Source of the DNA: a virus
Lineage: Duplodnaviria > Caudoviricetes
DNA: 64,000 nucleotides
Reading direction: 5' to 3' (one strand)
IMG/VR virus record: IMGVR_UViG_2695421015_000001
Span: 32,001-96,000 of that record
In this document: positions 1-64,000 of the stretch, piece by piece
Layout of the letters: every line of letters begins with the position of its first letter
How positions within the stretch are numbered: the first letter of the stretch is position 1
Notes under the pieces: generated by a model
What the model was told of the DNA's origin: nothing
Database searches by the model: none
What the model saw: the letters and a program-made list of their open reading frames with translations, nothing else
Program-made: the position numbers and the translations under genes

Positions 1-206
1 CGCTTTCGGTGGAGGCGGCAAGGGTGGTGGTGGCGGACATGCGCGGACAGAACGTCCGCAACAGAGACGCCATCGTTCTCGCTGCCGACATCGAGCGGTG
101 GGCCAATCACTGCGAGAGACTGAATGCGGGCTGGCTGTTCATGGGTAGTCCGGCCGGCGGCTTCGACGCTCTGGCGCACGGCAGCGCCTGAGCTTCAACC
201 ATTGGG

Positions 207-404
207 GTGGGCATGGGGACTGAAGCGAATGCGCCGGCGGCGCGCAAATCAAACGCGACCTTGAAGGTCAGGCTCGGGGCAGGCGTCTCGATTGATCTTC
301 GGGCGGAGGCCAAGCGGCGCGGTGTTGAGTACGACGAGTTCGCAGCAGAGATCATCGATGCTGTCGTTAATAACAAGCTCTATGCAGCTGTACTGGATCA
401 ATAA
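207..404 (+). CDS. small hypothetical protein, possibly DNA-binding
   Basis: 65 aa ORF whose stop overlaps the primase ATG (TAATG). Confidence 0.5.
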   Translation: MGMGTEANAPAARKSNATLKVRLGAGVSIDLRAEAKRRGVEYDEFAAEIIDAVVNNKLYAAVLDQ

Positions 405-2743
405 TGGAAGATTGGGGTCGATATATCGAGGCGGTGGCCGACGCTCTGCTCGGCAAGCCGACGTCACGCAAAAGCGGAGAGCTGCGCTACGGCAAGCGGG
501 GCTCACTCAAGGTCAACATCGAGACCGGGTTCTGGGATGATTTCGAGGCCGGCGACGGCGGCGGAACACTTGCGCTCATCAAGCGCGAGAAGGGGATGGA
601 AGGCAAAGAGGCGATCGACTGGATGCGCGATACACTGGGGCTTGATATCGAGGATCGTCGTCCGCAGCAGCAGGGGCGCGCATCGAGCGCGCAGTCCGAA
701 CGCGAGCCGGATCGCAGGCCCGATCCCAAGCCGGCAGCGCCCAAAGCGAAGCCTAAGCTGGTCAAGACCTACGACTACACGGCCGAGAGCGGCGAGTTGT
801 TGTTCCAGGTCTGCCGCATGGAGCCGAAGAACTTCCTGCAGCGCCGCCCGGCACGCCCCGACGACGATCCGTCCGACGTCAGGGGCGAATGGGTGTGGAA
901 GCGCGACGGCATCACGCAGGTGCCGTATCGGCTGACCGAGTTGATCGAGGCCGTCGCGGACGAGCGCACGATCTTCGTTGTCGAGGGCGAGAAGGACGTC
1001 GACAATCTGGCCGATCTGGGCGTTCCCGCCACCTGTAATGCGGGCGGCGCCGGCAAGTGGCCGGATGAACTGACGCCGTACTTCAAGGATGCGGACGTCG
1101 TCATCATTCGCGACAACGACCCGCAGGCCAAGAACCCTCAGACCGGCGAGTTGCGCTGGCATCCCGACGGTCGCCCGGTATTGCCGGGGCAGGATCACGG
1201 CATGATGGTTGCGGGCAAGCTGCGCGGCACCGCCAAGCGCGTTCGCATCCTCGATCTGCCGAACTTGCCGCTGAAGGGCGACACGACCGACTGGCTCGAG
1301 GCCGGCGGAACGTCGAGCGAGCTTTACCAGCTGGTCGGTTCGATCGCGAAGCTGTACGAGCCCAAGCCCTTTGTCTCCAAATTTGGAGCCGTTATGTGGG
1401 GCGCGCCGCGCGCCACGCGCACGCCCTACCAGTATGTGATCAAGGGGCTGATCCCGCGCAAAGAGACGGTGCTGATCTACGGGGCCAGTCAGTCCGGCAA
1501 GAGCTTCTTCACCCAGGACCTCGCGATGGCGGTGGCGCGCGGAGGGGACTATCTCGGCCGCAAGGTGCGGCGCGGTCTGGTCGTCTACTGTGCCGCCGAG
1601 GCCGGCGCCGGCTTCGTCTATAATCGCTTCGCCGGCTACGCCGCGGGCAAAGGCATCTCCGAGGACGAATACCTTCCGTTCATCTGTCTCACCAAAAAGT
1701 TCGACCTGTTCGGCAATGAGCAGCAGGTCATTGAACTGATCGCCGAGATCAAGGTGCTGGTGGCGAACTGGAACGAGATGTTCCCCGACGACCAGCTCGA
1801 ACTCGAAGCCGTGGTGATCGACACGTTAAACAAGACCACGCCGGGCATGGACGAGATCAACGGCAAGGAAGTCGGCCTTGTGATGTCGCGGCTCGATCGT
1901 ATCCGCGAGGAGTGCGATTGCGGGCTCTGGCTTGTCCACCACATGAACGCCGGCGGCACGGGTCCACGCGGTCATACCTCGCTGTATGCGGCGTTCGAGA
2001 CCGCCATCAAGATCGGGCGCTACGATCACACTGCCAAGGACGCGCCGGCCAAAATCGCGGATGGCAACAAGCTGCGCGATCGCCGCTTCACCCAGATCAC
2101 CAAGCAGCGCGAAGGCGAGGACGGCGAGATCACGGACTTCTTCCTGCGCGGCGTCATCGCCGGGTACGACGAGGACAACGCCCCGATCCCGGGGGCGGTC
2201 GTCGAATGGATCGATGCTGATCCAGCGGCCAGGGTCAAGCAGGCCGAAGAAGAGGCTGGCATCAACATGACCGACCAGAACCGCAACACCTATCGCGCGC
2301 TGCGTCGCGCGCTTGAGGAGTTCGGTGTCGCGCCGCCGCCACGGCTTGGTCTGCCGAAGTCTGTCGACCGTGTCGTCGAGGCCCAGCGCTGGAGCCAGAT
2401 CTATCGGGAGAATTTTGCGGCGGATGCATCGGATGACGCTGTCAGGAAGGCGATCCAGCGCGGCAACAATTTCATGATCGATAAAGGCATCATGGCGCGC
2501 TCCAATCCCTTTGTCTGGATCACCGGGAAGAGAATCCGGGGTGTGCCGAAGCGGCCCGATCCGGTCGATCGCGAGGAGGAGGCCACCCCTCCCAGTGAGG
2601 AGAGCAGCCGCGTCTCGACATACTTCGATCAGGGCGAGCCGGAGTTCGGTGACGATGCGGAGATGGGTGACATGCCCGTCGTCGACGGACCCGCGATGCA
2701 GCCCCCGTTCGATGCGACACAGATTGGAGGGCCTGCCGAATGA
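404..2743 (+). CDS. DNA primase-helicase (TOPRIM + RepA/AAA_25-type helicase)
   Basis: TOPRIM motifs VVEGEKDVD and IIRDND; Walker A GASQSGKS, Walker B VVIDTL, and LVHH..G.RGH typical of RepA-like helicases. Confidence 0.9.
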   Translation: MEDWGRYIEAVADALLGKPTSRKSGELRYGKRGSLKVNIETGFWDDFEAGDGGGTLALIKREKGMEGKEAIDWMRDTLGLDIEDRRPQQQGRASSAQSEREPDRRPDPKPAAPKAKPKLVKTYDYTAESGELLFQVCRMEPKNFLQRRPARPDDDPSDVRGEWVWKRDGITQVPYRLTELIEAVADERTIFVVEGEKDVDNLADLGVPATCNAGGAGKWPDELTPYFKDADVVIIRDNDPQAKNPQTGELRWHPDGRPVLPGQDHGMMVAGKLRGTAKRVRILDLPNLPLKGDTTDWLEAGGTSSELYQLVGSIAKLYEPKPFVSKFGAVMWGAPRATRTPYQYVIKGLIPRKETVLIYGASQSGKSFFTQDLAMAVARGGDYLGRKVRRGLVVYCAAEAGAGFVYNRFAGYAAGKGISEDEYLPFICLTKKFDLFGNEQQVIELIAEIKVLVANWNEMFPDDQLELEAVVIDTLNKTTPGMDEINGKEVGLVMSRLDRIREECDCGLWLVHHMNAGGTGPRGHTSLYAAFETAIKIGRYDHTAKDAPAKIADGNKLRDRRFTQITKQREGEDGEITDFFLRGVIAGYDEDNAPIPGAVVEWIDADPAARVKQAEEEAGINMTDQNRNTYRALRRALEEFGVAPPPRLGLPKSVDRVVEAQRWSQIYRENFAADASDDAVRKAIQRGNNFMIDKGIMARSNPFVWITGKRIRGVPKRPDPVDREEEATPPSEESSRVSTYFDQGEPEFGDDAEMGDMPVVDGPAMQPPFDATQIGGPAE

Positions 2744-3249
2744 AGAACCAAGATCACATACCGCAGCAAACCATCGTCGACCCGGCAAAGGTCCGTCCCC
2801 GGCAGGGGGCGGCACACGGGGAGGCCGTGTGGCACCACGAGATGGTCGGCGGTCGCCTCGTCGAGGCCGCAGCCACCGTGCGGCGCATGCCGATGCGGAT
2901 TTGGCCGAAGCAGTTCGGCACCGCGTGGCCGCACTTCGAGGCGATGACGGCCGGCGAATTGCAGGCGCTCAAGAACGAGCTTCAGCAGGCCGGTCAGCTT
3001 GAGGCATGGGAGCGCGAGCAGAACCGCATTCGCATCCCGCCGTCGGGGGCGGAGATCGAGCGCTGCGAGCAGGCCCTCGGCTGGATACCTCGTTATCTGT
3101 CCCACGACACCGAAACCGCGCAGGCCGTCGGCTTCTGGGCCAGCAAGACGTTCGACTTCAACGAGGATCAGATCCCCGGCTTCGTTCGCAGCGGGTTGCG
3201 GGAAATCTCGCGCGGCCTGCGCCGCGATCGCGTGCCGGTGAGAGCATGA
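2740..3249 (+). CDS. conserved alphaproteobacterial phage protein (DUF6362-like, possible transcription regulator)
   Basis: Motifs V..RLVEAA.T.RRMP and PSGAEIERCEQALGW recalled from that family; coupled to primase (ATGA overlap). Confidence 0.5.
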   Translation: MKNQDHIPQQTIVDPAKVRPRQGAAHGEAVWHHEMVGGRLVEAAATVRRMPMRIWPKQFGTAWPHFEAMTAGELQALKNELQQAGQLEAWEREQNRIRIPPSGAEIERCEQALGWIPRYLSHDTETAQAVGFWASKTFDFNEDQIPGFVRSGLREISRGLRRDRVPVRA

Positions 3250-3283
3250 TTGAACCCCCGCAGGAGTCCTAGACCAACCACCC

Positions 3284-3330
3284 AAGAGGCGTTCGCAGCG
3301 TCTCTTCCAACATAACCAAGGAGACCAAAC
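3284..3330 (+). promoter_or_regulatory. hairpin(TTCGCAG loop)+CAAGGAGACC leader, the only + strand copy
   Basis: AAGAGGCG-TTCGCAG-CGTCTCTT at 3284-3306; CAAGGAGACC at 3317-3326; GTG at 3331. Confidence 0.85.
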
Positions 3331-3480
3331 GTGATCAGAGAATTTATTATTGGCGTGTCGATGATCGACATCCATCGCCGGCTTCGTCGCGAGGGCATGA
3401 AGCTCATTCGCCTGGAGCCGCGCACGCTGCCGCAGGGCGGCGGCATCGAGGCCTACGTCGCGCTCTACGTCAAGGCGTGA
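3331..3480 (+). CDS. 49 aa hypothetical protein (not in ORF track)
   Basis: GTG start directly after the conserved leader; open frame MIREFIIGVSMIDIHRRL...YVKA*. Confidence 0.7.
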   Translation: MIREFIIGVSMIDIHRRLRREGMKLIRLEPRTLPQGGGIEAYVALYVKA

Positions 3481-3701
3481 GGTGGTCAAAAATGGCACCC
3501 CCACTCAAGACCCATTGCAAGCGCGGGCATCCCTTCACGGCCACCAATACGAAGCTGAATAAACTGTCGTCGGGATACACGGTGCGCCAATGCAAGCGCT
3601 GCCGTAGCGAGTTCGAGAAGCTGCGGTATCACAACAATCCGAAGCGGCAGGCGGCGGTGCGCGCCCGCAGGAACGTGAGCTACTACGAGGCCCGCCCATG
3701 A
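3477..3701 (+). CDS. zinc-binding protein with CKRGH...CxxC module
   Basis: KTHCKRGHPF...RQCKRCR, the module usually found next to phage HNH domains. Confidence 0.65.
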   Translation: MRWSKMAPPLKTHCKRGHPFTATNTKLNKLSSGYTVRQCKRCRSEFEKLRYHNNPKRQAAVRARRNVSYYEARP

Positions 3702-4381
3702 CGCCGGTCCGCACGCTCACGGTGATCGAGGGGCGACCGCAGAGGTCGTTCGCCAAGCAGTGCCACAAATGCAGCTACAGGGCGGCGGTGCCCGTCAACA
3801 CAATGAAGCGACCCGGCGCCGAGAGCGCCGAGAGACAGATCATCACTCGCAAGTTCGAGGCGCTCGGCTGGGAGATCGGCAAGAAGGACATCTGCCCGAG
3901 CTGCGTCCGCAACGCGAACCACCCACAAAAGAAGGAAACTGAAGTGCAGAACCAGCAGGTCAAGCCAGAGGTGGCGGTAGCGTCGCAAGAACCGCGCCAG
4001 CCCACCCGCGACGAGCGTCGCATCATCTTTGACAAGCTGAACAACGTCTATGTCGACGAGCGCACCGGCTACAGCCCGGGGTGGACCGACAAGAAGGTGT
4101 CGGTTGATCTCGGTGTGCCGCAAGCGTGGGTCGAGAAAATCCGCGACGAGAATTTCGGGTCCATCGGCTCCAACTCGGCGATCGACGAAGCCGTCGCGCG
4201 CGGGCAGAGGTTTCTGGATCAGGCGGTCGAGATGTTGAAGATCTTCGATCAGAAGCTGGTTGCGCGAGACAAGCTGGATCTGGAAATCCGCGAGCTGTGC
4301 AAGCCGATCGAAAGTCTCCGTGAGGAGCGCTCGAAGCTGGACAGCATGATCCGCGATCTGGCGAAGGCGGTGCGCCCATGA
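3698..4381 (+). CDS. hypothetical protein (CxxC pairs, C-terminal coiled coil)
   Basis: 227 aa ORF, translationally coupled on both sides. Confidence 0.7.
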   Translation: MTPVRTLTVIEGRPQRSFAKQCHKCSYRAAVPVNTMKRPGAESAERQIITRKFEALGWEIGKKDICPSCVRNANHPQKKETEVQNQQVKPEVAVASQEPRQPTRDERRIIFDKLNNVYVDERTGYSPGWTDKKVSVDLGVPQAWVEKIRDENFGSIGSNSAIDEAVARGQRFLDQAVEMLKIFDQKLVARDKLDLEIRELCKPIESLREERSKLDSMIRDLAKAVRP

Positions 4382-4824
4382 TGACCTTGATCAGATTTGT
4401 CCCGCTGTTGTTTGTTCTGGCGGTGGCGCCGATCTCGAGCGCGCAGGCGCGGGGGCATCACCACTATCGGCACCATCATCGTGCCCTGCGCAGGCGCGCG
4501 GTGACGGAAGGGGCTGTCGTCGTCGGCACACGCCCGACCGGCTGTCCGCACGCCTTCTGCGGCTGCGAGGCGAGCCTGTTCCTGTTCCACAAGATCGTCC
4601 CGGCATTGAACCTGGCCTACAACTGGCTGCGCAAATTCCCTCGCGCTGAGCCGGCGCCTTATCGGGCTGCAGCCAGGTCCGGTCATGTGTTCGTGCTGCT
4701 GCGCCATGTGGTCGGCGATCTGTGGTTCGTCCACGACGGCAACTCCGGCCATCACCTGATCCGCGAGCATGTTCGCTCGATCCGCGGCTTTGTGATCGTC
4801 GACCCCAGCGGGAACCCGTCATGA
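4378..4824 (+). CDS. secreted protein, possible CHAP/NlpC-P60-like Cys-His hydrolase
   Basis: Signal peptide, His-rich linker, FCGC...GHV...DGNSG pattern. Confidence 0.45.
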   Translation: MMTLIRFVPLLFVLAVAPISSAQARGHHHYRHHHRALRRRAVTEGAVVVGTRPTGCPHAFCGCEASLFLFHKIVPALNLAYNWLRKFPRAEPAPYRAAARSGHVFVLLRHVVGDLWFVHDGNSGHHLIREHVRSIRGFVIVDPSGNPS

Positions 4825-5026
4825 TGGCGATGCAGCAGATCGCGAAGCTGAACCGGGGCGAGCAAGTGTTGACCTACCAGCTCGTACCGATCGCGCCACG
4901 CAAGCCCGTCGTCGGCGAGCTTCGCTACATCGTGCCGCTCGTCCCCAATCCTGCCGAGCCGCTGGCGCAAATGTTTCCGCTGCGCCCGCAACGGATCGCA
5001 TGGACCGGCAAGGAATGGGTGCTGGC

Positions 5027-5275
5027 ATGAATTTCTGCAAGCGAGGCCACGCGCTGACGCCAGAGAACAGCCGGCAGGAAAAATCAAAAGAGTGCAGGGG
5101 CGGTTTCAGGATCAGGTGCAAGACCTGCATCCGGCTGAACTACCGGCGGAGGTATCGGGACGACGAGGATTTCCGCAAGCGAGCGCTCGCCTACTCGCGC
5201 TGGTTCAGCCGCGGCCACCCTGAAGGGAAGCAGTGGTCTGAGATCAAGGCGCAATATGCGGGAGATCCCGCATGA
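5027..5275 (+). CDS. zinc-binding protein with CKRGH...CxxC module
   Basis: MNFCKRGHALTPEN...RCKTC. Confidence 0.6.
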   Translation: MNFCKRGHALTPENSRQEKSKECRGGFRIRCKTCIRLNYRRRYRDDEDFRKRALAYSRWFSRGHPEGKQWSEIKAQYAGDPA

Positions 5276-5604
5276 CCGAGGCGCTGTCGCGCCGCGAGCG
5301 CTATTTCCTGTCGCTCCTCGCCCCCGACGGGGCGACGATTAGTGTCGGCCTTTCGGTCGGAGAGTCGTTGTACCTCAAGGGGCTTGTGACGCTGGCGAAG
5401 TGGAAAAGATACGGCATAACGGAAGCGGGGCGAGCGGCCCTAGCTGGCGTTGCCTATGCGGCAAACGGTGCGGGGCGGCCCAATGCCCCGCCCCGGAAAA
5501 CGCCCATGGGAACCCGCCCCAAGGGCAGGGGAACCGGGGGCGGAACCGGGCAGGGGAACCGGGGGCTAACCGGGCAGGGGCAGGGGCAATTGACCCTGAT
5601 TTGA
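5272..5604 (+). CDS. hypothetical protein whose C-terminus runs into a low-complexity island
   Basis: Coupled start; Gly-rich tail encoded by GGGGCAGG repeats. Confidence 0.45.
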   Translation: MTEALSRRERYFLSLLAPDGATISVGLSVGESLYLKGLVTLAKWKRYGITEAGRAALAGVAYAANGAGRPNAPPRKTPMGTRPKGRGTGGGTGQGNRGLTGQGQGQLTLI

Positions 5605-5806
5605 GGGCCATACGGCGGGGCAGAAACGGCCCTAGGAGCGGCGTTTAGGGGTAGGCGCCTAAGCCTATACCGAAAGGCCTAACCCTAGGCCTTTTGGCGG
5701 CCCTTTGGGCCTGATAGGGCCGAAACGGCCCTATTTGCCGGAGGTGCCTAAATACCGTTACCCGAGCAAAGGAAAAGCCCCCGGCAAGGGCCGAAACTGG
5801 ACCTTG
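5377..5806. repeat. G-run-rich, TC-free island 1
   Basis: GGGGCAGG/GAACCGGG repeats; no TC dinucleotide seen on the + strand; hairpin ATAGGGCCG-AAA-CGGCCCTAT at 5714-5734. Confidence 0.8.
5673..5695. terminator. probable bidirectional intrinsic terminator between the convergent blocks
   Basis: AAAGGCCTA-ACCC-TAGGCCTTTT. Confidence 0.55.
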
Positions 5807-5823
5807 TCGGGGGCGGGTTGTTG

Positions 5824-6219
5824 CTATCGGAACAGAAGCGAAGCCGCTCGTTCCCATGGGTGACGATCGCGGACGATCTTGGCTTCCGTTTGCGCGCGGC
5901 CGTTGCCGCGCATTTGCATATCTCGGATCGTGACCCGGATCAGCGGCGGGCTTTCGCCGGCCGCTTCGTTGAGCCAAACGATCATGTGGCCATTGTTGAG
6001 TCGCTGGTAGACGGCTCTCGCATCAACATCCCAGCTGCTGCGCCCGTAGAAGCCAGGTCCATCGTACCCGCTCAGCCACCGATCCCAGTGATCTCTGTGG
6101 GTGTTGTAACCGCCTTTGGTGAGGCGATCCGACTCCGGCATCGTGGCCGGCAGGCGCCGCACGGCGAGCAGCATCTCGTGGATCGAATAAGAGCGTATCG
6201 CCATCATCGCACCACGCAT
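5824..6219 (-). CDS. hypothetical protein (last gene of the minus-strand array)
   Basis: 131 aa ORF with phage-like codon usage. Confidence 0.65.
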   Translation of the reverse strand: MRGAMMAIRSYSIHEMLLAVRRLPATMPESDRLTKGGYNTHRDHWDRWLSGYDGPGFYGRSSWDVDARAVYQRLNNGHMIVWLNEAAGESPPLIRVTIRDMQMRGNGRAQTEAKIVRDRHPWERAASLLFR

Positions 6220-6470
6220 TCTTCAATGACGTGCCACTCCTCGCCGCGCTCGCTCATCTTCTCCCAATAGCGGGAGACAAGCTCGTCGTCGGCGGGGCGG
6301 GTCTCGGCTCCGAACTCATGATCCCACCATTCGTCGCAGTGGTCATGGACCGCGCCGTCCGCGGCCGCCCGCGACGGGTGCGCGGTGACGGTGGTTCCAT
6401 GCTTGTGGTCGATCACCAGCACCCAAACTCTGGTGTTAGTTTTTTGCACCAATTCGGTGTCAGTAGTCAT
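6204..6470 (-). CDS. hypothetical protein
   Basis: ATG after ACGGAGACCAAATCT; MTTDTELVQK... Confidence 0.7.
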   Translation of the reverse strand: MTTDTELVQKTNTRVWVLVIDHKHGTTVTAHPSRAAADGAVHDHCDEWWDHEFGAETRPADDELVSRYWEKMSERGEEWHVIEECVVR

Positions 6471-6592
6471 AGATTTGGTCTCCGTGTTTGTGATAATGAG
6501 TCGCTGCTCCGATTGATGGACGCTGGGATGGTCTCCTTGCAGCCAACCTCTCGGGCACGAGGCGGGAGCTGCGAACTCCCGCCTCACCTTTT

Positions 6593-6787
6593 TTAGCGCC
6601 GCAGTCTCTCCGTGATAGAGAGTATGGCGTTGTAGTCGTCGGCGTCCGGCGGCTTCGAATCGTTGTAGCGCGGAGGCGTGCCTCCGAGCGCCCGATCGTA
6701 GGCGTCGATCTCTGCGGTCACCTCGCCGGCGATCTGCTCGATCTGTAACAGATGCCGGATACGGAAAAAGGCAAGCAACAGTTTCAT
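6593..6787 (-). CDS. hypothetical protein
   Basis: 64 aa, coupled to the upstream gene, GGAGAC RBS. Confidence 0.55.
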   Translation of the reverse strand: MKLLLAFFRIRHLLQIEQIAGEVTAEIDAYDRALGGTPPRYNDSKPPDADDYNAILSITERLRR

Positions 6788-7194
6788 CGCGCTGTCTCCT
6801 CCGTCAGCATGGCGGACAGTGTGCGGAAGCGATCAGCGGCTTTGTTCTGATCCTCGACGAAGGCCAGGAGCGCCGTTGACAGATGGTAGCGCAGGGTCTT
6901 GGTTGACGCTTCGCTGCGGTCCATCAACAGGTCACCGGGCTTGCCGTCCTCCGAGGTGACGGCCATCTGGAGGAAGTCCGCCAACACCGTTAGCCGATAG
7001 AAATTCAACGCGGCGTTTAGGATGTCTGCCTTCTGGCCGTCCGCCAGATCGGGTCTCTTGCACAGGCCTGATACTGCGATATTGACGGCGAGGGTTGCGC
7101 GCGTGGCGGCCGACATCTTCGGTACCCTCTCCTTCAAGAGGTTGATGAAGGCGTCGGCGTCGAGCTTGGAGAAGTCTGCAGTTGCGTGTTCCAT
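6784..7194 (-). CDS. hypothetical protein
   Basis: ATG follows the conserved leader. Confidence 0.75.
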   Translation of the reverse strand: MEHATADFSKLDADAFINLLKERVPKMSAATRATLAVNIAVSGLCKRPDLADGQKADILNAALNFYRLTVLADFLQMAVTSEDGKPGDLLMDRSEASTKTLRYHLSTALLAFVEDQNKAADRFRTLSAMLTEETAR

Positions 7195-7249
7195 AGTCGT
7201 GGTCTCCTTGTGAATGCCGGCTGCGAACCGGCGGTCGAGGTGGGTGGAT

Positions 7250-7483
7250 TTATCGGTCGTCGCGATGCACGATGACGACCTTCTCCGATTTGGGCGCCGT
7301 GCAGGCCCAGATCAGGGCGGCGATCCAGCCGAGGATCGTCCATCCCAAGAGCAGGTTGGTCATGAAGATCGCGAGCGTCTGACGATGCCGGCGGATCAGG
7401 CTGATGGATGTCGGTATGAAGTAGAGCGACAGGATGACGAGGAGCCCGATCAGAGCGGCTCCGTTATCAGAGGTATTGTTCAT
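7250..7483 (-). CDS. imm: superinfection immunity protein (T4 Imm-like)
   Basis: LYFIPT...RRH...IF..NLLLGWTILGWIAALIWA is the Imm family signature. Confidence 0.85.
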   Translation of the reverse strand: MNNTSDNGAALIGLLVILSLYFIPTSISLIRRHRQTLAIFMTNLLLGWTILGWIAALIWACTAPKSEKVVIVHRDDR

Positions 7484-7535
7484 TGGTGGTCTCCTTGTGA
7501 ATGCCGGCTGCGAACCGGCGGGTGGGTGGCTTGGT

Positions 7536-7775
7536 TTAGATGAAAAGTCGGCGCCGCACTGGCGGCAGCGATATCGCGATCGCCTTTTCGATGGCGCCCA
7601 AGGCTTCGTCGCCCGGGGAGCCGTTCGGGTGCAGTAGCCGGGCGCAACGGATCAGGTACGCCGCGGCATGTTCCTCGCAACAAAAGCGAGGGATCTCAGA
7701 CCTGCGAATGGTGACCGAGATGACGGTATCGGTGCTTTCGCAATTGCCCCAATGGCACATGAACTCACGGGGCAT
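7536..7775 (-). CDS. small Cys/His protein
   Basis: CHWGNC...FCCEEH. Confidence 0.55.
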   Translation of the reverse strand: MPREFMCHWGNCESTDTVISVTIRRSEIPRFCCEEHAAAYLIRCARLLHPNGSPGDEALGAIEKAIAISLPPVRRRLFI

Positions 7776-7941
7776 ACGGTACCTCCTCGACCTTCACGAC
7801 CTTCATCGCGACGACCTCGGCCTTGTCCATTAGGCAGTCGCCGCAACTGACGGCAGGGTCGGGGACGCGATCCTCGCGGACGACGTCCGATAACTTGTTG
7901 CAGGATGGGCAGACGACGTGGAAGAGATATCGCCGCTTCAT
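7765..7941 (-). CDS. small zinc-ribbon protein
   Basis: Start after the leader; CPSC...CGDC. Confidence 0.65.
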   Translation of the reverse strand: MKRRYLFHVVCPSCNKLSDVVREDRVPDPAVSCGDCLMDKAEVVAMKVVKVEEVPYAP

Positions 7942-8123
7942 TGTTCGGTCTCCTTGGATTGGCGCCGCTGCGAACGGCGGTTGAGTTGTTCTTCGGCCCA
8001 CGCGAGCGCTCCTTCGTAGAACTCGCGGGGGAGGTCGCCGTCACTGTCGCCGACAGCGCCGGCGAGTTTGGCGTGCAGGGCCTCGATGATGGCTTCGAGG
8101 CGGCGGGTGCTGAGTGAAGCCAT
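7938..8123 (-). CDS. hypothetical protein; its 3' end runs through the leader
   Basis: 61 aa ORF coupled to neighbours. Confidence 0.5.
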   Translation of the reverse strand: MASLSTRRLEAIIEALHAKLAGAVGDSDGDLPREFYEGALAWAEEQLNRRSQRRQSKETEQ

Positions 8124-8296
8124 CAGACGATCACCTTCCTCACGCGGAAGGTTGCCTTTGGCGAGCGCTTGCGCATGAGCGCAGCGCCAGCCTCCGCCTC
8201 GTCCTCATCGCGATAGGCCTGCATGACGTACCATCTATCGAGGTCGGGCGGCTGTATCTCAACCGCCCATGGCCTCCGCTTGCTGAGGTTTGCCAT
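8123..8296 (-). CDS. hypothetical protein (MANLSK...)
   Basis: Coupled start with GGAGG RBS. Confidence 0.55.
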   Translation of the reverse strand: MANLSKRRPWAVEIQPPDLDRWYVMQAYRDEDEAEAGAALMRKRSPKATFRVRKVIV

Positions 8297-8541
8297 CACT
8301 TCGCCTCCCATTGCATGGCGGCGAAGGCGAGGTCCTCGACCAGATCGCGATACGCGGCCGGGTCGGTGCCGGTGCAGTCGAGACGGTTGATCTCGGCGAG
8401 TATCTCGGCTCGCACCAGCGCCTCCTGTAGCGTCTGGCCGAGCCGGGGCCAGCCATGTCCCCATTGCCTCTCGACGTATCTGGCAGCCTCCTTGATCCGT
8501 CGCTGGACGTCGCGCTTCATCGGCTTACTGAGGTTTGCCAT
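8296..8541 (-). CDS. hypothetical protein (MANLSK...)
   Basis: Coupled ORF. Confidence 0.55.
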   Translation of the reverse strand: MANLSKPMKRDVQRRIKEAARYVERQWGHGWPRLGQTLQEALVRAEILAEINRLDCTGTDPAAYRDLVEDLAFAAMQWEAK

Positions 8542-8545
8542 CAGA

Positions 8546-8839
8546 TCACGACGCACAGATCGCGCCGATCATCCAGTGGGTTTTGTCGCCGCGCTTGAAC
8601 CGCACGGCGCGTGCCTCCTCCCACTTGCGGCAGTTCGCGTCGAGATAGTCGTTGGCCGATTTCGCGTCGGCGAACTCGTCGCCGGCGACGAACATCAGGC
8701 CGGAGGCCATGCCGAAGCCGCCGGAGTAGGAGTGCCCGTTCTCGTAACGGTCTTGGTCCTGGGCCTCCGCGAACTTTTGCTTGACCGCCTCGCGGTCCAG
8801 TTTGCCGTCAAGCGTCATCGTCTCAAAATTTGCACCCAT
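8546..8839 (-). CDS. hypothetical protein
   Basis: ATG after the leader; MGANFETMTLDG... Confidence 0.75.
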   Translation of the reverse strand: MGANFETMTLDGKLDREAVKQKFAEAQDQDRYENGHSYSGGFGMASGLMFVAGDEFADAKSANDYLDANCRKWEEARAVRFKRGDKTHWMIGAICAS

Positions 8840-9047
8840 GGTGCTGGTCTCCTTGATTGGGGTTGATGCCCTCTGCGAAAGGGCGGTTAGCGATCCGGGT
8901 TCTCTAGCTCGTTGGTGAGGCTTCCGAGCCAAACAGGAGTTGCTGCAGCAACGACGACCGCATCCACGATGCGGGCATCGAAGTGTAGGCAGATTTTTGC
9001 GGCGGCCACGCCGATTAGAAAGCGGGCCACCGGCAATACCATCGCTA

Positions 9048-9395
9048 TCAGTGTCCGTGGTGCCATGTCCTGCCACCATCATGCGAGTGATGCCCGCCAG
9101 CCAGCGCCTTGGCGTCGACACGGCGACCTGCGAGCTGTTCGGCGCGGGCGAGTTGCTGTTTCGCCATCGCCGATCCGGTGGACATGATGCGCCGGTAGAC
9201 GCAAGCGTCGGTGACGCCCCTGCGATTGACAGCGGCATCGAGGCCCTCGAACGCGATCGCGCCAGTCGGACCGACCTTCGGCTTGACGCGGCCGTTGACG
9301 ATCGCCTGCGCGACGAGGTCGATGACCTTCTTGATCTCCTCCTTTCGTTCGGTGAGGGTTTGGGTGGGGGTACTTTTCCAAGTGTCGCACGCCAT
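9048..9395 (-). CDS. hypothetical protein, probable partner of the AAA ATPase
   Basis: Leader variant with a C(UUCG)G tetraloop hairpin at 9426-9449. Confidence 0.75.
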   Translation of the reverse strand: MACDTWKSTPTQTLTERKEEIKKVIDLVAQAIVNGRVKPKVGPTGAIAFEGLDAAVNRRGVTDACVYRRIMSTGSAMAKQQLARAEQLAGRRVDAKALAGGHHSHDGGRTWHHGH

Positions 9396-9460
9396 GTTGG
9401 TCTCTCCTTGATGAATGGGAAATGGGATCGGCGGCCGAAGCCGCCGATCTGTTACGTGGA

Positions 9461-10342
9461 TCAGTCCATCTCGAACTGTGGCACCTGCACGGCCGGAGCC
9501 GCCGGCGCGAGTGACTCTCCGAGGTCGATCTCCGGAGCGTCGGTTACCGGAACCCCATCCGAGTCCCGGATTATGTCGTTCTCATACGCGGGCACCTCCT
9601 CCATCTCGATCGGAGCCAGGTCAAGCATGCGACCCTCGTGGATGGGGGCAGCGACCTCCGTCGCCTCGTCGAGGTCAAGGAAGCTGGTCCGGGCGGCTGT
9701 GATCTTCTGGATCGACAACAGGTCGATCTCGGCCGCGCTTTGCTCGCCGGCCTTTTTGATCGTGGTAGCCGCGGAGCGAGCAACCTTGATCGCATCCTTG
9801 ACGCGCTCGGCCATTTCAGGGGAGAGCATGGAGCCAAGCTCGCGCGCCCGGTCGGCCGCGTCCCGGATCGCCTTGGGGTCGAACTTGCTGATGCCAGCTT
9901 CCATCGCGGCGAGCAGCTCGCGGACCTCGGCGTTGATGGCTCGCACCGCCTTGACGTCGTCGCTTTCGATCTTGCCGGCAACAACCTCGAAGCTGAGGCG
10001 AGTGGTCGCGGCTCGACGATTGAACTCGTCGGCGAGCGCGCGAGCCTCGTCCACCGATTGGTTCAATGCCGCATAGTTGTCTTCCGGGCAGAGCAGACCG
10101 AACGAGATCGGCGCGCAGGTTTTGGTGACGGTGGCGCGCATCTTGCTCCTCAGTTGCGTCGCCTCCTTCAACTCTGCGGCGTTAGCGATCACACGCTCGG
10201 TCTCCCATCTGCCTTTCAGGCTGCCGTCAGCGTCTTCGGTGTCGGCCTCGAGGATCGTCTTGGAATACTTGACGTTGCCGGTGATACCGGTGCGCATAAT
10301 CACAACGTAACCCGGGCGGATGGTGGTGGTTCGGATCGTCAT
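9461..10342 (-). CDS. hypothetical helical protein, probable partner of the AAA ATPase
   Basis: 293 aa ORF after the leader. Confidence 0.8.
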   Translation of the reverse strand: MTIRTTTIRPGYVVIMRTGITGNVKYSKTILEADTEDADGSLKGRWETERVIANAAELKEATQLRSKMRATVTKTCAPISFGLLCPEDNYAALNQSVDEARALADEFNRRAATTRLSFEVVAGKIESDDVKAVRAINAEVRELLAAMEAGISKFDPKAIRDAADRARELGSMLSPEMAERVKDAIKVARSAATTIKKAGEQSAAEIDLLSIQKITAARTSFLDLDEATEVAAPIHEGRMLDLAPIEMEEVPAYENDIIRDSDGVPVTDAPEIDLGESLAPAAPAVQVPQFEMD

Positions 10343-10429
10343 AGTGGTGGTCTCCTTGGTGAATGCGGCCTGCGAAGCCGCGTTGGGGTGGTGGTCGGTA
10401 TTGCCGCGGCGGTTATCCGCCGCGGGTAG

Positions 10430-10603
10430 TCATTGCCAGACTTGCAGGCGGCGGCGCCGCCAGCGCGCGACAGACAGAGCAAGCTTTTCTGTCGCGCATG
10501 AGATCGGAATGAACCGGGCGTCCTTGGCGATGCGCCAGTAGCCATTCCGATCGCGATACTCGGCGGTCCAGCCGCCGAGCGAGTTCTGATACGCCCGGAT
10601 CAT
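10430..10603 (-). CDS. 57 aa hypothetical protein
   Basis: Open frame MIRAYQNSLGGWTAEYRD... directly after the AAA gene. Confidence 0.45.
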   Translation of the reverse strand: MIRAYQNSLGGWTAEYRDRNGYWRIAKDARFIPISCATEKLALSVARWRRRRLQVWQ

Positions 10604-10609
10604 GGGCGG

Positions 10610-12634
10610 TCAGATATCGAGGACGCGGCCGCCGGCAGCGGCGGCACGCTTGGGCATCGCCACGACCGTTTTTTCTTCGGCCGAGGCGTTACGCACTCCC
10701 TTTTCCTTGACCCAGTCGTTCAGCTTGGAGAGCTTCTCGGCTTGGCTTCTGGACAGGGGTGTCACCTTGGTGGCGACGCGGACCAGGTCGTCAACGGTGA
10801 TCGCCCGCGCACCGTCCGCGAATGCCTTGAACAGCGCATCCGGCACGATGGCGGCGATCTCCGATCCGGTGAACTGGTCGGTCGCCGCGATCACGTCCGC
10901 GATCCCGTTGGGGTCGAGGTCTGTGATACTGCGGCCATGCGCTTTCAGCGCCGCCCGCAACACGCCCAGACGCTCCACCTTGTTTGGCAGGCCAACGAAC
11001 CAGAACTCGTCGAACCTACCCTTGCGGAGTAGCTCCGGCGGCAGGCTCGACACATCGTTCGCGGTGGCGATCACGAACGACTCGCCCTTGCGCTCCTGCA
11101 TCCACTGCAGGAACGAGCCGAGTTGATCGGAGGAGACACCGCCATCCGCACCGCCTTGGGTGGCGCCGGCAAGCGCCTTCTCGATCTCGTCGATCAGCAC
11201 CACGCAGCGACCGATCGCCTCGATGGTGCTTTGGGCCTTGCGCATGTTGGCCTCAGACTCGCCGACGAACTTGCCTTTGAGCGCGCCCAAATCCCACTTG
11301 AGCAGGGGGATGCCGCCGTAGGCGGTGGCGATCGCCTTCGAGGTCAGCGTCTTGCCGCAGCCGGGGATGCCAACGAGGAAGCACCCCTTCGGCGGCGGCA
11401 GGCCGTAGTCGCGCGCCTTCGGGCTGTAGGCGAGGTTTCTCTCCATCAGCCACTCTTTCAGGTTCTCCAGACCGCCGACGTCGTCGAGGCCGCCAGCGAG
11501 CGGGTCGAGCCACTCCAAGTTACCTTCGCGGGCGATCACGCGCTTTTTCTCCTTGGAGATCGTCGCCGGGTCGATCTTGCGCGTCTGCACCAGCGATTTG
11601 GCGAAGCAGGCCTGCGCCTCTTCACCGGAGAGGCCGATAGCGGCGTCGACGGCAGAATCGCGCACGCCGTTGGGCGCCGCTAACGCGCGGATCGGTTTGG
11701 TCTTGTCCGGTATCGGCTTGCCGTCCGCATCGAAGATCTTCTTCTTGGTATCGGGGTCGATCTTGTAATCGAACTCCCGCAACGAATTGATCGAAGCGTC
11801 GAGCAGGGCCGCGATCTCGTCGCGGTCCGGCATCGGCCATTCCATGACGGTGGCATGGTTTGCCAGTTCCGGCGGAACGTCGCGGGACGGCGACAGCACG
11901 ATCAGAACCTGAGCACCCTCGGGCAGCATCCCGGGCAACGAGCGCGCCAGATTACGCACCTGACGGCAGGTCACCATGCCGGGAGGTCCGATCAGCCACG
12001 GCGGCAGATCGCGCATGATCCACGCGCCGCGGTCGGCTTGGTCCGCGGCGCGCTTGGCAATCAGGGCGAGCGCAACGTCGATGCTTTTCCCGTTGTCCTC
12101 GCCAAGGTTAGCGAGGTCGCCGTTCAGTTCGGTGAACCCCTGACCGCAATCCCACATGCGCGGGACGAAGCCAGCCGCAGCGGCCGCCTGCACCAGATAA
12201 CTCTCGGCTCTGCCTTCCTCGCGCGTCACGATCCATAGGAGCGGATTACGGGCGCGGGCGAGGGCGGCAATGTCGGCCGCCAGTTCCTCGCTCTTGGTCT
12301 TGGGCCGCGTCGTTGCGGTCGCCTTCACTTCGGCTTTGGTCTCGACCTTCGGTGCCGCCTTCTCCTTTTTCTTGGCGGGCGGCGCTGCCGCGATCTCGAT
12401 CGGCATGTCGCCATCGACCGTCGCCATCACCTTGTCGTACGCCTCGACGGCTCCCGTCAGGTCGAACGTATCCGGCGTTGCGCGCTCCAGCATGGGCAGA
12501 CTGCCCCACGGTATGGGTCCGAACTGCGACATGAACCCGTCGTCGCCGACAGACTTGACCTCGACGAGTTGGACATTGCTGCCCATACGCATTTCCAGCC
12601 GGTCGCCCGGCTTAATATCTTCACGGTTTAACAT
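10610..12634 (-). CDS. AAA+ ATPase (Ycf46-like)
   Basis: Walker A GIPGCGKT, KFVGESE, Walker B LIDEIEK, TAN, PPELLRKGRFDE. Confidence 0.9.
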   Translation of the reverse strand: MLNREDIKPGDRLEMRMGSNVQLVEVKSVGDDGFMSQFGPIPWGSLPMLERATPDTFDLTGAVEAYDKVMATVDGDMPIEIAAAPPAKKKEKAAPKVETKAEVKATATTRPKTKSEELAADIAALARARNPLLWIVTREEGRAESYLVQAAAAAGFVPRMWDCGQGFTELNGDLANLGEDNGKSIDVALALIAKRAADQADRGAWIMRDLPPWLIGPPGMVTCRQVRNLARSLPGMLPEGAQVLIVLSPSRDVPPELANHATVMEWPMPDRDEIAALLDASINSLREFDYKIDPDTKKKIFDADGKPIPDKTKPIRALAAPNGVRDSAVDAAIGLSGEEAQACFAKSLVQTRKIDPATISKEKKRVIAREGNLEWLDPLAGGLDDVGGLENLKEWLMERNLAYSPKARDYGLPPPKGCFLVGIPGCGKTLTSKAIATAYGGIPLLKWDLGALKGKFVGESEANMRKAQSTIEAIGRCVVLIDEIEKALAGATQGGADGGVSSDQLGSFLQWMQERKGESFVIATANDVSSLPPELLRKGRFDEFWFVGLPNKVERLGVLRAALKAHGRSITDLDPNGIADVIAATDQFTGSEIAAIVPDALFKAFADGARAITVDDLVRVATKVTPLSRSQAEKLSKLNDWVKEKGVRNASAEEKTVVAMPKRAAAAGGRVLDI

Positions 12635-12682
12635 TGATGGTCTCCTTGTAGAGGGCGCTGCGAACGCCCGGTTGGGATTGTA

Positions 12683-13138
12683 TCAGATCACTTCGACGGT
12701 GATCCGTAGTTTTTTATTGCCCGTCGCGGTACCGCCGCGGCGGAGGCCATTGTGCTCGCCGATGAATTTCTTGAGCAGCGCATGCCCCTTCTCCTCATCC
12801 CAGCTATGCAGCCGGACGAAGGTGGTCTCGGGGCCCGGAATCTCTCCGGTCAGAGACTGGCCGCCGTCCGTAGTCTCGACGGCGGGCTTGCCCTCCATCA
12901 CCAGCTTCACGGTGTCCCACCCCATGACGCGGCGGGCGTTGGCGACAAGATCCTCGAACTGTTCGCGGCTGAGGAACTCGGTCGCGGACTGGTCGGCGCT
13001 GCCGATTTCCAAGACCAGTTCCGGCCTGCTCTTGCGACCGTGTCGCCTTGGCAGCGGCCCGACGGTGACGCGACGGCGGTCGCTTTCTTCCTCGCCTCTG
13101 TGTCTCCGCTCGAGAAACACGGCGTATTGTTCTGACAT
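12683..13138 (-). CDS. hypothetical protein
   Basis: ATG after AGGAGACC. Confidence 0.7.
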   Translation of the reverse strand: MSEQYAVFLERRHRGEEESDRRRVTVGPLPRRHGRKSRPELVLEIGSADQSATEFLSREQFEDLVANARRVMGWDTVKLVMEGKPAVETTDGGQSLTGEIPGPETTFVRLHSWDEEKGHALLKKFIGEHNGLRRGGTATGNKKLRITVEVI

Positions 13139-13255
13139 GGTGTTGGTCTCCTGTTTTGGTTTGGGGTTAGCGCCAGGTCCAGCCGATCGTCATCAACGAA
13201 CCAACGACGAGGCCGATCAGCAGGAAGAGGAGGTCGCGTTCAAAGCGGTCGAGCA

Positions 13256-13444
13256 TCAATTGCGCGGACCCTTCGGTAGTTTGGTGAAGCGGACGACCTT
13301 GAACTTTTCAGGGTCGCCGTCGTCCCGCGGCGTGGTGTAGAACTCGCCGTGGATGCAGTCGCGCGCCTCGCGGAGCGCGACGTATTGAGGGCAGGGCTTG
13401 TCCATGCGGACGGTGACGACGAAGGAGTGGAGTTTCTGCTTCAT
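13256..13444 (-). CDS. hypothetical protein
   Basis: MKQKLHSFVVTV..., coupled. Confidence 0.5.
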   Translation of the reverse strand: MKQKLHSFVVTVRMDKPCPQYVALREARDCIHGEFYTTPRDDGDPEKFKVVRFTKLPKGPRN

Positions 13445-13656
13445 CACAGGTACTCGCAGGCACACGCATCGAGTTCCTCCGACTCCTCCGGAGAGATGGC
13501 GGCGCCGCACTCAGGGCATTCGTCATCGCACCCGCAGGACCACTCGTCGGTCCACGACACGTCGCAGTCGTCGCAATGGTAGGAGTTGCGGACCGCAGGC
13601 ATGCAATTCGGCTCACACTCGAACTGGTGCTCGCATCCGGGTTTCTTGGTGAGCAT
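13444..13656 (-). CDS. acidic Cys-rich small protein
   Basis: YHCDDC..W.DEWSC.CDDECPECG. Confidence 0.65.
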   Translation of the reverse strand: MLTKKPGCEHQFECEPNCMPAVRNSYHCDDCDVSWTDEWSCGCDDECPECGAAISPEESEELDACACEYL

Positions 13657-13659
13657 GGT

Positions 13660-14082
13660 TCACTCCATCATGTCGGCGATGAACTGTATCCGCTCGGGAT
13701 ACATTTTATGCAGGCGAAGCAGCCGGACGATATCCGGCCGCGTGTAGAAGCCCGGCTTCACGCCGTGGCGGTTCGTCGGCACGAAAGTCGGGGCGGCGCT
13801 CGGGGTGCCGTCGACCTCCAGCTGGGTGATCCAGACGTCGCCGTCATCGTCGCCGAGTTGATCCAGGTCGCACCCCATCTGATCGGCGCGCGCCTTTCGG
13901 GCGCGAAGCAGATCGGCCTCCCACGTCTCCGGCTTGGCGTCTTGGGGCTGTTCGATCCATGCGAACAGATCGTTGACGAGTCCGGCGGCGACCTTGTCGG
14001 CACCCGCCTTGGTGGCGTGCGCGGTCATCGGTCGGCCGGGGACATGGAAGTGGTCGCCTTGAACGATAAAGACCTTAGCCAT
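13660..14082 (-). CDS. hypothetical protein
   Basis: MAKVFIVQG..., GAGG RBS. Confidence 0.65.
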   Translation of the reverse strand: MAKVFIVQGDHFHVPGRPMTAHATKAGADKVAAGLVNDLFAWIEQPQDAKPETWEADLLRARKARADQMGCDLDQLGDDDGDVWITQLEVDGTPSAAPTFVPTNRHGVKPGFYTRPDIVRLLRLHKMYPERIQFIADMME

Positions 14083-14308
14083 TGGACACCTCACATTCTG
14101 AATCGAGGATCGTGCAGCCATCCGGAGACACGCCGGGGTCGAACAGCATCCGCAGCGCGGCGCTGACATCGCCGTCGGGGACGATGTTGCTGGCGTCCTC
14201 GTCAGTTTCGTTTGGGTTTTCGTCGAGGTAACGCTGTCTGGCGGCGCCAATCAGCGCGACCTCGTTGTCGATCGTGACGAAGATCGACACTTCGGCAGTG
14301 GTCGTCAT
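14075..14308 (-). CDS. acidic hypothetical protein
   Basis: ATG after the leader. Confidence 0.7.
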   Translation of the reverse strand: MTTTAEVSIFVTIDNEVALIGAARQRYLDENPNETDEDASNIVPDGDVSAALRMLFDPGVSPDGCTILDSECEVSNG

Positions 14309-14352
14309 GTTTGGTCTCCTTGATGTTGGGCCTGCGAAGCCCGGTTGGTGGA

Positions 14353-15219
14353 TTAGTTGGTCTCGGGGACGTACTCGCCCTTCGCTTCGGCGATCAGGCA
14401 TCCGATCTCGTTGAAGAGATCGGTTTGCCATTCGGCGCTCCTGTCCTTGAAAAGAGTCTCTGCTTCCATCTTGGCGTGGATGCCATCTAGCGTCGAAAGC
14501 ATCTTGCCGTTCAGTTTTTGCAGACGGGCGATCTCGGCGGCATTGCGGACGATGTTGGCGGCCTCATTGACGAGAGCGATGGACTCTCCCGACAACATCA
14601 CGCCGAGCGAGCGAGCTTTCTCGGCAGCGGCCTGCACGTCCGGCTCCTTCGGCTTGTCGAACAAAGGCGCGCCGCACTGGTAGCAGTACCCGGTTTCCGT
14701 CGGTTGGTCCCACGCGAGACCCTTGGCACGGCATGACGCGCAGCACCCTTGACCGTCTCCATCCTTGATCGTGAGCGGCGGGACCTTGTCGCTCTCGAAG
14801 CGAGCAAGGTCGTCGATGACCTCGCGAAGGTATTCGCCGCTCGACTCGCGCCCGCGCAGCTCTTTGAGATTGAGCGTCGGCTCGTATCCCTGTGCAGAGG
14901 CGGAGCACTCCTCGACGTGGGTGCCTGGCTTCCAAATCTGGATGCCGGAGTCCCACTCGTATCCGGCGTCGAAGTGCAGCCAGAACGGCAGGTCGTTCTC
15001 CACACAGAAGTCGATAACTGTGGCGGGGTTGCCGCAGTTGACCTGACCTTGCAGGATCAGGCTCTCGTTCTTGTTGGCGACGTCGCGAACCTGATTTTCA
15101 TCATCAGGGCCGATGGCCATTTCGGAAAAGTCATCCTCGATCGTCGCGAGTAGATCGTCGATTTTGCTGGCTGGTATCGGGCCGCCGATATGCATCGTGG
15201 TCCATGTCATCTCAGTCAT
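14353..15219 (-). CDS. hypothetical protein with an internal zinc ribbon
   Basis: ATG after the leader; CASC...CYQCG. Confidence 0.75.
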   Translation of the reverse strand: MTEMTWTTMHIGGPIPASKIDDLLATIEDDFSEMAIGPDDENQVRDVANKNESLILQGQVNCGNPATVIDFCVENDLPFWLHFDAGYEWDSGIQIWKPGTHVEECSASAQGYEPTLNLKELRGRESSGEYLREVIDDLARFESDKVPPLTIKDGDGQGCCASCRAKGLAWDQPTETGYCYQCGAPLFDKPKEPDVQAAAEKARSLGVMLSGESIALVNEAANIVRNAAEIARLQKLNGKMLSTLDGIHAKMEAETLFKDRSAEWQTDLFNEIGCLIAEAKGEYVPETN

Positions 15220-15253
15220 GATGGTCTCCTTGTGATGGGCCTGCGAAGCCCGG

Positions 15254-16612
15254 TTAGCGTTTGTAGATCGTGAGGACGGTGGTGTTGATGTTCGTCCCGC
15301 TCTCGCTGAACGAGCCGACGGGGAGGTCGTCCCATCGGCCGCCATACGACGCGCTCTCGCCGAGATCATCGAGCAGCCCGTGGTCGTAGCGAGCCGTCGC
15401 CGGCAGGATCGCGATCAGCTTTCCTTCCGGTTTCAAAAACTCATAGGCGTGACGGACGTGCTTGGCGTAGTGCTTGCCGTAGAACGGTGGGTTCATCACC
15501 ACCATATCGAAGTCGCCCGTCGGCACCGTCTCAAGGAAGTTCTTGAGCAGGACGGTGTGGCCCTTGGCCTTGCACTCGGCCGCACGCTTCGGATCGACCT
15601 CGATGCCGTAGGGGTTGGCGCCGGCATCGCGCAGCGCATCCATGAACCGCCCGCAGCCGCAGGACGGTTCGAGCACGCGCTGGCCCTCAAGCCGGTAGTC
15701 TCCGATCTTGTAAAGGATCTCCTTCACCACCTTCACCGGCGTCGGGTAGTATTGCAGGTCCTTAGAGACCGCCGTGCTCTGTTTTTTCTTCGGCTCGTCG
15801 TCGGCGGTGTCAGGCAGCACGTCGCCGTAGAACTCGGCGAGCGCCATGTTGATATCGCGCAACTCCTTCGGCTCGAAGAACAGGTGGCCGTTGCCATTGC
15901 CGAAGGTGCGCAGCCGGACGCCGCGCCCGACGATCGGGAACGGCTTGTCCCACGTCCGGTCGGCGGCCAGCTCGCTGTCCACGAGGAGGGCGTCCTCGTT
16001 CTTGCAGAGCGCTTCGATCTCGCGATGATCGATCAGCGGCTTGCCTTGGTAGACGGCAAGCGCGTTGAGGACGCTCTTGAGTTTGTCGCGGCCGTAGGAG
16101 CCGTAGCTGCCGACGTAGCTGAGGATGACGCGCTTCGGCAGGCCCTTGACGCCGACCTTGACCTTGTCGTGGCTTTTGTAGGCGTCGTCCAGGCCGCAGA
16201 ACACTTCGGCGAGGCCGCGCAGGATGTTGCCGCGCGGATCGAGCAAGAACTTGCCGAAGGTGCCGCGGATGTTGTCGAGCGTGAACGGCGGCGGGGAGGC
16301 GATGGCTTGCTCCCATAGCCGCTTGTCGGTCGGGCTGGCGAGGCGCGCGATATCGAGCCCGCCGTAGACGTGCATCCACGCCGACTTGAGCAGTCCAGTC
16401 TCGAGGTCGCGCGCATAGACGTGACCGGTATCGATGCTGACATCGCCGAACTGACCGGCTACCGTCACTGCCATCTTGAGGTCGTTGCCGGCTTTTTCAA
16501 AAGCCTTCACCGCATCGGGGATGGCGGCCTTCTTGGCGTCGTATTCCGCAACCACGTCGGCGAGGCTGCGCTGTAGGGCGATCTCACCCTCGATTTTGAC
16601 ATGAGCGTTCAT
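15254..16612 (-). CDS. DNA amino-methyltransferase (N6A/N4C) with DUF4942-like N-terminal region
   Basis: QYYPTP, motif I LEPSCGCG, motif IV MNPPF, FSESGT; R.F.NGN.HL.F. Confidence 0.85.
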   Translation of the reverse strand: MNAHVKIEGEIALQRSLADVVAEYDAKKAAIPDAVKAFEKAGNDLKMAVTVAGQFGDVSIDTGHVYARDLETGLLKSAWMHVYGGLDIARLASPTDKRLWEQAIASPPPFTLDNIRGTFGKFLLDPRGNILRGLAEVFCGLDDAYKSHDKVKVGVKGLPKRVILSYVGSYGSYGRDKLKSVLNALAVYQGKPLIDHREIEALCKNEDALLVDSELAADRTWDKPFPIVGRGVRLRTFGNGNGHLFFEPKELRDINMALAEFYGDVLPDTADDEPKKKQSTAVSKDLQYYPTPVKVVKEILYKIGDYRLEGQRVLEPSCGCGRFMDALRDAGANPYGIEVDPKRAAECKAKGHTVLLKNFLETVPTGDFDMVVMNPPFYGKHYAKHVRHAYEFLKPEGKLIAILPATARYDHGLLDDLGESASYGGRWDDLPVGSFSESGTNINTTVLTIYKR

Positions 16613-16692
16613 TGAGTTGGTCTCCTTGTGTGTGAACGTGGTGTGGGCGGCGCCTGCGAAGCGCCGCCTTGCTGGCTGGCCTGCGTGGGGAG

Positions 16693-17088
16693 TTACTTGC
16701 GTTCGAGGGTGCCGCGCTTCATCAAGAGCGGGGCGTACTGTCGGCAGTAGGCTTGCTTGTCGCGCCGCAGCAGATCGGCGATGGCGTCGCTGGTATGGTT
16801 CACGAACCGGGTGACCTCTGGGATCAGCAGGTTGCGGTCGTAATCTTGGTGCGTGCCCATTTTGATGGCGGCGCCGGTGGCGGCCGCAATGTCCGCGCCG
16901 ATGCCGATCTGATCGGCGATCGCGTCGCCCGAACCGTTTACGGTCGTGTAGCCGTCACAAGAGACTGCGACGATCAGCGTGTTCAAGATGATGACAACGT
17001 AGCTCTGCTCCTCCGGTGACAGATCGGCCGCGCGGGCCGGTGACGTCATGACGGAGAGGGCGAGGGCGGCGGCGACGATAGATTTCAT
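16693..17088 (-). CDS. secreted hypothetical protein
   Basis: Signal peptide; leader upstream. Confidence 0.7.
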   Translation of the reverse strand: MKSIVAAALALSVMTSPARAADLSPEEQSYVVIILNTLIVAVSCDGYTTVNGSGDAIADQIGIGADIAAATGAAIKMGTHQDYDRNLLIPEVTRFVNHTSDAIADLLRRDKQAYCRQYAPLLMKRGTLERK

Positions 17089-17148
17089 GGGTGTGGTCTC
17101 CTTGATGATGGGGAAGGGGGCGCCGCCTGCGAAGCGGCGCCCGGATTG

Positions 17149-17430
17149 TCAGACGTTGACGGCGTGGAAGTTGGCCGCGCCCTTCAATTTTTTGAAGCCG
17201 GGAGGGGATCGGTCGCCCTTGCCGATCCTCATTGAGACGGCAGCGCCCTTGCCGGTTGCCGTCACGTCAGCGCAGTACGCATCGAATGCCGCAGCCGCAT
17301 CTGCTGCGCGTTTGATCTCGACCGTTCTCGACGGAACCGGCGCGCCGTTTCCGCTCAGCATGATTGAGACTTGCAAAGACCCGCGCTCGCTGCGCTCGGC
17401 CGGGTAACTCGACAGGATCAGTTTAGCCAT
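17149..17430 (-). CDS. hypothetical protein
   Basis: MAKLILSSYP... after the leader. Confidence 0.7.
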   Translation of the reverse strand: MAKLILSSYPAERSERGSLQVSIMLSGNGAPVPSRTVEIKRAADAAAAFDAYCADVTATGKGAAVSMRIGKGDRSPPGFKKLKGAANFHAVNV

Positions 17431-17510
17431 GGTGGTGGTCTCCTTGATTTTGGTGGGGTGGTGGAAAGCCGCGCGGCGGTCTGCGAAACCGCCGCGCGGG
17501 TCGTTGGTGG

Positions 17511-18539
17511 TTACTTGCCGCCGTAGCGGCGCCGCAGGCCGAGCGAGTGCTCGACGTGCTTGACCAGCTGCTCCTCGTCGACGCCGTAGCATTCGAGGAA
17601 GTCGGCGACCTCGTCGGGGAACTCGCGAACAATGTCGCTCATGCCCATGCGCGAGGCCCGATCCAGATCAACCGTGCGGCCGGAACGGATATCGCTGAGC
17701 CAGTCACGATCATCCTTGTTCCAGTCGAGCGGGTGCGGATCGTCGGTGTCGATCAGCGGATTGCGCGATACGATCAGCAAATTGGTATCGAGGTTGATCA
17801 GCCGCTCCCGCAGGTCGAGCAGGAACTCCATGTCCAGCGTCTCCTTCGGCGAGTGGCAATGCTCCATTCCAACCGAAATGTTGGTGCATTCCGGGATCAG
17901 GTGCGTGTAGTTGGCGGTGTCGGTGAAGATTCCGCCGTCATCCAGCGTGAAGCCGCCGCCGAGCAAGCCAGCCAGCTGGGAAGCGAACAGATCGGAGCAG
18001 CATCGCCCGAACTGATGGGTGATGACCGAGGTCGTCCCCTTGCGATCAAACGCGATCGCAATCTGGATGCCTTCGAGCAGATCGTTTCGCTTGTCGGCAA
18101 TGTGGCGAGAGCCGTGACCGCCGATCTCCTCCTCGCGGTGGAAGATGTAGAGGCCGGGCTTGCCGGCCAGGATCATCTCGCGCATCAGCCAGACGCCCGC
18201 GGTGCAGTCAGCACCGAGGCAGTTCGACTCGCGTTCGCTCTTGGCAAGCTTGACGAGGCCTTTGGCACAGACGACGTTCTGGATACCTGTCGTCCGGTGC
18301 ACCGTGTCGGTATGGCTCGACCACATGACGTTGGTCTCGCCGATCCGGATGTAGAGGTTGCCGTAGTCATCCTGCTTTAGGCCGAGCGGGAGCAACCACT
18401 TCTTGATGAAGTTGCTCTCGGTCCTGCTGCCCGCCGGGCGGCGGTAGCTTATCATGCGCGCCAGCGCATCGAGGCCGGCGACGAGGCGAGGGGCGGGCGC
18501 CGCTGCGGGGGCGGATATGGTGGTGGTTTCGAGGTACAT
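17511..18539 (-). CDS. zinc-dependent M28/M20-clan peptidase-like protein
   Basis: HTDTVH, LGAD..AG, EEIG..GS, AFDRKG, FTDTANY...ECTNISVG..H. Confidence 0.8.
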   Translation of the reverse strand: MYLETTTISAPAAAPAPRLVAGLDALARMISYRRPAGSRTESNFIKKWLLPLGLKQDDYGNLYIRIGETNVMWSSHTDTVHRTTGIQNVVCAKGLVKLAKSERESNCLGADCTAGVWLMREMILAGKPGLYIFHREEEIGGHGSRHIADKRNDLLEGIQIAIAFDRKGTTSVITHQFGRCCSDLFASQLAGLLGGGFTLDDGGIFTDTANYTHLIPECTNISVGMEHCHSPKETLDMEFLLDLRERLINLDTNLLIVSRNPLIDTDDPHPLDWNKDDRDWLSDIRSGRTVDLDRASRMGMSDIVREFPDEVADFLECYGVDEEQLVKHVEHSLGLRRRYGGK

Positions 18540-18566
18540 GGATGGTCTCCTTGATGATTGGGTGTT

Positions 18567-20012
18567 TCAGCGCGCTGCGAACGCGGGGGTCCAGGTCGTG
18601 ATTGGCATCTCGAGTTGGTCGGGATGGTGGATGGTGGGGGACGGCTTGCGCGGCAGCGGCTCGTCGGCAGCGGCTTCCGCCGCATTGGCCTCTTCGGTGT
18701 CGAAACCTACGGTGCGGCCGTCGGGCAGATCGACGGTGGCATCGTCGGCGTACCAGTTGCCGGTGACGTCGCACTTGGTCGCATAACTACGGCGCTCATC
18801 TTCGCACCAGTTCTTGGTCCCGTTGAGGGTGATGACCTCGAAGAGATCGTCCGCCGGATAGTTCTTGCCGTTGCTGTCGCAGATGCCGCCGTCGTTTTGG
18901 AACTTCCATTCCGACCAGTAATCGCCGTCGGCCATTGACACCGCGTCGTCTTCCGGCACGCTGATGCCTTCGTCCGAGCAGAAAATGGCGTGACGCTCTT
19001 CGCAATGGCGACACCACGTCGCTTCGAATCGGCGCGAGGTATTGACGCTGCAGGTCTCGTCCTCGTCCACACGCTCCTCGCAACGGTCGCAGGAAATTCT
19101 GTTGCCGTCGGGCGGGCAGATGCCGGTCGGATCGGAGTCGGAGCAGCTGTAGCGGCCATGATGGCGGAGGATCAGGTGCGTTTTCCCGACGTCGAAATCG
19201 CCGACGGAGTCGACGTAGGGGCAAACCCAGCCGCCGCCTTCCTCAATCTTGAGCAGGCGCGCGCCTTCGAGGTCGCCTTCCTTGTAGCCGAGGGCTTTCA
19301 GAAGGGGCTTTAACCGCGCTTCGTCGCCATAGAAACGGGTGAAGATCTTCTTGGCCGGCCAGACGACGCTGCGGGCGGTGATGCGCTTGTCGAAGTGCGA
19401 TGCGTCGTCCCGCTCAAGGTAGGCAACAGCCAGGTCGCCGGCCGCGTAGACCCGAACCGGGTGGATGCTGCTTTCGTAATCCTCCGCATCGTGCGACATG
19501 CAGCTATCCGGACCGTCGAGGTAGACCCGTTCGATCTCGTCTTCGGTGTCGGCGAACCGAACCTCGTTGCTTTCGGTTTCGGCGGCCAGTTCGGTTGCCA
19601 GCCGCGCGATCACGTCGTCGGACAGTACGTCATCGAAGAATCGTTTCAGGTAGGCGCCAGCGCGCATGCGGGTCTGGCGATCTGCCGCGCCCTTCTCCGC
19701 GTCCTCGGTGAAGGCGACATAGCCGCCCTTTTCCATTGACAGGTGCAGGAAGTGTTCGCTGTTGTAACGCTCGCGGAACCAGACCGCGTTGGTCCACGGC
19801 ACCGGCAGGTAGGTGCCATCTTCCATGCGCCCACGTTCTCGCTCGCGCCATTCGGAGCCGTCGACGATGGGGCGGGGCTGGTGCTTCTGCCCGGTTTCGG
19901 TGGTGAGGCTGACGGCCGCGACGGCCGCCATCTCTCCCGTGGGCCAGCGAGTCGGGCCCTCGATCGATCCGACGAATTGCTTGGTGACGATGTTCAGAAC
20001 CTGGAAGTGCAT
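18567..20012 (-). CDS. large hypothetical protein with C-terminal Cys-rich repeats
   Basis: MHFQVLN... after the leader; GPDSCMS, repeated CxxC/WC motifs. Confidence 0.8.
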   Translation of the reverse strand: MHFQVLNIVTKQFVGSIEGPTRWPTGEMAAVAAVSLTTETGQKHQPRPIVDGSEWRERERGRMEDGTYLPVPWTNAVWFRERYNSEHFLHLSMEKGGYVAFTEDAEKGAADRQTRMRAGAYLKRFFDDVLSDDVIARLATELAAETESNEVRFADTEDEIERVYLDGPDSCMSHDAEDYESSIHPVRVYAAGDLAVAYLERDDASHFDKRITARSVVWPAKKIFTRFYGDEARLKPLLKALGYKEGDLEGARLLKIEEGGGWVCPYVDSVGDFDVGKTHLILRHHGRYSCSDSDPTGICPPDGNRISCDRCEERVDEDETCSVNTSRRFEATWCRHCEERHAIFCSDEGISVPEDDAVSMADGDYWSEWKFQNDGGICDSNGKNYPADDLFEVITLNGTKNWCEDERRSYATKCDVTGNWYADDATVDLPDGRTVGFDTEEANAAEAAADEPLPRKPSPTIHHPDQLEMPITTWTPAFAAR

Positions 20013-20127
20013 AGGTTGGTCTCCTTGAAGTGCCGCCCTGCGAAGGCGGCGTTGGGTTTCAGACATGCAGCATCCGTCCGCGGCGCCTGCGAAGCGCCGC
20101 GGTCGGCAGGTCTTGAGTTGTCGGGGC

Positions 20128-20319
20128 TCAGGTCAGCGGGGGAGTGTGCCTAACCGCATCACGCGCCGCCAAAAAGCAGAGCACGAAGGCGACCCACGAG
20201 CCGTCCCATATGAACAAGCCGGCAGCGACCGCCGACCAGCACCAGTTCGATATGCGCGCCGGCATCAGGGTGAGGATGAACAGCGTGAGCAGCCACACCA
20301 CCCAGAGAGGTCCATTCAC
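20128..20319 (-). CDS. small membrane protein
   Basis: Hydrophobic, 63 aa. Confidence 0.5.
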   Translation of the reverse strand: MNGPLWVVWLLTLFILTLMPARISNWCWSAVAAGLFIWDGSWVAFVLCFLAARDAVRHTPPLT

Positions 20320-20615
20320 TGGCCGCCCTCCGTCTCGACGTCGATGGCGTTGCGCCCGCTGACGCGGACGGTCGTGACCGGCGTGTAGGTGGTGTTGGCG
20401 CGGATGAACTGCGGTGACAGTTTCGCCCGCGCCTTTTTCATGTTGAGGTTGGCGCGCTCGCTCTCGCTCACGGTGACGCGGTAGAAGGTGCCTTCGTAGG
20501 CGCCTTCACCCTGCGCCACGATCTGCTCATGCAGCGGCTTGAGTTTGGTCTCCAGTTCCGCGATCTGGGCCTTGAGCAGGCCGTAGTCGTCGATCAGGGG
20601 CCCGATGTTGCTCAT
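20316..20615 (-). CDS. hypothetical protein
   Basis: MSNIGPLIDDYG..., AGGAGG RBS. Confidence 0.7.
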   Translation of the reverse strand: MSNIGPLIDDYGLLKAQIAELETKLKPLHEQIVAQGEGAYEGTFYRVTVSESERANLNMKKARAKLSPQFIRANTTYTPVTTVRVSGRNAIDVETEGGQ

Positions 20616-20797
20616 TGCGGCGCCTCCTGATCGGATAGCACCGCGAAGGAGTGGATCTTCGGATCGCCGTACTCGTCGAGGATGCCGATTGTGCTGGTAG
20701 CCGTCTCGATCAGCGTGTCGAGAGCATCGCACAGCGACTCCGCGTCGGTGATGCTATCATCGTAGCGCACCGACAGTTTTAGCTCCGCGATCCTCAT
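20612..20797 (-). CDS. hypothetical protein
   Basis: Coupled ORF. Confidence 0.55.
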   Translation of the reverse strand: MRIAELKLSVRYDDSITDAESLCDALDTLIETATSTIGILDEYGDPKIHSFAVLSDQEAPQ

Positions 20798-21036
20798 GGC
20801 ACCACCACGACCTGACCGGCTTGCGTCACGCCGCCGAACCTCTCGACCAGCAGAGCGAAAGCGCCGGCCGCGAACTCCAGACCGGAGAAGCTATCGAACA
20901 TCGCGACCTCGCCGGGGGCGTCGATGACGACGGCGAACGAGGTGTTGACCGACATGGGTTGGACGATCGTCTGCCGTTCGATCAGGCGCACCGTCACCCC
21001 GTCCTCGGGGCCGGTGTATCGGTAGAGTGTCTTCAT
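20794..21036 (-). CDS. hypothetical protein
   Basis: MKTLYRY... after the leader. Confidence 0.65.
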   Translation of the reverse strand: MKTLYRYTGPEDGVTVRLIERQTIVQPMSVNTSFAVVIDAPGEVAMFDSFSGLEFAAGAFALLVERFGGVTQAGQVVVVP

Positions 21037-21088
21037 GGTTGTTGGTCTCCTTGGTTGCCCCGCTGCGAACGGGGGTTGGGTGAAAGTG

Positions 21089-21301
21089 TTACCACCGCCA
21101 TTCGGTCGGCAGTGCTTGATAGCGCTTGTCGAGAATCTCCTCGGCGTACAGCGCCAGCTTGATCTTCCCGCTGGAACGCAAGTCCATCGCGTGGGCCTTT
21201 TGCGAGGCATAGCGAGAGAGCGCCAGCAGATGCTTGGCCAGCTCGCGCAACTCACTCTGATCCAAGCAGTCGAGGTTTGGGACGTTGATCGTGTCGGCCA
21301 T
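21089..21301 (-). CDS. hypothetical protein
   Basis: MADTINVPNLD... Confidence 0.55.
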   Translation of the reverse strand: MADTINVPNLDCLDQSELRELAKHLLALSRYASQKAHAMDLRSSGKIKLALYAEEILDKRYQALPTEWRW

Positions 21302-21303
21302 GC

Positions 21304-22014
21304 TCACCCCCACTGCGCTGCCATCGCTGTCGCGACTTTCGGAAAGAACTTGCTACGCTCCTTCCAGCGCGCGGGGCCGGGCGCCGCCTTGTGGACGCGG
21401 TCCTCGGGCTTTGCGCCCTTGGGCAGCTTGAGCGCGATCCGGCATTGCTCCCACGTCTCGAAGGTCGGGATGAGCGGCTTCATGTCGTCCCCGACGATCC
21501 AGAAGCAGGTGCGCTTGGTTTCTGGGTCGCCGAACATCCACGGCTGGATCGATTGCGCCGGCTCGCGATAGTTCTTGATCTTGGCCTTGCCGTAGCCGTG
21601 CATCACCGGGTTCTCCAGAACCTTGCGGGGGATCTTCGCGTTCAGGAGCGTCGAGAACAGCGCAGCGCCCTGATCCAGCTTCATCCACATGAACTCCAGG
21701 CGCTCCCTGCGGTTCATGCGAGCGTAGGCCGCGATCTCCCTCGCCGTGTAGTGCTCCGCGGTGAGTTTGCCCGGAGGCTCTTTCAACCAGCGGACGCCGC
21801 TGTTGCATAGCCGGGTACACGGCGGATGCGCGACCATCAGGAAGTCCCAATCGTCGTCGAGGACGTCGCGGACGTCGCCCTGAATGTGTTTGTTGTTGCG
21901 GTCGGCCGCCGGCAGCAGGTCGCATGACCATGCGTCGTGACCTCGTGCGGCGAACGCGCGCCGCACCACGCCTGAGAACTCGCAGGCGACGAGGACTTTC
22001 ATCGACTTCCTCAT
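21304..22014 (-). CDS. DNA cytosine-5 methyltransferase-like protein
   Basis: VLVACEFSG, AWSCDL, catalytic HPPC, ENP, QPWMFG..K.TC.W. Confidence 0.8.
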   Translation of the reverse strand: MRKSMKVLVACEFSGVVRRAFAARGHDAWSCDLLPAADRNNKHIQGDVRDVLDDDWDFLMVAHPPCTRLCNSGVRWLKEPPGKLTAEHYTAREIAAYARMNRRERLEFMWMKLDQGAALFSTLLNAKIPRKVLENPVMHGYGKAKIKNYREPAQSIQPWMFGDPETKRTCFWIVGDDMKPLIPTFETWEQCRIALKLPKGAKPEDRVHKAAPGPARWKERSKFFPKVATAMAAQWG

Positions 22015-22199
22015 CGCGAGGACTCCCCCAGCCACACGACAGGGAAGCCGTCGGCCTCGGCAGCGTCTTGGAGCGCGTCGAGGAAATTTATCAGCCCGTC
22101 GACGGCGGGGTTGCCGTCAATCCGTAGCAACGCGAGCTTCTGCTGTGCCAGCAAAGCCCAGTCGGTCTTTGCCAGCACGTCATGTATCTTGGTCGTCAT
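22011..22199 (-). CDS. hypothetical protein
   Basis: After the leader. Confidence 0.7.
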   Translation of the reverse strand: MTTKIHDVLAKTDWALLAQQKLALLRIDGNPAVDGLINFLDALQDAAEADGFPVVWLGESSR

Positions 22200-22249
22200 G
22201 ATTTGGTCTCCTTGATTGAAACGGCTCTGCGAAAGCCGGGTGGGTTGGA

Positions 22250-22585
22250 TCAGGCCTTGTCGGCGATGACGATGGTGCCCTTGGAGTAGGACACCTCGAC
22301 ATGGGTGCCGGTGAAGGTCGCAGCGACCTTGGCGCCGGTGATATCGATGATCGGCTTCTCACCCTTGCCGCTGACGGTGCCGCGCTCGGACACGCCGTGC
22401 TTCGCGAACATGGTCTCGGAGCAGACGATGATCGTGAGCACTCCCTTGTGCCACATGCGGGTGAAGCGCGTGCCCACGGTGAAGCCGTGGTCGACGAGGC
22501 GCTTGCCCTCGATCCAGATGCGGGTGCGCTCGCCGGCGCGGGTGGTGCCGAGCTTAGTGGTGAAGCTGACGGTCGGGCGTGACAT
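22250..22585 (-). CDS. hypothetical protein
   Basis: After the leader. Confidence 0.75.
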   Translation of the reverse strand: MSRPTVSFTTKLGTTRAGERTRIWIEGKRLVDHGFTVGTRFTRMWHKGVLTIIVCSETMFAKHGVSERGTVSGKGEKPIIDITGAKVAATFTGTHVEVSYSKGTIVIADKA

Positions 22586-22919
22586 GGTTGGTCTCCTTGG
22601 TTGAGGTCTGCGAAGGCTTGTTGTGATATTTTAGCTCTCGGTGCCGCATGCAGATGCGACACTCCTTGGTTCCGTCGGGGCGGTGATAGGTATTGGCCTT
22701 GGTGCGCGGGTGGCCGTTGCGGCACTGCTTCTGCGCAGGCGTCTCCCGCTCCCGCTTGGCGTGATATCGAAGCGCGCAGCAGAGGCGACAGACGTTCGAG
22801 CCTCGCGCGTCGATAAAGCTGGATTTGGCGTTTCGCGGGTGTCCACGCTTGCAGGCCGCGTCCAGCCTCGGGGCGCCGCGCGGGCGCCCCGTCGGTTTGT
22901 ATTTGCCGCTCCTACCCAT
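22554..22919 (-). CDS. protein with two CxxGH...CxxC zinc modules
   Basis: CKRGH...CRLC and CRNGH...CRIC; reads through a decayed leader. Confidence 0.6.
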   Translation of the reverse strand: MGRSGKYKPTGRPRGAPRLDAACKRGHPRNAKSSFIDARGSNVCRLCCALRYHAKRERETPAQKQCRNGHPRTKANTYHRPDGTKECRICMRHRELKYHNKPSQTSTKETNHVTPDRQLHH

Positions 22920-23109
22920 TGCCTGCCATCATCCAGCCCGCGACGGCGAAGCTGAGGATGACGGTCGCGCCGACCGCCAGTTCGATATGCGATGGGAATT
23001 TCGGGGCGACGTACTCGGCGACGGGGTGGCCATAGTCGTCGATGGCAGCGGCCGCGACAGCGAGCGCGCAGGCCAGCAGGATCGCGACAACGGTGATGAA
23101 GTGCAGCAT
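22912..23109 (-). CDS. small membrane protein
   Basis: Two hydrophobic segments; after the leader. Confidence 0.65.
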   Translation of the reverse strand: MLHFITVVAILLACALAVAAAAIDDYGHPVAEYVAPKFPSHIELAVGATVILSFAVAGWMMAGNG

Positions 23110-23161
23110 GGGTGTGGTCTCCTTGGTTGAAATCCGTCTGCGAAACGGGCGAGGGTGAATA

Positions 23162-23326
23162 TCAGCCGACCATCAGAATGATCGGCTTGCGGGTGATGGC
23201 GAAGCTGAGCGAGTAGAGTTCGGCTTCGCTGTAGCGCCAGAACTTGCGCGTGGTGGCGAACACATAATGCGTTCCGGAATCATCGCCCCGGAACAGCACC
23301 TTGTAGTAGGGCTTTGGCTTTGCCAC
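23162..23326 (-). CDS. 54 aa hypothetical protein
   Basis: GTG-start frame MAKPKPYYKVLFRGDD... Confidence 0.45.
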   Translation of the reverse strand: MAKPKPYYKVLFRGDDSGTHYVFATTRKFWRYSEAELYSLSFAITRKPIILMVG

Positions 23327-23329
23327 CGC

Positions 23330-23596
23330 TCACAACTCCCACTCGCCGCCTTCGTCACCTTCGTCGATGACCTTCGGGCACTTCTGGCCTTTGCGCTTCG
23401 GCTTGAAGTTGGCGCACAGGCCGCCAAAGCCGGGCTGGTAGTCAGCATCGGGGCCCAATGCGATCTTCAGGTGGTCGGCCAGCGCGCGGGCCAGCTCGTT
23501 CGCCAGCACCTCGAACTGGTCCACGTAGCGCTGCCTGCCGGGCAGCTTGCTGTTCGTTGCTGCGTCCAGCATGTTGTTGATGTCGAGTACCTTCAT
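23330..23596 (-). CDS. hypothetical protein
   Basis: MKVLDINNML... after the leader. Confidence 0.7.
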   Translation of the reverse strand: MKVLDINNMLDAATNSKLPGRQRYVDQFEVLANELARALADHLKIALGPDADYQPGFGGLCANFKPKRKGQKCPKVIDEGDEGGEWEL

Positions 23597-23637
23597 GATT
23601 GGTCTCCTTGATTGAGCCGTCTGCGAAACGGCGGTGG

Positions 23638-23874
23638 TTAGTGGGCGTGGACGAAGTTCTCTTTGCTCCAGCGCACGAAGTGACGCTCCTCGCGTCGCTC
23701 CATCGCGCGCCGGGCTTCCTTGAATGGGCAGTGCGGCACCGTGCCGTGGACGCGCCACGGCTCTGCCATCTCCTGCGGGGTACGGTTGGTCTGGCGCCAC
23801 TCTGCAAACAGTTGCGCAACCGCCGAGTGGGGCCGCCACGAGCGGCGGATGTGTCGCATTTCTGAGAACCGCAT
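23638..23874 (-). CDS. hypothetical protein
   Basis: MRFSEMRHIRR..., GGAG RBS. Confidence 0.55.
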   Translation of the reverse strand: MRFSEMRHIRRSWRPHSAVAQLFAEWRQTNRTPQEMAEPWRVHGTVPHCPFKEARRAMERREERHFVRWSKENFVHAH

Positions 23875-23879
23875 GGCGT

Positions 23880-24053
23880 TCACTCCGCTGCTTGCTGCAT
23901 CGTGGGCGCGCGGGCGGCAATGATCCGCTCGGCGTCCTTTCGCTGCTGCCATGAAAGCGAAAGGCCCGCGTGGTAGCGGGCCACGATCTCGTCGTTGGTG
24001 AACTCGATCAGGTCGAGGTCTGCGAAGTGCGCGTTGTATCTTGCGCTTTGCAT
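23880..24053 (-). CDS. 57 aa hypothetical protein
   Basis: MQSARYNAHF... after the leader. Confidence 0.6.
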   Translation of the reverse strand: MQSARYNAHFADLDLIEFTNDEIVARYHAGLSLSWQQRKDAERIIAARAPTMQQAAE

Positions 24054-24128
24054 CGATGGTCTCCTTGGTTGGATGGAAACGAGGACGCGCTCGCTGCGAA
24101 CGAGCGCGCCCCGTCGGTGGCGGGTTAA

Positions 24129-25271
24129 TCAGATGTGGCAGTCGACGACGGCGAGGCAGGTATCGTCCGGCAGGCCGTCGATCAGGTCAGAGAACTGCTG
24201 GTCCCATGTGTCAGCGTCCTTCTCGTCGGAGACGCAGCCCCACCAGCCCATCGAGCCGCGCTCGTACCACTGACCGTCCTTGACGACGGCGAAGGTCTGC
24301 AACGCGCGGCGTCGCGCCCGGAGGGCAACGTCCTCCGGCGACATGCGGAACATCTTGAGGTCAGCATCGCTGTCGAAGAACGAGAGCATCTCGGCGGCCT
24401 TGAGGTCGACGATCACCGGCTGCGAGTGGAAGGCCTTGCGCACAGGTTCCCATCGATCGCCGCCGGCGGTGACGACGGCGTTATCCGTCGGCATCGCCTC
24501 GAAGCGGGCGCGAACCTCCTCCCACGTCTCGAACGGGCGACCGGCAATGATCGCTGCCGCCTTGGCGTGGGTTTCCAGTGTGGACTTCTCGGCCTCGTCG
24601 CGCATGGCGTCGAAGTCGATCTGGCGCTTGCGGGCGACGTCGCAGTAGCCGACCCGTTCCGGCTCGTTCTTGTTCGTCCATGAGCGTTCGCCCATCTGGA
24701 CGCCGTCGATCAGCGCCTTGGTGCTGTCGGGGATCGGAAGGCGTCGCTCGGTCAGGACCTGGACGTGACGCATGGCCTCGCAGACGTCGCCGCGCAGGCG
24801 GATCATGTCGCTCCACCGGCCGCCGATCTGCCACCAGTCCCATTTCTTTTTCGGGTTGGTCTTGTTGAAGAACCGGTCATCCCGCTCGAATGCGCCGAAA
24901 TAGTCCGTGGCGCACTCGGCCATGGTCTTGTAGCCGACGCCGTGCTTGCGCGCTTCATCAGCCGCCATCTCCTGCTCGACCGCGCCGGCCGGAAGTTCGA
25001 ACTCCTTGCGGGTGTCCCAGCTTGCCTTCTTCTCCGGCTCCTTCGTATAGAACCGCTGATCGTACCGACTGTGGACGCTGCCGTCCGCCAGCACGACGAC
25101 CTGCCTCGGTTTGTTGAACTCCTCCTTGACCTCGTCGGTGACGTCGACGTCGATGACGTATTGGTCATCGGTGCCGGTGCACTCGTACTCGTGCCACGGC
25201 TGGAGGATCGGGGTGAGGGTTTCCCGATCGAGCGCCTTGTCCGAGATAACGAGAACGGTGAAGTGACTCAT
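24129..25271 (-). CDS. conserved phage protein of unknown function
   Basis: MSHFTVLV...NP..KWDWWQIGGRW...GWWG...VDCHI. Confidence 0.8.
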   Translation of the reverse strand: MSHFTVLVISDKALDRETLTPILQPWHEYECTGTDDQYVIDVDVTDEVKEEFNKPRQVVVLADGSVHSRYDQRFYTKEPEKKASWDTRKEFELPAGAVEQEMAADEARKHGVGYKTMAECATDYFGAFERDDRFFNKTNPKKKWDWWQIGGRWSDMIRLRGDVCEAMRHVQVLTERRLPIPDSTKALIDGVQMGERSWTNKNEPERVGYCDVARKRQIDFDAMRDEAEKSTLETHAKAAAIIAGRPFETWEEVRARFEAMPTDNAVVTAGGDRWEPVRKAFHSQPVIVDLKAAEMLSFFDSDADLKMFRMSPEDVALRARRRALQTFAVVKDGQWYERGSMGWWGCVSDEKDADTWDQQFSDLIDGLPDDTCLAVVDCHI

Positions 25272-25317
25272 AGTGGTGGTCTCCTTGGTCGATTGAGGAC
25301 TGCGATCCTCGTGGCGC

Positions 25318-25368
25318 GATGCGGAAGTGCATCGTGGAGCGCCGCGTGCGGCGCTCGTCGATGAACTC
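25318..25368 (-). repeat. class-2 structured leader element, copy A
   Basis: GAGTTCATCGAC-[8 bp hairpin]-CACGATGCACTTCCGCATC. Confidence 0.8.
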
Positions 25369-25588
25369 AAGCATGGTAGGAGGTGAAGCAGGTCTTGCTG
25401 CAGAACAGTCCGGGGTGGGTGAACTTGCGGCCGCCGTCGGTCTCGGTGGAGTACCGAAACATGGTGTTCTTGTCGGCGGTCTTGCCGCGATACGATCCGC
25501 ACCAGTCGCAGGAGTGCGCTGGAGCGAGGACGCTTTCGCGGTGAAGTTCTTGCCGCGCGAAGGGATCGCGGGAGATCAGGCGGGTCAT
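25367..25588 (-). CDS. small zinc-finger protein
   Basis: CDWCG...FCSKTC. Confidence 0.65.
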   Translation of the reverse strand: MTRLISRDPFARQELHRESVLAPAHSCDWCGSYRGKTADKNTMFRYSTETDGGRKFTHPGLFCSKTCFTSYHA

Positions 25589-25821
25589 TGGCCCCTCCCT
25601 TCGCGATTGAGGCGGGCGACCTCGCGGCGGTAAACGGAGATGCCGGACTCGGGCATCGACAGCTTCGCGCCGCTCGGCGTCGGCAGGTATCCGACATAGC
25701 CGCGCATGTTGAACCAAAGCTGGTCCACGATCTTGCCGTTGAGGATCACGTCGTAGCGCTTCGTGGTCTCCAGCATCTGGCAACCGCGGCGCGTCTCTTT
25801 CAGTTCAAGCTTGAATGGCAT
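25585..25821 (-). CDS. hypothetical protein
   Basis: After the leader. Confidence 0.7.
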   Translation of the reverse strand: MPFKLELKETRRGCQMLETTKRYDVILNGKIVDQLWFNMRGYVGYLPTPSGAKLSMPESGISVYRREVARLNREGRGQ

Positions 25822-25895
25822 GGTTGGTCTCCTTGGTTTGAAAACGAAAGAGCGCGCTCGCTGCGAACGGCGCGCCCGTCGGGGATGGGTTGGTT

Positions 25896-26198
25896 TCAGC
25901 TATGGGTGTAGCCGTCGGGCTCGATGCCGAGCCACATGCCCCATCGGTGGATCATGATGCAGCCGTAGCCGCCGTGCACGGTCTTGCGGAAATTCCGGTA
26001 CTGGATCGACGGCACCTTGACGACGCGATGGGGATTGCGGACCGCGAAGTCAGCGAACTTTTCGGCGTCGTAAGGGTGGCCCTCGAAGTGGCGACGATCT
26101 TGCTCCTGCAGCCGGATCGTCGGTGTCAGCCAGCTTGGGAAGTCGCGGAGGAAGATTCGGAACAGCGCCTCGCGCTGCGCTCGGGTGGTGACGATCAT
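25896..26198 (-). CDS. hypothetical protein
   Basis: After the leader; C-terminal GMWLGIEPDGYTHS. Confidence 0.75.
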   Translation of the reverse strand: MIVTTRAQREALFRIFLRDFPSWLTPTIRLQEQDRRHFEGHPYDAEKFADFAVRNPHRVVKVPSIQYRNFRKTVHGGYGCIMIHRWGMWLGIEPDGYTHS

Positions 26199-26240
26199 GG
26201 TGGTGGTCTCCTTGAATGCCGTCTGCGAAACGGCGGTGGG

Positions 26241-26591
26241 TTAGTGGTTGATGGTCTCGGAAGCGTCCAGCACTTCCAGCACCTTGGCGGCGCCGATCTG
26301 GTCGATCTTGGTGGCGACGAGCATCTCGGCCGCCTCGCGGTCGGTCAGCTTGGCGTGATGGCCTTTCGCCACCATGTAGCGGACCTTCACGTCATTGAGC
26401 CGGCCGAACACCATGCCGGAGGCATAGTGCGTGAGGGTGTCGGCCTCCTTGCCGAGACGGCTTTGCTGCAACACGAACTTGACCTTGCGGTCGCCGATCG
26501 TGAGCCATGCGACGCGCCCGGTGCGTTCGGACAGCGTGATCTTATGGCCCCGGGGGCGTTTCCCCGGCACCTTGAAGGTGATGGTTGGCAT
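26241..26591 (-). CDS. hypothetical protein
   Basis: MPTITFKV... Confidence 0.65.
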   Translation of the reverse strand: MPTITFKVPGKRPRGHKITLSERTGRVAWLTIGDRKVKFVLQQSRLGKEADTLTHYASGMVFGRLNDVKVRYMVAKGHHAKLTDREAAEMLVATKIDQIGAAKVLEVLDASETINH

Positions 26592-26602
26592 GGTGCATTC
26601 CC

Positions 26603-27085
26603 TCAAAAGCCGCTGGCGAGTTGATGGGCTTCGGCGTCGGTCTTGCCGTCAAGTTTGTGCTTGGCGTAGGAGCGTTGCCATTTGACCCAGCTGCGGAGTT
26701 CGGCCGCCTCCGCCTCCTTGCAAGCAGACGCGAACACGAACAGCTCGTCGTCACGGCGCGGCTCCCACGCGCTTTGCGCGGCGAACATGCGGACCTTGGA
26801 GATCGCATCGCTCATGGTCATTGGCCTGGAGCCGAGCCCGTTCATCCACAGCGTCTTGCCGTGATGCTCGGTCGCCTTGCCGGGCTCGATGATCTGGTAG
26901 CACCACTCGCCGACCGGGCTCGCGGCCACGATCAGGGTGAGGCCCCATCGGAACTCGATGTGCGGCGCCTGCGCATTGCACAGGAAGTCGATCTTGTTCG
27001 AGAGGTCGAGTTTGGCCTCGTTCTTGTTCGGGCCTTCGCCGACGACGCAGCCGCGGCTTGTTGTGACGGTCTTGGGTTTACGCAT
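26603..27085 (-). CDS. hypothetical protein
   Basis: After the leader. Confidence 0.75.
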   Translation of the reverse strand: MRKPKTVTTSRGCVVGEGPNKNEAKLDLSNKIDFLCNAQAPHIEFRWGLTLIVAASPVGEWCYQIIEPGKATEHHGKTLWMNGLGSRPMTMSDAISKVRMFAAQSAWEPRRDDELFVFASACKEAEAAELRSWVKWQRSYAKHKLDGKTDAEAHQLASGF

Positions 27086-27128
27086 GGTGGTCTCCTTGTG
27101 ATGCGCTCGCTGCGAACGAGCGCGGGTT

Positions 27129-27668
27129 TCAGATGATCGAGCCGTAGCCTTTGCAGTCCGGACACTTGTCCCAGACCGGCGTGATGCCGTCGTCGCCTTT
27201 GCAGGTCTCGATGCCGTTGGATGCGACGTTGCCGAAATGCGTGGCGCAGGTCGGGCAGCCGTGGGTGTCGTTCCAGATCGTGGTCGCCTCGTCCTCGACG
27301 GCGATCAGCGCCGCGCCGTAAGCTTCGGCAGCCTGCTTGGGCGTCTCGAACTTTTCGTCGAGCAGGTCGATGACGTGGGTGGTAGTGGTCTGATCGACGC
27401 CTTCGACGATCGACGTCACTGACAGGGCGGTGAAGAAAGATCCTTCGACGGACAAATCCTCGCCCCACACCCAGCTGCCGGGGTTATCCTCACCGGCATA
27501 GAGCAGCGCGCCGACCGACGCGCCGCAGTCGGTGTACTTGTAGGCTTTGCGGGCGAGCTGCCCGACGTTGTCGGCGTCGTTCGCCTCAAGGATGGCGCGA
27601 AGGTTCTCTTGCGCGGCTTGCCCCATGGCTTTGAGCTCTTCGCCGCGTTCGTATTCGATTTCGTTCAT
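27129..27668 (-). CDS. acidic hypothetical protein with a C-terminal zinc ribbon
   Basis: AAGGAGTCCACC RBS; CPTC...CPDCKG. Confidence 0.75.
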   Translation of the reverse strand: MNEIEYERGEELKAMGQAAQENLRAILEANDADNVGQLARKAYKYTDCGASVGALLYAGEDNPGSWVWGEDLSVEGSFFTALSVTSIVEGVDQTTTTHVIDLLDEKFETPKQAAEAYGAALIAVEDEATTIWNDTHGCPTCATHFGNVASNGIETCKGDDGITPVWDKCPDCKGYGSII

Positions 27669-27677
27669 GGTGGACTC

Positions 27678-28012
27678 CTTGGTTTGCCGATTGACGGCGG
27701 GCATGGGTGAATGAACCCGGGGCAGGCCCCCGGGGGCGGGGCAATAGAACCGGGGCAGGCCCGGGGGCAGGCCTAGAACCCGGGCAGGGAATAGAGGCCC
27801 GGGGGCAGGCCCGGGCAGGGGCAGGGAATAGAGGCCCGGGCAGGGGCAGGGGCCTAGGAACCGGGGCAGGGGCAGGCCCCTAGGCCCGGGCAGGCCCCTA
27901 GGCCATAGGCCCGGGCAGGCCCGGGGGGCAGGAATAGGGCCGAAACGGCCCTATTAGAACCCAAGCCCGAAACCAAACGAGGAGCGCCGCATAGCCCCTT
28001 GCGCGCGGCGAC
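27678..28012. repeat. G-run-rich, TC-free island 2
   Basis: Tandem degenerate CCCGGG(G)CAGG and AATAGAGG units; hairpin AATAGGGCCG-AAA-CGGCCCTATT at 27933-27955. Confidence 0.85.
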
Positions 28013-28412
28013 TCGAGATGCGGTCGCGGATCGATCCGGCGTCGGCGAGGCCGCGCTCATGCAAATCGGTCAGCGTCTTGAGCGCGTCGGCGCGCGCCCG
28101 GGTGACGTAGACGGTCAGGGTCCGCTTGACGTGCGGCCCGAGTCCGACGGTCACGACCTGGCCCTCGGCGTTCACGCCATAGGTCCGCGCCTGCGCTCCC
28201 GTCCGGTGGCGGCTGCCGGGGTTGCGAATGTGCAGCGTGGTGACGACCCATCCGAAGCGCTCGGTCTCGTACAGGGTCAGGGTGTGCAGCACGTCGAACG
28301 GCTGCGGCTTGCGCCAGTCGTATTTCTTGGGGTGCTTCGGATATGCGGTGTCGGTCTCCTTGAGGCCGAAGGGCAGGGCGGGCTTGGTCGGCTTGCCGGT
28401 GGGGAACTTCAT
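27954..28412 (-). CDS. hypothetical protein
   Basis: After the leader. Confidence 0.75.
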   Translation of the reverse strand: MKFPTGKPTKPALPFGLKETDTAYPKHPKKYDWRKPQPFDVLHTLTLYETERFGWVVTTLHIRNPGSRHRTGAQARTYGVNAEGQVVTVGLGPHVKRTLTVYVTRARADALKTLTDLHERGLADAGSIRDRISSRRAQGAMRRSSFGFGLGF

Positions 28413-28567
28413 GGGTGGTCTCCTTGCGATGAATGTTGAAATGGAAGGCGCGCCCCGCTGCGAACGGGGCGCGCGCTGTCAGTCTCTCCGTGTGCCCAAC
28501 GTCACCATTGGGCATTCGCTCAGCGTAGTTCTGAGGCGCGGTCTCCTGTAGAGAGGCTGAAAGGTTG

Positions 28568-28816
28568 TCAGCGCGGATCGTAGAGCGGCTTGCTGTTGGG
28601 CTTCCACTCGGCGCCCGGCCAGACGCGGCCGTTGTAACTGACGTGGGCAATGATCTTGCCGGCGTCGTCGATGATCGTGCCGCCGGTGAACGGCGCGAGA
28701 CTCGAGCCGCAACCGGCGCCGAGGTCTCCGGTGTCGATGAAGCGACGCACCCTCTCGGATGCGTCGGCGTAGCTGGCGACCTTGACGGCGCGACTGCGGG
28801 TGAGATGAACTCGCAT
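28568..28816 (-). CDS. hypothetical protein
   Basis: C-terminal IAHVSYNGRVW motif seen in small phage proteins. Confidence 0.65.
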   Translation of the reverse strand: MRVHLTRSRAVKVASYADASERVRRFIDTGDLGAGCGSSLAPFTGGTIIDDAGKIIAHVSYNGRVWPGAEWKPNSKPLYDPR

Positions 28817-28819
28817 CGG

Positions 28820-29008
28820 TCAGCCCTCCATCCCGCAAGCGCGGTAGAAGAGGCTGGGCTTGAATTTGCCATTTGCGACGGCGCATTCGATTGCGAAGCG
28901 GCGCACGGTGTCGCGCCACTGGTCGAGTTGCTTCCGATCTTGCGTGTTGGGCTTGCCCTGCTTCAGCACGGCGGCGATGAACTGGAAGTGAGATTGGCTG
29001 ATGGACAT
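28820..29008 (-). CDS. hypothetical protein
   Basis: SHFQFIA...N.KF....F..AC pattern. Confidence 0.6.
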   Translation of the reverse strand: MSISQSHFQFIAAVLKQGKPNTQDRKQLDQWRDTVRRFAIECAVANGKFKPSLFYRACGMEG

Positions 29009-29019
29009 GCTCGCCTCCC

Positions 29020-29181
29020 TCACTGCACGTTGACGCGAGGATGATCGGCGAGGCCGCGCCGCGTCAGGAACTCCTGATCGACAACGTAGCGGGTGTAGGG
29101 CTGCGGGCGATCTTCGACGTATTCGCGGAAGCGGCGGAGTTCATCTTGGCGGATCAGCTTGAGGATTTGCTTGCGTGACAT
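29020..29181 (-). CDS. 53 aa protein (MSRKQILKLIR...)
   Basis: After the leader; N-terminus shared with 30575-30643. Confidence 0.65.
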   Translation of the reverse strand: MSRKQILKLIRQDELRRFREYVEDRPQPYTRYVVDQEFLTRRGLADHPRVNVQ

Positions 29182-29248
29182 GGTGGTCTCCTTTGGTTGG
29201 GGCCGCTGCGAACGGCCGGTGAAAAACAGGTGATGGGTTTGGTCGGGA

Positions 29249-29545
29249 TCAGGCGGAGAACACGACGGTTTCGCCGTCGATGGTGTGTGGCACCTTGCGG
29301 GTGACGAGTGCGGTGGCTGCGTCCAGCGGGAGCTTCCACGTCGCTGCGACGACGTTGGCGAGGTTCTTGCGATCCTTCGGGAAGCTGGCGCCGTTGATCG
29401 CCCAAGCGATCAGGCCGGGAGCGTAGACGAACGGCGACGATTGGAGGCGATAGGTCTTGGTGGCGGGGTAGCTCTGGATGAAGGTCTTGGCGGCGCGCTT
29501 GCTGCGGGTGTCGGCGAGGACAGCGGAAATTGCAGTCTTGGACAT
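29249..29545 (-). CDS. hypothetical protein
   Basis: After RBS and class-2 element. Confidence 0.7.
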   Translation of the reverse strand: MSKTAISAVLADTRSKRAAKTFIQSYPATKTYRLQSSPFVYAPGLIAWAINGASFPKDRKNLANVVAATWKLPLDAATALVTRKVPHTIDGETVVFSA

Positions 29546-29562
29546 GGTGGTCTCCTTGGACT

Positions 29563-29614
29563 GATGCGGAAGTGCATCGTGACGCGGCGACATGCGCCGC
29601 GCTGCGATGGGCTC
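29563..29614 (-). repeat. class-2 structured leader element, copy B
   Basis: GAGCCCATCGCAG-[7 bp hairpin]-TCACGATGCACTTCCGCATC. Confidence 0.8.
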
Positions 29615-29617
29615 CGA

Positions 29618-29920
29618 TCAGTCGCGTACCGGCCAGCCGCGCTCGGCGGCGAGCTTCTTGGCTTGGTCGATGACATCCATCGAGGGCAGGCGTCCTTCGA
29701 GGCATACGCAGAGCGCGACGCCGGCAGCCGGCGTATGCAGGTGGCCGCGCTCTTTCGTGACGGCGACGGGCCGTGTGTCGGCGATGCCGACAACCTTCTC
29801 CTTCTCGATCACGAGAATGTCCCCGGTCTCGACCGGGTACTCGCCGTCGAAGGCGAAGTGAATGCCGGTCTGACAGGCATCGTAGGCGTCGCCGCTGGTG
29901 GGGAATGTGTGGGTGCTCAT
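29618..29920 (-). CDS. hypothetical protein
   Basis: MSTHTFPTSGDAYDACQ... after the leader. Confidence 0.7.
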   Translation of the reverse strand: MSTHTFPTSGDAYDACQTGIHFAFDGEYPVETGDILVIEKEKVVGIADTRPVAVTKERGHLHTPAAGVALCVCLEGRLPSMDVIDQAKKLAAERGWPVRD

Positions 29921-29970
29921 GGTGACGGTCTCCTTGGGTTGACGTTCTGCGAAAACGATGGGTGAGGGGA

Positions 29971-30276
29971 TCAGACGTATTCGATGGCGACGACGACGCC
30001 GGTGGTCATGAAGATTTCGGCGGCGTGGGCGCAGGCGATCTCCATGTCGGGGACGACCTCGCCGGCGACGACCAGCTTGATCGCCTTGCGCTCGGCCATG
30101 TCGATGCCGGTGCCGATCGCGTCGAGCAGGTTGGTCGCGTAGTAGGCGCTGGTCTCGGTCTTGGCGCCCTTGAAGTTGACGATGTACTCGCCGTCGACCG
30201 ACTTGATGGTCATGCCGTGCTTGGCCAGGATCGCGCGGGCTTGGTGGATCGTGTAGTTGGTTCTGGTTCCAGCCAT
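29971..30276 (-). CDS. hypothetical protein
   Basis: After RBS and class-2 element. Confidence 0.75.
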   Translation of the reverse strand: MAGTRTNYTIHQARAILAKHGMTIKSVDGEYIVNFKGAKTETSAYYATNLLDAIGTGIDMAERKAIKLVVAGEVVPDMEIACAHAAEIFMTTGVVVAIEYV

Positions 30277-30292
30277 GGTGGTCTCCTTGGGT

Positions 30293-30344
30293 GATGCGGA
30301 AGTGCATCGTGGGACGGCGACATGCGCCGTCCGTCGATGAACTC
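30293..30344 (-). repeat. class-2 structured leader element, copy C
   Basis: GAGTTCATCGAC-[8 bp hairpin]-CACGATGCACTTCCGCATC. Confidence 0.8.
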
Positions 30345-30347
30345 GGA

Positions 30348-30563
30348 TCAGTCGATGGTCTTGAAGCCGTGGCGGGCGGCCGCCGTCACGTCGCCGGTCT
30401 TGGCCATGCCGGACAGGTGCAGGCCGAACACCGCAGTGAAGCGGCCGTCGCGATTGCAGACGACCAGCGGCATCATCTGGTCGAGGCCCGTGGTCGCGAG
30501 TGCCTTCATCAGGTTCGCTTCGGTGGCGTAGCTCTTGGCGTTGTCGATATCGAGTATGCTCAT
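30348..30563 (-). CDS. hypothetical protein
   Basis: MSILDIDNAKSYATE... Confidence 0.65.
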   Translation of the reverse strand: MSILDIDNAKSYATEANLMKALATTGLDQMMPLVVCNRDGRFTAVFGLHLSGMAKTGDVTAAARHGFKTID

Positions 30564-30574
30564 GGCGGTCACTC

Positions 30575-30643
30575 TCACTTGCCGTTGCGGTAGCGCTGGA
30601 GTTCGAGCTTGCGGATCAGGGCGATGATTTGCTTGCGTGACAT
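30575..30643 (-). CDS. 22 aa basic peptide (MSRKQIIALIRKLELQRYRNGK)
   Basis: Starts directly after a full leader. Confidence 0.5.
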   Translation of the reverse strand: MSRKQIIALIRKLELQRYRNGK

Positions 30644-30726
30644 GGTGTGGTCTCCTTGATGGTTGGTGGTGGAATGAAAAGGCCCCGCTGCGAACGGGGC
30701 CTGTCGGGGATGGGATGGGGATTGGA

Positions 30727-31092
30727 TCAGCCGCGGCCGCGACCGCACTTCATCTTGCGCTTGCCGCCCTTGGCCTTGCCCTTTGTCGAGCGATAGCCCT
30801 TGCCGCTGTCCATCTCGCTCGCCCAGATCGCGTCATCGACCCGCACATGCTGCCTTTCGATGGCGTCAAACACGCGATAGCAGGCGTCAGAGAACTCGAG
30901 GTCCAGGTCGCGCAGCCTATCGAGTGCGGCGTCCCGGGCGTCGATATCCTTGTAAGTCTCGCAGGGCATCGCCTTGATGGCGCGGGCGGCGGCGAGGGAA
31001 GCGACCTCGCCGGCCTTCGTGGCTGCGCGGAAGGCGGCGTTCATCTTGGTTTCGGCTTTCTTGGCGGTGGCAATGATGGTCTGGACGTTCAT
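30727..31092 (-). CDS. hypothetical protein with a basic tail
   Basis: After the leader. Confidence 0.75.
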   Translation of the reverse strand: MNVQTIIATAKKAETKMNAAFRAATKAGEVASLAAARAIKAMPCETYKDIDARDAALDRLRDLDLEFSDACYRVFDAIERQHVRVDDAIWASEMDSGKGYRSTKGKAKGGKRKMKCGRGRG

Positions 31093-31167
31093 GGGTGGTC
31101 TCCTTGAGTTGCAGGCATGAAAAAGGCCCGCTGCGAATGGGGCCGGTGATGGTCGGTGGTGGTGGGG

Positions 31168-31452
31168 TCAGCGGCGCAGGCTGGCGGGTCCGCCTTTGCC
31201 CTTGGGCGCCTCGCGCCAAACGTCGGGGTACTTGGCCATGATCGCTTTCTTGTTCTGGTAGAAGCCCTCGCAGGCGACGCGAAAGAACTCGACGCCGTCG
31301 CGGCAGAAGATCACGAAGGCGGTGTCGGGGATGGACCGGAACGATCCGGCGGTGCGGTAGCAGGCGTCCTCGCCAGCCATCGGGATGCTGTCCTTCGAGG
31401 TGACGAGTCTGCCGCGGTTCCAGATTTGGCAGATGGCAGTGAACTTGCTCAT
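31168..31452 (-). CDS. hypothetical protein
   Basis: CAAGGAGACCACC-ATG. Confidence 0.7.
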   Translation of the reverse strand: MSKFTAICQIWNRGRLVTSKDSIPMAGEDACYRTAGSFRSIPDTAFVIFCRDGVEFFRVACEGFYQNKKAIMAKYPDVWREAPKGKGGPASLRR

Positions 31453-31500
31453 GGTGGTCTCCTTGTGTGAGGTAGGGTGGAAGATCAGGGTGATGGTGGA

Positions 31501-31704
31501 TCAGCAGAGCGCGGAAGCAACGCAGTGCGCGTTTTCCCAGACGTTGCGGCAATCGGCGAGGCGGAGTTGATCCGCGATCACCTTGCGGATGTGCGTCTTG
31601 CTGTGCGTCTTGGGGCAGCACTTTTTGTAGAAGTTGTTTTTGAGCAGCGCCTGTTCGACGTTATCGATGCGGCGCTTGCTGATGGCGGTGGTCTTGGTAG
31701 CCAT
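31501..31704 (-). CDS. hypothetical basic protein, first gene of the array
   Basis: CAAGGAGACCACC-ATG. Confidence 0.7.
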   Translation of the reverse strand: MATKTTAISKRRIDNVEQALLKNNFYKKCCPKTHSKTHIRKVIADQLRLADCRNVWENAHCVASALC

Positions 31705-32298
31705 GGTGGTCTCCTTGGTTTGGGTTGCTTAGATCGGAGCGTCGCTATGCGGCGCTCCGAGCTAAGCCCGCGCCCATGCTGCGACATGGGCGGGGTTAGC
31801 TGGCCGCGCGGCTTAATGGAGCCGCGCGATCTCAGTGCATCTCTCTTCCTGTTCGGTACTGCGGCCCGGTATTCGGCAATCCTGCGCGGCTACTACGGTC
31901 ACGATGGACATTCGCCGGCGGCGTCTATGGCGCGCTCTTGGATGTTAGCCTATTGGCGCGGCCCGCCTTGCTAGAGCGGCGCGTCAAAACCTTATCGGCA
32001 TTCGCGAGGGGAAAAGAGGCAAACAACATAGCCCTTGAACCATTTGCTTTGACGCCGCGCGATTGCGCGGGGCGGAAGAGTTGGCGGGATATGCCTTGGG
32101 TTATGAGAGGATAGGAGCGCGGGAGATACTGGAGTCGCATTGTTGACTAAGCGATGAGTCGCTATGCAGCTAATGGGACCGTCGGCAGGGTTCCTTACCG
32201 GGCTTTCGCTTAGCCCCTCCGACAACAAAATTGGACAGCGCGCGCAATGCGCTGTTGCGACCACTTTTCGGCCGCGTCCTTTATCCTTTCTACTTGTC

Positions 32299-32780
32299 AA
32301 ACAGCCCGCCCCTGCAAGCGGCCCCCGCTACTACGGCCCAATGGGCATTGGCGGGAACCTTGGGGCTTTGGGGCCGGAGGCTTGCGCGCCCCCGGTCCCG
32401 GCCCCCGGGGAGGCGGGTAAACCCGCCCCCGACGGGGAGACATATATATGCACCTAACCGGTGCAAAGGAAAAGCGCTATTTTTGCCCCGCTAACCCGTT
32501 GAAATATAACGATTTTTGCCCCGGAAAAAGGGGCCGAAACGGCCCAAACGGCCCAAATGCCCCCGAATCTGCCCTGCCGGGGGCGGGTTAGAAGCCCCTA
32601 GGGGGCGAGTTGACCGGGGCAGGGGGAAAGGCCCGCCCAAAGGCCTAGCCCGCGCGGGGAGCGGCCCTAGCCCGCCCCATGGGGCAAGCGAATGCGGGGG
32701 CAGGGGAAAGAGCAGGGGCAGGGAACGGCGCAAAGCCGGAACCATGCCCGGGATAGAACCGGGCATAACCGGGCAGGATG
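32299..32780. repeat. G-run-rich, TC-depleted island 3 in the divergent intergenic region
   Basis: Only 2 TC seen on the + strand in about 480 nt; GGGCCGAAACGGCCC at 32531-32545; GGGGCAGGG repeats. Confidence 0.75.
32436..32468 (-). promoter_or_regulatory. candidate sigma70-type promoter for the minus-strand array, overlapped by an inverted repeat
   Basis: Minus strand reads TTGCAC-CGGTTAGGTGCA-TATATATGTCT; inverted repeat TGCACC-N5-GGTGCA at 32449-32465; spacing not canonical. Confidence 0.4.
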
Positions 32781-32882
32781 TCGCCGTGATCCGGCGGGAC
32801 ATCGCGGACCGGCGATTCTCTCTGACGCCAGCAATCGCAATAACCCGTTCTTTATCAGCCGCTTAACATGATTCCCGTAGGC

Positions 32883-32949
32883 TGTCCCACGGAGGCGGAA
32901 TGTCCCAAATGTCCCAAATGTCCCGCCAATGTCCCATGCGGGATGTCCC
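32883..32949 (+). repeat. six TGTCCC direct repeats
   Basis: Starts at 32883, 32901, 32910, 32919, 32930, 32944. Confidence 0.8.
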
Positions 32950-33020
32950 ATCGTGGAGCCCGATCTGTGGCTTTCGGGACTCACCTCTGGAACCGAAAAT
33001 CAGGTAGGAGACGATCTCGC

Positions 33021-33626
33021 ATGACGACCAACCCAGACACCCCACGCGGCCCATCCGTCCGCCTGACCGAGGACATCCTCCAGAACGGGGGACTGACCTG
33101 CATCTGGCTCGACCGCATCGCCGGCCAGGATCAGCACACGCGGCTCGCGCTGCGCTCCACCGCCGTCGGCCGACGCTCCAAGGGCGAGAGGATCTGGTTC
33201 CGCAGCGGGCGCGAGGCCGAGAAGGTCAAGACGGCGATCCTGTCCCGGTGCTTCGAGGCGGTGCGCAACAGGGACAGCCTCTACATCAAACGCCCGCTGG
33301 ATCAGGTGCTTGAGCTGGTGGGCAAGACCGCTTTCTCGCTCGGGATCACGCCGATCAGCGACGCCGACCTGGCTGTCACCTTTGACAGCATCAACCGCAG
33401 GATCGACGCCGCGATCGCCCGCATGCAGCGGGACGGCAGCATGAAGCGGATCAACCGCGAATACGCCGAACTGCGCAAATCGGGCGGGACATCGGGCGGG
33501 ACAAGGGACGGGACAAACGGGACATCCGGGACATTACCCCTACCTCCGTACAGCGAATGGCTTGTCGGACGGCTCGGAAACGAGATTTCCAGTTGCACTG
33601 ATTTGGTGCATCTCACGCGATTGTGA
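33021..33626 (+). CDS. hypothetical protein flanked by inverted TGTCCC clusters
   Basis: AGGAGA RBS before MTTNPDTPRG... Confidence 0.7.
   Translation: MTTNPDTPRGPSVRLTEDILQNGGLTCIWLDRIAGQDQHTRLALRSTAVGRRSKGERIWFRSGREAEKVKTAILSRCFEAVRNRDSLYIKRPLDQVLELVGKTAFSLGITPISDADLAVTFDSINRRIDAAIARMQRDGSMKRINREYAELRKSGGTSGGTRDGTNGTSGTLPLPPYSEWLVGRLGNEISSCTDLVHLTRL
33486..33533 (-). repeat. five GGGACA repeats (inverse of the 32883 cluster), inside the CDS
   Basis: Starts at 33486, 33498, 33510, 33519, 33528. Confidence 0.75.
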
Positions 33627-34105
33627 TCGTTGCAAGTAATCCAATGATACCAGCGGTTACTTCAGCTTTTCCGACAATGCACCAATCTCTCGCCAAAAAT
33701 AACGCTTGAAAAACTCATCGAAAACATGGCCTACACACGCGCAGACGCGGCCACCACTGTGTCGAGAGCTAGGGCGATAGCCCGAAGCGACTCTCTCAGA
33801 CCTTCAGGGGTGGTGTGGTCTACTCCTTAAAAGATACTCATAGCCCCGCCCCCGACGGGTTGATGTAGCGCGCCTCAAGCGCGCGCACACGCAGACCACT
33901 TCCCCATTGAGAGGCAAGACCCGGTTGGTCTCGCGTCCGTCTGCCTCTCATACGCACGGAGCCGGGCCGGTTGGCCCTCCAGTTGACGGCTCGGCTCCAG
34001 TGCGCTGCCCCGACGCCCGAAACGGCAAATCGGGGTCAAAACCATTAGCGACTTTGTCGCTGCCCCCAGAAGCCTAACCCCACATCGTTGATCGGACCCC
34101 ACCCG

Positions 34106-34507
34106 ATGACATCGAAGACACCCGTCGGCGATCAGCCGTTTTCGTTCACTGTCGATCCGCAGCCCGTCGACTACGGCACCATCGGCAACATCCGGTTCTC
34201 GCCTTCGCATGTCGGCGCCGCCTTCGAGGTGCCGCATGTTGCGATCGCCGAAAGGCTGCACGCCGCCGGCATCATCCCGCCGACGACGGACGAGATCGTT
34301 GCTGCTGCCGTCGCTGACAACGCTCGCCGTGACAAGCAGCCCGCCTCCGACGAGGCGCTGCGCGATCACTTCGCGGGGCAGGCGCTGCCGACCACCCTCG
34401 GATGGGCGATCAAGATGGGCGGTCACACTCCAGCCGTGGCGGCTGATCTCGCCTACGACGTCGCCGACGCCATGATGGCCGAGCGCGCCCGCAGGAGCGC
34501 GCGGTGA
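34106..34507 (+). CDS. conserved phage hypothetical protein
   Basis: C-terminal LRDHFAGQAL...AYDVADAMMAER motif. Confidence 0.7.
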   Translation: MTSKTPVGDQPFSFTVDPQPVDYGTIGNIRFSPSHVGAAFEVPHVAIAERLHAAGIIPPTTDEIVAAAVADNARRDKQPASDEALRDHFAGQALPTTLGWAIKMGGHTPAVAADLAYDVADAMMAERARRSAR

Positions 34508-34830
34508 TGCCGAAGCATCCGTCCGAAACCAAAACCGACTGGTTGAAGCGGCTGGCGCGGGTCGCGTTCGATCAATGCCAGACGCCGCCCTACTTCGACG
34601 GCATGTTCGCGATCTCGACCGGCGTCATCAAGGTCGATCGCAAGATGTACCCGACGCAGGTCTACCTGCGGATCAAGACCGGCAACGATGAGAACCGGGT
34701 GTCGACCCAGATCGACATGACCTGGAAGGAAGTCGAGAGGCTTCACGACCAGCTTGGCGCAGCCCTCAAGCAGCGCGCGGCGCTCAAGAAAAAACTCGAG
34801 CCCTATCGCGACGGGTACGTGGCGCCGTGA
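34504..34830 (+). CDS. hypothetical protein
   Basis: Coupled ORF. Confidence 0.65.
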   Translation: MMPKHPSETKTDWLKRLARVAFDQCQTPPYFDGMFAISTGVIKVDRKMYPTQVYLRIKTGNDENRVSTQIDMTWKEVERLHDQLGAALKQRAALKKKLEPYRDGYVAP

Positions 34831-35075
34831 CCATGCACATCCAGTTCGAGGGTCTGGCCGACTACCCGTTCTACGCGGTCGCCGTCTGCCCGAACGAGAA
34901 CGATAACTGGTTCTGCGCCGGACAGTCCCGTGCGGCAGCACTTGCCGCATTCGAGGTCGGCCTCAAGCAGTTTCCCAAGCCGGCCTATCGCGTCGTGGCC
35001 AGGTTCGACCCCGAGCGGCTGAAGAAGGATCTCGCGCTCTTCGCGATGCCGAGCCCGTCAGGGTGCGCGCATTGA
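34827..35075 (+). CDS. hypothetical protein
   Basis: Coupled ORF. Confidence 0.55.
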   Translation: MTMHIQFEGLADYPFYAVAVCPNENDNWFCAGQSRAAALAAFEVGLKQFPKPAYRVVARFDPERLKKDLALFAMPSPSGCAH

Positions 35076-35536
35076 GCGCCAGCGAGCTGGAGCAACTGCG
35101 CGATCGCGTCGCGATGCTTGAGGACATCCTCGGCGTCGGCCAGTCGATGGTGGCGCGGCTTCGCGCTGCATTCGACATGCAGCCGGCCGAGGGCCGCGTG
35201 CTCGGCATGCTGCTGAACCGGCAGCTGATCACCAAGGACGCGATCTACAACATGCTCTACGGGCACAAGCCCGAGTGCGACCAGCCGGTCTGGAAGTCGA
35301 TCGACGTGGTGATCCACAAGGTGCGCAAGAAGCTGCGCGCCCACGACATCGAGTTCGTCTGCATCATCGGCGAGGGCTACACGATGAAGCCCGAGCACAA
35401 GCTCAAGGTCCGCGAGCATCTCGGTCTGTATGAGGGCGAGGGCGATCAGCCCAAGCAGCCGGCACCCTTCGAGAACACAGACTTCCCGACCATTGCGCTC
35501 GCAAGGCCGCCGCGGGTCACCAAGGTCTACCGGTGA
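35063..35536 (+). CDS. OmpR/CtrA-type winged-helix DNA-binding protein without a receiver domain
   Basis: TKDAIYNMLYG...KSIDVVIHKVRKKL...IIGEGY. Confidence 0.75.
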   Translation: MRALSASELEQLRDRVAMLEDILGVGQSMVARLRAAFDMQPAEGRVLGMLLNRQLITKDAIYNMLYGHKPECDQPVWKSIDVVIHKVRKKLRAHDIEFVCIIGEGYTMKPEHKLKVREHLGLYEGEGDQPKQPAPFENTDFPTIALARPPRVTKVYR

Positions 35537-35543
35537 CGGTCTG

Positions 35544-35741
35544 ATGCCATACGAGAATCCTCCCCCTGCCGATCTTGCCCTGCAACTGGACGAGATCGAC
35601 CGCCTCATCGACGACCTTCGCTTCAAGCAGTTCGAGACGCTGCTCAAGCTCGCCGAGAACCAGATCAAAAGGGGTGTCGATCCCCTTGAGGCGATCGGTC
35701 GCGTTCGCAAGACGCTCAGAACGCTCAGCAACTTCAGCTGA
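35544..35741 (+). CDS. hypothetical protein
   Basis: MPYENPP... Confidence 0.5.
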   Translation: MPYENPPPADLALQLDEIDRLIDDLRFKQFETLLKLAENQIKRGVDPLEAIGRVRKTLRTLSNFS

Positions 35742-35773
35742 GCGCAGGTCTACCCAGAGAACCAGAGGCTTCC

Positions 35774-36445
35774 ATGAGCTATTACGAGCACCAGCCGTCG
35801 GAAGATCTGCCCCAGCCCGACGACACGACGCACGACGTCACCTGGCTGCGACGTGTGGCGGTGGTATTCCTGATCGCGGTGCTGGCCTGCATCGCCCTTG
35901 CCGTCTTCGTCACGCACAAGACCATTCCCAACCGGCCGCAGGTAGCGGTCGTGGCGACACCGTCGCCTGAAATCAACACCGCAGAGAGCGAAGGGAAGGC
36001 GGCTACCTCGATCGAGGACAACGCGGCGCCTTCCCACTCTGTGCTCGACGAAGACTGGCACCCGTACCTCAAGGGTACGCTGGACGCTCCCGCGCCAGAG
36101 GCGCCCGTCGCCGACGAGGCGCCAGCGCCCGTCGCCAACGAAGTCACCGCGCCGGAGTTTCAACAGTCGGGACCGGAAACGACCCCGGCTGTTGAAACCG
36201 CACCCGTCGCGGACGCTGCTCTGCCTCGCGCAACCGCTGCCGACGAGGCGCAACACGCGCACGATCATCCGGCGCACCGGCGGCGCCATCACTACCATCG
36301 CCCCCACCACCACTACCATCATCAGCCTCAGCCTCAGCCTCGGCGCCACGTCTCGGCCTGCCCGGACTACGCGATCGACTACTACGATCCGTTCGCGGCG
36401 CTGTTCCATGGCATCGAGTGTCTCATCGAAGAGATGATCCAATAG
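35774..36445 (+). CDS. membrane-anchored protein with Pro/Ala linker and His-rich tract
   Basis: One TM helix; HHYHRPHHHYHH. Confidence 0.65.
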   Translation: MSYYEHQPSEDLPQPDDTTHDVTWLRRVAVVFLIAVLACIALAVFVTHKTIPNRPQVAVVATPSPEINTAESEGKAATSIEDNAAPSHSVLDEDWHPYLKGTLDAPAPEAPVADEAPAPVANEVTAPEFQQSGPETTPAVETAPVADAALPRATAADEAQHAHDHPAHRRRHHYHRPHHHYHHQPQPQPRRHVSACPDYAIDYYDPFAALFHGIECLIEEMIQ

Positions 36446-36607
36446 GGCTTGGGAGCGTCGCGCGTCTCCGACGGCCTCAAAGCCTTGGAGTGTTCCGTCG
36501 GGCCTTCCGAGGCCTAGCGGGAGCCCTCGCCGGGTGCCGTGGGGGCCACCTGGAGCGAAAACAGCGGCACTAATTCGATATCGTCCACCACCTGAAAGCA
36601 TCCCCAC

Positions 36608-36922
36608 ATGCTTCCCAAATCTGCACCGCAGCGGCAGGTCTACTACACCCGCAAGCAGTTGCGCTGGTTCAAGCGCGGTCAGAAGACGCAAGCCTACTAC
36701 GCTGGCGCTCACGCTGATCCCGGCAAGCTCGAAGGCCCCGAGGCCGACAAGGCTCTCGCGGCGCGCGACAAGCGCGCTCGCAAGAACGCCAAGCGCGCCG
36801 ACGACGCCATGCATGCTGCCATCTGCGAGCGTCAGGCGCGCGAGGCTCTGGACGGCGGCCTTCCGCGCGGCCTGTGGAGCGCCGGCGTCTACAGCCACGT
36901 CTTCGGCGGGCCGGTCGCATGA
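36608..36922 (+). CDS. hypothetical protein
   Basis: 104 aa ORF. Confidence 0.6.
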   Translation: MLPKSAPQRQVYYTRKQLRWFKRGQKTQAYYAGAHADPGKLEGPEADKALAARDKRARKNAKRADDAMHAAICERQAREALDGGLPRGLWSAGVYSHVFGGPVA

Positions 36923-37419
36923 ACGGCCAGCCCACACTGGTCCGCGTCGAGCAGCATCAGCTTGCGTCGAGGAACATCGACGGCGCGCTGATGTATCCCG
37001 GCACGTGGAAGTTCACCTGGGTCAAGGCGCCCCACATGCCGTGGGTGCTGGTTCGGATGGAGCAGGCGTGATGGACATCGCCAAGCGCATCCGCGCCGTG
37101 AACTATTACACCGAGGTTGATGGTTACCGTCGGCCCGACGGCTTCATCATCGAGGTCCTCAACGACAACTGCGAGTGGGTCGGCCTGCCGGTCGTCGACA
37201 GGATGCGTGAGCCCGGGGCGTTCTACGACGTCAAGCGCTTCGCTCGGCCGGCGCCGAAGAAGGCCAAGGCGCGCAAGCCCAAGGCATCCAAGAAGGCTCG
37301 CCGCCGATGAACTTTTACCACTTCCTCCTCGCCGCGTTTGCGATCTACGCGATGTTTAGCGCGGCTGACGCGCTGCATCGCATCGCCGCTGCTGTCGAGA
37401 CTATCGCGGGCGAGGACGA

Positions 37420-37662
37420 ATGAGCGTCCGAACCATCCCCGCCCAGCACCTGATCGTTTGCGATCGGTGCGGTGGCGAGGCCACGATCTCGGATATTAGG
37501 CTCGTCCCGGACGAGTGGATCACGATCGAAAAGACACGCAACGGCGGCACGCTTAACTACTACGCTCTGTGCCCGGGTTGCGTGCCGGCCTTCAATGATC
37601 TCTTCAAGAAGCCGTCGGCGACGGGGCGTCGCACGCTGGCTTCGACGGAGATCGAGCGGTGA
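37420..37662 (+). CDS. small zinc-binding protein
   Basis: CDRCG...LCPGC. Confidence 0.55.
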   Translation: MSVRTIPAQHLIVCDRCGGEATISDIRLVPDEWITIEKTRNGGTLNYYALCPGCVPAFNDLFKKPSATGRRTLASTEIER

Positions 37663-37922
37663 CCCGCGACTTCAAGCTCGGCGACCGCGTCCGCGACGGC
37701 GGCCTGCAAGGCGTCATCACCGAGATCAGGTTCGATGCGCCCCCGTCCGGCGTTCGACACTACGCGGTGATCGACACCGGCGATGGCGTGCGCCACTGGC
37801 GCTATCTCGGCGAGATCGAACTCGCCACCGACGCGGCGCCCGTCTCCTACGAGCTTCAGGGCTCCGGGTATGATCCCGGCGCCTGCGGCTATGAGCTGCA
37901 AGGTCGGAAGTCAGCGCCATGA
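37659..37922 (+). CDS. SH3/KOW-like small protein
   Basis: FKLGDRV....GVITEI. Confidence 0.5.
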   Translation: MTRDFKLGDRVRDGGLQGVITEIRFDAPPSGVRHYAVIDTGDGVRHWRYLGEIELATDAAPVSYELQGSGYDPGACGYELQGRKSAP

Positions 37923-38766
37923 CCAGCAAGCAGATCGTCAACCTGCGCGTCGGCCAGATGGTCCGCACCAAGCACATGCCGGACCGCTTCTGGAAGATCA
38001 CCAAGGTCTACGTCCCCACCGGGGGCGGGCGCGTGCTCGAACTCGAAGGCGCGCTCTGGATCGGGCCCAGCCAGGTCGAAGAGGTTCTGCCCTCATGATG
38101 AGTGCCGCATTGATGCACGACGCTCTCAAGTCTGCCGACATGATCGACGAGCGCGATCTCCCGAAGCATCGGCCGACGCCCGAGATGATTGCCGACGCGC
38201 ACCGTCGCAACGCTGCTCCGCGGCCCATCGTCTCGTGGCTGATGGGTGATCCGGCGCCGGGACAGAGCGCGCTCGACAAGCGCAACAGCGCCGTGTGATT
38301 TTTTTCGGCGACGGGCTTGCGGCAGGACTCGCGCCTTGCTATCTCGCCTCTCGATGATCGGCGCCTTGATGTGCCGCACATTCCGACTAAACGAGGGGCG
38401 CTTCTGTCGGGGGCGTCCCTCGATTTGTTTCTGGCGGAAGCACTCAAAAGAGTCGTAAGTCTGCGGCTATGGCCCGCAGCGCCAGTTCGCCGAGATAGGC
38501 TGGATGAGATGACCAACCCGATCGCCAAAGTCGTGCACTGCCCGACATGCGGCGCGCCTCCCGGGCGCGCCTGCCAGCAGCTCAGACCTGATCGGATCAG
38601 GGTCGTGCCGACGCACTCCGCTCGCCGGAAGCTGCTCGAGCAACCAGTCAGGGTTCGTACCGCAAGCCGCAAGGCCCCACGCTCCCTCGCGTAGCCGTCG
38701 AAGTACAAGGCGGGTAGTCGCGGATCAAAGCGGGTTGGTGACGGCGGGAAAGAACGCACCCAATTC

Positions 38767-38841
38767 GCTGGAATAGCTCAGCGGTAGAGCAGCAGTTTTG
38801 TAAACTGACGGTCGGTGGTTCAATCCCATCTTCCAGCACCA
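38767..38841 (+). tRNA. trnT: tRNA-Thr(TGT)
   Basis: Acceptor stem GCTGGAA/TTCCAGC, D-arm TAGCTCAGCGGTAGAGC, anticodon loop TTTGTAA, T-loop GGTTCAATCC, encoded CCA. Confidence 0.92.
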
Positions 38842-39612
38842 ACCAAAGCGCGGTGCCAGCCGTTCGTCACCTGAAGACATAGGGGTGGCTGGCTAAGTGG
38901 GGCCATGTGTCAACGGCCGCGCCCATTTCATTTCGCCGTGAGTTAATCCTCGGAGGTGAACATCCAGAGGCGGACTCGCGGACTTTGTCCCGTCGCCCAC
39001 TTCCACGCCCAGATCGAGATGTAGACGGGCAGGCATATCACCCAAAGGACGACGGCAAACATCCACACCAGCACGTTCTTGACGCCGATGTCAGGCGGCG
39101 CCTTAAACTCATCACTCATAGTTGAAGCGGTTCTTTCGGAAGATCACTTTCGCCTTGAACCGGATGAAGGCGCAGAACGGCAGTAAGGCGTCCCAGAGCA
39201 GGTAGAGCGCCGGGCAAAGCAATAGCCAAGCGGTCTTGATCGCGAGCTTTTTCATGGGCTGCGCGTACCTCGCGGCGGCTACGTCCGCAATTCAACTGTT
39301 CTTCACAATCTCCGGAAAACCAATAACTCGCTCGTCGGGCCCGTGCCCGATCGGGACGCCGGAAAGAGCGAGTAACTTTCTTCACCCAGGGGTGTCCGCC
39401 CGTCACTGCCGTCGCAACGGTACGGTCACCGGCCCCCGCTCATAGCAAGCTGTGCTAACCGGAGGGCGACGTGTCCGGTCGGCAGATGTCGGTGCAAGGC
39501 ACGTCCCGACGGAAGGCAGGGAAACCGGCGACCAAATCAGCCCGCTGTAAGGCGATGGGGCGAAACATCGTCGGAGGTCCGCAAGCCTCCAAGCCAATTC
39601 ATCGAGGGCGGC

Positions 39613-39813
39613 ATGAAGAAGATCGCAGTTATCGCGCTGCTGGCGTGCTCGCTGGGCGGATGCGCGTCCGTCCCTCTCGCCACGGGTCTCGCGGTCGCCG
39701 GCGTCGCCATCTCGGCCGGGAGCCTCGCGGTTGCCACCGGCACCTTGAGCATGAACGCAGTCCACAACTGCAAGGCTGACGGCGGCTGCAAGGACGTCAA
39801 GCTGCCCAAGTAA
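39613..39813 (+). CDS. putative lipoprotein
   Basis: MKK-hydrophobic-LGGC lipobox. Confidence 0.65.
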   Translation: MKKIAVIALLACSLGGCASVPLATGLAVAGVAISAGSLAVATGTLSMNAVHNCKADGGCKDVKLPK

Positions 39814-39849
39814 TCCCCACCACCCCGAACCCCCACTTCGGAGCCCACC

Positions 39850-40065
39850 ATGACTGTAAGCGTTACGATCGACGTGCCCGAGCACGTCGAGCGCGTCGTC
39901 GTCCAGACCCAGAGCCTCACTCCGGACGGCTGGAAGAACGACAATCCCGTCGCGTACGGGCCCGGCAAGCACTTCGTGCACATCTGGGACACCAAGCGGA
40001 TCTCCTGCGTCGCGGAGCCTTCACCCGGCGAGGAATTGCCGCCCGGCACCTTCGTCGTCGGGTAG
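39850..40065 (+). CDS. hypothetical protein
   Basis: GGAG RBS, 71 aa. Confidence 0.6.
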   Translation: MTVSVTIDVPEHVERVVVQTQSLTPDGWKNDNPVAYGPGKHFVHIWDTKRISCVAEPSPGEELPPGTFVVG

Positions 40066-40424
40066 CGCAGCAATGAAGACCATCCTGATGTTCGTCATCG
40101 TGGCGCTGCTCTGGATCGGCCTTGGCCATCTGGTCGAGCAGAACGACCACATCATCACGCTGCTGGAGCAGCACCGGTGAGCGCGCTGCTACCGTCGGTC
40201 TACGAGAACGACGATGTCCGCAGCCACGAAGATCTGTGTACGATCAATCGCGAGCGCGAGGCCAACGGCCAGCGCCCGATCTCGCCCCCGATGAGCTTCA
40301 GGCGCGGCTATAGCCGGCTGAGGTCTCTCTCGTTCAATCAAGAGCACGGCTACGGCGGCTGGACGTTCGGCCGCAACGCCAAGCTCAAGCCGAAGCGCGT
40401 CGAGCGCAAGCCGAAGCGGCGGGC

Positions 40425-40613
40425 ATGACCATGAGCACCCCTGAAGATCCTCACTTCCGCGTCGGCGAGATCGTCGTTGCAGAGGGCAGGCCGTTCAAGA
40501 TGACGGTCGAGAGTGCCGAGGCCGCTGGCCGCGTTGGCTGCACCTGGTCCGAACTCGGCGCGGTGTTCCACGCCGTGTTCTTTGCCGGCGAACTCCGCAA
40601 GGTGAACGCATGA
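40425..40613 (+). CDS. YodC/DUF2158-like small protein
   Basis: FRVGEIV.....MTV......CTW.......F..GEL. Confidence 0.55.
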   Translation: MTMSTPEDPHFRVGEIVVAEGRPFKMTVESAEAAGRVGCTWSELGAVFHAVFFAGELRKVNA

Positions 40614-40987
40614 AGCTGATGCTCTGCGAGGACTGCGGCGACATCGTCGCCCCGTCGCGGACGGACTTCAAGGTCCGCTGGTGCGACTGTGGCCGTCACG
40701 CCGTCTGGTGGGAGAACGGCCTCGCGGGCAAGCTCGTGATGCACGACAAGGTGTCGGGCGTCCTCGACCGCCCCGACAGCATCTATGACGGCTTCCCCAA
40801 GACCGGCCCGAAGGCGTGGGTGCTCGGCATCCACAACGGCGCGCTGACCGAGAAGCTCGATCCGGGCGTGGTGCAGCGGATGCTGGCCAACTCCATAGGC
40901 TTCATTTTCCACGATGTCGGCTCGCTGATCGCGCGGTTCCGTCCGCTCGCCACCAACGACACGCGCTGGAGCTCGAAGCTGCCGTGA
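40610..40987 (+). CDS. zinc-binding hypothetical protein
   Basis: MKLMLCEDCGDIV...CDCG. Confidence 0.65.
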   Translation: MKLMLCEDCGDIVAPSRTDFKVRWCDCGRHAVWWENGLAGKLVMHDKVSGVLDRPDSIYDGFPKTGPKAWVLGIHNGALTEKLDPGVVQRMLANSIGFIFHDVGSLIARFRPLATNDTRWSSKLP

Positions 40988-41129
40988 CCTTCTTCCTGCT
41001 CGCGTGGCGCGCCTCCATCATCGTCACCGTCACGCTCATGCTGGCGCCGCTGGAAGGCGTCTTCGACGGCATCGAGACCGAGCTTGAGCGCCGAGGCGTC
41101 GAGCTTTAATCCCCACGAAGATCCCCCAC

Positions 41130-41639
41130 ATGATCTGGAAGCATATCGAAATCGGCGGCAAGCGTGCCGCCTTCTGTGATAGCGGCAAGGGCCGCCTCTA
41201 CGTCTGCGAACGCCCCGGCGCGGTCGCGGCATGGGTACGCGGCGCCTTTGTTGGGCACTTCGCCAGCGTCGACGACGCCAAGGCGGAAGCCGCCCGTCGC
41301 GCCGCCGGTCATCCGCCGGCGCCGCCGAAGCCAAGGCCTGAGTTCAAGCGCGTCGTTCGCGCCGAACCCGTCGTTGAACCACTTCGGGTGCCTGACGTAT
41401 TCAAGGACATCACGCCGCCTCCGATCAAGGAGGCTGCCGCGCCGCTGGGACCTCCGGTGTTTCGCCCGGCGAATGCCTTCCCGATTTCCAGCCTGTGCAA
41501 ATGCGGCGCGAAGCTCGGTCGCTCCGGCAAATGCCCCGCGCTCTGCGAGCCTGTCACGGGCGAGCCTCCGGTCTATGACGGCCCGCGCTTTGTCGGCAAG
41601 ACCCACACTGCGCGCCTCGGAGCGCCGGTCACATGGTAG
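41130..41639 (+). CDS. hypothetical protein
   Basis: 169 aa ORF. Confidence 0.55.
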   Translation: MIWKHIEIGGKRAAFCDSGKGRLYVCERPGAVAAWVRGAFVGHFASVDDAKAEAARRAAGHPPAPPKPRPEFKRVVRAEPVVEPLRVPDVFKDITPPPIKEAAAPLGPPVFRPANAFPISSLCKCGAKLGRSGKCPALCEPVTGEPPVYDGPRFVGKTHTARLGAPVTW

Positions 41640-41965
41640 CCGTGACGGTCGCCGGGCCGAGGAAGCCTACGAACGACGAGATCAGGGCCGCCAAGCAGCT
41701 TCTGGAAGCCAACGGCTACGTCGTGGTCGAGCGCGACCGCGTCGTGGAGGCGACGGTGGATTACAGGATCGAGCTGCGCGATCTGGACGTGATCCCGTCG
41801 CCGGATCTCTTGATGGAGAGGGTCAGGCATGGCTTGGCGCTTCACCTCGGTGAGGAGATCGCCAAGCGCGGCGCCGCCCTCGTCACCGACGAGATCAACC
41901 ATCTCTGCACGCATCGCCGTGTCGAATACCGGGTGACGGTGATCATGCCGGAGCGCAAGCCGTGA
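41633..41965 (+). CDS. hypothetical protein
   Basis: Coupled ORF. Confidence 0.55.
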   Translation: MVAVTVAGPRKPTNDEIRAAKQLLEANGYVVVERDRVVEATVDYRIELRDLDVIPSPDLLMERVRHGLALHLGEEIAKRGAALVTDEINHLCTHRRVEYRVTVIMPERKP

Positions 41966-42192
41966 CGACCTACGTCCACGTCAACCGCAACGTGATCGCC
42001 TCCAACGCCAAGCATGGCACCGACAATCCCGCTGTCCGCCTCCAGCGTGGGCGTTACGGCAAGCCGACGTATGCAAACGAGGTCGAGATCGATGGCCCCT
42101 CACGGGTCGTCTATTCGCCGCACAAGGCCATCCTGCCGTGCGGCGCGCGGCTCGTGATCGAGACTGACGCGCCGGTGAGGGTAGTACGATGA
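41962..42192 (+). CDS. conserved phage small protein
   Basis: HVN...I..N.K...Y..EVEI.GPS..VYSP...L.CGAR..IET. Confidence 0.7.
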   Translation: MTTYVHVNRNVIASNAKHGTDNPAVRLQRGRYGKPTYANEVEIDGPSRVVYSPHKAILPCGARLVIETDAPVRVVR

Positions 42193-42337
42193 GATCGCTT
42201 ATCGCTGGCCTGTTCGAGGGCTACGGCATAGGCGCCGCGGTCTCCTTCGCCGAGCATGGCTACCACTGGGCTGCATATGCGGTCGGCATGGCCGTGGTGA
42301 CGTTCGCCTATTACGACGGCCGCCACGGATGGAGTGA

Positions 42338-42619
42338 GTGATGCTCAAGACCTATTACGCTGCCACGCTCTATCCCGCCGGTCAGTTCGTGGCCGGAATG
42401 TCCGCTGCGGACGCCGAGGCGCTTTGCGCTGCGATCAGCAGCGGTCGCGATCCGTCCAAGAGCGCGGTCTGCTTCTACAACGCAGCCTCGATCTACGTCA
42501 TTCAGTCAGGGCAGGCGCCGGTCCAGGTGCCCGTCAACAACTGGATCGTCGCGATGCCGGACGGAACGATTTCCGTCCATGCCGACGCCGACTTCAAGGC
42601 GTCGTTCGTCGCTCAATGA
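42338..42619 (+). CDS. hypothetical protein
   Basis: GGAG RBS, 93 aa. Confidence 0.55.
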   Translation: MMLKTYYAATLYPAGQFVAGMSAADAEALCAAISSGRDPSKSAVCFYNAASIYVIQSGQAPVQVPVNNWIVAMPDGTISVHADADFKASFVAQ

Positions 42620-42628
42620 CGTGATCCC

Positions 42629-43357
42629 GTGGCCGGTCTCGACTCGATCAAGCACCTGCGCGGCGACGACCTGATCGCCGAGTACAAGGAACGCTACGGC
42701 GACAAGACTCTGATCGCGTTCTCGCGCGGCAAGGACTCCATCGCGGCAGCGCTGGCGCTCCGCGATAAGATCGAGATGATCCCGTTCCACTACGACGACG
42801 TGCCGGGACTGGAACTCATCGACGAGAGCATCGCCTACTACGAGAAAAACCTGTTCGGCCGGCGCATCCTGCGCATGCCGAACCCGGCGTTCTACAAACA
42901 CTTGCGCGAGGGCATGTTCCAGCCCATCCGCCGCTCACAGACCCTCGCTGCCTCATCGATCCCGCACCTCAACCACGCCGACGTGGTTCAAATGGTCAAG
43001 GATCAGGAAGGCATCGAGGGCGACATCCTGTCCGCCACGGGCGTCCGCGCCCTCGACAACGCGATCCGCTTCCTGTCGATCCGCAAGCACGGACCGATCC
43101 GTTCCGGCGCCGGCAACTGGGCGCCGATCTGGGACTGGTCCAAGCAGCGGCTGATGGACGAGATCGAGAAGAGCGGCATCTCGCTGCCGCCCGATTACAC
43201 GTTCCTGCCGCGCTCGCTCGACGGCTTCTCCTACCTGTACCTGATCCCGCTCAGGAAGCACTACCCGCGCGACTACGAGCGGATCTTGGAGTGGTTCCCG
43301 ATCGCCGAGGCCGAGCTGCTTCGCTACGAAATCAATCAGAGGTTCTACCCCACGTGA
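42629..43357 (+). CDS. PP-loop (PAPS-reductase/adenine nucleotide alpha-hydrolase-like) protein
   Basis: AFSRGKDS PP-loop, GVRA.D..R, PIWDW. Confidence 0.75.
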   Translation: MAGLDSIKHLRGDDLIAEYKERYGDKTLIAFSRGKDSIAAALALRDKIEMIPFHYDDVPGLELIDESIAYYEKNLFGRRILRMPNPAFYKHLREGMFQPIRRSQTLAASSIPHLNHADVVQMVKDQEGIEGDILSATGVRALDNAIRFLSIRKHGPIRSGAGNWAPIWDWSKQRLMDEIEKSGISLPPDYTFLPRSLDGFSYLYLIPLRKHYPRDYERILEWFPIAEAELLRYEINQRFYPT

Positions 43358-43827
43358 GACCCTTTACCGTCTACATGGCCGGTCCCATCACGGGGCTGAC
43401 CTATGATGGCGCCGAGAACTGGCGCGCTATCGCCAAGACCGCGCTTTTCAGGTCCGGCATCCAAGGTATCTCACCGCTGCGGGGCCAGGAATATCTCCGC
43501 GACATCGGCAAGATATCGGGGACAGGCGAGGGCTACCAGCACCTCAACGTACTCTCGACGCCGCGCGGCATCACCAGCCAGAACCGTTTCGACGCCACGC
43601 GCTGCGACCTCCTGCTGGTCAACCTGCTGGGAGCAACCAGCGTCTCCATCGGCACCGTCATGGAGATCACATGGGCCGACGTGAAGCGCATACCGATCGT
43701 TGTGGCGATGGAGCCGAAAGGCAATCCGCACGAGCACATGCTGATCAACGAAGTGATCAGCTATCGCGTGCCCACGCTTGAAGACGCGATCCGCGTCGTG
43801 ACCGTCGTCGCCGACGGCATCCGATGA
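43354..43827 (+). CDS. nucleoside 2-deoxyribosyltransferase-like protein
   Basis: VYMAGPI, D...CD.LLVNL, SIGTVMEI.WA, PIVV. Confidence 0.8.
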   Translation: MRPFTVYMAGPITGLTYDGAENWRAIAKTALFRSGIQGISPLRGQEYLRDIGKISGTGEGYQHLNVLSTPRGITSQNRFDATRCDLLLVNLLGATSVSIGTVMEITWADVKRIPIVVAMEPKGNPHEHMLINEVISYRVPTLEDAIRVVTVVADGIR

Positions 43828-43980
43828 CGTTCATCGACCTCGTACAGCGGGACGCCAAGATCCTGCTGCTGCGTCGCCGCGGATGGTCCCTCCAGGAGAT
43901 CGCCGACGAGATGGGCCTTACCCGGCTCGACGTCTACCGCATTCTCGACCGTGCCAAGCACCCCAACGACTGAGACCCCC

Positions 43981-44193
43981 ATGATCAAAGTCATCGCCGT
44001 CCTTTGCAGCCTCGCTTCACCGCAGGACTGCCACGACGAGGTCGTCACGACCTCCAACTTCGCCCAAATCTCGATGACGGCGTGCCTGATGGGCGCGCCG
44101 CAGCTCGCCGACTGGGTGAAAGAGCATCCCGCCGAGCGCCTCGCCGGATGGCGCTGCGAGTTCGGCGAGCGCGCCAAGAAGGCGGGCATCTGA
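43981..44193 (+). CDS. small Cys-containing protein
   Basis: MIKVIAVLC...CL.GA..LA.W...WRC. Confidence 0.55.
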   Translation: MIKVIAVLCSLASPQDCHDEVVTTSNFAQISMTACLMGAPQLADWVKEHPAERLAGWRCEFGERAKKAGI

Positions 44194-44501
44194 TGATGTT
44201 CTTCTGCTCGCTGATGGCGCTTGTCGTGTCGATCCTGATGCTGTGCCTGCTGTGCGACGACCTCGCCACCCGCAAGGCCAACCCGTCGCGCTCGGACTAT
44301 GTCGTCGACGCCTTCATGCTGGTCGGCTTCCTCTGCACGATCGTCCTCGCCTTCCACGGCATCATCGCCGCGCTCCGCTGATCGAGTTTTTGGAGAGAGT
44401 GGGCGCTACCCAATTCAGTTGTGAGATGCCCGCAAGGGCTAACTGGGCAAGCGGCTCTCTCCAAATCTAACCCCACCCCCAACATCGGGAGCCCCACGCC
44501 C

Positions 44502-44897
44502 ATGCTGACCGCCCAAGAAGCCGCTGAACTCTCTCGCCAACTCGTCGACGGCGAGGTCCTGCTCCAGACCAAGATGTGGGGCGAGACCAACGATCGCGCC
44601 GACATCTCGCAGGGTCAGCTGATGGGTGCGGCACTCGCCCAGATCTACGCGGTCGGCATCACCGAGTTCAGCGACACCCGCGAGTCGGCATTCGATCAGG
44701 CCGAGATGGAGTTCTTCCCCGCGGACTGGGGTGGCTTCCGCGACTACGGCTCGGACATCGCCAACCTGGTCGTGGCGGCTGCCTATCTGCGCAACGAGAT
44801 CAAGCGCCGGCTCATGAACGGCGAGAGCAGCCACCGCGCTCCTCGTCGCGCTGACCAGGTCTTCGACGGCTCCTGCGTGCCGAACCCCATCGCCTGA
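44502..44897 (+). CDS. hypothetical protein (possible MazG-like all-helical fold)
   Basis: E...Q..KW...D...P.DW...RD...NLV.AAAYL..EI.R. Confidence 0.55.
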   Translation: MLTAQEAAELSRQLVDGEVLLQTKMWGETNDRADISQGQLMGAALAQIYAVGITEFSDTRESAFDQAEMEFFPADWGGFRDYGSDIANLVVAAAYLRNEIKRRLMNGESSHRAPRRADQVFDGSCVPNPIA

Positions 44898-44927
44898 TCG
44901 TCCACCCCCACACCAAGGCATCCCCCA

Positions 44928-45407
44928 ATGCACCACGTCCACATCTCGACCTTCGCGCTGTTCCTGATCGTGCTGTTCGTCCTCGGCTTCATGTCGATCC
45001 TGTTCGCCTTCATCGTCTCGATGCGGAGGGCAAAGGTCGATGCGGCGCGCTTTCGCGCGGCGCGCTTTTCCGATGACTATGCGTCGAGGACGACGTATCG
45101 GCAGAGCGAGCGCGGTCCAGCAGTTTCGTCCGGCGGCTATACCGCCGCTCCGGGCGTCTACGCATCTCCCATGGTGGCTCCCGTTATGATGCAGGGCGCC
45201 TCCGGCTCTGACCTGCTCACCGGCGTCCTGCTCGGCGAGGCGCTCGCCGGCGGTCACCGCGACACCGTGATTGTCGAGAACGGCGGCGGCTATGGTGGCG
45301 GCTACGACGCGCCGGCCTATGATCCCGGCCCGTCATTCGACAGCGGCATCAGCTTTGACAGCGGCCCCGTCTGCGACACCGGCGGCGGCATCGACCTCAG
45401 CTGGTAA
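44928..45407 (+). CDS. membrane protein with a Gly/Ser/Asp-rich tail
   Basis: N-terminal TM helix; DLLTGVLLGEAL. Confidence 0.65.
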   Translation: MHHVHISTFALFLIVLFVLGFMSILFAFIVSMRRAKVDAARFRAARFSDDYASRTTYRQSERGPAVSSGGYTAAPGVYASPMVAPVMMQGASGSDLLTGVLLGEALAGGHRDTVIVENGGGYGGGYDAPAYDPGPSFDSGISFDSGPVCDTGGGIDLSW

Positions 45408-45424
45408 AAGCGGGCTTAGCCCTC

Positions 45425-45952
45425 ATGGCCCTGAAGAAGATCACGATCGGGATCAAAAAGACCGAGGGCGGCGGCCTCAAGAAAATCGACATGGCCTCGA
45501 TCGCCAAGCGGCGCGAAGCCGCCAAGGCCCTCGACTTCGTCGGCGACGGGGAAGACGCTCTCGCAGACATGCCGGAGGACCTCAAGCCGGAAGAGGAAGA
45601 GGCCGAGCGTCTGAAGCGCCTCGATACGGCGCTCAACGGCGAGAAGCCCGTCACGGACGGGTCGACGATCAAGGCCGACCTCAAGCGCCAGAACGAGGCC
45701 CACAAGAATCAGGGCGCCAACGACTACTATTTCGTCGTTGTGTTCGCCGACGGCGACGCTGCCACCGAGATGCTGAAGAAGACAGGCTATCCGAACCCGG
45801 ATGCCGAGTTCGTCGACGGCTACATTCTCGCCCAGTGCCTCGGCCACGAACTGCCCAGACCAAAATTCAAGTTACAGAAGATTCGTCCACCGCAAAGAAC
45901 ACTCGAGCGGCTGGTAACGGCGTTCCCCAAGAAGAAGGGGAACGAGGCGTAG
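45425..45952 (+). CDS. hypothetical protein upstream of the terminase
   Basis: 175 aa; YYFVVVF...FVDG..LA..LG. Confidence 0.7.
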   Translation: MALKKITIGIKKTEGGGLKKIDMASIAKRREAAKALDFVGDGEDALADMPEDLKPEEEEAERLKRLDTALNGEKPVTDGSTIKADLKRQNEAHKNQGANDYYFVVVFADGDAATEMLKKTGYPNPDAEFVDGYILAQCLGHELPRPKFKLQKIRPPQRTLERLVTAFPKKKGNEA

Positions 45953-45998
45953 CGTCGGCGCCTTCCCCGACGCATTTTAACCGGAAGGAGTAGCCATC

Positions 45999-46178
45999 AT
46001 GGCTAAGAAGGCAAAGAAGGCGAAAAAGGTCGCCAAGAAAACTCGCAAGACCGCCGCGAAAACCCGCAAGGCCGCGAAGAAGGCCAACAGTCGGAACAAC
46101 AAGAAAGCCGCGAAGAGCCGGAGCAAGAGCAAGAGCCGGTCGAACAAGGGCGGCTCCGACAACAGCCCGAAGAAGTAA
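45999..46178 (+). CDS. 59 aa Lys/Arg/Ser-rich histone-H1/protamine-like peptide (not in ORF track)
   Basis: AAGGAG RBS; MAKKAKKAKKVAKKTRKTAAKTRKAAKK...; followed by a terminator. Confidence 0.75.
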   Translation: MAKKAKKAKKVAKKTRKTAAKTRKAAKKANSRNNKKAAKSRSKSKSRSNKGGSDNSPKK

Positions 46179-46196
46179 CGGCTGCCATAGGCCGTT

Positions 46197-46238
46197 AAAG
46201 AAAGGGGCCTCCCCGACGGGACGGCCCCTTTCTTTTTG
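46197..46238 (+). terminator. intrinsic terminator
   Basis: AAAGAAAGGGGCC...GGCCCCTTTCTTTTT. Confidence 0.7.
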
Positions 46239-46251
46239 AGATCCCCCCACC

Positions 46252-46734
46252 ATGCCATACAAAGCACTCGCGAGCGACGGTAAGGACGGCCGCAAGCGCA
46301 AAGGCAAGCGCACGACCAAGAACTCCTCGACCGCCCCGCGCAAGCTCGTCATCACCGCCCGGTTCAGGGAGAAGGCCGCAGAGGCCGTCCAGTACCGGCT
46401 GCTCGGATACAAGTTCCAGCAGATCGCCGACGAGATGAAGATCGACATCGCGTACGCCCACCGCCTCGTCAAATGGGCCAAGGACCGCGAGCCGGTCGAA
46501 GGCGCTGCCGAGCTGAAAGCGCTCATGAGCGACCGTCTCGAAATGATGCTGACCGGCACGCTCGGTAATGCATTCGAGGGCGACAGCGAGGCGCAGGAGC
46601 AGTCGCGCCGGACCATGGAAATTCAGGCCAAGCTCCACGGCCTCTACGCGGCGCAGAAGCTGGAGCATTCAGGCGAGGTCGCCGGAGGCGGCACGTCCGT
46701 GATCGTCATCTCCTCGGACGATGCCAAGCTCTAA
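46252..46734 (+). CDS. terS: putative terminase small subunit (HTH)
   Basis: HTH-like G..FQQIADEM.I...AHRLV; KLHGL..A.KLEHSG; overlaps terL. Confidence 0.65.
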   Translation: MPYKALASDGKDGRKRKGKRTTKNSSTAPRKLVITARFREKAAEAVQYRLLGYKFQQIADEMKIDIAYAHRLVKWAKDREPVEGAAELKALMSDRLEMMLTGTLGNAFEGDSEAQEQSRRTMEIQAKLHGLYAAQKLEHSGEVAGGGTSVIVISSDDAKL

Positions 46735-48376
46735 GGGCGTCCGCAAAGTCCAGATCGGGGACAACGGCGGCCCCCCAATCAATAGCTGGGGAGAGAAGGG
46801 CGCTACGCCCGCTCAACTCAAGGCGACCAAACTGCTGGGCGGCCCGCAGCGCCACACCTGCCTCGTCGGCGGCGCGCGATCGGGCAAGACCACGACGCTG
46901 GTCCGCACCATCATGCTGCGTGCGATCCGCTTCCCGGGGTCGCGCCATGTGATCCTGCGCTTCCGCGCAGTCCACGCCGACGCTTCCGTCGCCCTCGATA
47001 CGATCCCGAAGGTGATGAAGATGTGCTTCCCCTCGCAGGGGTATAAGCACGTCAAGTCGCCTCACAACCTGATCCGCTTGCCGAACGGATCGGAAGTCTG
47101 GATCGGCGGCCTCGATGACGCCGCCCGCGTCGACAAGATCCTCGGCAACGAATACGCCACCATCTTTCTCAACGAGTGCAGCCAGATCAGCTGGTACTCG
47201 GCCAAGCTCGTCCGCTCCCGTCTCGCCCAGGTGATCGACGGTTGCACGCAGCGGATGCTCTACGACATCAACCCGGTCGGCAAGTCGCATTGGACCAACC
47301 AGCTGTTCGGGCTGAAGGTCGACCCCGACAACGGCCGCACGCCGCTCGGCGATCCCGAAAACTACGAGCGGATGTTCATCAATCCGATCGACAACGCCCA
47401 GAACCTCGACGCCGGCTACGTCAAGGAACTCGAGAACTCGACCGGCAACTACAACAAGCGCTTCTTCAAGGGCGAGTACATCGACGAGGTCAACAACGCG
47501 CTTTGGACCCTCGATCTGATCGAGGCTTGCCGCGTCAACCCCGGCGAGGAGCCCGAGTTCGTCCAGACCGTGATCGCAATCGACCCGTCGGGGGCGAGCG
47601 AAGCGGGCGATTCATCCGACATCGAGATGAAGCCGCTGAACGACGAGATCGGCATCATCGTCGCCTCGCTCGGCAAGGATCAGAAAGTCTACCTGCGCGC
47701 CGACCTGTCGTTGGTGGCCGGGCCCATCGGTCAGGGCATCGATCCCGAGACAGGGCAGAAGCGTCTTGGATGGGCCGAGGTGGCGGTCGCTGCCTACCAC
47801 TATTACAAGGCCGATCACATCCTCGCCGAGATCAACTACGGCGGCGGCATGGTCGAGGCCGTGATCCGCGCCCAGGACGGCAACGTGCCGGTCAAGACCG
47901 TGCGCGCCTCCACCGGCAAGCACATCCGGGCCGAGCCTGTATCCACGTTGTATACGCGCGACGGCGTCCGCCACGTCGGCCAGTTCCCGCAGCTGGAGGA
48001 TCAGCTTTGCGCGTTCACGTCGCTCGGATACGGCGGCGCCAAGTCGCCGGATCGCGCTGATGCGTGGGTCTGGGCAGTGACGGATATCGCGCTGCAGGAC
48101 GGCGCCAACAACTGGATCGAATACTACAGAAGGCTCAACGAGAAGGCCGGCACGCTTCCAGAGCAACAGGCCGACGAGAAGAAGCCGGAGTTCGGCTACG
48201 CGATCACTCCGCCAGACGCCAACAAGAAACACCGCGTGCTCGTGCCAGAGGGCATCAGCACGCTCTTCCTGATCGACGGGACCAGCATGCTGGTTCCCGT
48301 TGACCGCATCGTCTCGGTCTCCGCGGAGGACGCCACCGCATTTGGAATGCGCGGTTGGGAGCGTCTGGCCGCCTGA
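46721..48376 (+). CDS. terL: terminase large subunit
   Basis: Walker A GGARSGKT, Walker B IFLNE, nuclease IAIDPS, E.NYGG, SPDRADAWVWA. Confidence 0.92.
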   Translation: MPSSKGVRKVQIGDNGGPPINSWGEKGATPAQLKATKLLGGPQRHTCLVGGARSGKTTTLVRTIMLRAIRFPGSRHVILRFRAVHADASVALDTIPKVMKMCFPSQGYKHVKSPHNLIRLPNGSEVWIGGLDDAARVDKILGNEYATIFLNECSQISWYSAKLVRSRLAQVIDGCTQRMLYDINPVGKSHWTNQLFGLKVDPDNGRTPLGDPENYERMFINPIDNAQNLDAGYVKELENSTGNYNKRFFKGEYIDEVNNALWTLDLIEACRVNPGEEPEFVQTVIAIDPSGASEAGDSSDIEMKPLNDEIGIIVASLGKDQKVYLRADLSLVAGPIGQGIDPETGQKRLGWAEVAVAAYHYYKADHILAEINYGGGMVEAVIRAQDGNVPVKTVRASTGKHIRAEPVSTLYTRDGVRHVGQFPQLEDQLCAFTSLGYGGAKSPDRADAWVWAVTDIALQDGANNWIEYYRRLNEKAGTLPEQQADEKKPEFGYAITPPDANKKHRVLVPEGISTLFLIDGTSMLVPVDRIVSVSAEDATAFGMRGWERLAA

Positions 48377-48406
48377 CCATCACACCATCCTTGAAGAGGG
48401 ACGTTT

Positions 48407-48718
48407 ATGCCCAAGACCGCTAAAGACCCTCTCTCCGGCACCACCGTCGAGCCGATCATGGCCGCCCGCAATGGCGCAGTCGTGACGCCAAGCGACACCG
48501 AGGATCTTTTGAACGTCACCGCCGGCCTGATCGTGACGATCGGTTCCGGCGGTACCGGCATTGCGGTGATCTTCGCCAATGGCAGCGACCAGCAGGCTGT
48601 CGATATTCCGCTCGCGGTCGGGACCTATCAGTTCAACATGCAGGTCCGCCGCGTCATGGCGACCGGCACCGTGCTCGGCACCGGTGGTGGCGTTGTCGCG
48701 CTTTGGAGCCAGGGGTAA
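48407..48718 (+). CDS. small virion protein (spike/decoration-like)
   Basis: VTPSD...L.V..GG...V...G....VRRVMATGT. Confidence 0.6.
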   Translation: MPKTAKDPLSGTTVEPIMAARNGAVVTPSDTEDLLNVTAGLIVTIGSGGTGIAVIFANGSDQQAVDIPLAVGTYQFNMQVRRVMATGTVLGTGGGVVALWSQG

Positions 48719-48724
48719 CGGCTC

Positions 48725-50395
48725 GTGGTCGATAACGTCGGCGACGATCCTGACCTGAACAAGGTCTCGACTCCGCGTGGAGAGGGTCGCAGCATGACCG
48801 AGCTGTCGCAGCTCGGCTCCTATGACGTGCGCGTGAATGGCGCGCGCCCGCAGTCTGGCGTCCAGTTCTCCTACACTGGCCCGGACTGGATGGGGCCGCT
48901 GCTGCCGATGCAGCCGATCGCGCCGCCCGAGGTCGCCGGCCGCACATGGGACTATGTCCCCGGCTACAACCTCACGACGCAGCCGCGCGCCTATGAGCCG
49001 GTCAGCTTCCATGCCCTGCGCATGCTCGCCGAGAGCTTCGATCCCGTGCGCCTCATCATCGAGCGCCGCAAGGATCAGATGTGCCGGATGCCGTGGGCGA
49101 TCCGGGTCAAGCACGACGATCCGACCAAGAAGCGGCCAGCGATCACCGAGTTGCCGAAGGCCAAGCGTCAGCGCCTGGCCGACATCACGAATTTCTTCAA
49201 GTACCCCGACCGCGAGCTGACCTTCCGGGTCTGGCTGCGGGCGCTGCTGGAAGACCTGCTCGTCCTCGACGCGCCCAGCCTCTACTGCGAGCACAGCATC
49301 GGCGGCGACCTGATCGGCCTGCGCTACATCGACGGCTCGACCATCAAGCGCGTCATCGACGACTGGGGCCGCACGCCGCAGCCGATCGTCTGGACCGGAC
49401 AGCCTTTCGACTGGAACGGCTACACCGTCACGGCTGAGAACTTCCGGAGCCTCGGCTTCGTACTCGCCCCCGGCGAGGTCGTCGCCCACCAGATGCCGAT
49501 GGGTATGAAGACCCCGAAGCAGGTGCTGCTTCCGCCCGCCTATCAGCAGGTGCTCAAGGGTCTGCCCGCGGTCAACTACACGACGTGGGACCTGATCTAT
49601 CGTCCGCTCAATCTGCGCCCCGGCAAGGCCTACGGCCTGTCGCCGGTCGAGCAGGTGATGATGACCGTCTCGATCGCGATGCGCCGCAGCGTCGCTCAGC
49701 TCGAATACTTCCGCGAGGGCAACCAGCCCGACGCCGTGTACGGCCTGCCGGAGTCGTGGACGCCGGATCAGATCCAGCGTTTCCAAGACTATTGGGACGG
49801 CCTGTATTCCGGCAATCTGGCGATGCGCCGACGGATGAAGTTCGTCGCCGGCGAGGGCAAGTACACCCCGACCCACGAACCGCCGCTCAAGAACGAGTTC
49901 GACGAGTGGCTGGTCCGCATCGTCTGCTTCGCCTTCTCGTATCCGCCGCAGGCCTTTGTCGCGCTCTCGAACCGCTCGACCGCCGAGCAGCACGAGAAGA
50001 CGGCCGAGGAGGAGGGGCTCGACCCGCTCAAGGAGTGGGCGGGTGAGATGTTCAACGAGATCATCACACGCCGTTTCGGCGACGATGACATCGAGTTCGC
50101 GTGGACCGAAGAGGAAGAGGTCGACCAAGAAAAGCAGTCGACCATCCTGCGCGGCTACGCCGAGGACGGCATGCTCACCATCAATCAGGTGCGCGAGAAG
50201 CTCGGCGAGCAACCCGATCCGAACCCGGCGGCCAACCAGCTCATGGTCAAAACGGCCACCGGCTACGTGCCGATCGACGCCAACCTGATCGACAAGCAGG
50301 TCGAGGCGGCCAAGGCGATGGCAGCTGCCGTCCCGCCGACACCCACACCGGTCACGACCGGCGGGCCCAAGCCCGCCCCCGACGAAGACGAGTGA
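48725..50395 (+). CDS. portal protein
   Basis: After terL; LLEDLLVLDA, YGLSPVE, YFREG..P, ICFAF..PP, TINQVRE.LG..P. Confidence 0.9.
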   Translation: MVDNVGDDPDLNKVSTPRGEGRSMTELSQLGSYDVRVNGARPQSGVQFSYTGPDWMGPLLPMQPIAPPEVAGRTWDYVPGYNLTTQPRAYEPVSFHALRMLAESFDPVRLIIERRKDQMCRMPWAIRVKHDDPTKKRPAITELPKAKRQRLADITNFFKYPDRELTFRVWLRALLEDLLVLDAPSLYCEHSIGGDLIGLRYIDGSTIKRVIDDWGRTPQPIVWTGQPFDWNGYTVTAENFRSLGFVLAPGEVVAHQMPMGMKTPKQVLLPPAYQQVLKGLPAVNYTTWDLIYRPLNLRPGKAYGLSPVEQVMMTVSIAMRRSVAQLEYFREGNQPDAVYGLPESWTPDQIQRFQDYWDGLYSGNLAMRRRMKFVAGEGKYTPTHEPPLKNEFDEWLVRIVCFAFSYPPQAFVALSNRSTAEQHEKTAEEEGLDPLKEWAGEMFNEIITRRFGDDDIEFAWTEEEEVDQEKQSTILRGYAEDGMLTINQVREKLGEQPDPNPAANQLMVKTATGYVPIDANLIDKQVEAAKAMAAAVPPTPTPVTTGGPKPAPDEDE

Positions 50396-50558
50396 TCGAT
50401 ATGCCCAGACCAGCAGGCTCCTATCGCGGCGCCCGCCGCAACGAGGCGAAGCAGAGCAAGAAGCCGATGCTGACCCTCGAAGAACTCCGCCGCATCAACG
50501 CGATGCGGATCGAGCGAACGAAGCCCGATAACCGCAAGCAGAGCGAAGCCCTGAGAAA

Positions 50559-51989
50559 ATGACCACGCATCGACTGATCCCGCCGGCCGTCGCGTCAAAG
50601 GTCACTCTCGACGGTCGCGTCTATGATCCGGCCGCCGGTGGGCAGGACGTCCCCGACTATGATTCCATGGCGCTGCAAGCGAATGGCTGGAGCTTTCTGG
50701 CCGTCAGCGGCCCCACGTCGGCGCGACCGCACGCGGCTGTCGGGCCTTATCCGTTGCTTCGCGGCACCACGTTCTGGGACACGTCCGTCGACCATCTGGT
50801 CTCGTGGGACGGGGCAACATGGCGCGACGAAAACGGCAACATACCGCAGGTCACATTCCCGCTGCAGGCGCGGATGGTCGGCCTTGGTGACTCCATCATG
50901 GCAGGCTCGGTGGGGCCGAGCCTTCTGAACCCGGCGCTCTACTACAGCGGTGGCCGGTTCTATCTCGTATCCAACCAAGGCGTTGGCGGGTCAACCACGG
51001 TCGATATGCTTTCGCGGAACGCCACGACCACCGGCGGCGTCGCCAGCACGCTGACGCTGTCTCCTGACGTGGTCGATCTGCACATCGGCACCAACGACAT
51101 CACGGGCCTTGGGTCGGGCGCGGCGGCGATCTTCGCCAACATCCAGGCGATCGTCAGCGAACTCACTGCCGGCGGCGTGAAGGCGGTCTTCGTCCACACC
51201 GTCCTGCCGCGCAGCGACAGCGCGTGGACCGCCGCCTACGAGACGGTCAGGCAGGCGCTCAACGCCAGCATCATGACGCTGCAGTATCCGGCGATCCCGG
51301 TGAACCTCGAAACCATCGGCTTCAACTCGACGATCGGTGTCGACACTGTCGAGGGTCTGCACCCGAACAGGCCCGGCGCGTGGCTGGTCGGATCGGCGGT
51401 CGGCGCAGCATGGGCGTCGAAAGCGGTTACCAACTCTGTGCTGTTCAACAGCGCATCCGACTGGGGCAATCTGCTCGTCGACAACGACATGACCGAGGGA
51501 ACGGCCGGCGTCCTTCTTGGCACTGGCACGACCGGCAGCGTTCCTACCGGGTGGAATGCCGGCGTCAACGTGACCGGCATGACAACAACGTGCTCGATCG
51601 CGACAAAGAACGGCTTCCCTCAGATGGTCGCCAACTTCAGCGGGACGCCCGGCTCCTCCGGCATTCTCCTGCTCTATCGAGATCAGGCCTACAGCGGCAA
51701 CATCGGCGATGTCTACGACTGCTGGGCTGATGTCGAGATGGCCGGACTGACCGGAGTCGGCGGCACCTTTTTCGCAACGGATGGCGTGACGGTTTGGGAG
51801 GCCTCCGGCAACGCGCTGGGGCAGCCGCCGAATTTCAACGGCATCATGCGCGGCGGCCCGGCCGCCCCGCTCACGGCGGCCCGCACCGTGTCCAGATTCC
51901 AGTTCGGCGTCTATCTCGAGTCCGGCGTGGCCTGCAGCGGAACAATCAAGCTCTCGCGCTGCACCTGGCGCAAGAACCCATCACCGTAA
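50559..51989 (+). CDS. virion-associated SGNH/GDSL esterase
   Basis: GDS, N.GVGG, GTND, EGLHPN blocks; N-terminus paralogous to 52022-52321. Confidence 0.8.
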   Translation: MTTHRLIPPAVASKVTLDGRVYDPAAGGQDVPDYDSMALQANGWSFLAVSGPTSARPHAAVGPYPLLRGTTFWDTSVDHLVSWDGATWRDENGNIPQVTFPLQARMVGLGDSIMAGSVGPSLLNPALYYSGGRFYLVSNQGVGGSTTVDMLSRNATTTGGVASTLTLSPDVVDLHIGTNDITGLGSGAAAIFANIQAIVSELTAGGVKAVFVHTVLPRSDSAWTAAYETVRQALNASIMTLQYPAIPVNLETIGFNSTIGVDTVEGLHPNRPGAWLVGSAVGAAWASKAVTNSVLFNSASDWGNLLVDNDMTEGTAGVLLGTGTTGSVPTGWNAGVNVTGMTTTCSIATKNGFPQMVANFSGTPGSSGILLLYRDQAYSGNIGDVYDCWADVEMAGLTGVGGTFFATDGVTVWEASGNALGQPPNFNGIMRGGPAAPLTAARTVSRFQFGVYLESGVACSGTIKLSRCTWRKNPSP

Positions 51990-52021
51990 CAAAAACCGAA
52001 CTCAGCCCAAGGGGAATGTAA

Positions 52022-52321
52022 ATGACCGCGCCGCTCACGCACCGTCTGATCCCGCCCGCCAACGGCGGCAACGTCAAGGTCAACGGCCGCACCTATTCCG
52101 CCACTGCCGGCGCTCAGGACGTGCCGGAGTTCGACGCCACGCATCTTCAGGCCAACGGTTGGACCTACCTCGCACCGTCGGGGCCGACCACCCAGCGTCC
52201 GACCAGCGAACTCGGTGTCTATCCGCGCGTGCGCGGCGCCAAGTTCTGGGACGCCACGCTCTCGCACATGGTGATCTGGGACGGCGCGAACTGGCGCAAC
52301 GAGGCGGGCGCCATCTCGTAA
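52022..52321 (+). CDS. small virion protein
   Basis: Paralog of the N-terminal 95 aa of 50559-51989. Confidence 0.75.
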   Translation: MTAPLTHRLIPPANGGNVKVNGRTYSATAGAQDVPEFDATHLQANGWTYLAPSGPTTQRPTSELGVYPRVRGAKFWDATLSHMVIWDGANWRNEAGAIS

Positions 52322-52482
52322 TTCCGCTCCTCGGCCAGTCGCAGGTCGATCGACCACAGCACCGCAAGCATGACGCGGTTGTTGATGTGGCGCCGCCACT
52401 CCTCGTCGCTCAGAACCGCGATGTCGCCGGTGGCTGTGATCTCAAGGTCATCCATGCGGATCACCCTTAAGAGGAAATTGAA

Positions 52483-55400
52483 GTGACCGCAATCGAGAAA
52501 TCGACCTTTGCCGAACCGGCATCGGCGACGAGCGGCTTGCAGGGCTACGACCTCGAAGGCGCCAGCAACAACAAGCGCACGTTCTATCGCCATGGCGGCA
52601 AGATCACGCTTGGCCCCGAGAAGTGCGAGGAGCCTGACGTCGAGAAGCAGGCGCCGATCCTTGCCGCCGGTTTCGCGCTCGTCACCGACGAGGGCAAGGC
52701 GCTGTTCCTCAAGCGCAGCGGCGGCGATGGCGGCGACCACGCCGGCGAGTGGTGCTTCCCGGGAGGGAAGATCGAGCCGGGCGAGACGGCCTTGCAGGCC
52801 GCGATCCGCGAGACGTTCGAAGAGATCAGCTTCAGGCTCGATCCCGAGGGCGACCGCGTCGAGGTCTGCCGCGTCACGCTCAACGGTGTCGACTTTACCA
52901 CCTTCTTCCAGCGCGTCGACGAGTTCGAGCCCAAGCTCGACCATGAACACACAGCGTTTCGCTGGGCTTCGGTCGAAAAGCCGCCGGAGCCGCTGCATCC
53001 CGGCGTTCGCGCCTCGCTGCCGCTGGTGATTTCGCAGGCGATCGACACGACTATGAAGGTCGCCAAGGGCGAGAAGCGCACGCTCTACATCAAGCGCCGG
53101 CTGCGAAACGCCGAGACGCTGAAGCAGTGGGCGGACGCTAACGGCTTTCCGACCACGCTTACCACCGACGATATGCACGTCACCATCGCGTATTCGCGCG
53201 AGCCGGTGGAGTGGGCACAAGTTCCGCGCTCGTCGCAGCCGATCATTCGGATCGAAGGCGGCGCACGCACTCTCGATCGTCTCGGCAAGGATGGCGAAGC
53301 GCTCGTGCTTCGCTTCTCGTCCGACGATCTCGCCTCGCGTCATCGCGAGATCCACGACGCTGGCGCCGTCTGGTCGTGGCCTGACTACAAGCCGCACATC
53401 ACCCTGACCTACCAAGGAGAGGGGCTTCCGCTCGATCGGTTGGTCCCTTGGGACGGCGTGCTCGAATTTGGCCCCGAAGAATGGGCCGAAGTCAAAGAAA
53501 ATTGGATGGCAACCGTCGTCGAGAAATCCGACGCAGGAGAAGTAGAAATGGATAACCTTTCCTTGTTCGTGCAGCTGCACAAGGTCGATGTCGAGAAGCA
53601 GACCGTCTACGGCACTGCGGTCGAAGAAGTGGCCGATCGCGCTGGCGAGATTTTCGACTACGCCACCTCCAAGGGCGAGTTCGAGAAGTGGTCGGGCGAT
53701 ATTGAAAAGTCCACGGACGGCAAGTCCAAGGGCAATGTGCGCGCGATGCATGGCAAGGTCGCCGCCGGCAAACTGACCGACATCGGCTTCGACGACAAGC
53801 GCAAGGCGATCGATGTCGCCGCCAAGATCGTCGACAAGGACGAATGGCAGAAGGTTCTGGAGGGTGTTTACACCGGCTTCTCCATCGGCGGCTCTTATCT
53901 CAAGCGCTGGACCGACGGCGATTTGAAGCGCTACACCGCGCGCCCCGCCGAAATTTCGCTGGTCGATCTGCCGTGCGTACCGACCGCCACCTTCTCCATC
54001 ATCAAGGCGGATGGCTCCCAGGAGATGCGCAAGTTCCAGCAGCCCGCTGCGGACGAGCCCGTCACCATCAGCAACGAGGCCGTCGCAGAGCGCGCGACCG
54101 ATCTCGCCAAGGCCGCCGGCGATGCCGGCCAGTGGCTCGCTCATATCGCCGATGCCCGCAAGCAGCTCGAAGACGAGGTCGCGAAGGCGGCTGAAGCGGC
54201 CAAGGTTGTCGAGCCGGTGGTTGTTGACACAGAAGTCAACAAGGACGGTGTGACCGTCGATGCCGACGCCGGCCGGACCACTCCCGACGACGTCGAGCAG
54301 GTCTGGGTATCCAAGCGCCTGCCCGGTGCGACCTTCGCCAAGAAGGGCGACCTCGCCAAGGCGCTGCTCGAACTCGACGCCAAGGAAGCGGCTGCCGCCG
54401 CTGCCGCGCCGGTGCTTGATGCGCTCAAGGCCGTGACCGGTACCGGCATGGATACTCAGGCCGTGTCCACGCACAAGGACAAGAACTCCAAGACCAACGT
54501 CGAGCACGCATCCGGCAAGACGGACAAGACCAACCCCGAGAAGGTCGACGGCAGGAAGCCGAAGGGCGCCGACACCAACGTGGAGGCAACCTCCGGCGTC
54601 AAGCCCGCCGGCAACAGCGTCAACACCGAACAGACCGACCCGAAGAACAACGAGACGACCGACCTCTATGGCGGTGCAGACTCGACGGCTGGCAAGCGCG
54701 CCCCGATCGAGAGCGTGAAGGATCTCGAGATCGCGCTCAAGTCGCACCAGCCCGGACAGGCCGGTCTCGCGATGAAGCGTCACCTGATCAAGGCCGCACG
54801 CACTCTCGGCTCGATCGACCTGCTGCCGGAAGGCTGGGTCAACAAGGCCGAGAAGGTCGAACTGGAGAAGGCGGCCGACATCCACTTCGTGGCCGACCTC
54901 CTGCACATGCTCGCCTGCGTGGAATGCCTTGAAGAGCGCGCCGAGTTCACCTCGCTGTGGGGCGGCATCACCGTTCCGAAGGAGCTGACCGACCGCTTCG
55001 GCAGCGCGCTGGTCGAGATCGGCGACATTGTCTCCGACATGCTCGACCTGGTGCTCAACGAAATCCGCACCGAGGAGGCGAGCGAGGCCTCGAAGGCGGC
55101 GGTGTTCGTCGATCTGCTCAAGCGCGGCGCCCGTCACTCGGCTCGCGACAAGGCCATCATCAAGAAGACCCACGACCACATGGTCGAACTCGACAAGTCG
55201 TGCTGCGGCGGCGGTATGGACAAGACCGTGACCGTCGATGTGGCCAAGGCTGCCGAAATCGAAGCGGTCACCGCCGAGAACGAGCAGCTCAAGGCCGAGA
55301 AGGCCGCCCATGGCGAACTGCTCAAGGACATCAAGGCCGGCATCGAAGCGATGACGACCAAGATGGCCACCATGGAGACCGAGAACGCGGCGCTCAAGAA

Positions 55401-55584
55401 GAGTTCCGAGGAGATCAGGGTCGATCTCTCCGCCATCCGCTTCACGCCGGCGCCGGTGCCACCCGGCACGTTCCGCGTGATCGAGAAGGGCCTGCCCATC
55501 CAGGACATCTCCACGATCAGCGACGCTGAACTTCAGCGCCGCGGCGCGGAGGCGCAGGCCACCCGGTTCATGGGGCCTCGCTAA
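52483..55584 (+). CDS. fusion: NUDIX hydrolase + Acb1-like 2H phosphoesterase + prohead protease + scaffold
   Basis: Nudix box GKIEPGETALQAAIRETFEE; HVTIAYSR and HITLTY; VRAMH, GFSIGG, EISLVD.P; coiled-coil tail. Confidence 0.85.
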   Translation: MTAIEKSTFAEPASATSGLQGYDLEGASNNKRTFYRHGGKITLGPEKCEEPDVEKQAPILAAGFALVTDEGKALFLKRSGGDGGDHAGEWCFPGGKIEPGETALQAAIRETFEEISFRLDPEGDRVEVCRVTLNGVDFTTFFQRVDEFEPKLDHEHTAFRWASVEKPPEPLHPGVRASLPLVISQAIDTTMKVAKGEKRTLYIKRRLRNAETLKQWADANGFPTTLTTDDMHVTIAYSREPVEWAQVPRSSQPIIRIEGGARTLDRLGKDGEALVLRFSSDDLASRHREIHDAGAVWSWPDYKPHITLTYQGEGLPLDRLVPWDGVLEFGPEEWAEVKENWMATVVEKSDAGEVEMDNLSLFVQLHKVDVEKQTVYGTAVEEVADRAGEIFDYATSKGEFEKWSGDIEKSTDGKSKGNVRAMHGKVAAGKLTDIGFDDKRKAIDVAAKIVDKDEWQKVLEGVYTGFSIGGSYLKRWTDGDLKRYTARPAEISLVDLPCVPTATFSIIKADGSQEMRKFQQPAADEPVTISNEAVAERATDLAKAAGDAGQWLAHIADARKQLEDEVAKAAEAAKVVEPVVVDTEVNKDGVTVDADAGRTTPDDVEQVWVSKRLPGATFAKKGDLAKALLELDAKEAAAAAAAPVLDALKAVTGTGMDTQAVSTHKDKNSKTNVEHASGKTDKTNPEKVDGRKPKGADTNVEATSGVKPAGNSVNTEQTDPKNNETTDLYGGADSTAGKRAPIESVKDLEIALKSHQPGQAGLAMKRHLIKAARTLGSIDLLPEGWVNKAEKVELEKAADIHFVADLLHMLACVECLEERAEFTSLWGGITVPKELTDRFGSALVEIGDIVSDMLDLVLNEIRTEEASEASKAAVFVDLLKRGARHSARDKAIIKKTHDHMVELDKSCCGGGMDKTVTVDVAKAAEIEAVTAENEQLKAEKAAHGELLKDIKAGIEAMTTKMATMETENAALKKSSEEIRVDLSAIRFTPAPVPPGTFRVIEKGLPIQDISTISDAELQRRGAEAQATRFMGPR

Positions 55585-55589
55585 AATAG

Positions 55590-56057
55590 ATGAGCGCTAC
55601 CACGCTCGACAATCGCGCGCCGCGGCCACCCGCGGCAGCAACCAAACCACTCGGCACCAATCCAAAGGACATGGTCGGCCTCAAAAAGGTCGACCTGTCC
55701 GTGGTGCCGGGGATCGCCTTGTTCCACGAGGCGATGGCCATGATGGACGGAGCCCGGAAGTACGGCCCGTTTAATTGGCGGGACAACGCCGTTATGGCCC
55801 GCATCTACGTCGCCGCCGCTCTACGGCACATCCAATACTGGGCGGCCGGCGAAGAAGTAGCCAAGGATTCCGGGGTTCATCATCTCGGCCATGCGCGCGC
55901 ATGCCTTGGCATCATTTTGGACGCACAGGCGACCGGTAACCTGATCGACGATCGGGCGAAGTCGGCTGTGCTGATCGAAGCGCTCGATGCGCTCAACGAC
56001 ACGGTCCGGCTCGGCGCCGAAGCGCGCAAGGCTGCCGCCGACGGAGTCAACCGATGA
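55590..56057 (+). CDS. dATP/dGTP diphosphohydrolase-like protein (DUF5664)
   Basis: K..LS.VP...GARKYG..NWR...AALRH..W..GE....DSG.HHL.HA.AC. Confidence 0.8.
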   Translation: MSATTLDNRAPRPPAAATKPLGTNPKDMVGLKKVDLSVVPGIALFHEAMAMMDGARKYGPFNWRDNAVMARIYVAAALRHIQYWAAGEEVAKDSGVHHLGHARACLGIILDAQATGNLIDDRAKSAVLIEALDALNDTVRLGAEARKAAADGVNR

Positions 56058-56593
56058 AGCGTCTGTTGCGGTACAATTCGCGGCACATGCTGCATTTCCC
56101 GGGCGACGGGAAGATGCCGCAGCTCAATCCGCTCAGCTACTCCAGTCAGAGCAAGAGCGGCAAGCGCACGAAATCGCTCCACGAGCCGTTGCGGATGTTT
56201 CGTTTGCGCCAGCGGCTGTTCTGCTTTGCCGGCCGACAGCGGTGCGGTGAGCGCGGCGAAGGCGCTTCGACGCCGGACACCTGGGACCTCGGGCCCGACG
56301 ATAACCGGACTTGCTCCCACTGCGGTTCGATCCATCCCGACGACCTGATGGAGATTTGCCGCAAGACCCTTGTGGACGATCGATACGGCATCGAGGGGAC
56401 CACCAAAAGCTACAAGGTCTATGTGCGTCAGCCGGGCGTGAGAAACGCCAGCGAGGGCGCCATCAAGTTTTACAAATGGCACGCGCCGGAAAGCCCGACC
56501 GAAGAGGATCAGGAGCTTTTCGCCCGCGCGTGCCGCGTGACGAGAGAACGATTTGACGCGCAGTGGGCCAAGACCCGCGCGTCCGCTTCGTAA
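56054..56593 (+). CDS. hypothetical protein
   Basis: TCSHCGS.HPD...T.KSYKVY...KFY.WH; the true start may be downstream. Confidence 0.55.
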   Translation: MKRLLRYNSRHMLHFPGDGKMPQLNPLSYSSQSKSGKRTKSLHEPLRMFRLRQRLFCFAGRQRCGERGEGASTPDTWDLGPDDNRTCSHCGSIHPDDLMEICRKTLVDDRYGIEGTTKSYKVYVRQPGVRNASEGAIKFYKWHAPESPTEEDQELFARACRVTRERFDAQWAKTRASAS

Positions 56594-56762
56594 GTCACCT
56601 TCCACGAAATTCTCGCGCGCCTTCCGGGGACGGAAGGAGAGCGCGGATCAAGCGAACCGAAAGCCCGCCGGGGACGGCGAGGGCTCGCGGATCGCGCACG
56701 CCTGCCACCGGGGACGGTGGTCACACCCGCACATCCACTCATTCAAAATTCGGAGAAACACG

Positions 56763-58370
56763 ATGAACGCAATCGTGCGTAACATCGCATACAGCGAGCA
56801 TCTGCCGCTGGAACTGCAAAAGGGCTGGGCGCCCATCTACGGTCAGGGCGGCAACATCGACCGCGCTGCCATCGCCGCTGAAGTCGCGAGCTTCCTCGCC
56901 TCGGTGCAGAAGACGCAGGCCGTCAAGGACTTCGTTCCGGACTTCCTGTCCAAGAGCACCTTCCAGCAGGCCGGTTCGGCCACCTCGGGCCTGACCTACT
57001 ACGATCTCGAGCTCGGCGCGAAGTTCGTCTATCCCGTGCTGACGCCGCTGCGCAATGAGATCCCGCGCGTCACCGGAAAAGGGGGCATCCAAGCCGCCTG
57101 GAGGGCGGTCACCGGCGTCAACACCGGCGGCATGCGGATCGGCGTCTCGTCCGGCAACCGCGGCGGTGTGCAGGCGGTCTCCACGCAGGACTATTCTGCG
57201 GCTTACCGCGGGCTCGGCCTGGAAACCAACGTCGACTTCGAGGCCGAATACGCCGGCCGCGGCTTCGACGACATCCGCGCGATCGCGGCCAAGGTCGGCC
57301 TCGAAGCCACGATGATCGGCGAAGAGGGCGTGCTGCTCGGCGGCAACACCTCGTTGCAGCTCGGCATCACACCGACCCCGACGGTGACCGCCTCGGCCAC
57401 TGGCGGCGCGCTTGCGGCGGCGACCTATTCGGTCATCTGCGTCGCGCTCGCGTTCGACGCTGTGCTCTACGGCTCGATCGCTGGCGGCATCCAGGCCTCC
57501 ATCACCCGCACCAACGCTGACGGCTCGTCCGACACCTTCGGTGGCGGCTCGGCCCAGAAGTCGGCCAACGCCACCGGCACCGTGGCCACCGGCACCGCCG
57601 GCTCGCTCACCGCGACCGTCACCCCCGTCACCGGCGCCTGCGGCTACGCATGGTTCTGGGGCGCAGCGGGTTCGGAAGTGCTCGGCGCTATCACGACCAT
57701 CAACTCGGTCGCGATCGTGGCTGCTGCAACCGGCACCCAGACGGCGGCGTCGCTGCCGGCGGGAGACTTCTCGACCAACAGCCTCGTGTTCGACGGCATC
57801 ATCACCCAGATCCTCAAGAATGGGTCGAATGCCTACTTCGCGATCCAGTCGAGCGGCACCGCAGGTGTCGGCACCCCGCTCACCGCGGATGGCTCCGGTG
57901 GCATCGTCGAGATCGACATGGCGCTGAAGGATCGTTGGGATAACTACCGCCTGTCGCCCGACACCATCTGGGTGAACTCGCAGGAGGCGCTCAACATCTC
58001 GAAGAAGATCCTGCAGGGCAACAGCAATGCGGCCCAGCGCTTCGTCTTCGACAGCCGGCAGGACTCGCTCGGCGGCGGCATCATGGTGCGCTCGTACCTG
58101 AACCGCTTCTCGATGGGCGGCGCCAAGTCCCTCGACATCCGCATCCATCCGAACATGCCGCCCGGCACGATCGTGATGACCAGCCGCTCGCTGCCGTACC
58201 CCGTGTCCGGCATCGCGAACGTGCTGCAGGTGCGGGCACGGCAGGATTACTACCAGATCGAGTGGCCGCTGCGGACCCGCAAGTACGAGTCCGGCGTGTA
58301 CTGCGACGAGGTGCTGCAGTGCTACTTCCCGCCCGCTTTCGCGGTGATCACCAACATCGGTAACGGCTAA
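56763..58370 (+). CDS. major capsid protein
   Basis: Position after protease/scaffold; GGAGA RBS; YDLE..AK...P.LTPLRN.IPR; 535 aa. Confidence 0.8.
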   Translation: MNAIVRNIAYSEHLPLELQKGWAPIYGQGGNIDRAAIAAEVASFLASVQKTQAVKDFVPDFLSKSTFQQAGSATSGLTYYDLELGAKFVYPVLTPLRNEIPRVTGKGGIQAAWRAVTGVNTGGMRIGVSSGNRGGVQAVSTQDYSAAYRGLGLETNVDFEAEYAGRGFDDIRAIAAKVGLEATMIGEEGVLLGGNTSLQLGITPTPTVTASATGGALAAATYSVICVALAFDAVLYGSIAGGIQASITRTNADGSSDTFGGGSAQKSANATGTVATGTAGSLTATVTPVTGACGYAWFWGAAGSEVLGAITTINSVAIVAAATGTQTAASLPAGDFSTNSLVFDGIITQILKNGSNAYFAIQSSGTAGVGTPLTADGSGGIVEIDMALKDRWDNYRLSPDTIWVNSQEALNISKKILQGNSNAAQRFVFDSRQDSLGGGIMVRSYLNRFSMGGAKSLDIRIHPNMPPGTIVMTSRSLPYPVSGIANVLQVRARQDYYQIEWPLRTRKYESGVYCDEVLQCYFPPAFAVITNIGNG

Positions 58371-58458
58371 GGCCGTCGCCTGATCGGAGGAGCGCGCGTA
58401 CGCCGCGCGCTCCTCTCTTTCCCCATTCCTTTTCCCCCACCACCTTTCGGAGAACCCC

Positions 58459-58785
58459 ATGGTCCGCCTGTTCGCCCCCAATGGCGCCACCCACTTTTCG
58501 CACAACGGCCACGAGTTTGAGGTCGGCGCAGACGGATGGGTCGAAGTCGCCCCCCACGTCGCTGCCGATTTGCGCAGTCACGGCTTCAAGGATGCGCCGC
58601 CTCCGCCCAGCGAAACCGTCTCTGTCAAGCGCAGTGACCTGCTCGCAGCGCTTGAGAAGCTCGGCACCGCCGCCAACCCTGACATGGATGCAGACAAGCT
58701 CGCCGCTGCGCTGGCCGCTGCTGTGGCCACCAAGGAGACCAAGAGGGCGACAACGCTCTCCATCGACAAGAACAAGGGCGCCTAA
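58459..58785 (+). CDS. small head-associated protein
   Basis: Directly after MCP, GGAGA RBS. Confidence 0.65.
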   Translation: MVRLFAPNGATHFSHNGHEFEVGADGWVEVAPHVAADLRSHGFKDAPPPPSETVSVKRSDLLAALEKLGTAANPDMDADKLAAALAAAVATKETKRATTLSIDKNKGA

Positions 58786-59093
58786 TAAGGCGCGCCTGAA
58801 CTGGACGAGACATGGCGGCATCTATGCAGCTGAGGGGTTGCCCGTGCCCGGCGTGTTCCTCGTCCCGTTCTTCGATGCTCGGCTCGCTGCCGATACCTCG
58901 CGGCACGATCGAGTTGCCCGTGCCGGCGCGCATCGAGAGCGCGGCCGTCCCCGACGCCGTCGAGATTAAGCCCGAGCCGCCCTTCACGCCATCGACGCGC
59001 ACATTCATCGCGCGACCCGATCGTGGGCGCACCGTATCGGCGCCGGCGTCCCGATCCGTTGCCGTGCCCGCGAAAGAGTAAGGAACCGCTCCA

Positions 59094-59981
59094 ATGATGT
59101 TCTGGGATAGCGGTAAGGCGCCTGCCGCAGTCGAGGACTTCGACATCGATTGGACCGTCGCCCTCAACGGCGACACCATCACGGCGTCGTCCTGGGCGAT
59201 CACCGGCGGTGACGCTCCGGCCTCCGGCACGCTGGCAATCACCTCGAACAGCTTCACCACGACGCTGGCCAAGGTCGTGCTGTCGGCCGGCAACCTTGGC
59301 ATCACTTATACGCTCACCAACACGGTAACGACCGCTGCCGGCCAGACGCTGGTCGAGTCGGTCCAGCTGCCGGTCCGCGCTCCCGTCGTTTCGTTGACGA
59401 CGCTGGCGAATGCCTTGCAGTGGCTGGGCCTCACCGCGGACGATGACGGCTACGTCTCCCGGGTGCTCGCCACCATTTCGACCGAAATCCAGAACTGGCT
59501 CGGCTTCCAGGTCGCGCAGGCGAGCTACTCGCGCAGCTTCGACGGGCAGGGCACGAGCAAATTCTTCGTGCCGGACATCCCGCTGGTTTCCGTGCAGTCG
59601 CTCACCATCGACGGCGTCACGATCCCGAAGGGCGTGAACGGTACCTACCGGCCCGGCTTCTACAACAACAACCAGTCGATCAACCTGATCGGCTTCTTCT
59701 TCACCCGCGGCTTCCAGAACATTCAGGCCGGCTACACCTCGGGCTACCAGACGGTGCCGCCGGATATCGAGCAGGCCTGCCTCGACTGGACCAAGAACGT
59801 CTACCTCAGCGGCAAGCAGGTCAGCATCCCGTCGAACATCGTGCGGGTCGCGGCCGGCGATACCTCATTCGACTATGGCGGCAGCGGCTCCGTCACCGAC
59901 GTCACCAAACTCCCGATGCCGTCGGGCATTTACGCGGTGCTGCAGAACTATCGCCGCGTCACACAAATCAGCGGGTGGTGA
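59094..59981 (+). CDS. head-tail connector with an N-terminal adaptor-like domain
   Basis: KAP....DF.IDW N-terminal domain; YTSGY..VP.DIEQAC...L..YRR. Confidence 0.75.
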   Translation: MMFWDSGKAPAAVEDFDIDWTVALNGDTITASSWAITGGDAPASGTLAITSNSFTTTLAKVVLSAGNLGITYTLTNTVTTAAGQTLVESVQLPVRAPVVSLTTLANALQWLGLTADDDGYVSRVLATISTEIQNWLGFQVAQASYSRSFDGQGTSKFFVPDIPLVSVQSLTIDGVTIPKGVNGTYRPGFYNNNQSINLIGFFFTRGFQNIQAGYTSGYQTVPPDIEQACLDWTKNVYLSGKQVSIPSNIVRVAAGDTSFDYGGSGSVTDVTKLPMPSGIYAVLQNYRRVTQISGW

Positions 59982-60139
59982 ACATGACCAGCAAATCGAA
60001 AGAGCGCAACGTCGTCGGCGAGCATATGCGTGAGATCGCCAAGAGGGTCGCCGCCGAGAAGATCAGGCGCGCCAACGCCTATGCGAGGCAGCTTGCCAAG
60101 GCGCACATCACAATGCTGTTCGGCGGGGACGACGAGTAA

Positions 60140-60520
60140 ATGCTGTATCCGCGCCGTATCGAAATCCACCGCCTCAAGACGGTGGCCGGCGCGAGCGACG
60201 ACGTGATCGGCCTGACCGGCTATTCAGGCGCCGAAGCCTCGACCAGCGCCTCCGACCCTAACGGCGAGACCGTTCTCTTCACCAACATCCCCGCCAACAT
60301 TCAGTCGGGCCCCGGCGGTCGCAAGCGCGACAGCTCGCTTCCGCAGGACGCGGTCACCAACCCGTCGTGGATTATCTACATTCCGATCACGGCGCTGCCG
60401 GCGGGCGCCATCCGCGACCGCGACATCATCGTCGACGACAGGCAGTACCGCTACGAGGTCGGGCAGGATTACTGCAATATTTTGGGCTGGAAGATCACCT
60501 GCCTCCGCCTGGAGGCGTGA
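60140..60520 (+). CDS. putative head-closure protein
   Basis: Synteny; IRDRDIIVDD..RY.V. Confidence 0.6.
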   Translation: MLYPRRIEIHRLKTVAGASDDVIGLTGYSGAEASTSASDPNGETVLFTNIPANIQSGPGGRKRDSSLPQDAVTNPSWIIYIPITALPAGAIRDRDIIVDDRQYRYEVGQDYCNILGWKITCLRLEA

Positions 60521-60681
60521 CGATGGTTCGCTTTCGTCTCGTCGTCACCATCCGCTGGTGGGTGTACCCGCTGATCGAGTTGGCGAAATTCAACCTCTTC
60601 ATCGGCATCCCGGTCGACACCGATCGTCTGGCCCAGATCATCGCCAAGCACGGCCTCAAGATCAAGTTCAAGGCTGAGTAA

Positions 60682-61557
60682 ATGGCCGACCTTTCCGATC
60701 TCACCGCCTATCTGGCGCAGCAGGCGGCGAGCGCCGTCTATCCGAGCGGCACAAGCTCCGCATCGGTCGCCAATATGGACTGCCGTATTTTCGAAGGCTG
60801 GCCGATACCCAATCAGCTCGACCTCGACATGGCCGGCAAGATGCAGAATGCCGATGGCGAGGTCGTGTCTCGCCCCGGCGGCCCCGTCGCCAACGTCTCG
60901 ATCTTCCCGATGCAGGGGACTGGCGTCAACGTCTACCAGAACCTCGACAAGACCTACGTCATACAGGCGCCGAGCTACGGGATGACGTTCTCTCTCGATG
61001 GCGACACCATCACCGTGACAGGCCAGCCGAAGACCGGCGAGTACCTGACGCTCATCATCGACGATGGTGTGGTCTGCTCGCAAGGAGGCGCCACCACGGC
61101 GGCGCTTCTCGCCGCACTCGCCACTGAGGCGCAGGGCAGCGGGTATTCCGGCGCGAGTTCGACCGCCGACACACTGACCGTTCCTGCCGGGCATTCTCTC
61201 GTGGTGCGACAGGGCGGCACCGGCAAGCTCGGCAAAGCCACGCATCGTCAGCGCCACTCCGTCATGGTGACGGTGTGGGCGCCGAACCAAGCAACCCGCG
61301 CGACGCTCGCCAAGGCGATCGACAACCTGATCAAGCAGACGATCAGGGCGTCGATGCCTGACACGTCGCAGGCAACCATTCTCTACAACCGCACCAACGT
61401 CATCGACGAGCAGCAGTCGCAGACGATCTATCGACGCGATCTGATCTACGACGTCGAATACGCCACCGTCGAGCAGTTCGTCGGCTACGTCATCACCTCG
61501 ACCCAGACGTCGATCGCGAAGCCACAGAACGTCGCAATCGCAACCGCAACCACCTAA
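60682..61557 (+). CDS. putative tail completion/neck protein
   Basis: Synteny; GWP....LD.D; YRRDL.Y.VEYAT. Confidence 0.65.
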   Translation: MADLSDLTAYLAQQAASAVYPSGTSSASVANMDCRIFEGWPIPNQLDLDMAGKMQNADGEVVSRPGGPVANVSIFPMQGTGVNVYQNLDKTYVIQAPSYGMTFSLDGDTITVTGQPKTGEYLTLIIDDGVVCSQGGATTAALLAALATEAQGSGYSGASSTADTLTVPAGHSLVVRQGGTGKLGKATHRQRHSVMVTVWAPNQATRATLAKAIDNLIKQTIRASMPDTSQATILYNRTNVIDEQQSQTIYRRDLIYDVEYATVEQFVGYVITSTQTSIAKPQNVAIATATT

Positions 61558-61575
61558 CACAAGGGGTGCCATCCC

Positions 61576-61731
61576 GTGAATTACCACCTGATCTGCGTCC
61601 ACCCCTTCGGCAAGTACGTCAAAGGGCAGAAGATCACCGACCCGGCTCTTGTCGAGCAGCTGCGCAAGGCTCGCGACCGTCACTTCGTAAAGATCCCTGC
61701 GCCCGCCGCTGAGCCCGCGAAGGCCGAGTAA
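61576..61731 (+). CDS. 51 aa hypothetical protein
   Basis: MNYHLICVHPFGKYVKG..ITD. Confidence 0.55.
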   Translation: MNYHLICVHPFGKYVKGQKITDPALVEQLRKARDRHFVKIPAPAAEPAKAE

Positions 61732-61769
61732 TCGCGCAGCCGACCAACCCACCCATCCCTTTCCCGATG

Positions 61770-61795
61770 AACCCGCCCTTTGAGGCGGGTTTTTT
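61770..61795 (+). terminator. intrinsic terminator
   Basis: AACCCGCC-CTTTGA-GGCGGGTT-TTTT. Confidence 0.75.
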
Positions 61796-61811
61796 ATTGG
61801 AGCCAACTTAA

Positions 61812-63773
61812 ATGTCCAACACCTTCCTTGATGGGCAGCAGAACCTTTCGGCGCTGACGGTCCCCGGCGTCTATGGCGATATCGTCCTGCCCACCGGGAT
61901 GATCCTCGGCACGGCCACGAATATCGAGGGCCTTGTCGGCGTCGGAAGCTGGGGCCCGCTCAATGCGCGCATCCCGATGTCGACCCCCGCCGATGCTGCG
62001 CTCAACGTCGGCCCTCCGGTGATCCGGCCCTACGACATCTCGACGTACATTGCTGCGGCGTCGCAGGTTGGCGGCGCGATCGGCTTCTACGGCATCCGCG
62101 TCTCCGACGGCACCGATACGGCCGCGACTGCGACGATCCAGTCCGCGATCACGATCACCGGCAAATACACCGGCATTCTCGGCAACGGCATCCAGTTCTC
62201 GATCCAGAACGGCAGCCTGGCCAACAGCTTCATGGGCGTCGTGGCCTTCCCGGGCTATCCGCCGGAGCAGTTCAACAACATTCTTGGGCCGACGCCCGCG
62301 AGCGCCGCCTATACGTTCTCTGCCAATCCGGCGGCGAATGACGTGATCACCATTGCCGGCACCGCGGTTACCTTCGTGAACGCAACTCCGACCGGAAACG
62401 AGGTGCTGATCGGCACGACTCTGGCCTTCACGCTGTCGAACCTGCTGGCGATGCTGCTGACTTCGACCGATACGGGCCTGTCGAAGTGCAACTACGCCCT
62501 TGCCGGCAGCGTGCTGAAGGTTATCGCCAGCCAGACCGCCGACGGCGGCGTTAATGCCGGCACCGCCGGCAATTCGTTGACGGTGGCGAAAACCTCGACA
62601 GCCATCACGGTGTCGGGAGCCACACTCTCCGGCGGCACCGGCACCTGGCAGACGTTCTGGACCAATCTCGCCAACGCCATCAACAACGGCACGCCCTATC
62701 ACGGGCCCTCTGCCTATGTGATCGCCACCGCGGAGACCTCGACAGTGGCTCCGACCCTGTCGACGACGGTCCAGCTCTCTGGCGGAACCGACGGTGCAGC
62801 AAACGTCACCGACGCGACGCTGATGGGTGAGGACGTCTCGCCGCGCACCGGCATGTATGCGCTGCGCAACTCGCTGTGCGACTGCTTCACGCTGTGCGAT
62901 CTGTCGACGGAAGCCGACTACGCGGCGATCGTGTCGTTCGGTCTTTCCGAGACCATGCTGCCGATCTTCGCCACGACCTCGGGCGACACCGTCGCCGACG
63001 CGCTCTCGATCCGGGTCAATGCCGGCATCGACAGTCCATGGTTCTGGCTGATCGTGGGCGACTATCCGACGTTTTATGACAGCTACAACGGCGTCTCGCG
63101 TCTCATCAATCCGAGCGCGTTCGGCATCGGCATCGTCGGCAATCTGTCGCCGCAGCAGTCGCCGTTGAACAAGCCGCTGCAGGGCGTCTCCGCCACGCAG
63201 ACCTCGACGCTGGGCCAAACCTACAGCGACACCGAACTGTCGCAGATCAACACCGGCGGCATCGACGTCATCCTGCCGGCGTCCCAGTCGCCGGGCGGGA
63301 ACTACTACTCGTTCGCCACGGGCCGCAACGCTTCGAGCAACACGGCGGCGAACGGCGTCGAATACACCCGCATGACCAACTTCCTGATCCGCGCCGCGCA
63401 GAGCAAGGCGGCCGGCAGCTTCATTGGTCAGTTGCAGTCGATCCAGCCGACCGACGAGACGCGCGCAAACGCAAAGTCTCTGTTCGACGGCTTCTCGGCG
63501 CAGCTTGCGTCCGCGTCGGTAGGTCTCGGCATCAACGGACAGGGCATGATCGACACGCCTTGGCTGGTGCAGTGCGACGCCAACAACAACCCGGCCAACC
63601 TGCAGGCGCTCGGTTACCTGTTCCTCTACTGGCAGGTCCGCTACCTCAACGTCATCCGATATTTCGTCGTCAAATTCCAGGGCGGCGGCAACGTCACGGT
63701 GACGGTGCAGTCCACGCCGCCGAGCCCGTCGCAGTTCACGAGCGCGGCCAACACCTCGACGACGCAGTCCTAA
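61812..63773 (+). CDS. tail sheath protein
   Basis: VPGVY, G.VG..SWGP.N, RVSDGTD, LSGGTDG, C..NN...V.YL. Confidence 0.85.
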
Positions 63774-63874
63774 TCCGATCGGGCGGCCGCAGCGAGCGGC
63801 CGCCGATCACCTTCACCCGAAAATTCAAAAACTGATGCCGACGTGCGCAAGCCGCGCGGCGAAGGAGCGATTCT

Positions 63875-64000
63875 ATGCCCGTTAATGGAATGAATGTCGG
63901 CGTCGACTATTCCATCAGCTACTACGATGGCACGTCCGGAACGCTGATCGACCTCGGCGACGTCCAGGACGTGAGGATTTCGGCGCAGAAGCACGACATC
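63875..64000 (+). CDS. tail tube protein (5' part, truncated by the window)
   Basis: AAGGAG RBS; follows sheath; MPVNGMNVGVDYS... Confidence 0.65.
   Translation, partial: MPVNGMNVGVDYSISYYDGTSGTLIDLGDVQDVRISAQKHDI

What the first reader, a model, noticed from the sequence alone, without database searches (positions are those of the whole stretch)
5377..32780. Three strand-specific TC-free, G-run-rich islands bracket the array and share one hairpin
Seen: by manual reading there is no TC dinucleotide on the + strand in 5377-5806 (about 430 nt) or 27678-28012 (about 335 nt), and only two in 32299-32780. TC is very common elsewhere (TCG, GATC), and GA is still present in the islands, so the depletion is strand-specific. 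All three carry GGGGCAGG-type repeats, CTAG (rare elsewhere) and GGGCCG-AAA-CGGCCC (5714, 27933, 32531). They sit at the end, inside and start of the early array, and the depletion extends into adjacent coding sequence. Inference: these tracts may be single-stranded or structured at some stage (G-quadruplex, R-loop, staged DNA-injection stops as with the T5 iss, or origins). They may be purged of a TC-containing target, such as that of DarT-type ssDNA ADP-ribosyltransferases (TNTC/TCTC) or of a base modification.
Basis: partly seen in the sequence, partly recalled or inferred. Interest (0 to 1): 0.78.

Follow-up and report, generated by a model that had tools for sequence, protein, structure and literature searches.

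The report
Strand-polar TC-free prophage spacer islands
Three short non-coding islands in a large prophage almost completely lack the dinucleotide TC on one DNA strand and carry dense one-way arrays of the host's chromosome-segregation word GGGCAGGG; related prophages keep the TC gap although the island sequences have changed, so selection probably maintains it, but what reads that strand is not known.

Summary
TC counts are 0, 0 and 2 in the three islands. These islands give the 1st, 3rd, 4th and 12th longest TC-free runs in the 9.09-Mb genome. The shared 15-nt hairpin occurs only there.

Two syntenic prophages of the same genus (G557, G584) have TC-poor islands at the I1 and I3 positions, although the islands do not align. 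Pooled over 7 islands (3,570 nt), TC is 9 against 121.5 expected, while GA is 200 against 290. Six of the 9 remaining TCs lie in GANTC sites. Repeat expansion, G-skew and a genome-wide mutation bias do not explain this.

The repeated word is C(C/G)GGGCAGG. Its core, GGGCAGGG, is the host's most strand-skewed octamer, 366:36, which is KOPS-like. The window has 16 copies on the + strand and none on the - strand, with 13 of them in the islands. These are the three densest clusters in the genome, all in the permissive orientation.

My best reading is one-way cis elements at operon borders that include FtsK-loading arrays (confidence about 0.33). G584's islands have no KOPS, so TC avoidance is a separate constraint whose agent I could not identify. 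DarT-type TNTC avoidance and T5-like injection stops are not supported.

The parts
5377..5806 (+). Island I1. A TC-free run at the convergent junction between the rightward early/replication operon and the end of the leftward 26-kb block.
   Evidence: TC 0 against 15.3 expected. Longest TC-free run of the genome. Homologous TC-free islands of 317 nt in G557 and 392 nt in G584.
5272..5604 (+). Small ORF. It has a conserved winged-helix-like domain of about 57 aa and an unconserved Gly/Arg-rich tail that is simply read out of the island repeats.
   Evidence: Three homologues share 51% identity, only in the N-terminal part. The model has mean pLDDT 61 and weak MarR/DtxR-like fold matches, best E = 0.085. 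No Pfam, PHROG or NCBIfam hit.
5523..5586 (+). Array of 4 GGGCAGGG (KOPS) words in I1.
   Evidence: Copies start at 5523, 5548, 5572 and 5578. Dinucleotide shuffles reached 4 copies in 0 of 1000 trials.
5713..5735 (+). Shared hairpin ATAGGGCCG-AAA-CGGCCCTAT(T).
   Evidence: 15-mer at 5717. A 22-mer is identical to I2. GAAACGGCCCTATT also occurs in G584's I3.
5747..5756 (+). CCTAAATACC, a block kept in the I1 homologues of all three lineages.
   Evidence: Read by eye. Not tested statistically.
5776..5817 (-). Terminator-like hairpin with a T-run, ending the leftward block.
27678..28012 (+). Island I2. A TC-free spacer between two genes of the leftward block, found in this genome only.
   Evidence: TC 0 against 7.5 expected. 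The run is bounded on both sides by GACTC sites at 27673 and 28010. Absent upstream of the homologous gene in L079-L081. No counterpart in G557 or G584.
27720..27932 (+). Array of 14 GGGCAGG words, 6 of them full GGGCAGGG. This is the densest cluster in the 9.09-Mb genome.
27933..27955 (+). Shared hairpin. It overlaps the stop codon of ORF 27954-28412.
32299..32780 (+). Island I3. The divergent region between the leftward block and the rightward late genes. It has 2 TCs, one of them in GAATC at 32565.
   Evidence: Homologues: 661 nt with 4 TC in G557 and 953 nt with 3 TC in G584.
32440..32530 (.). AT-rich core (GC 0.42-0.50). It holds the palindrome TGCACC-N5-GGTGCA (32449-32465) and TAACCCGTTGAAA (32492-32504). 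Both are recognisable in G557, and in G584 in a degenerate form.
   Evidence: No sigma-70 consensus match.
32531..32545 (+). Third copy of the hairpin. On the - strand it is followed by CTTTTTCC, which is terminator-like.
32617..32777 (+). 3 GGGCAGGG words (32617, 32698, 32716) plus 1 GGGCAGG (32771).

Best explanation
What is shown. The islands are fast-evolving non-coding spacers of a temperate prophage of about 110 kb. They lie at the two borders of its 26-kb leftward gene block, and in this genome also once inside it. They are built from GC-palindromic words (GGGCCC, GGCC, CTAG hairpins) joined by purine-rich linkers. I1 carries operon-end hairpins. I3 carries an AT-rich promoter/operator-like core. 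In this genome and in G557 the islands also carry one-way arrays of the word C(C/G)GGGCAGG. Its core is the host chromosome's KOPS octamer, always on the strand that is permissive for FtsK movement towards the terminus.

What I infer (about 1 in 3). The arrays act as strong loading and orienting sites for the host FtsK translocase. This would give a large prophage correctly oriented segregation signals placed in DNA that codes for nothing.

A second, separate constraint. The near-absence of TC on the same strand is older than the KOPS arrays and independent of them, and selection probably maintains it. It tolerates TC mainly inside GANTC (CcrM-type) sites. The duplex step GA/TC is itself present, so the constraint must be read on one strand, either as single-stranded DNA or as a transcript. 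I could not identify what reads it.
For: - GGGCAGGG is the most skewed octamer of the host with the prophage masked: 366 leading against 36 lagging, among words with at least 150 copies.
- Its density rises towards the skew-defined terminus at about 4.26 Mb.
- The host has one FtsK with a gamma domain.
- The window has 16 copies on + and 0 on -, 13 of them in the islands. The islands are the three densest clusters in the genome (6, 4 and 3 per 400 nt; no more than 2 elsewhere).
- Dinucleotide shuffles reached the observed count in 0 of 1000 trials for G000 I1-I3 and G557 I3, and in 6 of 1000 for G557 I1. The reversed word and three other G-rich controls are not enriched in 33 of 35 word-by-island tests; GGGCCGGG in G557 I1 (3 copies, 7 of 1000) and the reversed 7-mer in G557 I3 (1 copy, 187 of 1000) are the exceptions.
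- Local polarity agrees with the islands. GGGNAGGG is 21:2 and 23:3 in the 200-kb flanks and 24:2 in the prophage. In G557 it is 2:34 around an inverted copy of the prophage, whose islands lie on the - strand.
- Bobay et al. 2013 (PMC3603311, passages read) report that lambdoid prophages match host KOPS density and polarity.
- TC constraint: pooled TC is 9 against 121.5 expected, while GA is 200 against 290.
- It is conserved at I1 and I3 in three lineages whose genes are 66-83% identical but whose islands gave no blastn match at E 1e-10.
- 6 of 9 remaining TCs lie in GANTC.
- TC-free coding stretches use rare T- or A-ending codons (read).
- The genome-wide leading-strand TC/GA ratio is 0.999.
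Against: - G584's two islands are TC-poor but have 0 GGGCAGGG and only 1 GGGCAGG. KOPS arrays are therefore not what defines the islands.
- Only 13 of the 22 words in G000 have the eighth G that KOPS needs (C in 7, A in 2). The conserved unit looks like a 9-10-mer that contains 7/8 of KOPS.
- Outside the islands the prophage already has host-like KOPS density and polarity, 11:2 in about 105 kb, so extra signals are not obviously needed.
- Islands within one genome share more 11-mers with each other (15-30) than with their positional homologues (0-7). That is what co-evolving protein-binding repeats or gene conversion would also give.
- All three lineages seem to sit at the same chromosomal place and orientation (3.3-3.5 Mb from the skew origin). 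Co-orientation is therefore one observation, not three.
- No FtsK binding, expression or single-strand data exist. No RNA run was available.
- Nothing in the FtsK reading explains the TC gap.
Confidence: 0.33

Rival explanations
1. The arrays are iterons. They would be oriented binding sites of a phage DNA-binding protein (the primase-helicase, the small winged-helix protein next to I1, or another). The islands would then be a replication origin plus enhancer-like second sites, as in SPP1 oriL/oriR or P4 ori/crr. The match to KOPS would be coincidence or secondary.
For: - A primase/helicase gene lies 2.6 kb upstream of I1.
- I3 has an AT-rich core flanked by GC-rich direct repeats.
- The repeat word differs between lineages: C(C/G)GGGCAGG in G000 and G557, GGGGCCCG-type in G584.
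- Islands within a genome are homogenised, as expected for sites co-evolving with their binding protein.
- The eighth KOPS base is not fixed.
Against: - No initiator with a known iteron-binding domain was found. Pfam found no family at E up to 0.01 in 18 of the 20 window ORFs scanned in those two calls; the primase/helicase, the AAA ATPase and the methyltransferase did hit.
- The primase-helicase is about 74% identical in DNA across all three lineages while the repeat words differ.
- The winged-helix gene occurs without any island in G418.
- Site arrays do not explain why about 400 T residues, including those in G584 sequence that shares few words with the other islands and did not look repetitive to me by eye (not measured), are almost never followed by C.
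- SPP1 and P4 are recalled from memory, not checked here.
Confidence: 0.2
2. The constraint acts on RNA. The islands would be untranslated parts of the long leftward transcript (5' leader, internal spacer, 3' trailer) that must contain no GA. This would avoid Shine-Dalgarno-like GGAG/GAGA words, or a GA-directed RNA-binding or RNA-cutting factor tied to the block's uniform CAAGGAGACC ribosome site.
For: - In I2 and in G584's I3 the GA-free run on the minus sense ends at, or within about ten bases of, the ribosome-binding site of the next leftward gene.
- In at least nine of the short spacers of the block that I read, GA occurs only in the ribosome-binding site or once more (for example 12635-12682, 16613-16692, 17089-17148, 18540-18566).
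- 18 of 43 called genes have AAGGAGAC within 22 nt of the start.
Against: - Most of I1 lies beyond a good terminator of the leftward block.
- In G000 and G557 the stretch between the first leftward gene and I3 does contain TC.
- All GA-containing trinucleotides are lost, not only Shine-Dalgarno-like ones.
- GGGGG, which can also pair with the anti-SD, is not avoided.
- Coding parts of the block show no loss of GA or GGAG (82 and 6.1 per kb, against 72 and 3.2 in the late genes).
- No RNA data were available.
Confidence: 0.12
3. The TC gap is a mutational footprint, or an evasion, of a TC-specific enzyme acting on single-stranded DNA (cytosine deaminase, ADP-ribosyltransferase, T7-type primase site GTC). 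It would act where the G-rich strand is displaced, in an R-loop or G-quadruplex on the non-template strand of rightward transcription, or at an origin.
For: - TT is 2.3-fold over expectation, and TTG/TTT/TTA (51/37/21) are in roughly the proportions that TCN to TTN conversion would give.
- G-run clusters lie on the non-template strand downstream of rightward transcription in I1 and I3.
- GT, the other half of GTC, is the second most depleted dinucleotide at 0.45.
- TC depletion as an APOBEC footprint is known in animal DNA viruses (recalled, not checked).
Against: - There is no genome-wide TC/GA skew on the leading strand (0.999).
- TA is also enriched (1.46), which conversion does not explain.
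- No rightward transcription is evident through I2.
- No DarT, DddA-like or YwqJ-type gene was found in the host, but the first two searches were uninformative because the controls also stayed silent.
- The TNTC-specific form does not fit the equal loss of all four NTC trinucleotides.
Confidence: 0.15
4. The gap is a by-product of vocabulary. The islands would be continually rebuilt by slippage and gene conversion from a few TC-free words, with no selection on TC itself.
For: - I2 is highly repetitive.
- Islands within a genome share words and a 22-nt identical hairpin.
Against: - G584's I3 (953 nt, 133 T) shares few 11-mers with the other islands and did not look repetitive to me by eye (not measured), yet it has 3 TC against 37.5 expected.
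- The run extends into a conserved protein domain, where rare codons are used.
- The leftover TCs are concentrated in GANTC.
Confidence: 0.1

Closest known systems
KOPS / FtsK recognition sequence (GGGNAGGG in E. coli, GGGCAGGG in P. aeruginosa). Motifs as quoted in PMC8190038 and PMC3603311, passages read.
   Same: Identical octamer. In this host it is the most skewed word, with the polarity switch and the density gradient towards the terminus. The islands carry it only in the permissive orientation.
   Different: Known KOPS are scattered, about one per 10 kb, mostly inside genes. Here 13 copies lie in 1.25 kb of non-coding DNA. One related lineage has none. The eighth base is variable.
Adaptation of temperate prophages to host KOPS density and polarity (Bobay, Rocha, Touchon 2013, PMC3603311; passages read).
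   Same: The prophage outside the islands has host-like density and polarity, 11:2 in about 105 kb.
   Different: The passages I read mention no clustering of KOPS into dedicated non-coding islands.
Arrays of 8-bp direct repeats (clt/TRS) that load the FtsK-like pump TraB of Streptomyces plasmids. Recalled from memory, not checked.
   Same: A dense one-way array of an octamer that would serve as a loading site for an FtsK-family motor.
   Different: No phage-encoded FtsK-like protein or gamma domain was found. The only gamma domain in the genome is the host's.
Phage origins with dispersed iteron clusters (SPP1 oriL/oriR, P4 ori/crr). Recalled, not checked.
   Same: Two or three separated clusters of the same oriented repeat, one beside an AT-rich stretch, near a primase-helicase gene.
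   Different: No identified initiator. The repeats are absent in one lineage. A strand-specific dinucleotide gap is not a known feature of such origins.
Strand-biased TC depletion in animal DNA viruses, attributed to APOBEC3. Recalled, not checked.
   Same: The same dinucleotide, and the same strand-specific character.
   Different: Here it is confined to a few hundred bases of non-coding phage DNA in a bacterium. No matching enzyme is known or was found.

Membership tests
KOPS (FtsK-orienting polar sequences) | Octamer GGGNAGGG | tested here: met
   13 exact GGGCAGGG in the three islands. 9 further words are 7/8 matches.
KOPS (FtsK-orienting polar sequences) | Strong strand skew in the host chromosome that switches at origin and terminus, with density rising towards the terminus | tested here: met
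   366:36, the top octamer. The bin counts switch at about 4.26 and 8.67 Mb.
KOPS (FtsK-orienting polar sequences) | Co-orientation with replication at the locus | tested here: met
   16:0 in the window. Flanks are 21:2 and 23:3.
KOPS (FtsK-orienting polar sequences) | Host FtsK with a gamma domain that binds the word | tested here: inconclusive
   One FtsK_gamma match at E 8e-26. Binding cannot be tested here.
KOPS (FtsK-orienting polar sequences) | Kept in relatives if it is the function of the islands | tested here: not met
   G557 has 7 copies. G584 has 0 in both islands.
Iteron-type phage origin | Direct repeats in one orientation next to an AT-rich unwinding stretch | tested here: inconclusive
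   True for I3. I1 and I2 have repeats but no comparable AT-rich stretch.
Iteron-type phage origin | Cognate initiator protein that binds the repeats | not testable with these tools
   Candidates only: the primase-helicase 404-2743 and the winged-helix ORF 5272-5604.
DarT target avoidance (TNTC / TCTC; motifs recalled) | Loss confined to TC preceded by T at position -2 | tested here: not met
   All four NTC trinucleotides are lost about equally. The DarT family search in the host was uninformative because the controls were silent.
T5-type injection stop signal | Virulent phage with stepwise DNA entry, terminal repeats and nicks | tested here: not met
   This is an integrated prophage with a cI-like repressor, a recombination module and a terminase. 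Nicks cannot be tested from sequence.
G-quadruplex-forming tract | Four G-runs of at least 3 with loops of 1-7 | tested here: met
   4 of the window's 7 + strand motifs are in the islands. However, C-runs are equally dense and hairpins compete with quadruplexes. Folding was not tested physically.
Intrinsic terminator | GC hairpin followed by a T-run | tested here: inconclusive
   Terminator-like sites at 5776-5817 and, for the shared hairpin, only in I3 on the - strand.

The most novel reading that the evidence does not exclude
Selection purges one dinucleotide (TC) from one strand of phage non-coding DNA and tolerates it only inside CcrM-type GANTC sites. The reason would be that this G-rich strand is exposed as a single strand (R-loop, quadruplex or origin) to a TC-directed enzyme that has not yet been described in this setting. 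Candidates are a bacterial counterpart of APOBEC-type editing, an ADP-ribosyltransferase, or the phage's own primase. The same islands double as phage-borne loading arrays for the host FtsK pump.
Probability: 0.18. Interest if true: 0.85.

Novelty: new variant of a known kind. Interest (0 to 1): 0.62.

Why it matters
If the arrays load FtsK, this would be the first case I know of where a prophage packs the host's segregation signal into dedicated non-coding cassettes. Until now prophages were only known to match the host's scattered pattern. It would give a simple handle (delete or invert the islands) to test how large insertions stay compatible with chromosome polarity.

The TC gap is the stranger part. 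It is a near-total, one-strand loss of a dinucleotide, kept across three diverged prophage lineages, with its exceptions sitting in methylation sites. That implies some process reads these few hundred bases strand by strand. Identifying it could reveal a new DNA-directed or RNA-directed activity in phage-host conflict or in phage replication.

Tried and rejected
- **Close DNA relatives.** None in 'phages' by megablast or blastn. None among 60 relatives' genomes; the hits were only chance matches of 23-55 nt.
- **The hairpin elsewhere.** The 19-mer of the hairpin had 0 hits in viral contigs and 5 in genome contigs, all single copies in unrelated phyla. I read these as chance.
- **AAA ATPase of the block.** No true homologue in 400 family genomes, only generic AAA matches. 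Its best phage relatives are Cluster-O-type mycobacteriophages, which did not help.
- **Brevundimonas phage Polewnik** (capsid 65% identical): no GGGCAGG cluster, 5 forward and 1 reverse copies in 61.9 kb.
- **Distant viral contigs with the 191-aa gene.** Some have repeat islands with long TC-free or GA-free runs (L003, L006, L026). These are built of other words, and L003 has one island of each kind on the same strand with the same gene direction. I do not count them as the same phenomenon.
- **Rfam.** Only a tRNA in the window.
- **Sigma-70 consensus scan.** No promoter in any island.
- **Pattern scan of 300 genus genomes** for three close GGGCAGG words. 36 had a match. In the 30 loci kept (29 of them from other genomes), only G557 had a long TC-free or GA-free run. 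The rest, read by eye, were mostly tandem microsatellites.
- **The winged-helix gene.** It occurs without an island in G418, another genus. The neighbour gene's more distant homologues (G464, G813, G024, G579, G608, G498, G672) have no island within 1.5 kb.
- **Toxin-family searches in the host genome.** DarT, DddA-like and YwqJ-deaminase families gave no match. For the first two the control genomes were silent too, so the result says nothing. MafB19-deam matched housekeeping-type deaminases in 12 of 14 controls and is uninformative.
- **Sequencing runs.** No RNA holder was listed. Run X1 (DNA contigs, at least 99% alike, low depth) may be the source sample. One contig covers 32323-32563 with a 1-nt gap, and other parts are uncovered. 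It adds nothing independent.
- **Literature.** Three full-text searches listed no paper on KOPS clusters in phages or on strand-specific TC-free phage tracts. I read only the listings and the KOPS passages of two papers. No supplements were opened.
- **Not tried.** Complex prediction, the protein atlas and the representative-protein search were not used.

Full report
**Setting.** The window is G000:C1:3046835-3110834, on a 9.09-Mb single-contig chromosome. It lies inside a temperate prophage.
- Just upstream are a cI-like HTH repressor, a GcrA-like protein, a YqaJ-type exonuclease and an SSB.
- In the window, a primase/helicase (404-2743) and small rightward genes run up to about 5600.
- A block of about 26 kb of leftward genes, mostly of unknown function, follows (5824 to about 31700). 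It includes an AAA ATPase, a DUF4942-methyltransferase and a peptidase-like protein.
- Rightward late genes (terminase, portal, capsid) start at about 32870.
- A 24-nt direct repeat at 3,032,793 and 3,143,379 suggests attachment sites and a size of about 110 kb. This is an inference.
- The capsid protein is 64-65% identical to those of Brevundimonas phages Polewnik and Strzyga.

- TC counts are 0, 0 and 2 in the three islands, against 15.3, 7.5 and 17.0 expected from local base composition.
- Mononucleotide shuffles reached the observed count in 0, 2 and 0 of 20,000 trials.
- Genome-wide the islands give the 1st, 3rd, 4th and 12th longest TC-free runs. The 2nd is an unrelated repeat that looks coding. 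The longest GA-free run anywhere is 219 nt.
- GA is present in the islands (24, 18, 25), so the duplex step GA/TC is not avoided. The asymmetry belongs to one strand.
- The 15-nt hairpin has 3 copies in the genome, all in the islands and all on +.
- CTAG is rare in the window (16 copies against 81.6 expected), and 10 of the 16 are in the islands.

**Identity of the repeated word.**
- With the prophage masked, GGGCAGGG is the most strand-skewed octamer of the host, 366 leading against 36 lagging.
- It has a polarity switch at the skew-defined origin (about 8.67 Mb) and terminus (about 4.26 Mb), and its density rises towards the terminus.
- The host has a single FtsK gamma domain.
- The window has 16 copies on + and none on -. 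Thirteen are in the islands (4, 6 and 3), which are the three densest clusters in the genome.
- Dinucleotide-preserving shuffles never reached these counts. The reversed word and other G-rich control words are not enriched in these islands.
- The flanking 200 kb on either side have GGGNAGGG at 21:2 and 23:3, so the islands point the permissive way.
- Aligned, the unit is C(C/G)GGGCAGG, with 22 copies. The eighth base is G in 13, C in 7 and A in 2.

**Relatives.**
- The 191-aa gene left of I2 has homologues in many viral and metagenomic contigs. The three closest that I could fetch (50-57% identical) have no island upstream of the gene.
- A pattern scan of 300 genus genomes and a protein search of 400 found two syntenic prophages, G557 and G584. 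Their genes are 66-83% identical in DNA to those of the window.
- Three IMG/VR records are copies or near-copies of these two types.
- Both relatives have islands at the I1 and I3 positions, and neither has an I2.
- G557's I1 is 317 nt with 0 TC, and its I3 is 661 nt with 4 TC.
- G584's I1 is 392 nt with 0 TC, and its I3 is 953 nt with 3 TC.
- The islands gave no blastn match between genomes at E 1e-10. They align only over a short core of I3.
- Pooled over the 7 islands, observed/expected is 0.07 for TC. The next lowest is GT at 0.45. TT is 2.31 and GA is 0.69.
- All four NTC trinucleotides are lost about equally.

**Why I think selection acts.** The host shows no leading-strand TC/GA bias (0.999). 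G584's I3 shares few 11-mers with the other islands and did not look repetitive to me by eye, though I did not measure this. The run also enters a conserved protein domain, where rare codons are used. I therefore conclude that the gap is maintained locally, most likely by selection.

**Exceptions to the TC gap.** Six of the 9 remaining TCs lie in GANTC sites (GAATC four times, GACTC once, GATTC once). The I2 run is bounded on both sides by GACTC. In the window only 72 of 4,813 TCs lie in GANTC. The prophage encodes a GcrA-like protein, so these sites may be regulatory. That is an inference.

**KOPS and the TC gap are separable.** G557's islands have 2 and 5 GGGCAGGG. G584's have none and only one GGGCAGG, although G584's prophage region has 6:0 elsewhere. 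Islands within G000 share 15-20 eleven-mers with each other, and those within G557 share 30. Positional homologues in different genomes share 0-7. So the repeat words spread within a genome, either by concerted evolution or by co-evolution with a binding factor.

**Weighing the readings.**
- **FtsK loading (about 0.33).** It rests on the exact match to the host's top polar word, the orientation, and the independent enrichment in G557. It is weakened by G584, by the variable eighth base, and by the fact that the prophage outside the islands already has host-like KOPS (11:2).
- **Co-orientation is not replicated evidence.** G557's prophage sits about 3.3 Mb from its polarity switch, and G000's about 3.5 Mb. 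This is probably the same site in both.
- **Iteron/origin (0.2).** It fits the lineage-specific words and the AT-rich core of I3, but no binding protein was identified.
- **RNA reading (0.12).** It fits I2 and the left half of G584's I3, where the GA-free run on the minus sense ends at, or within about ten bases of, the next ribosome-binding site. It also fits the short spacers of the block. It does not fit I1, which lies beyond a terminator, or the coding regions.
- **Single-strand exposure with a TC-directed enzyme (0.15).** It fits the excess of TT and the G-runs on the non-template strand. It lacks any identified enzyme.
- **DarT and T5.** The T5 analogy has no support.

**Structure.** I2 folds better than all 100 shuffles, both as + strand DNA (z = -4.9) and as - strand RNA (z = -3.4). 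The small ORF that runs into I1 is a winged-helix-like protein of about 57 aa, with weak MarR/DtxR-type fold matches and an unconserved tail read out of the repeats.

**Limits.**
- Only three lineages are known, all in one genus and probably at one integration site.
- There are no expression, binding or modification data.
- Comparisons with SPP1, P4, TraB, DarT motifs and APOBEC footprints are from memory.

Noticed in passing
L041 (Brevundimonas phage Polewnik, ON529863.1) about 4023-6850: A stretch of about 2.8 kb of small early genes almost lacks AG, and also GG, on the coding strand, with runs of 608, 543, 371 and 310 nt. By eye, the few AGs are mostly in the AAAGGA ribosome sites behind repeated promoter-like leaders. 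This is another strand-specific dinucleotide gap in a related phage, here inside coding sequence.
   Followed up: partly
window 32895-32950, 32793-32809 and 33482-33530: Arrays of ATGTCCC(A) and the inverse GGGACAT flank the first rightward gene (32868-33626, 252 aa, no family hit). The same words occur at the same place in G557 and G584. This is probably the operator array of a regulator.
   Followed up: partly
window 7195-31500, spacers of the leftward block: Most spacers carry a GC hairpin with a UUCGCAG loop followed by the same ribosome site CAAGGAGACC. 18 of 43 called genes have AAGGAGAC within 22 nt of the start. Earlier notes e1-6205557 and e1-6227282 describe this.
   Followed up: partly
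L174 (G557) about 1262-870 on the - strand: An extra ORF is inserted in G557's I1 homologue. By eye it looks like a GIY-YIG homing endonuclease (GVYLL...YIG). It was not checked against any family library.
   Followed up: no
G000:C1:3032793 and 3143379 (also 3147158, partial): A 24-nt direct repeat, GCTACCGTTACACCATTCCCCACC, brackets the prophage. These are likely attachment sites.
   Followed up: no
window 27957-28012 and 5460-5604: Two ORFs end in odd low-complexity tails (..SFGFGLGF and ..GRGTGGGTGQGNRGLTGQGQGQ) that are simply island sequence read in frame. This suggests the islands grew into, or were inserted at, the 3' ends of genes.
   Followed up: partly
L003 255-530 and 5307-5584; L006 1-140; L026 5501-5700: Distantly related viral contigs have their own intergenic islands of short repeated words (GGTGTATAG; GGCCCGTGTGCC; CTGGCAGCATGGCAGCACCTAG; GCCGCCGACCTGGTG).
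   Followed up: partly
window 38767-38838: A tRNA gene lies among the rightward genes of the prophage.
   Followed up: no

What the first reader, a model, noticed from the sequence alone, without database searches (positions are those of the whole stretch)
6530..31717. 25 kb array of gene units, each headed by a co-varying hairpin with an invariant UUCGCAG loop plus CAAGGAGACC RBS
Seen: about 29 minus-strand copies of stem-TTCGCAG-stem, followed 5-60 nt later by CAAGGAGACC(N3-8)ATG. Stems differ in sequence and length (4-11 bp) but stay paired, e.g. GCCGG/CCGGC (7221), GCCCT/AGGGC (8873), GCGGC/GCCGC (10370), GGGCG/CGCCC (12658), GAGGCGGGAG/CTCCCGCCTC (6569). The loop does not change. Several non-Watson-Crick pairs are G-U only when read as mRNA (3292, 24094, 25861), which points to function at the RNA level. 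One copy is kept inside a coding 3' end (18575, PAFAAR*). I saw no copies in the structural block. Inference: a phage regulon in which one factor recognises the loop. Options are a boxB/nut-like antitermination site, a Cas6/Csy4-like endoribonuclease site that cuts one long transcript into monocistronic mRNAs, or a translation or stability element. The repeats may also act as recombination joints for gene cassettes. I do not recognise it as a described motif.
Basis: partly seen in the sequence, partly recalled or inferred. Interest (0 to 1): 0.92.

Follow-up and report, generated by a model that had tools for sequence, protein, structure and literature searches.

The report
Phage hairpin-plus-RBS adaptors, candidate antisense RNA
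A large prophage puts the same small RNA adaptor, a hairpin with an unchanging loop plus an unchanging ribosome-site box, in front of about thirty early genes, and it also holds one gene-less copy that, read on the other strand, looks like a small RNA able to pair with all of them.

Summary
Inside 6530-31717, 29 minus-strand TTCGCAG copies are followed by the CAAGGAGACC box (26 with a stem of 4 or more pairs). The combined pattern occurs 33 times in the 9.09 Mb genome, always inside one ~110 kb prophage. Six further (pro)viral contigs carry the same loop and box. They belong to two lineages that share almost no proteins. Stems covary strongly: 91.3% paired against 44.4% when shuffled. Orthologous genes keep the hairpin with different stems. 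Rfam and my six text searches gave no description.

Best reading (0.45): a two-box RNA adaptor read by one trans-acting antisense RNA. All six gene-less adaptor copies in the five fully fetched elements show, on the opposite strand, an invariant anti-RBS 14-mer, then a hairpin whose loop complements the adaptor loop, then a T-rich tail of varying strength. That resembles a C4/CI-type small RNA. Its expression and strand are not shown, and a loop-binding protein is not excluded. Two of eight indel edges between close relatives fall on adaptors, so adaptors also serve as recombination joints.

This scan noted the same motif, with the same antisense reading, in another genome (e1-5343872). That note changed my reading, and I tested it here only in part.

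The parts
3284..3333 (+). adaptor copy on the plus strand: 8-bp stem, TTCGCAG loop at 3292, CAAGGAGACC, GTG start
6526..6587 (-). gene-less adaptor copy: 12-bp stem, loop at 6569, CAAGGAGACCATCC with no start codon after it
6498..6596 (+). candidate antisense small RNA. It holds the anti-RBS 14-mer (6526-6539), a 19-nt spacer, a hairpin at 6559-6585 with loop CTGCGAA, and a T6 tail. The 5' end is not defined.
7192..7232 (-). adaptor, 5-bp stem, loop 7221, ATG 7194
   Evidence: 36-nt identical with the 7508 copy
7481..7519 (-). adaptor, 5-bp stem, loop 7508
7939..7979 (-). adaptor, 5-bp stem, loop 7968, heads a 58-aa zinc-ribbon-like gene shared with G403
8837..8884 (-). adaptor, 5-bp stem, loop 8873
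10340..10381 (-). adaptor, 5-bp stem, loop 10370; orthologous sites in G401/G402 have a different closing pair
12632..12669 (-). adaptor, 5-bp stem, loop 12658, heads the AAA ATPase gene; the orthologous sites have 8-bp stems of other sequence
14306..14342 (-). adaptor, 4-bp stem, loop 14332
15217..15251 (-). adaptor, 4-bp stem, loop 15241
16610..16668 (-). adaptor, 8-bp stem, loop 16654, heads the DUF4942/methyltransferase gene
17086..17142 (-). adaptor, 9-bp stem, loop 17127
17428..17499 (-). adaptor, 12-bp stem, loop 17481
18537..18585 (-). adaptor, 4-bp stem, loop 18575, overlaps the last codons of gene 18567-20012
20010..20102 (-). two hairpins in tandem (loops 20087 with a 9-bp stem, 20038 with a 6-bp stem) before one RBS box
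21034..21074 (-). adaptor, 5-bp stem, loop 21063
22197..22238 (-). adaptor, 5-bp stem, loop 22227
22583..22614 (-). degenerate copy: loop 22608 and RBS box present, no stem
23107..23148 (-). adaptor, 4-bp stem, loop 23138
23594..23632 (-). adaptor, 5-bp stem, loop 23621
24051..24112 (-). adaptor, 12-bp stem, loop 24094, U-rich after the stem
25819..25877 (-). adaptor, about 10-bp stem with a bulged A, loop 25861, followed by TCTTTCGTTTTC
26196..26234 (-). adaptor, 5-bp stem, loop 26223
27083..27123 (-). adaptor, 7-bp stem, loop 27110
28410..28474 (-). adaptor, 10-bp stem, loop 28458; terminator-like
29179..29217 (-). adaptor, 5-bp stem, loop 29206, box AAAGGAGACC
29918..29957 (-). adaptor, 4-bp stem, loop 29947
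30641..30702 (-). adaptor, 8-bp stem, loop 30688, T-run; terminator-like
31090..31144 (-). adaptor with an A.C mismatch at the closing pair then 5 bp, loop 31131, T5 run
31720..32470 (-). about 750-nt untranslated stretch upstream of the first array gene (31704), with a candidate promoter near 32445-32470 found by eye only
   Evidence: the scan tool found no consensus promoter

Best explanation
Each independently started early or accessory cistron of this ~110 kb prophage is headed by a two-box RNA adaptor. Box 1 is the 7-nt UUCGCAG, displayed at the tip of a hairpin whose stem may have any sequence. Box 2 is the extended ribosome site C-AAGGAG-ACC, which lies 5-7 nt after short stems. I propose that one trans-acting antisense RNA reads both boxes. 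That RNA is the complementary strand of the single gene-less adaptor copy (plus strand, about 6498-6596). Its first hairpin carries GGAUGGUCUCCUUG, the complement of box 2. Its terminator hairpin has the loop CUGCGAA, the complement of box 1. Pairing would begin with a loop-loop kiss and then cover the Shine-Dalgarno site. That would shut off translation of about 30 cistrons together, and possibly change their decay or termination, much as C4 RNA of P1/P7 uses two short segments. Shown here: the adaptors, their covariation, their invariance, the gene-less copies in all five fully fetched elements, and the complementarity. Inferred: that the plus strand is transcribed, that the two RNAs pair, and that the effect is repression. 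As a side effect the repeated adaptors serve as joints where cassettes are gained or lost.
For: The stem is under selection for pairing: 91.3% of cells pair against 44.4 +/- 2.3 when shuffled, and the covariation score is 1.003 against 0.219 (0 of 500 shuffles reach it; slid controls 0.08-0.23). 89 of 99 copies have stems of 4 or more pairs, against a shuffle mean of 7.7 and maximum of 16. Orthologous genes (SSB, YqaJ-like exonuclease, AAA ATPase, methyltransferase, a 293-aa gene) keep the hairpin with different, fully paired stems.

Both boxes are invariant beyond what ribosome binding needs. Among hairpins with 5 or more pairs and a 7-nt loop, 73 loops are TTCGCAG and 1 is TTCGCAT. C precedes AAGGAG in 88 of 89 copies and ACC follows it in 94 of 99. 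Neither flank pairs with the 16S 3' end.

Two phage lineages with almost no shared proteins use the same two boxes. A frozen RNA-RNA code with about 30 targets would explain this.

All five fully fetched elements hold gene-less copies with the invariant CAAGGAGACCATCC, six in all: G000, G401, G402 (two), G403, G404. One more stands on each of two partly fetched contigs, 2922401287_000005 and metagenome contig L313. Five of the 6 gene-less copies lack a start codon, against 1 of 93 ordinary copies. Three of 6 have 6 or more T in 8 nt after the stem on the opposite strand, against 0 of 93.

The plus-strand hairpin 6559-6585 with tail ACCTTTTTTA is the top terminator-like hit in 5000-24999. The five antisense stretches folded each form two hairpins, with z from -2.2 to -3.9. 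In the consensus fold, 12 of 18 pairs show changes on both sides.
Against: I have no expression data: no RNA run was listed. The scan tool found no sigma-70-type promoter on either strand in 5000-24999. A TGTGATAAT at 6489-6497 stands only in this phage and is not kept in the relatives. The RNA would then have to come from read-through of the convergent rightward operon or from an atypical promoter.

The tails in G403 and G404 are weak terminators (4-5 T in 8). Folding energy does not tell the strands apart: the antisense strand is the more stable at 3 sites, the two strands are within 1 kcal/mol at 2, and the sense strand is the more stable at this phage's own site. The complementarity itself is automatic for any reverse-read adaptor copy, so it is not independent evidence.

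The gene-less copy has a sense-strand reading too. An ORF from ATC ends overlapping the next start in 3-4 of 6 sites.
Confidence: 0.45

Rival explanations
1. A sequence-specific RNA-binding protein, phage or host, binds the loop. Because the hairpin sits 5-7 nt from the Shine-Dalgarno site, the protein would block or recruit the 30S subunit, in the way of a RegA or MS2-coat type translational operator.
For: Invariant loop on free stems. Tight spacing between hairpin and RBS: 5-7 nt in 40 of 65 short-stem copies. By contrast, the distance from the upstream stop codon to the hairpin is broad, 2-163 nt. The loop also occurs on hairpins without the 10-mer box, such as the 5' UTR of the exonuclease gene in three phages and a 16-bp hairpin in G402.
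Against: No RNA-binding or RNase family among the 58 proteins of this prophage scanned in 7 Pfam/PHROGs calls. No protein is shared by all five elements at E below 0.01; the nearest, a ParA-like protein, is in four of five, missing from the 41%-complete G404. The ASCH domain is found only in G403 and G404. The host has no excess of such hairpins: 30 outside the prophage among about 1,400 TTCGCAG, as chance gives. A protein does not explain the conserved C and ACC flanks or the gene-less copies.
Confidence: 0.2
2. The hairpins punctuate a long polycistronic transcript. They would be cleavage sites for an endoribonuclease, or barriers to RNase E/J and 3' exonucleases, giving each cistron its own stability.
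For: No consensus promoter inside the 26 kb array, so long transcripts are likely. Hairpins stand at nearly every intergenic gap of 35 nt or more: 20 of 30 exact plus 3 imperfect. Predicted stability runs from about -5.7 to -21 kcal/mol.
Against: A plain barrier needs no invariant loop. No nuclease candidate was found. The spacing is tied to the RBS, not to the upstream stop codon.
Confidence: 0.1
3. The hairpins are nut/boxB-like sites, or conditional terminators, that control read-through of the early operons.
For: Copies 30688 and 28458 are the two best minus-strand terminator-like sites in 25000-33200. Copies 31131 and 25861 also carry T-runs. One hairpin lies in the 5' UTR of the leftward operon, just downstream of the cI-like gene, in all three related phages.
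Against: About two thirds of the copies have 4-7 bp stems and no U tract. There is no conserved boxA-like flank: the median exact match between copies is the 7-nt loop alone. There are 29 or more sites where a nut system needs 1-2 per operon. The first array gene (67 aa, basic) has no homologue in the relatives.
Confidence: 0.07
4. The adaptors exist mainly as recombination joints for gene cassettes, like the PeSLs of T4-type phages, and have no common regulator.
For: G402 and its 88-100% identical relative 2922401287_000005 were compared in four stretches. One 446-bp cassette difference is bounded exactly by two adaptors, with a 35-nt overlap, and one 277-bp difference ends at a hairpin. Identical 36-nt leaders flank gene 7250-7483. 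The gene content of the arrays differs widely among related phages.
Against: The other six of the eight or so indel edges seen are not at adaptors. Homologous exchange needs sequence identity, not a covarying stem. Most copy pairs share only the 7-nt loop.
Confidence: 0.06
5. The hairpin mimics the anticodon arm of tRNA-Ala(CGC) and engages a tRNA-binding enzyme, or acts as a decoy for an anticodon nuclease.
For: The host tRNA-Ala(CGC) anticodon loop is TTCGCAA, which matches 6 of 7 positions. The commonest stem length is 5 bp. The loop fits Y-U-NNN-R-N.
Against: I estimate about 0.06 as the chance of a 6-of-7 match to one of some 45 host loops. RNAfold closes the loop to a CGC triloop in 89 of 89 copies. 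The mimic idea does not explain the link to the RBS.
Confidence: 0.03

Closest known systems
C4 antisense RNA of phages P1/P7 (Rfam RF01695) and CI RNA of satellite P4
   Same: A small phage RNA with two short exposed segments that pair with two boxes in the target RNA, one of which covers the ribosome site. It works as an immunity or timing device. This description of C4/CI is recalled and taken from earlier scan notes; I read no paper on it.
   Different: No match to RF01695 or to any Rfam family. The candidate RNA here lies on the opposite strand from its targets and is not cut from the same transcript. It would have about 30 targets rather than one operon. The upstream box is shown on a covarying hairpin. 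Expression is unproven.
[quoted passage not shown]
   Same: A strictly conserved 10-13 nt box that contains the Shine-Dalgarno site, a few bases before the start codons of non-structural genes. About half the copies have an upstream inverted repeat. Function unknown, thought to concern translation.
   Different: Different sequence, host and phage group. ESAS arms are conserved in sequence and the authors found little support for an RNA hairpin. Here the arms vary freely, covary, and only the loop is fixed.
PeSL cassettes of T4-type phages (PMC4122927, abstract read; PMC2839356, search listing only)
   Same: A short repeated stem-loop motif between accessory genes of variable regions, lying at indel edges between close relatives.
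   Different: PeSLs join a terminator to an early promoter. No promoter fits between hairpin and RBS here (5-7 nt), and none was found by the scans.
T4 RegB and RegA control of early mRNAs (PMC3014915, passages read)
   Same: Many early cistrons share an extended Shine-Dalgarno context that a single phage factor reads in order to shut them off.
   Different: RegB and RegA are proteins, and their sites lack a hairpin with a fixed loop. No homologue was found among the proteins scanned.
Lambda N / boxB nut sites (recalled, no paper read)
   Same: A small GC stem of about 5 bp with a loop read by sequence, on early transcripts.
   Different: No boxA, tens of sites, and a fixed link to each RBS.

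Membership tests
C4/CI-type phage antisense RNA (RF01695) | Match to the Rfam covariance model | tested here: not met
   The gathering scan of the whole window found only the tRNA. The E<=1 scan of 6000-33200, both strands, found only one chance-level hit to an unrelated family.
C4/CI-type phage antisense RNA (RF01695) | Small RNA with two segments complementary to two boxes of the target, one at the RBS | tested here: met
   The 14-mer with the anti-RBS and the CTGCGAA loop are complementary to the box and loop of all adaptors. This is complementarity in silico only, and it follows automatically for a reversed copy.
C4/CI-type phage antisense RNA (RF01695) | The RNA is made and acts in trans | not testable with these tools
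   No RNA run was listed for this DNA.
Cluster K SAS/ESAS | 13-nt consensus GGGATAGGAGCCC at gene starts | tested here: not met
   The box here is CAAGGAGACC. The consensus is quoted from PMC3203893.
Cluster K SAS/ESAS | 17-bp inverted repeats with conserved sequence | tested here: not met
   57 distinct 5-nt arm pairs among 89 stems.
PeSL (T4-type) | Early promoter within the motif | tested here: not met
   0 promoter-like sites in 5000-24999 and in 25000-33200. Only 5-7 nt lie between stem and RBS.
PeSL (T4-type) | Indel edges between close relatives lie at the motif | tested here: inconclusive
   2 of about 8 edges lie at adaptors. Only four stretches of one pair were compared.
Lambda-type nut site | Conserved boxA next to the hairpin | tested here: not met
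   The median exact match between copies is 7 nt, the loop alone. The flanks are C/A-rich but not conserved.
Lambda-type nut site | One or two sites per operon and a conserved N-like protein | tested here: not met
   29 copies in one operon. The first array gene has no homologue in G401 or G402.
CRISPR repeat / Cas6 site | Conserved stem sequence and regular spacing | tested here: not met
   The stems vary. Spacing follows gene lengths. Cas genes were not searched for.

The most novel reading that the evidence does not exclude
A natural standardised expression system for phage accessory genes. Every plug-in cassette carries the same two-box RNA adaptor. A single ~100-nt antisense RNA, whose terminator loop kisses the adaptor loop and whose first hairpin covers the ribosome site, switches some thirty cistrons at once. 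The same adaptors let cassettes move between otherwise unrelated phages of one host genus. That would be the largest known regulon of a phage antisense RNA, and an RNA-level analogue of an integron.
Probability: 0.3. Interest if true: 0.85.

Novelty: new variant of a known kind. Interest (0 to 1): 0.72.

Why it matters
If the antisense reading holds, one small RNA controls the translation of about thirty phage genes through a short universal tag. That extends the one-operon C4/CI model to a genome-wide regulon. It also explains why gene-start-associated repeats such as SAS, unexplained since 2011, can be so strictly conserved. The adaptor is short, about 35 nt, and portable. It marks the accessory, probably host-takeover or anti-defence, genes of these phages, and it appears to be a joint for cassette exchange.

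Tried and rejected
RNA evidence: the look-up of sequencing runs listed no RNA holder, so expression could not be examined and read laying was not used.

Ribosomal RNA pairing: the real 16S gene has no CTGCGAA or TGCGAA.

23S mimicry: one of the 30 host hairpins outside the prophage (genome 7219572) lies in 23S rRNA and looked like a 7-bp hairpin with the same loop. The Rfam LSU consensus pairs its CGCAGG with an upstream CCUGCG instead, so it is not a loop there. I dropped this lead.

Shared protein factor: all-against-all BLASTP and six-frame phmmer between the two lineages found only a ParA-like ATPase, part of a head protein, a sheath-like piece, an AAA piece and a 58-aa zinc-ribbon gene shared by G000 and G403 only. 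ASCH domains occur only in G403 and G404. Seven Pfam/PHROGs calls on 58 proteins of this prophage gave no RNase or RNA-binding family. The protein atlas gave nothing for the 131-aa basic protein at 5824-6219: best score 0.79, below the level that the tool calls a lead.

Strand tests: counts of G.U against A.C were even. Antisense against sense folding energy did not separate the strands.

Recoding or termination role: the distance from stop codon to hairpin is broad.

SD sequestration: predicted pairings of the SD are weak and inconsistent.

Literature: six full-text searches gave no description of this motif. Of the 1,285 and 92 papers that hold the DNA or RNA word, I saw only the 15 and 12 listed titles and abstract starts.

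I did not build a covariance model. Exact-pattern scans and a script for loop variants took its place, so copies with indels in the loop could have been missed.

Full report
WHAT IS THERE. The window lies in a single-contig 9.09 Mb genome of 61.4% G+C. It covers most of an integrated phage. Terminase, portal, head-tail adaptor and sheath-like genes read rightwards from about 46.7 kb. A primase/helicase stands at 404-2743. Just left of the window are a cI-like HTH gene and a leftward operon with a YqaJ-like exonuclease, SSB and an HNH-like gene. A 24-nt direct repeat stands at genome 3032793, inside a tRNA-Gln gene, and again at 3143379. The element is therefore about 110.6 kb, from window coordinate -14042 to 96568.

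Between 31704 and 5824 the minus strand carries some 54 mostly small genes of unknown function. The ones with a family hit are an AAA ATPase, a DUF4942/methyltransferase and a peptidase-like PHROG. The scan tool found no sigma-70-type promoter on either strand in 5000-24999 or in 25000-33200. A 750-nt untranslated stretch with a promoter-like TTGCAC...TATATA, seen by eye only, precedes the first gene. The array is probably one long operon.

TTCGCAG occurs 37 times in the window against 13.8 +/- 3.7 expected. The 10-mer CAAGGAGACC with up to 1 mismatch occurs 45 times against 3.7 +/- 1.9. In 6530-31717, 29 minus-strand copies of the loop are followed by the box. Of these, 26 have 4-12 contiguous pairs, two are imperfect and one has lost its stem. 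In the whole genome the joined pattern occurs 33 times, all within the prophage, and the reversed control gives 0. Outside the prophage there are 30 TTCGCAG hairpins with 4 or more pairs among about 1,400 occurrences of the word, which is what chance gives.

RELATIVES. Exact-pattern scans found the same loop and box in arrays on five IMG/VR contigs out of 2.9 million. Two are 136 kb and 112 kb proviruses, here G401 and G402. They are related to this phage at 33-87% protein identity. A third is a 105 kb provirus that is 88-100% identical to G402 over the aligned parts. The last two are fragments, G403 and G404. They are related to each other but share almost no proteins with the first group.

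A named Bradyrhizobium scaffold and an alphaproteobacterial MAG contig also hold arrays. So do 7 of 30 metagenome contigs, each with 2 or more copies. Among 150 other genomes of the host genus, one has an array of 23 copies, the same provirus as G402. Nine others have a single match, one of them in an unpublished genome. Among 400 genomes of the family, none has more than 2.

STRUCTURE AND INVARIANCE. I took all 99 copies of TTCGCAG followed by AAGGAG within 70 nt in the five elements, whatever their stems. Stem positions 1-4 pair in 94-97 of 99, against 41-49 when shuffled. The count of structure pairs on a gap-free alignment gives 91.3% of cells paired against 44.4 +/- 2.3, and a covariation score of 1.003 against 0.219 +/- 0.024 (0 of 500 shuffles). 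Slid controls score 0.08-0.23. All five pairs show changes on both sides. There are 57 different 5-nt arm pairs among 89 stems. Most pairs of copies share nothing but the loop, the median exact match being 7 nt.

Orthologous genes in the three related phages keep a hairpin at the same place with different stems. The AAA ATPase gene, for example, has GGGCG/CGCCC, GCCGGGCG/CGCCCGGC and GGGGCCGC/GCGGCCCC. The loop does not drift: among hairpins of 5 or more pairs with a 7-nt loop before an AAGGAG, 73 are TTCGCAG, one is TTCGCAT and there is no other one-mismatch form. RNAfold closes the loop further, with U.G and U-A pairs and a CGC triloop, in 89 of 89 copies.

ANATOMY. In the array, 18 genes follow their neighbour by 10 nt or less. 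None of these has a hairpin and one has the 10-mer box. Of 30 genes with a gap of 35 nt or more, 20 have an exact-loop hairpin, 3 more an imperfect one, and 25 have the exact box. The adaptor therefore heads each independently initiated cistron or small coupled group.

For stems of 4-7 pairs, the distance from stem to AAGGAG is 5-7 nt in 40 of 65 copies. For stems of 8 or more pairs it is 5-51 nt and often U-rich. C precedes AAGGAG in 88 of 89 copies, ACC follows in 94 of 99, and the start codon comes 3-7 nt later. The distance from the upstream stop codon is broad, 2-163 nt. The hairpin is therefore placed relative to the ribosome site. Two long-stem copies (30688, 28458) are the best minus-strand terminator-like sites near the promoter end. 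Copies 31131 and 25861 carry T-runs too.

No described RNA family matches. I found no candidate protein, and the Tried and rejected section lists the searches. That two lineages without common proteins use the identical code argues against a lineage-specific protein.

I had already seen that all five fully fetched elements hold odd adaptor copies, six in all, G402 having two. Each has a long stem of 10-14 pairs, about 20 nt of spacer, then CAAGGAGACCATCC with no start codon. I took up that idea and tested it.

On the opposite strand the six sites align as follows: an invariant GGATGGTCTCCTTG, 19-25 nt of spacer, a hairpin with loop CTGCGAA, then a T-rich tail. Three of the 6 have 6 or more T in 8 nt, against 0 of 93 ordinary adaptors. 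Five of 6 lack a start codon, against 1 of 93. The site in this window, 6559-6585 followed by ACCTTTTTTA, is the top terminator-like hit on the plus strand. The five roughly 100-nt antisense stretches that I folded each form two hairpins with z-scores from -2.2 to -3.9. The 14-mer sits at the tip of the first hairpin. In the consensus fold, 12 of 18 pairs show changes on both sides. Further gene-less copies stand in the third provirus and in an independent metagenome contig whose stem differs again.

WHAT THIS EXPLAINS AND WHAT IT DOES NOT. An RNA complementary to both boxes explains four things. It explains why bases that do not pair with 16S rRNA (the C and the ACC) are fixed. It explains why the loop must sit on a hairpin of any sequence, since that gives a kissing start. 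It explains why nothing drifts, since about 30 targets and one regulator would have to change together. It explains why unrelated phages can share the code.

Several weaknesses remain. The complementarity is automatic for any reversed copy. No promoter was found. Folding energy does not separate the strands. The G403 and G404 tails are weak. There are no RNA data. The RNA might be the 3' end of read-through from the convergent rightward operon, which ends at 5604.

I put the antisense-RNA adaptor model at 0.45, a loop-binding protein at 0.2, processing or stability punctuation at 0.1, nut-like or terminator control at 0.07, recombination joints as the sole role at 0.06 and a tRNA-Ala anticodon-arm mimic at 0.03. 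The rest is unknown.

CASSETTE EXCHANGE. I compared G402 with its close relative over four stretches. One 446-bp cassette difference is bounded exactly by two adaptors, with a 35-nt overlap. One 277-bp difference ends at a hairpin. The other edges seen are elsewhere. In this window, 36-nt identical leaders flank gene 7250-7483. A joint role is thus real in some cases, but it does not explain the covarying stems.

COMPARISON WITH KNOWN SYSTEMS. In logic the closest is the C4/CI class of phage antisense RNAs. Membership fails on the Rfam model, and the layout differs: opposite strand, tens of targets, and a hairpin-borne upstream box. In appearance the closest are the SAS/ESAS repeats of Cluster K mycobacteriophages, whose function is still unknown according to the passages I read in PMC3203893 and PMC12699233. 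Those have conserved arms and no hairpin support. PeSLs (PMC4122927, abstract) share the cassette-joint aspect but include a promoter. T4 RegB and RegA (PMC3014915, passages) share the idea of a common tag on early mRNAs but are proteins.

VERDICT. This is a real, strongly supported RNA motif family of Bradyrhizobium-type (pro)phages, and I found no description of it where I could search. It most likely forms a multi-target antisense-RNA regulon. Strand and expression remain to be shown.

Noticed in passing
window 25272-25380, 29546-29620, 30277-30350 (minus strand): Three array genes (starts 25271, 29545, 30276) have a second kind of leader in place of the TTCGCAG hairpin. It is a GC hairpin with a CAUG or CACG loop, followed by the shared CACGATGCACTTCCGCATC and then the same CAAGGAGACC box. 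An earlier first-reader note (e1-6205561) flagged it as a possible switch.
   Followed up: partly
window 6467-6529 (minus strand) and the matching sites in G401-G404: At the gene-less copies, an ORF read from the ATC just after the box runs 16-43 codons. Its stop overlaps the next gene's start (ATGA, GTGA, perhaps TTGA) in 3-4 of 6 sites. This is a sense-strand reading, a leader peptide with a non-AUG start, that competes with the antisense one.
   Followed up: partly
window 5824-6470 (minus strand): The last two array genes overlap by 16 nt. They encode an acidic 88-aa protein (net -10) and then a basic 131-aa protein (net +6), and both are kept in G401 and G402. The layout looks like a toxin-antitoxin pair. 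No family hit in Pfam, PHROGs or the atlas.
   Followed up: partly
window 32900-32990: Six or so direct repeats of TGGGACAT (iteron-like) lie between the untranslated leader of the array and the conserved 201-aa basic gene at 33021-33626.
   Followed up: no
genome 3032741-3032816 and 3143379-3143402 (window about -14042 and 96545-96568): A 24-nt direct repeat, one copy inside tRNA-Gln(CTG), marks the probable ends of the ~110.6 kb element. The 472-aa gene beside the tRNA has no Pfam hit.
   Followed up: partly
window 38767-38841: A tRNA-Thr(UGU) gene is carried by the prophage.
   Followed up: no
window 9396-9460 (minus strand): The gene at 9048-9395 is preceded by a 10-bp hairpin capped by a C(UUCG)G tetraloop, not the 7-nt loop, and by a variant box AAGGAGAGACC.
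   Followed up: no
window 27669-27953 (minus strand): A 285-nt gap before gene 27129-27668 is filled with repeats of GCCTGCCCC(GG) on the mRNA strand. I did not check that.
   Followed up: no
G402 46219-46257 (minus strand of that record): A 16-bp hairpin with the same TTCGCAG loop and a short T tail stands in the late region of the relative G402, with no RBS box nearby. The loop is therefore not strictly tied to gene starts.
   Followed up: no
window 81922-82596 (right of the window, locus L158 17922-18596) and G403/G404: A ParA-like ATPase is shared by both lineages. ParB_N, DUF932 and ASCH genes are headed by adaptors in G403 and G404. This hints at plasmid-like maintenance functions.
   Followed up: no

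Follow-up and report, generated by a model that had tools for sequence, protein, structure and literature searches.

A prophage head-protease gene with Nudix and Acb1-family domains ahead of a candidate internal start

The locus and its gene

The window considered in this work, i.e., the whole 64,000-nucleotide stretch of DNA that was analysed, carries part of a prophage that resides within a 9.1-Mb chromosome. The head genes follow the order terminase, portal, lipase, the open reading frame (ORF) discussed here, capsid protein, adaptor, and a sheath-like gene, so that the ORF at 52483..55584 sits between the portal gene (48725..50395) and the capsid gene. It is single-copy in the 9.09-Mb genome, and no internal stop interrupts its frame. 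A gene for a nucleotide pyrophosphohydrolase-like protein (PF18909) is found among its neighbours. Regarding the host, genes encoding CD-NTases (SMODS) occur in 42 of the 201 genomes of the genus, and a search of the lysogen itself for a SMODS gene found none.

The features of the locus, all on the + strand, are as follows.

52470..52475, +, Shine-Dalgarno (SD)-like AGAGGA of the long form, 7 nt upstream of GTG 52483
52483..55584, +, Nudix-Acb1-protease-scaffold polyprotein ORF, 1033 aa, 112.2 kDa, starting with GTG
52501..52563, +, STF peptide, residues 7-27, STFAEPASATSGLQGYDLEGA, preceded by Lys6 and matching a capsid-protein motif
52645..53052, +, Nudix hydrolase domain, residues 55-190 (Pfam PF00293, AF2, Foldseek)
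52762-52833, +, Nudix box, residues 94-117 (motif in the translation)
53077..53517, +, Acb1-family 2H phosphodiesterase domain, residues 199-345 (Pfam PF23474, Foldseek)
53535..53550, +, candidate internal initiation region, AGGAGA (53535-53540), 7 nt, and the in-frame ATG 53548 (Met356)
53548..54057, +, prohead (capsid maturation) serine protease domain, residues 356-~525 (AF2, Foldseek, VIA-align)
53749 and 53881, +, putative catalytic residues H423 and S467, in the MH and GFSIGG motifs, respectively
54058..55581, +, scaffold-like C-terminal part, residues ~526-1033, with long helices, a low-complexity insert, and a coiled-coil segment at ~920-985
56763..58370, +, major capsid protein gene, 535 aa (phrog_13692, E 1.7e-138)
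56952-57011, +, capsid motif K64|S65-TFQQAGSATSGLTYYDLE, proposed template of the STF peptide

A sequence-only reading of this DNA had named the 1033-aa frame, the Nudix box, the HxT motifs, the protease motifs, and the internal ATG, and all of these lie where it had placed them. Profiles, Foldseek, and structural models identify an Acb1-family 2H domain, a Nudix domain, a protease of the gp21/assemblin fold, and a helical tail.

Domains of the polyprotein

The Nudix domain is recognized by Pfam PF00293 (64.1 bits, cut-off 21.1; E 1.7e-17), its AF2 model is confident, and Foldseek relates it to Ap4A hydrolase, RppH, and MutT, with E values of ~1e-8. Compared with the consensus GX5EX7REUXEEXGU, the predicted Nudix box is indeed there and complete except for the final Gly, which is replaced by Ser; residues G95, E101, R109, E110, E113, and E114 are kept in 16/16 homologs. 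None of the NCBIfam models attains its cut-off on this domain, the nearest structures cover several substrate classes, and the Atlas returns generic Nudix clusters only. Because the nearest structures are generic and the NCBIfam cut-offs are unmet, an immune signal as the substrate of this domain is a guess.

The likeness of the second domain to Acb1, also claimed by the sequence-only reading, held up in profile, motifs, and predicted fold. Pfam PF23474 matches it at full length, covering positions 1-143 of a 144-position profile with 126.9 bits (cut-off 27; E 6.6e-37), and its sequence finds both the Acb1 chain 7t26 (E 1.1e-9) and the C-terminal domain of the Pam3 portal (E 6.4e-17) in the PDB. 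When the predicted model, with a pLDDT mostly of 83-97 in this domain, was used as the Foldseek query, the best matches were 7t26 and 7t27, namely the Acb1 of phage FBB1 (7t26, E 6.6e-10, TMt 0.70). The two HxT motifs, H232-V-T234 (nt 53176) and H305-I-T307 (nt 53395), align with the corresponding pair in chain 7t26, and the tetrad is intact. H232 and T234 are kept in 19/19 aligned homologs and H305 in 18/19, while position 307 holds Thr in 18 and Ser in 2 of the 20 aligned residues; one homolog (P0007) has Asn in place of the second catalytic His.

The protease domain, modelled by AF2 with a mean pLDDT of 87.5, returns only three chains with Foldseek at E <= 0.001, all of them T4 gp21 (5jbl). 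VIA-align agrees, with a Z of 13.8 for gp21 5jbl (rmsd 2.3, 133 residues aligned), followed by the proteases of VZV (Z 7.1) and HCMV (Z 6.3). At the sequence level, the domain matches the PHROG head maturation protease phrog_9427 (E 3.3e-9) and shares ~30% identity with proteins annotated as capsid maturation proteases in Streptomyces phages; the Pfam family Peptidase_S78_2 reaches 17.9 bits, under its cut-off of 24, and over residues 445-471 only. All three protease motifs that had been proposed are found, i.e., MH (H423), GFSIGG (S467), and EISLVD (residues 490-495), and H423 is kept in 115/115 aligned homologs and S467 in 114/115. In the tail that follows, the model places helices at residues 531-544, 548-574, and 621-653, residues 922-984 give weak coiled-coil Pfam matches, and conserved blocks are shared with the stand-alone homologs. 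From the gene position and the protease-scaffold fusions of other phages, this C-terminal part would act as a scaffold.

The joining of such domains is not confined to this gene. The mapped cargo-bearing homologs (P0003-P0027 and P0050, n = 24), 37-74% identical and from several sources, have Nudix, Acb1, or both fused in frame ahead of the shared protease core; the long frame is therefore no product of a sequencing error. In some of them (P0004, P0008-P0012, and P0014) the domain order is swapped, with Acb1 before Nudix. Beyond these close relatives, one ORF of a related genome (L010) combines Acb1 with an HK97-type Peptidase_S78, and another ORF (L011) a portal with Acb1. The 68 nearest Acb1-bearing ORFs of IMG/VR include 53 with Phage_portal_3, 6 with Phage_portal, and 1 with Portal_Mu, and the partners of 62 cluster representatives with an N-terminal Acb1 include Peptidase_S78_2 (18), DUF2213 (13), and Peptidase_S78 (2), the DUF2213-type partners being labelled "head maturation protease" in PHROGs. 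Of the 150 best cluster representatives among the Acb1 relatives, 134 exceed 240 aa. Since portals and two further families of prohead protease also carry a fused Acb1, its targeting to the interior of the head appears to be a recurrent theme.

Start codons and the N-terminal peptide

Between the preceding stop codon and the conserved N-terminal peptide, GTG 52483 is the sole possible start, and its AGAGGA has a duplex energy of -6.0 kcal/mol against a generic anti-SD. The internal start pointed out earlier, AGGAGA-N7-ATG, is in frame and falls exactly at the protease boundary, and its SD energy of -7.4 is the best of 43 in-frame internal candidates and stronger than those of both the long form and the capsid gene (GGAGA, 7 nt upstream of ATG 56763; -6.6). 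Within the ORF, 105 of the 3078 positions offer SD-like sites equal in strength to that of the junction. The comparison extends to five to seven fused loci with DNA, mutually related, in which the junction SD ranks (best = 0) 0/43, 1/39, 4/35, 0/35, 1/29, 0/39, and 1/56; that is, it is first or second among the in-frame internal starts in six of the seven loci scored.

Conservation of the start itself points in the same direction. Residue 1 aligns to Met356 in 46 of the 120 listed homologs; among the 24 with Nudix and/or Acb1, the junction Met is exact in 18, displaced by at most two residues in 5, and missing in 1, while the residues that flank it vary. A further homolog (P0040, locus L189) has a GTG with a strong SD at the junction. 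Residues 356-362 are unstructured in the model, and the conserved Met is thus left with no evident structural role. Taken together, these comparisons indicate that the protease-scaffold gene ancestrally began at ATG 53548, and this ancestry, the conserved Met, and the top-ranked SD at the junction make it likely that two isoforms are made from the gene. The earlier proposal of two isoforms therefore stands on comparative grounds (Met in 23/24, SD rank in 6/7), but not as a general need of Acb1-protease fusions: two of three fusions of the DUF2213/phrog_2229 type have no Met at the junction, so the architecture as such does not require an internal restart.

At the other end of the long form lies the STF peptide, with the pattern STF..SATSGL..YDLE, which is 14/22 identical (E 1e-6) to residues 62-83 of the capsid protein encoded downstream. 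Six-frame translation of the window yields the motif only twice. Among the homologs, 26 have it, and in 24 of these it begins at residue 2 or directly after a Lys, and it falls in a disordered segment (AF2 pLDDT <50 over residues 1-49). Its counterpart varies little or not at all across 36 aligned capsid proteins. Proteins annotated as major capsid or major head protein in Arthrobacter and Alicyclobacillus phages share 29-31% identity with the capsid protein, whose similarity to phage homologs starts at residues 58-75. What is new here, as judged from these alignments, is that the STF peptide copies a conserved capsid motif that follows a Lys, and we read it as a mimic of a maturation site or of the N-arm of the capsid protein.

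Interpretation and alternative readings

The fusion to a head protease-scaffold suggests that the enzymes are loaded into the head, and the reading that we favour, with some reserve, is that the gene encodes a head-assembly polyprotein with two starts, whose enzymes enter the procapsid and are either carried to the next host or present at the moment when defence is triggered. It builds on what was computed here, namely the domain architecture and folds, the retention of known or putative catalytic residues, an ancestral start codon that marks the junction, and the repeated occurrence of such fusions. From these we infer that the internal start is used, that the enzymes are encapsidated, cleaved off, and delivered, and what their substrates are. 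The tethering or packaging in the procapsid proposed by the sequence-only reading is plausible because Acb1 has repeatedly been fused to the portal and to three protease families.

In this scheme, the ancestral gene would correspond to the C-terminal two thirds, i.e., the protease (H423, S467) and the helical tail, and the Nudix and Acb1 domains would have been placed ahead of it later, preceded by the 21-residue capsid-like peptide. As the old start and its SD survive in frame, the cell probably makes both a 73-kDa and a 112-kDa form. The short one would be the protease-scaffold from ATG 53548, and the long one, from the weaker GTG start, would carry 39.5 kDa of cargo. The scaffold part would draw the long form into the procapsid, so that the enzymes end inside the head, where maturation cleavage would leave them with the DNA. 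They may then reach the next host together with the DNA, or at least be abundant when head assembly sets off defence. Both enzymes probably destroy bacterial alarm nucleotides: Acb1 would hydrolyse cyclic-oligonucleotide signals, and the Nudix domain a pyrophosphate-linked nucleotide, possibly an ADPR-type signal. A consideration against delivery is that a folded cargo of 39.5 kDa would need cleavage and unfolding to exit through the tail.

A tentative and rather improbable extension gives the STF peptide a role of its own, in that it would mimic the mature capsid N-terminus and dock the cargo to the lattice or to the protease, making the protease-scaffold a modular cargo loader of tunable dose. 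Loss of Met1, or a cut after a Lys as in the capsid protein, would expose the STF N-terminus, and the two starts would tune the dose. Such a loader would operate in a widespread clade of alphaproteobacterial phages, whose heads would be loaded with signal-degrading enzymes, pairing an assembly protein sensed by CBASS with its own antidote.

Of the other explanations, the one that survives best, albeit with a somewhat lower chance still, is that the enzymes are not carried to the next host but act in the producing cell, where the fusion would have them made together with the protease-scaffold in both time and place. Since the protease-scaffold is a protein to which some CBASS systems respond, signals set off by head assembly would be removed there and then, any encapsidation being incidental. 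A prohead protease-scaffold is reported to determine the activation of Type I CBASS: its scaffold domain triggers toxicity when expressed alone, and CBASS escape mutations map to the protein (Richmond-Buccola et al. 2023, bioRxiv 10.1101/2023.05.21.541620). In addition, the text of PMC9503650 raises the idea of head-associated effectors that counter immunity aimed at the packaging apparatus. The gene order would put the cargo under late-gene control, and an internal start would allow an enzyme dose separate from that of the scaffold. Co-expression, however, is achievable by co-transcription without any fusion, the capsid-like N-terminal peptide is left unexplained, and Acb1 is found equally often on the C-terminus of the portal, where a low-copy fusion (12 portals per head, according to the Pam3 paper) is a poor source of cytoplasmic enzyme.

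Housekeeping functions are an unlikely account. The 2H domain would then be a LigT-like 2',3'-cyclic phosphodiesterase for RNA repair, and the Nudix domain a MutT/RppH-like pyrophosphohydrolase that cleans the nucleotide pool, processes RNA 5' ends, or removes caps, in line with its nearest structures (MutT, RppH, and Ap4A hydrolase) and with the adjoining PF18909 gene. PHROGs indeed places the 2H domain in the "RNA ligase" family phrog_755 (E 1.9e-24), and Pfam gives weak matches to LigT_PEase and 2_5_RNA_ligase2. Yet the LigT-type profiles score ~20 bits, under their cut-offs, against 126.9 for the Acb1 profile, the top structural match is Acb1 itself, an RNA ligase or kinase partner was not found among the head-module ORFs scanned, and RNA repair offers no evident logic for fusion to a head protein.

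Finally, that the long ORF is an accident of stop loss, sequencing error, or prophage decay, with only the 73-kDa form functional, is very improbable: the intact ancestral start and SD and the prophage state of the element would fit it, but it is contradicted by conservation across the 24 mapped fused homologs, which at 37-74% identity keep the frame and the catalytic residues of both enzymes, by the conserved N-terminal peptide and start, and by the permuted order of Acb1 and Nudix in some homologs, which calls for selection on the fused state.

If the enzymes are virion-borne, as the favoured reading has it, cyclic-nucleotide immunity could be disarmed ahead of phage gene expression, and the timing of signalling and counter-signalling in CBASS, Thoeris, and type III CRISPR would need rethinking. 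Acb1 has so far been studied as a small soluble enzyme, and most of its nearest relatives form part of larger proteins, many being joined to head-interior proteins, i.e., portals and three kinds of prohead protease. The protein described here is a compact test case, with two enzymes and a second start that possibly sets the cargo dose, and in the STF peptide it may offer a natural tag for loading cargo into HK97-type capsids, possibly of use for bringing foreign proteins into phage heads.

Comparison with known phage systems

Nested in-frame head genes are known from lambda C/Nu3, Mu I/Z, and protease-scaffolds of the P2 gpO type, in which two starts share one frame and the long and short products are both required for head assembly. 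The gene reported here shares with them an internal start that lies in frame and has a ribosome-binding site to itself, although its second product is a predicted one. In genes of the lambda C/Nu3 type the internal start yields the scaffold from inside the protease gene, whereas here it would yield the entire protease-scaffold, with enzymatic cargo making up the extension upstream.

The internal proteins of T4 and Alt enter the prohead core, have their capsid-targeting sequence trimmed by gp21, stay within the head, and are injected with the DNA, and some of them counter host defence. The T4 cargo consists of separate products with a short N-terminal targeting peptide, whereas the cargo here is covalently part of the protease-scaffold, and its N-terminal peptide, unlike that of T4, resembles the capsid protein itself.

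With Acb1 (the product of T4 gene 57B; FBB1, 7T26/7T27) the 2H domain shares the fold, the full-length PF23474 match, and the HxT/HxT tetrad described for the Acb1 2H fold (Hobbs et al. 2022, PMC9117128). The characterised Acb1 is a single-domain protein, with a solved chain of 144 residues, whereas the predicted domain here follows a Nudix domain inside a 1033-aa polyprotein. The Drexlerviridae protein that governs Type I CBASS (10.1101/2023.05.21.541620) has the same arrangement of an N-terminal protease and a C-terminal helical scaffold; as reported, it has no fused anti-CBASS enzyme and escapes through point mutation, while the present gene joins such an enzyme to this very class of protein.

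The closest precedent is the work of Iyer et al. (2017, PMC5512222; 2022, PMC9503650), who predicted head-packaged 2H and Nudix fusions, with 2H domains joined to MuF or portal proteins, and inferred head packaging and injection against nucleotide signals. The passages of these two papers on such fusions mention neither a fusion of 2H (Acb1) to a prohead protease, nor a double Nudix and Acb1 cargo, nor a retained internal start or a capsid-like N-terminal peptide, any of which their figures and supplements may list. Our reading is the same as theirs, and by architecture and context the gene resembles their head-packaged effectors, or polyvalent-type phage proteins, in which conflict-related enzymatic domains are joined to a protein from inside the head of a phage with terminase and portal; the general idea is thus already published, and the Nudix-Acb1-protease gene adds another variant to it.

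The polyprotein gene in its head module

The polyprotein, which comprises a Nudix domain (residues 55–190), an Acb1 domain (199–345), a prohead protease (356 to about 525) and a scaffold tail, is encoded by an open frame whose GTG start at 52483 is preceded, 7 nt upstream, by AGAGGA. From the preceding stop to the conserved N-terminal peptide no other start candidate was found, and the gene is single-copy in the complete 9.09-Mb genome. The concern that a sequencing error might hide a stop 5' of 53548 is rejected, because the frame is open and 24 mapped homologs have kept the fusion.

Features of the head module (window coordinates)
46721..48376, terminase large subunit, upstream of the portal gene
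48725..50395, portal
50559..51989, GDSL-type lipase, after the portal gene
52022..52321, 99-aa ORF, directly upstream of the polyprotein gene
52483..55584, + strand, polyprotein ORF, 1033 codons, GTG start, frame open
55590..56057, PF18909 nucleotide diphosphohydrolase-like ORF, after the polyprotein gene
between 55590..56057 and the gene of the 535-aa protein, 179-aa ORF
56763..58370, 535-aa protein, phrog_13692 match
downstream of the 535-aa protein gene, adaptor and a weakly sheath-like gene

This order marks the polyprotein gene as the one for the protease-scaffold in a prophage head module. The 535-aa protein shares 29–31% identity with proteins annotated as major capsid or major head protein in Arthrobacter and Alicyclobacillus phages, and we take it to be the capsid protein. 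A profile of 36 such capsid proteins gave no match to a solved relative among PDB sequences, and the Atlas offered a weak lead, SU10_MCP in 15% of one cluster.

Regarding the neighboring genes, the 99-aa ORF is 56% identical (52/93, E 2e-37) to the first 95 residues of the GDSL-type lipase and is a duplicated N-terminal module within the head module. The ORF at 55590..56057 matches PF18909, the dATP/dGTP diphosphohydrolase N-terminal domain (E 1.4e-24), and is the third nucleotide-hydrolase-like protein of the module; it starts 6 nt past the polyprotein stop with a weak Shine-Dalgarno (SD) site (−2.1). No sigma-70-like promoter was found around the polyprotein gene, and terminators are not in excess there. 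The ten ORFs 5' of the terminase (35.7–46.7 kb) gave no match in a Pfam scan. Ahead of the + strand phage genes there is a tRNA-Thr (TGT) at 38767..38841, and the GC skew changes sign near 32 kb, features that may indicate a prophage border.

Domains of the polyprotein and recurrent fusions of Acb1

The Acb1-like 2H phosphoesterase, the Nudix domain and the capsid-protease-like domain proposed by the sequence-only reading were all borne out, and so were the positions of their motifs: HVT at nt 53176, HIT at 53395, the Nudix box at residues 94–117, MH (H423), GFSIGG (S467), EISLVD, and AGGAGA-N7-ATG at 53535–53550. Acb1 (PF23474) matches residues 199–343 over the whole profile (E 6.6e-37, 126.9 bits against a cut-off of 27), and the Pfam NUDIX family matches residues 61–177 (E 1.7e-17). 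Among PDB sequences, the 2H part is closest to the C-terminal domain of the portal protein of cyanophage Pam3 (8hds, E 6.4e-17); Acb1 7t26 comes next (E 1.1e-9), with both HxT motifs aligned. In the solved Pam3 portal chain this Acb1-like domain spans residues 464–615; the word "phosphoesterase" does not appear in the main text of the paper on that structure.

In an AlphaFold2 model of residues 1–355 (17 sequences, mean pLDDT 79), two globular domains, 55–190 and 199–345, are predicted with confidence; a short linker (191–195) joins them, and residues 1–49 and 349–355 on either side are disordered. The top Foldseek match of the model is phage FBB1 Acb1 7t26 (E 6.6e-10, TMt 0.70), then 7t27, after which come many Nudix enzymes of various specificities. 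The catalytic residues are kept: in Acb1, H232 and T234 in 19/19 homologs, H305 in 18/19 (Asn in P0007) and position 307 as T in 18 of the 20 aligned residues and as S in the other two; in Nudix, the six box residues in 16/16. The nearest relatives of the Nudix domain are a mix of MutT, Ap4A hydrolase and RppH types; no NCBIfam family reached its cut-off, and an Atlas search returned generic Nudix clusters only.

In Pfam the protease has no match above threshold, the sole one being Peptidase_S78_2 at 17.9 against 24 bits. For a model of residues 356–660 (95 sequences, pLDDT 87.5), all three Foldseek matches at E <= 0.001 are T4 gp21. An all-against-representatives structural search likewise gave gp21 (Z 13.8, rmsd 2.3 Å over 133 residues), ahead of the VZV (Z 7.1) and HCMV (Z 6.3) proteases. 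On these scores the core is predicted to be an assemblin/gp21-fold prohead protease followed by long helices. The predicted catalytic H423 and S467 are kept in 115/115 and 114/115 homologs, respectively. The domain-level interpretation of the polyprotein is supported.

In a search of 5.8 billion proteins, 8000 candidates were scored and 605 of them were relatives; the best 120 were examined, and about 40 of these carry N-terminal extensions. Recognisable cargo, i.e., Nudix and/or Acb1, is present in the 24 mapped homologs as Nudix plus Acb1 (9), Acb1 alone (9) or Nudix alone (6), and P0009, outside the 24 mapped at the cargo/protease junction, is a tenth homolog with both. Acb1 precedes Nudix in seven (P0004, P0008–P0012, P0014). 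Fused loci with DNA came from the genome scan (two) and from viral scans (a few more); among the 80 loci listed from the metagenome scan none carried cargo. Extensions of about 200–370 residues that have no Pfam match and lie before the protease core (P0033, P0040, P0043, P0046, P0051, and the N-termini of P0016 and P0026) may be further cargo types. ChaB is rejected as N-terminal cargo: it is inserted C-terminal to the protease, in the scaffold region, in some homologs (P0020, residues 535–589; P0090, 648–703; also P0015).

Acb1 also meets head proteins outside this family. In L010, a locus from the same bacterial family, one 388-aa frame joins Acb1 (E 1.5e-40) to an HK97-type Peptidase_S78 (E 1.4e-27), with a Met and an SD site at the junction. 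Two separate genes, with one TGA inside the match, are excluded by this single open frame; a script scan of L009 found no such Acb1-protease frame. L011, from another genome of the same bacterial family, encodes a 617-aa portal with a C-terminal Acb1. In the 80 IMG/VR loci closest to the Acb1 domain of the window, 68 distinct Acb1-bearing frames were scanned, which match mostly portals (Phage_portal_3 53, Phage_portal 6, Portal_Mu 1) and, in smaller numbers, DUF2213 (3), Phage_Mu_F (2), Peptidase_S78_2 (1) and NUDIX (1).

When the domain was compared with 1.84 billion cluster representatives, 2294 proteins were found at E <= 0.001. Among the best 150 of these, 16 are at most 240 aa long, and in the longer ones Acb1 is N-terminal (62), C-terminal (28) or internal (44). 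The partners in the 62 N-terminal cases include the proteases Peptidase_S78_2 (18), DUF2213 (13) and Peptidase_S78 (2), along with ChaB (7), ADP-ribosyltransferases (6 and 3), Nudix (4), InPase (1) and MuF (1); PHROGs classes three of the DUF2213-type partners as "head maturation protease" (E as low as 8e-131). Acb1 has thus become fused, many times and independently, to portals and three types of prohead protease, a recurrence most simply explained by selection for its placement inside the head.

Probable internal start and capsid-like N-terminal peptide

The internal ATG at 53548, noted by the sequence-only reading at the protease boundary, encodes Met356, to which residue 1 aligns in 46 of the 120 homologs; in 74 of the 120 the core starts within the first 20 residues. 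These counts indicate that a protease-scaffold of 570–700 aa is the ancestral gene and ATG 53548 its start codon. In the 24 cargo homologs the aligned core start is itself a Met in 18, has one at most two residues away in 5 and lacks it in 1 (P0050); the three residues preceding this Met vary freely. At the junction of P0040 (locus L189) there is a GTG codon with AAAGGAG before it. Since residues 356–362 are unstructured in the model, there is no evident structural reason for conserving this Met.

We scored the anti-SD duplex energy for every in-frame ATG, GTG and TTG inside seven fused genes, which are related to each other. With the best site as 0, the junction start ranks 0/43 (window), 1/39, 4/35, 0/35, 1/29, 0/39 and 1/56. 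In the window its energy is −7.4 kcal/mol, stronger than the long-form GTG start (−6.0) and the capsid gene (−6.6). Three points weigh against a second product: SD-like sites of equal strength are present at 105/3078 positions of the ORF, the fused genes scored are related, and Acb1 fusions to another protease family, of the DUF2213 type, have no junction Met in 2/3 cases. From the conservation of Met and SD site we conclude that the junction initiation region is kept by selection, and that a short form of 72.8 kDa is probably produced alongside the long one of 112.2 kDa.

At the other end of the long form, residues 4–25 are identical to residues 62–83 of the capsid protein at 14/22 positions, gapless (E 1e-6), and across all six frames of the whole window a relaxed version of the motif turns up nowhere else. 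In 36 aligned capsid proteins of the phage clade, K/STF.Q..SATSGLT[FY]YDLE.GAK (slash, candidate cleavage point) is almost invariant and the sequence before the Lys is variable; similarity of the window's capsid protein to phage capsid proteins starts only at residues 58–75. This STF peptide (residues 7–27 of the polyprotein) is present in 26 polyprotein homologs, at residue 2 (MSTF...) in 9, directly after a Lys in 15 and in another context in 2. With a Lys just before it, the peptide lies between Acb1 and protease in P0022 and P0024, and deep within a longer extension in P0016, P0051 and P0066.

Some homologs (e.g., L255) consist of the STF peptide, a basic linker and the protease, nothing else, which indicates that the peptide belongs to the protease-scaffold and that cargo was inserted behind or before it. 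In L255, L256 and L257 a Lys/Arg run (e.g., RRRKRRR, KKKKKKK) directly follows the peptide; the window's protein has a weakly basic stretch only. P0003, P0007, P0015 and P0017 have a Cys-rich, zinc-ribbon-like insert (CxxC ... C ... HC) after the peptide, at alignment columns of about 45–90, which is not in the window's protein.

HK97-type capsid proteins are cleaved after a Lys, and by analogy we infer that the capsid protein is cleaved after Lys64. The polyprotein would then display the same free "STF..." N-terminus, which could be a mimic of a protease substrate or product, or a mimic of the capsid N-arm that docks the polyprotein to the shell. Two candidate cleavage sites within the polyprotein, V-V-E-K/S (residues 345–349) and T-M-K/V (190–193), do not fit the L-x-K/S found before the capsid motif, and cleavage at either is speculation.

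A possible route into the head and its precedents

The long form may co-assemble through its scaffold part, after which the protease would digest the scaffold and the folded Nudix and Acb1 enzymes would stay in the head, to be released with the DNA into the next host. T4 internal proteins enter the host together with the DNA, and it is in this release that the polyprotein's enzymes would resemble them. Encapsidation of the cargo is plausible and slightly favored. Alternatively, the enzymes might act late, in the producing cell. This option gains weight because Richmond-Buccola et al. 2023 (bioRxiv 10.1101/2023.05.21.541620) tie the protease-scaffold to CBASS: all escape mutants of four Drexlerviridae phages lay in it, and its scaffold domain expressed alone gave CBASS-dependent toxicity. 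Of 201 genomes sampled from the host genus, 42 have CD-NTase genes; in the lysogen genome itself none was found.

As for encapsidation, head-packaged fusions of this sort have been anticipated. Passages of Iyer et al. 2017 (PMC5512222) describe 2H domains fused to MuF or portal and propose that they degrade defence-related nucleotides. Those of Iyer et al. 2022 (PMC9503650) consider such 2H fusions probably packaged and injected, as well as T4-NudE-like Nudix domains fused to MuF, portal or a capsid-processing serine peptidase. The words "fused", "portal" and "capsid" are absent from the main text of Hobbs et al. 2022, and beyond Iyer et al. no title or abstract among the papers listed dealt with portal-fused, protease-fused or virion-packaged Acb1; the Iyer and Hobbs supplements may list related architectures. 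As far as these texts go, the polyprotein is therefore a variant of a kind that has been predicted in print. The present analysis adds the joining of Acb1 to the protease, the double cargo, an ancestral start that has been retained, an N-terminal peptide resembling the capsid protein, and counts by which Acb1 is, among its closest relatives, normally fused rather than free. The principle will not surprise a specialist; with this gene, virion delivery of anti-CBASS enzymes can be put to a direct test, as can a possible natural cargo-loading tag.
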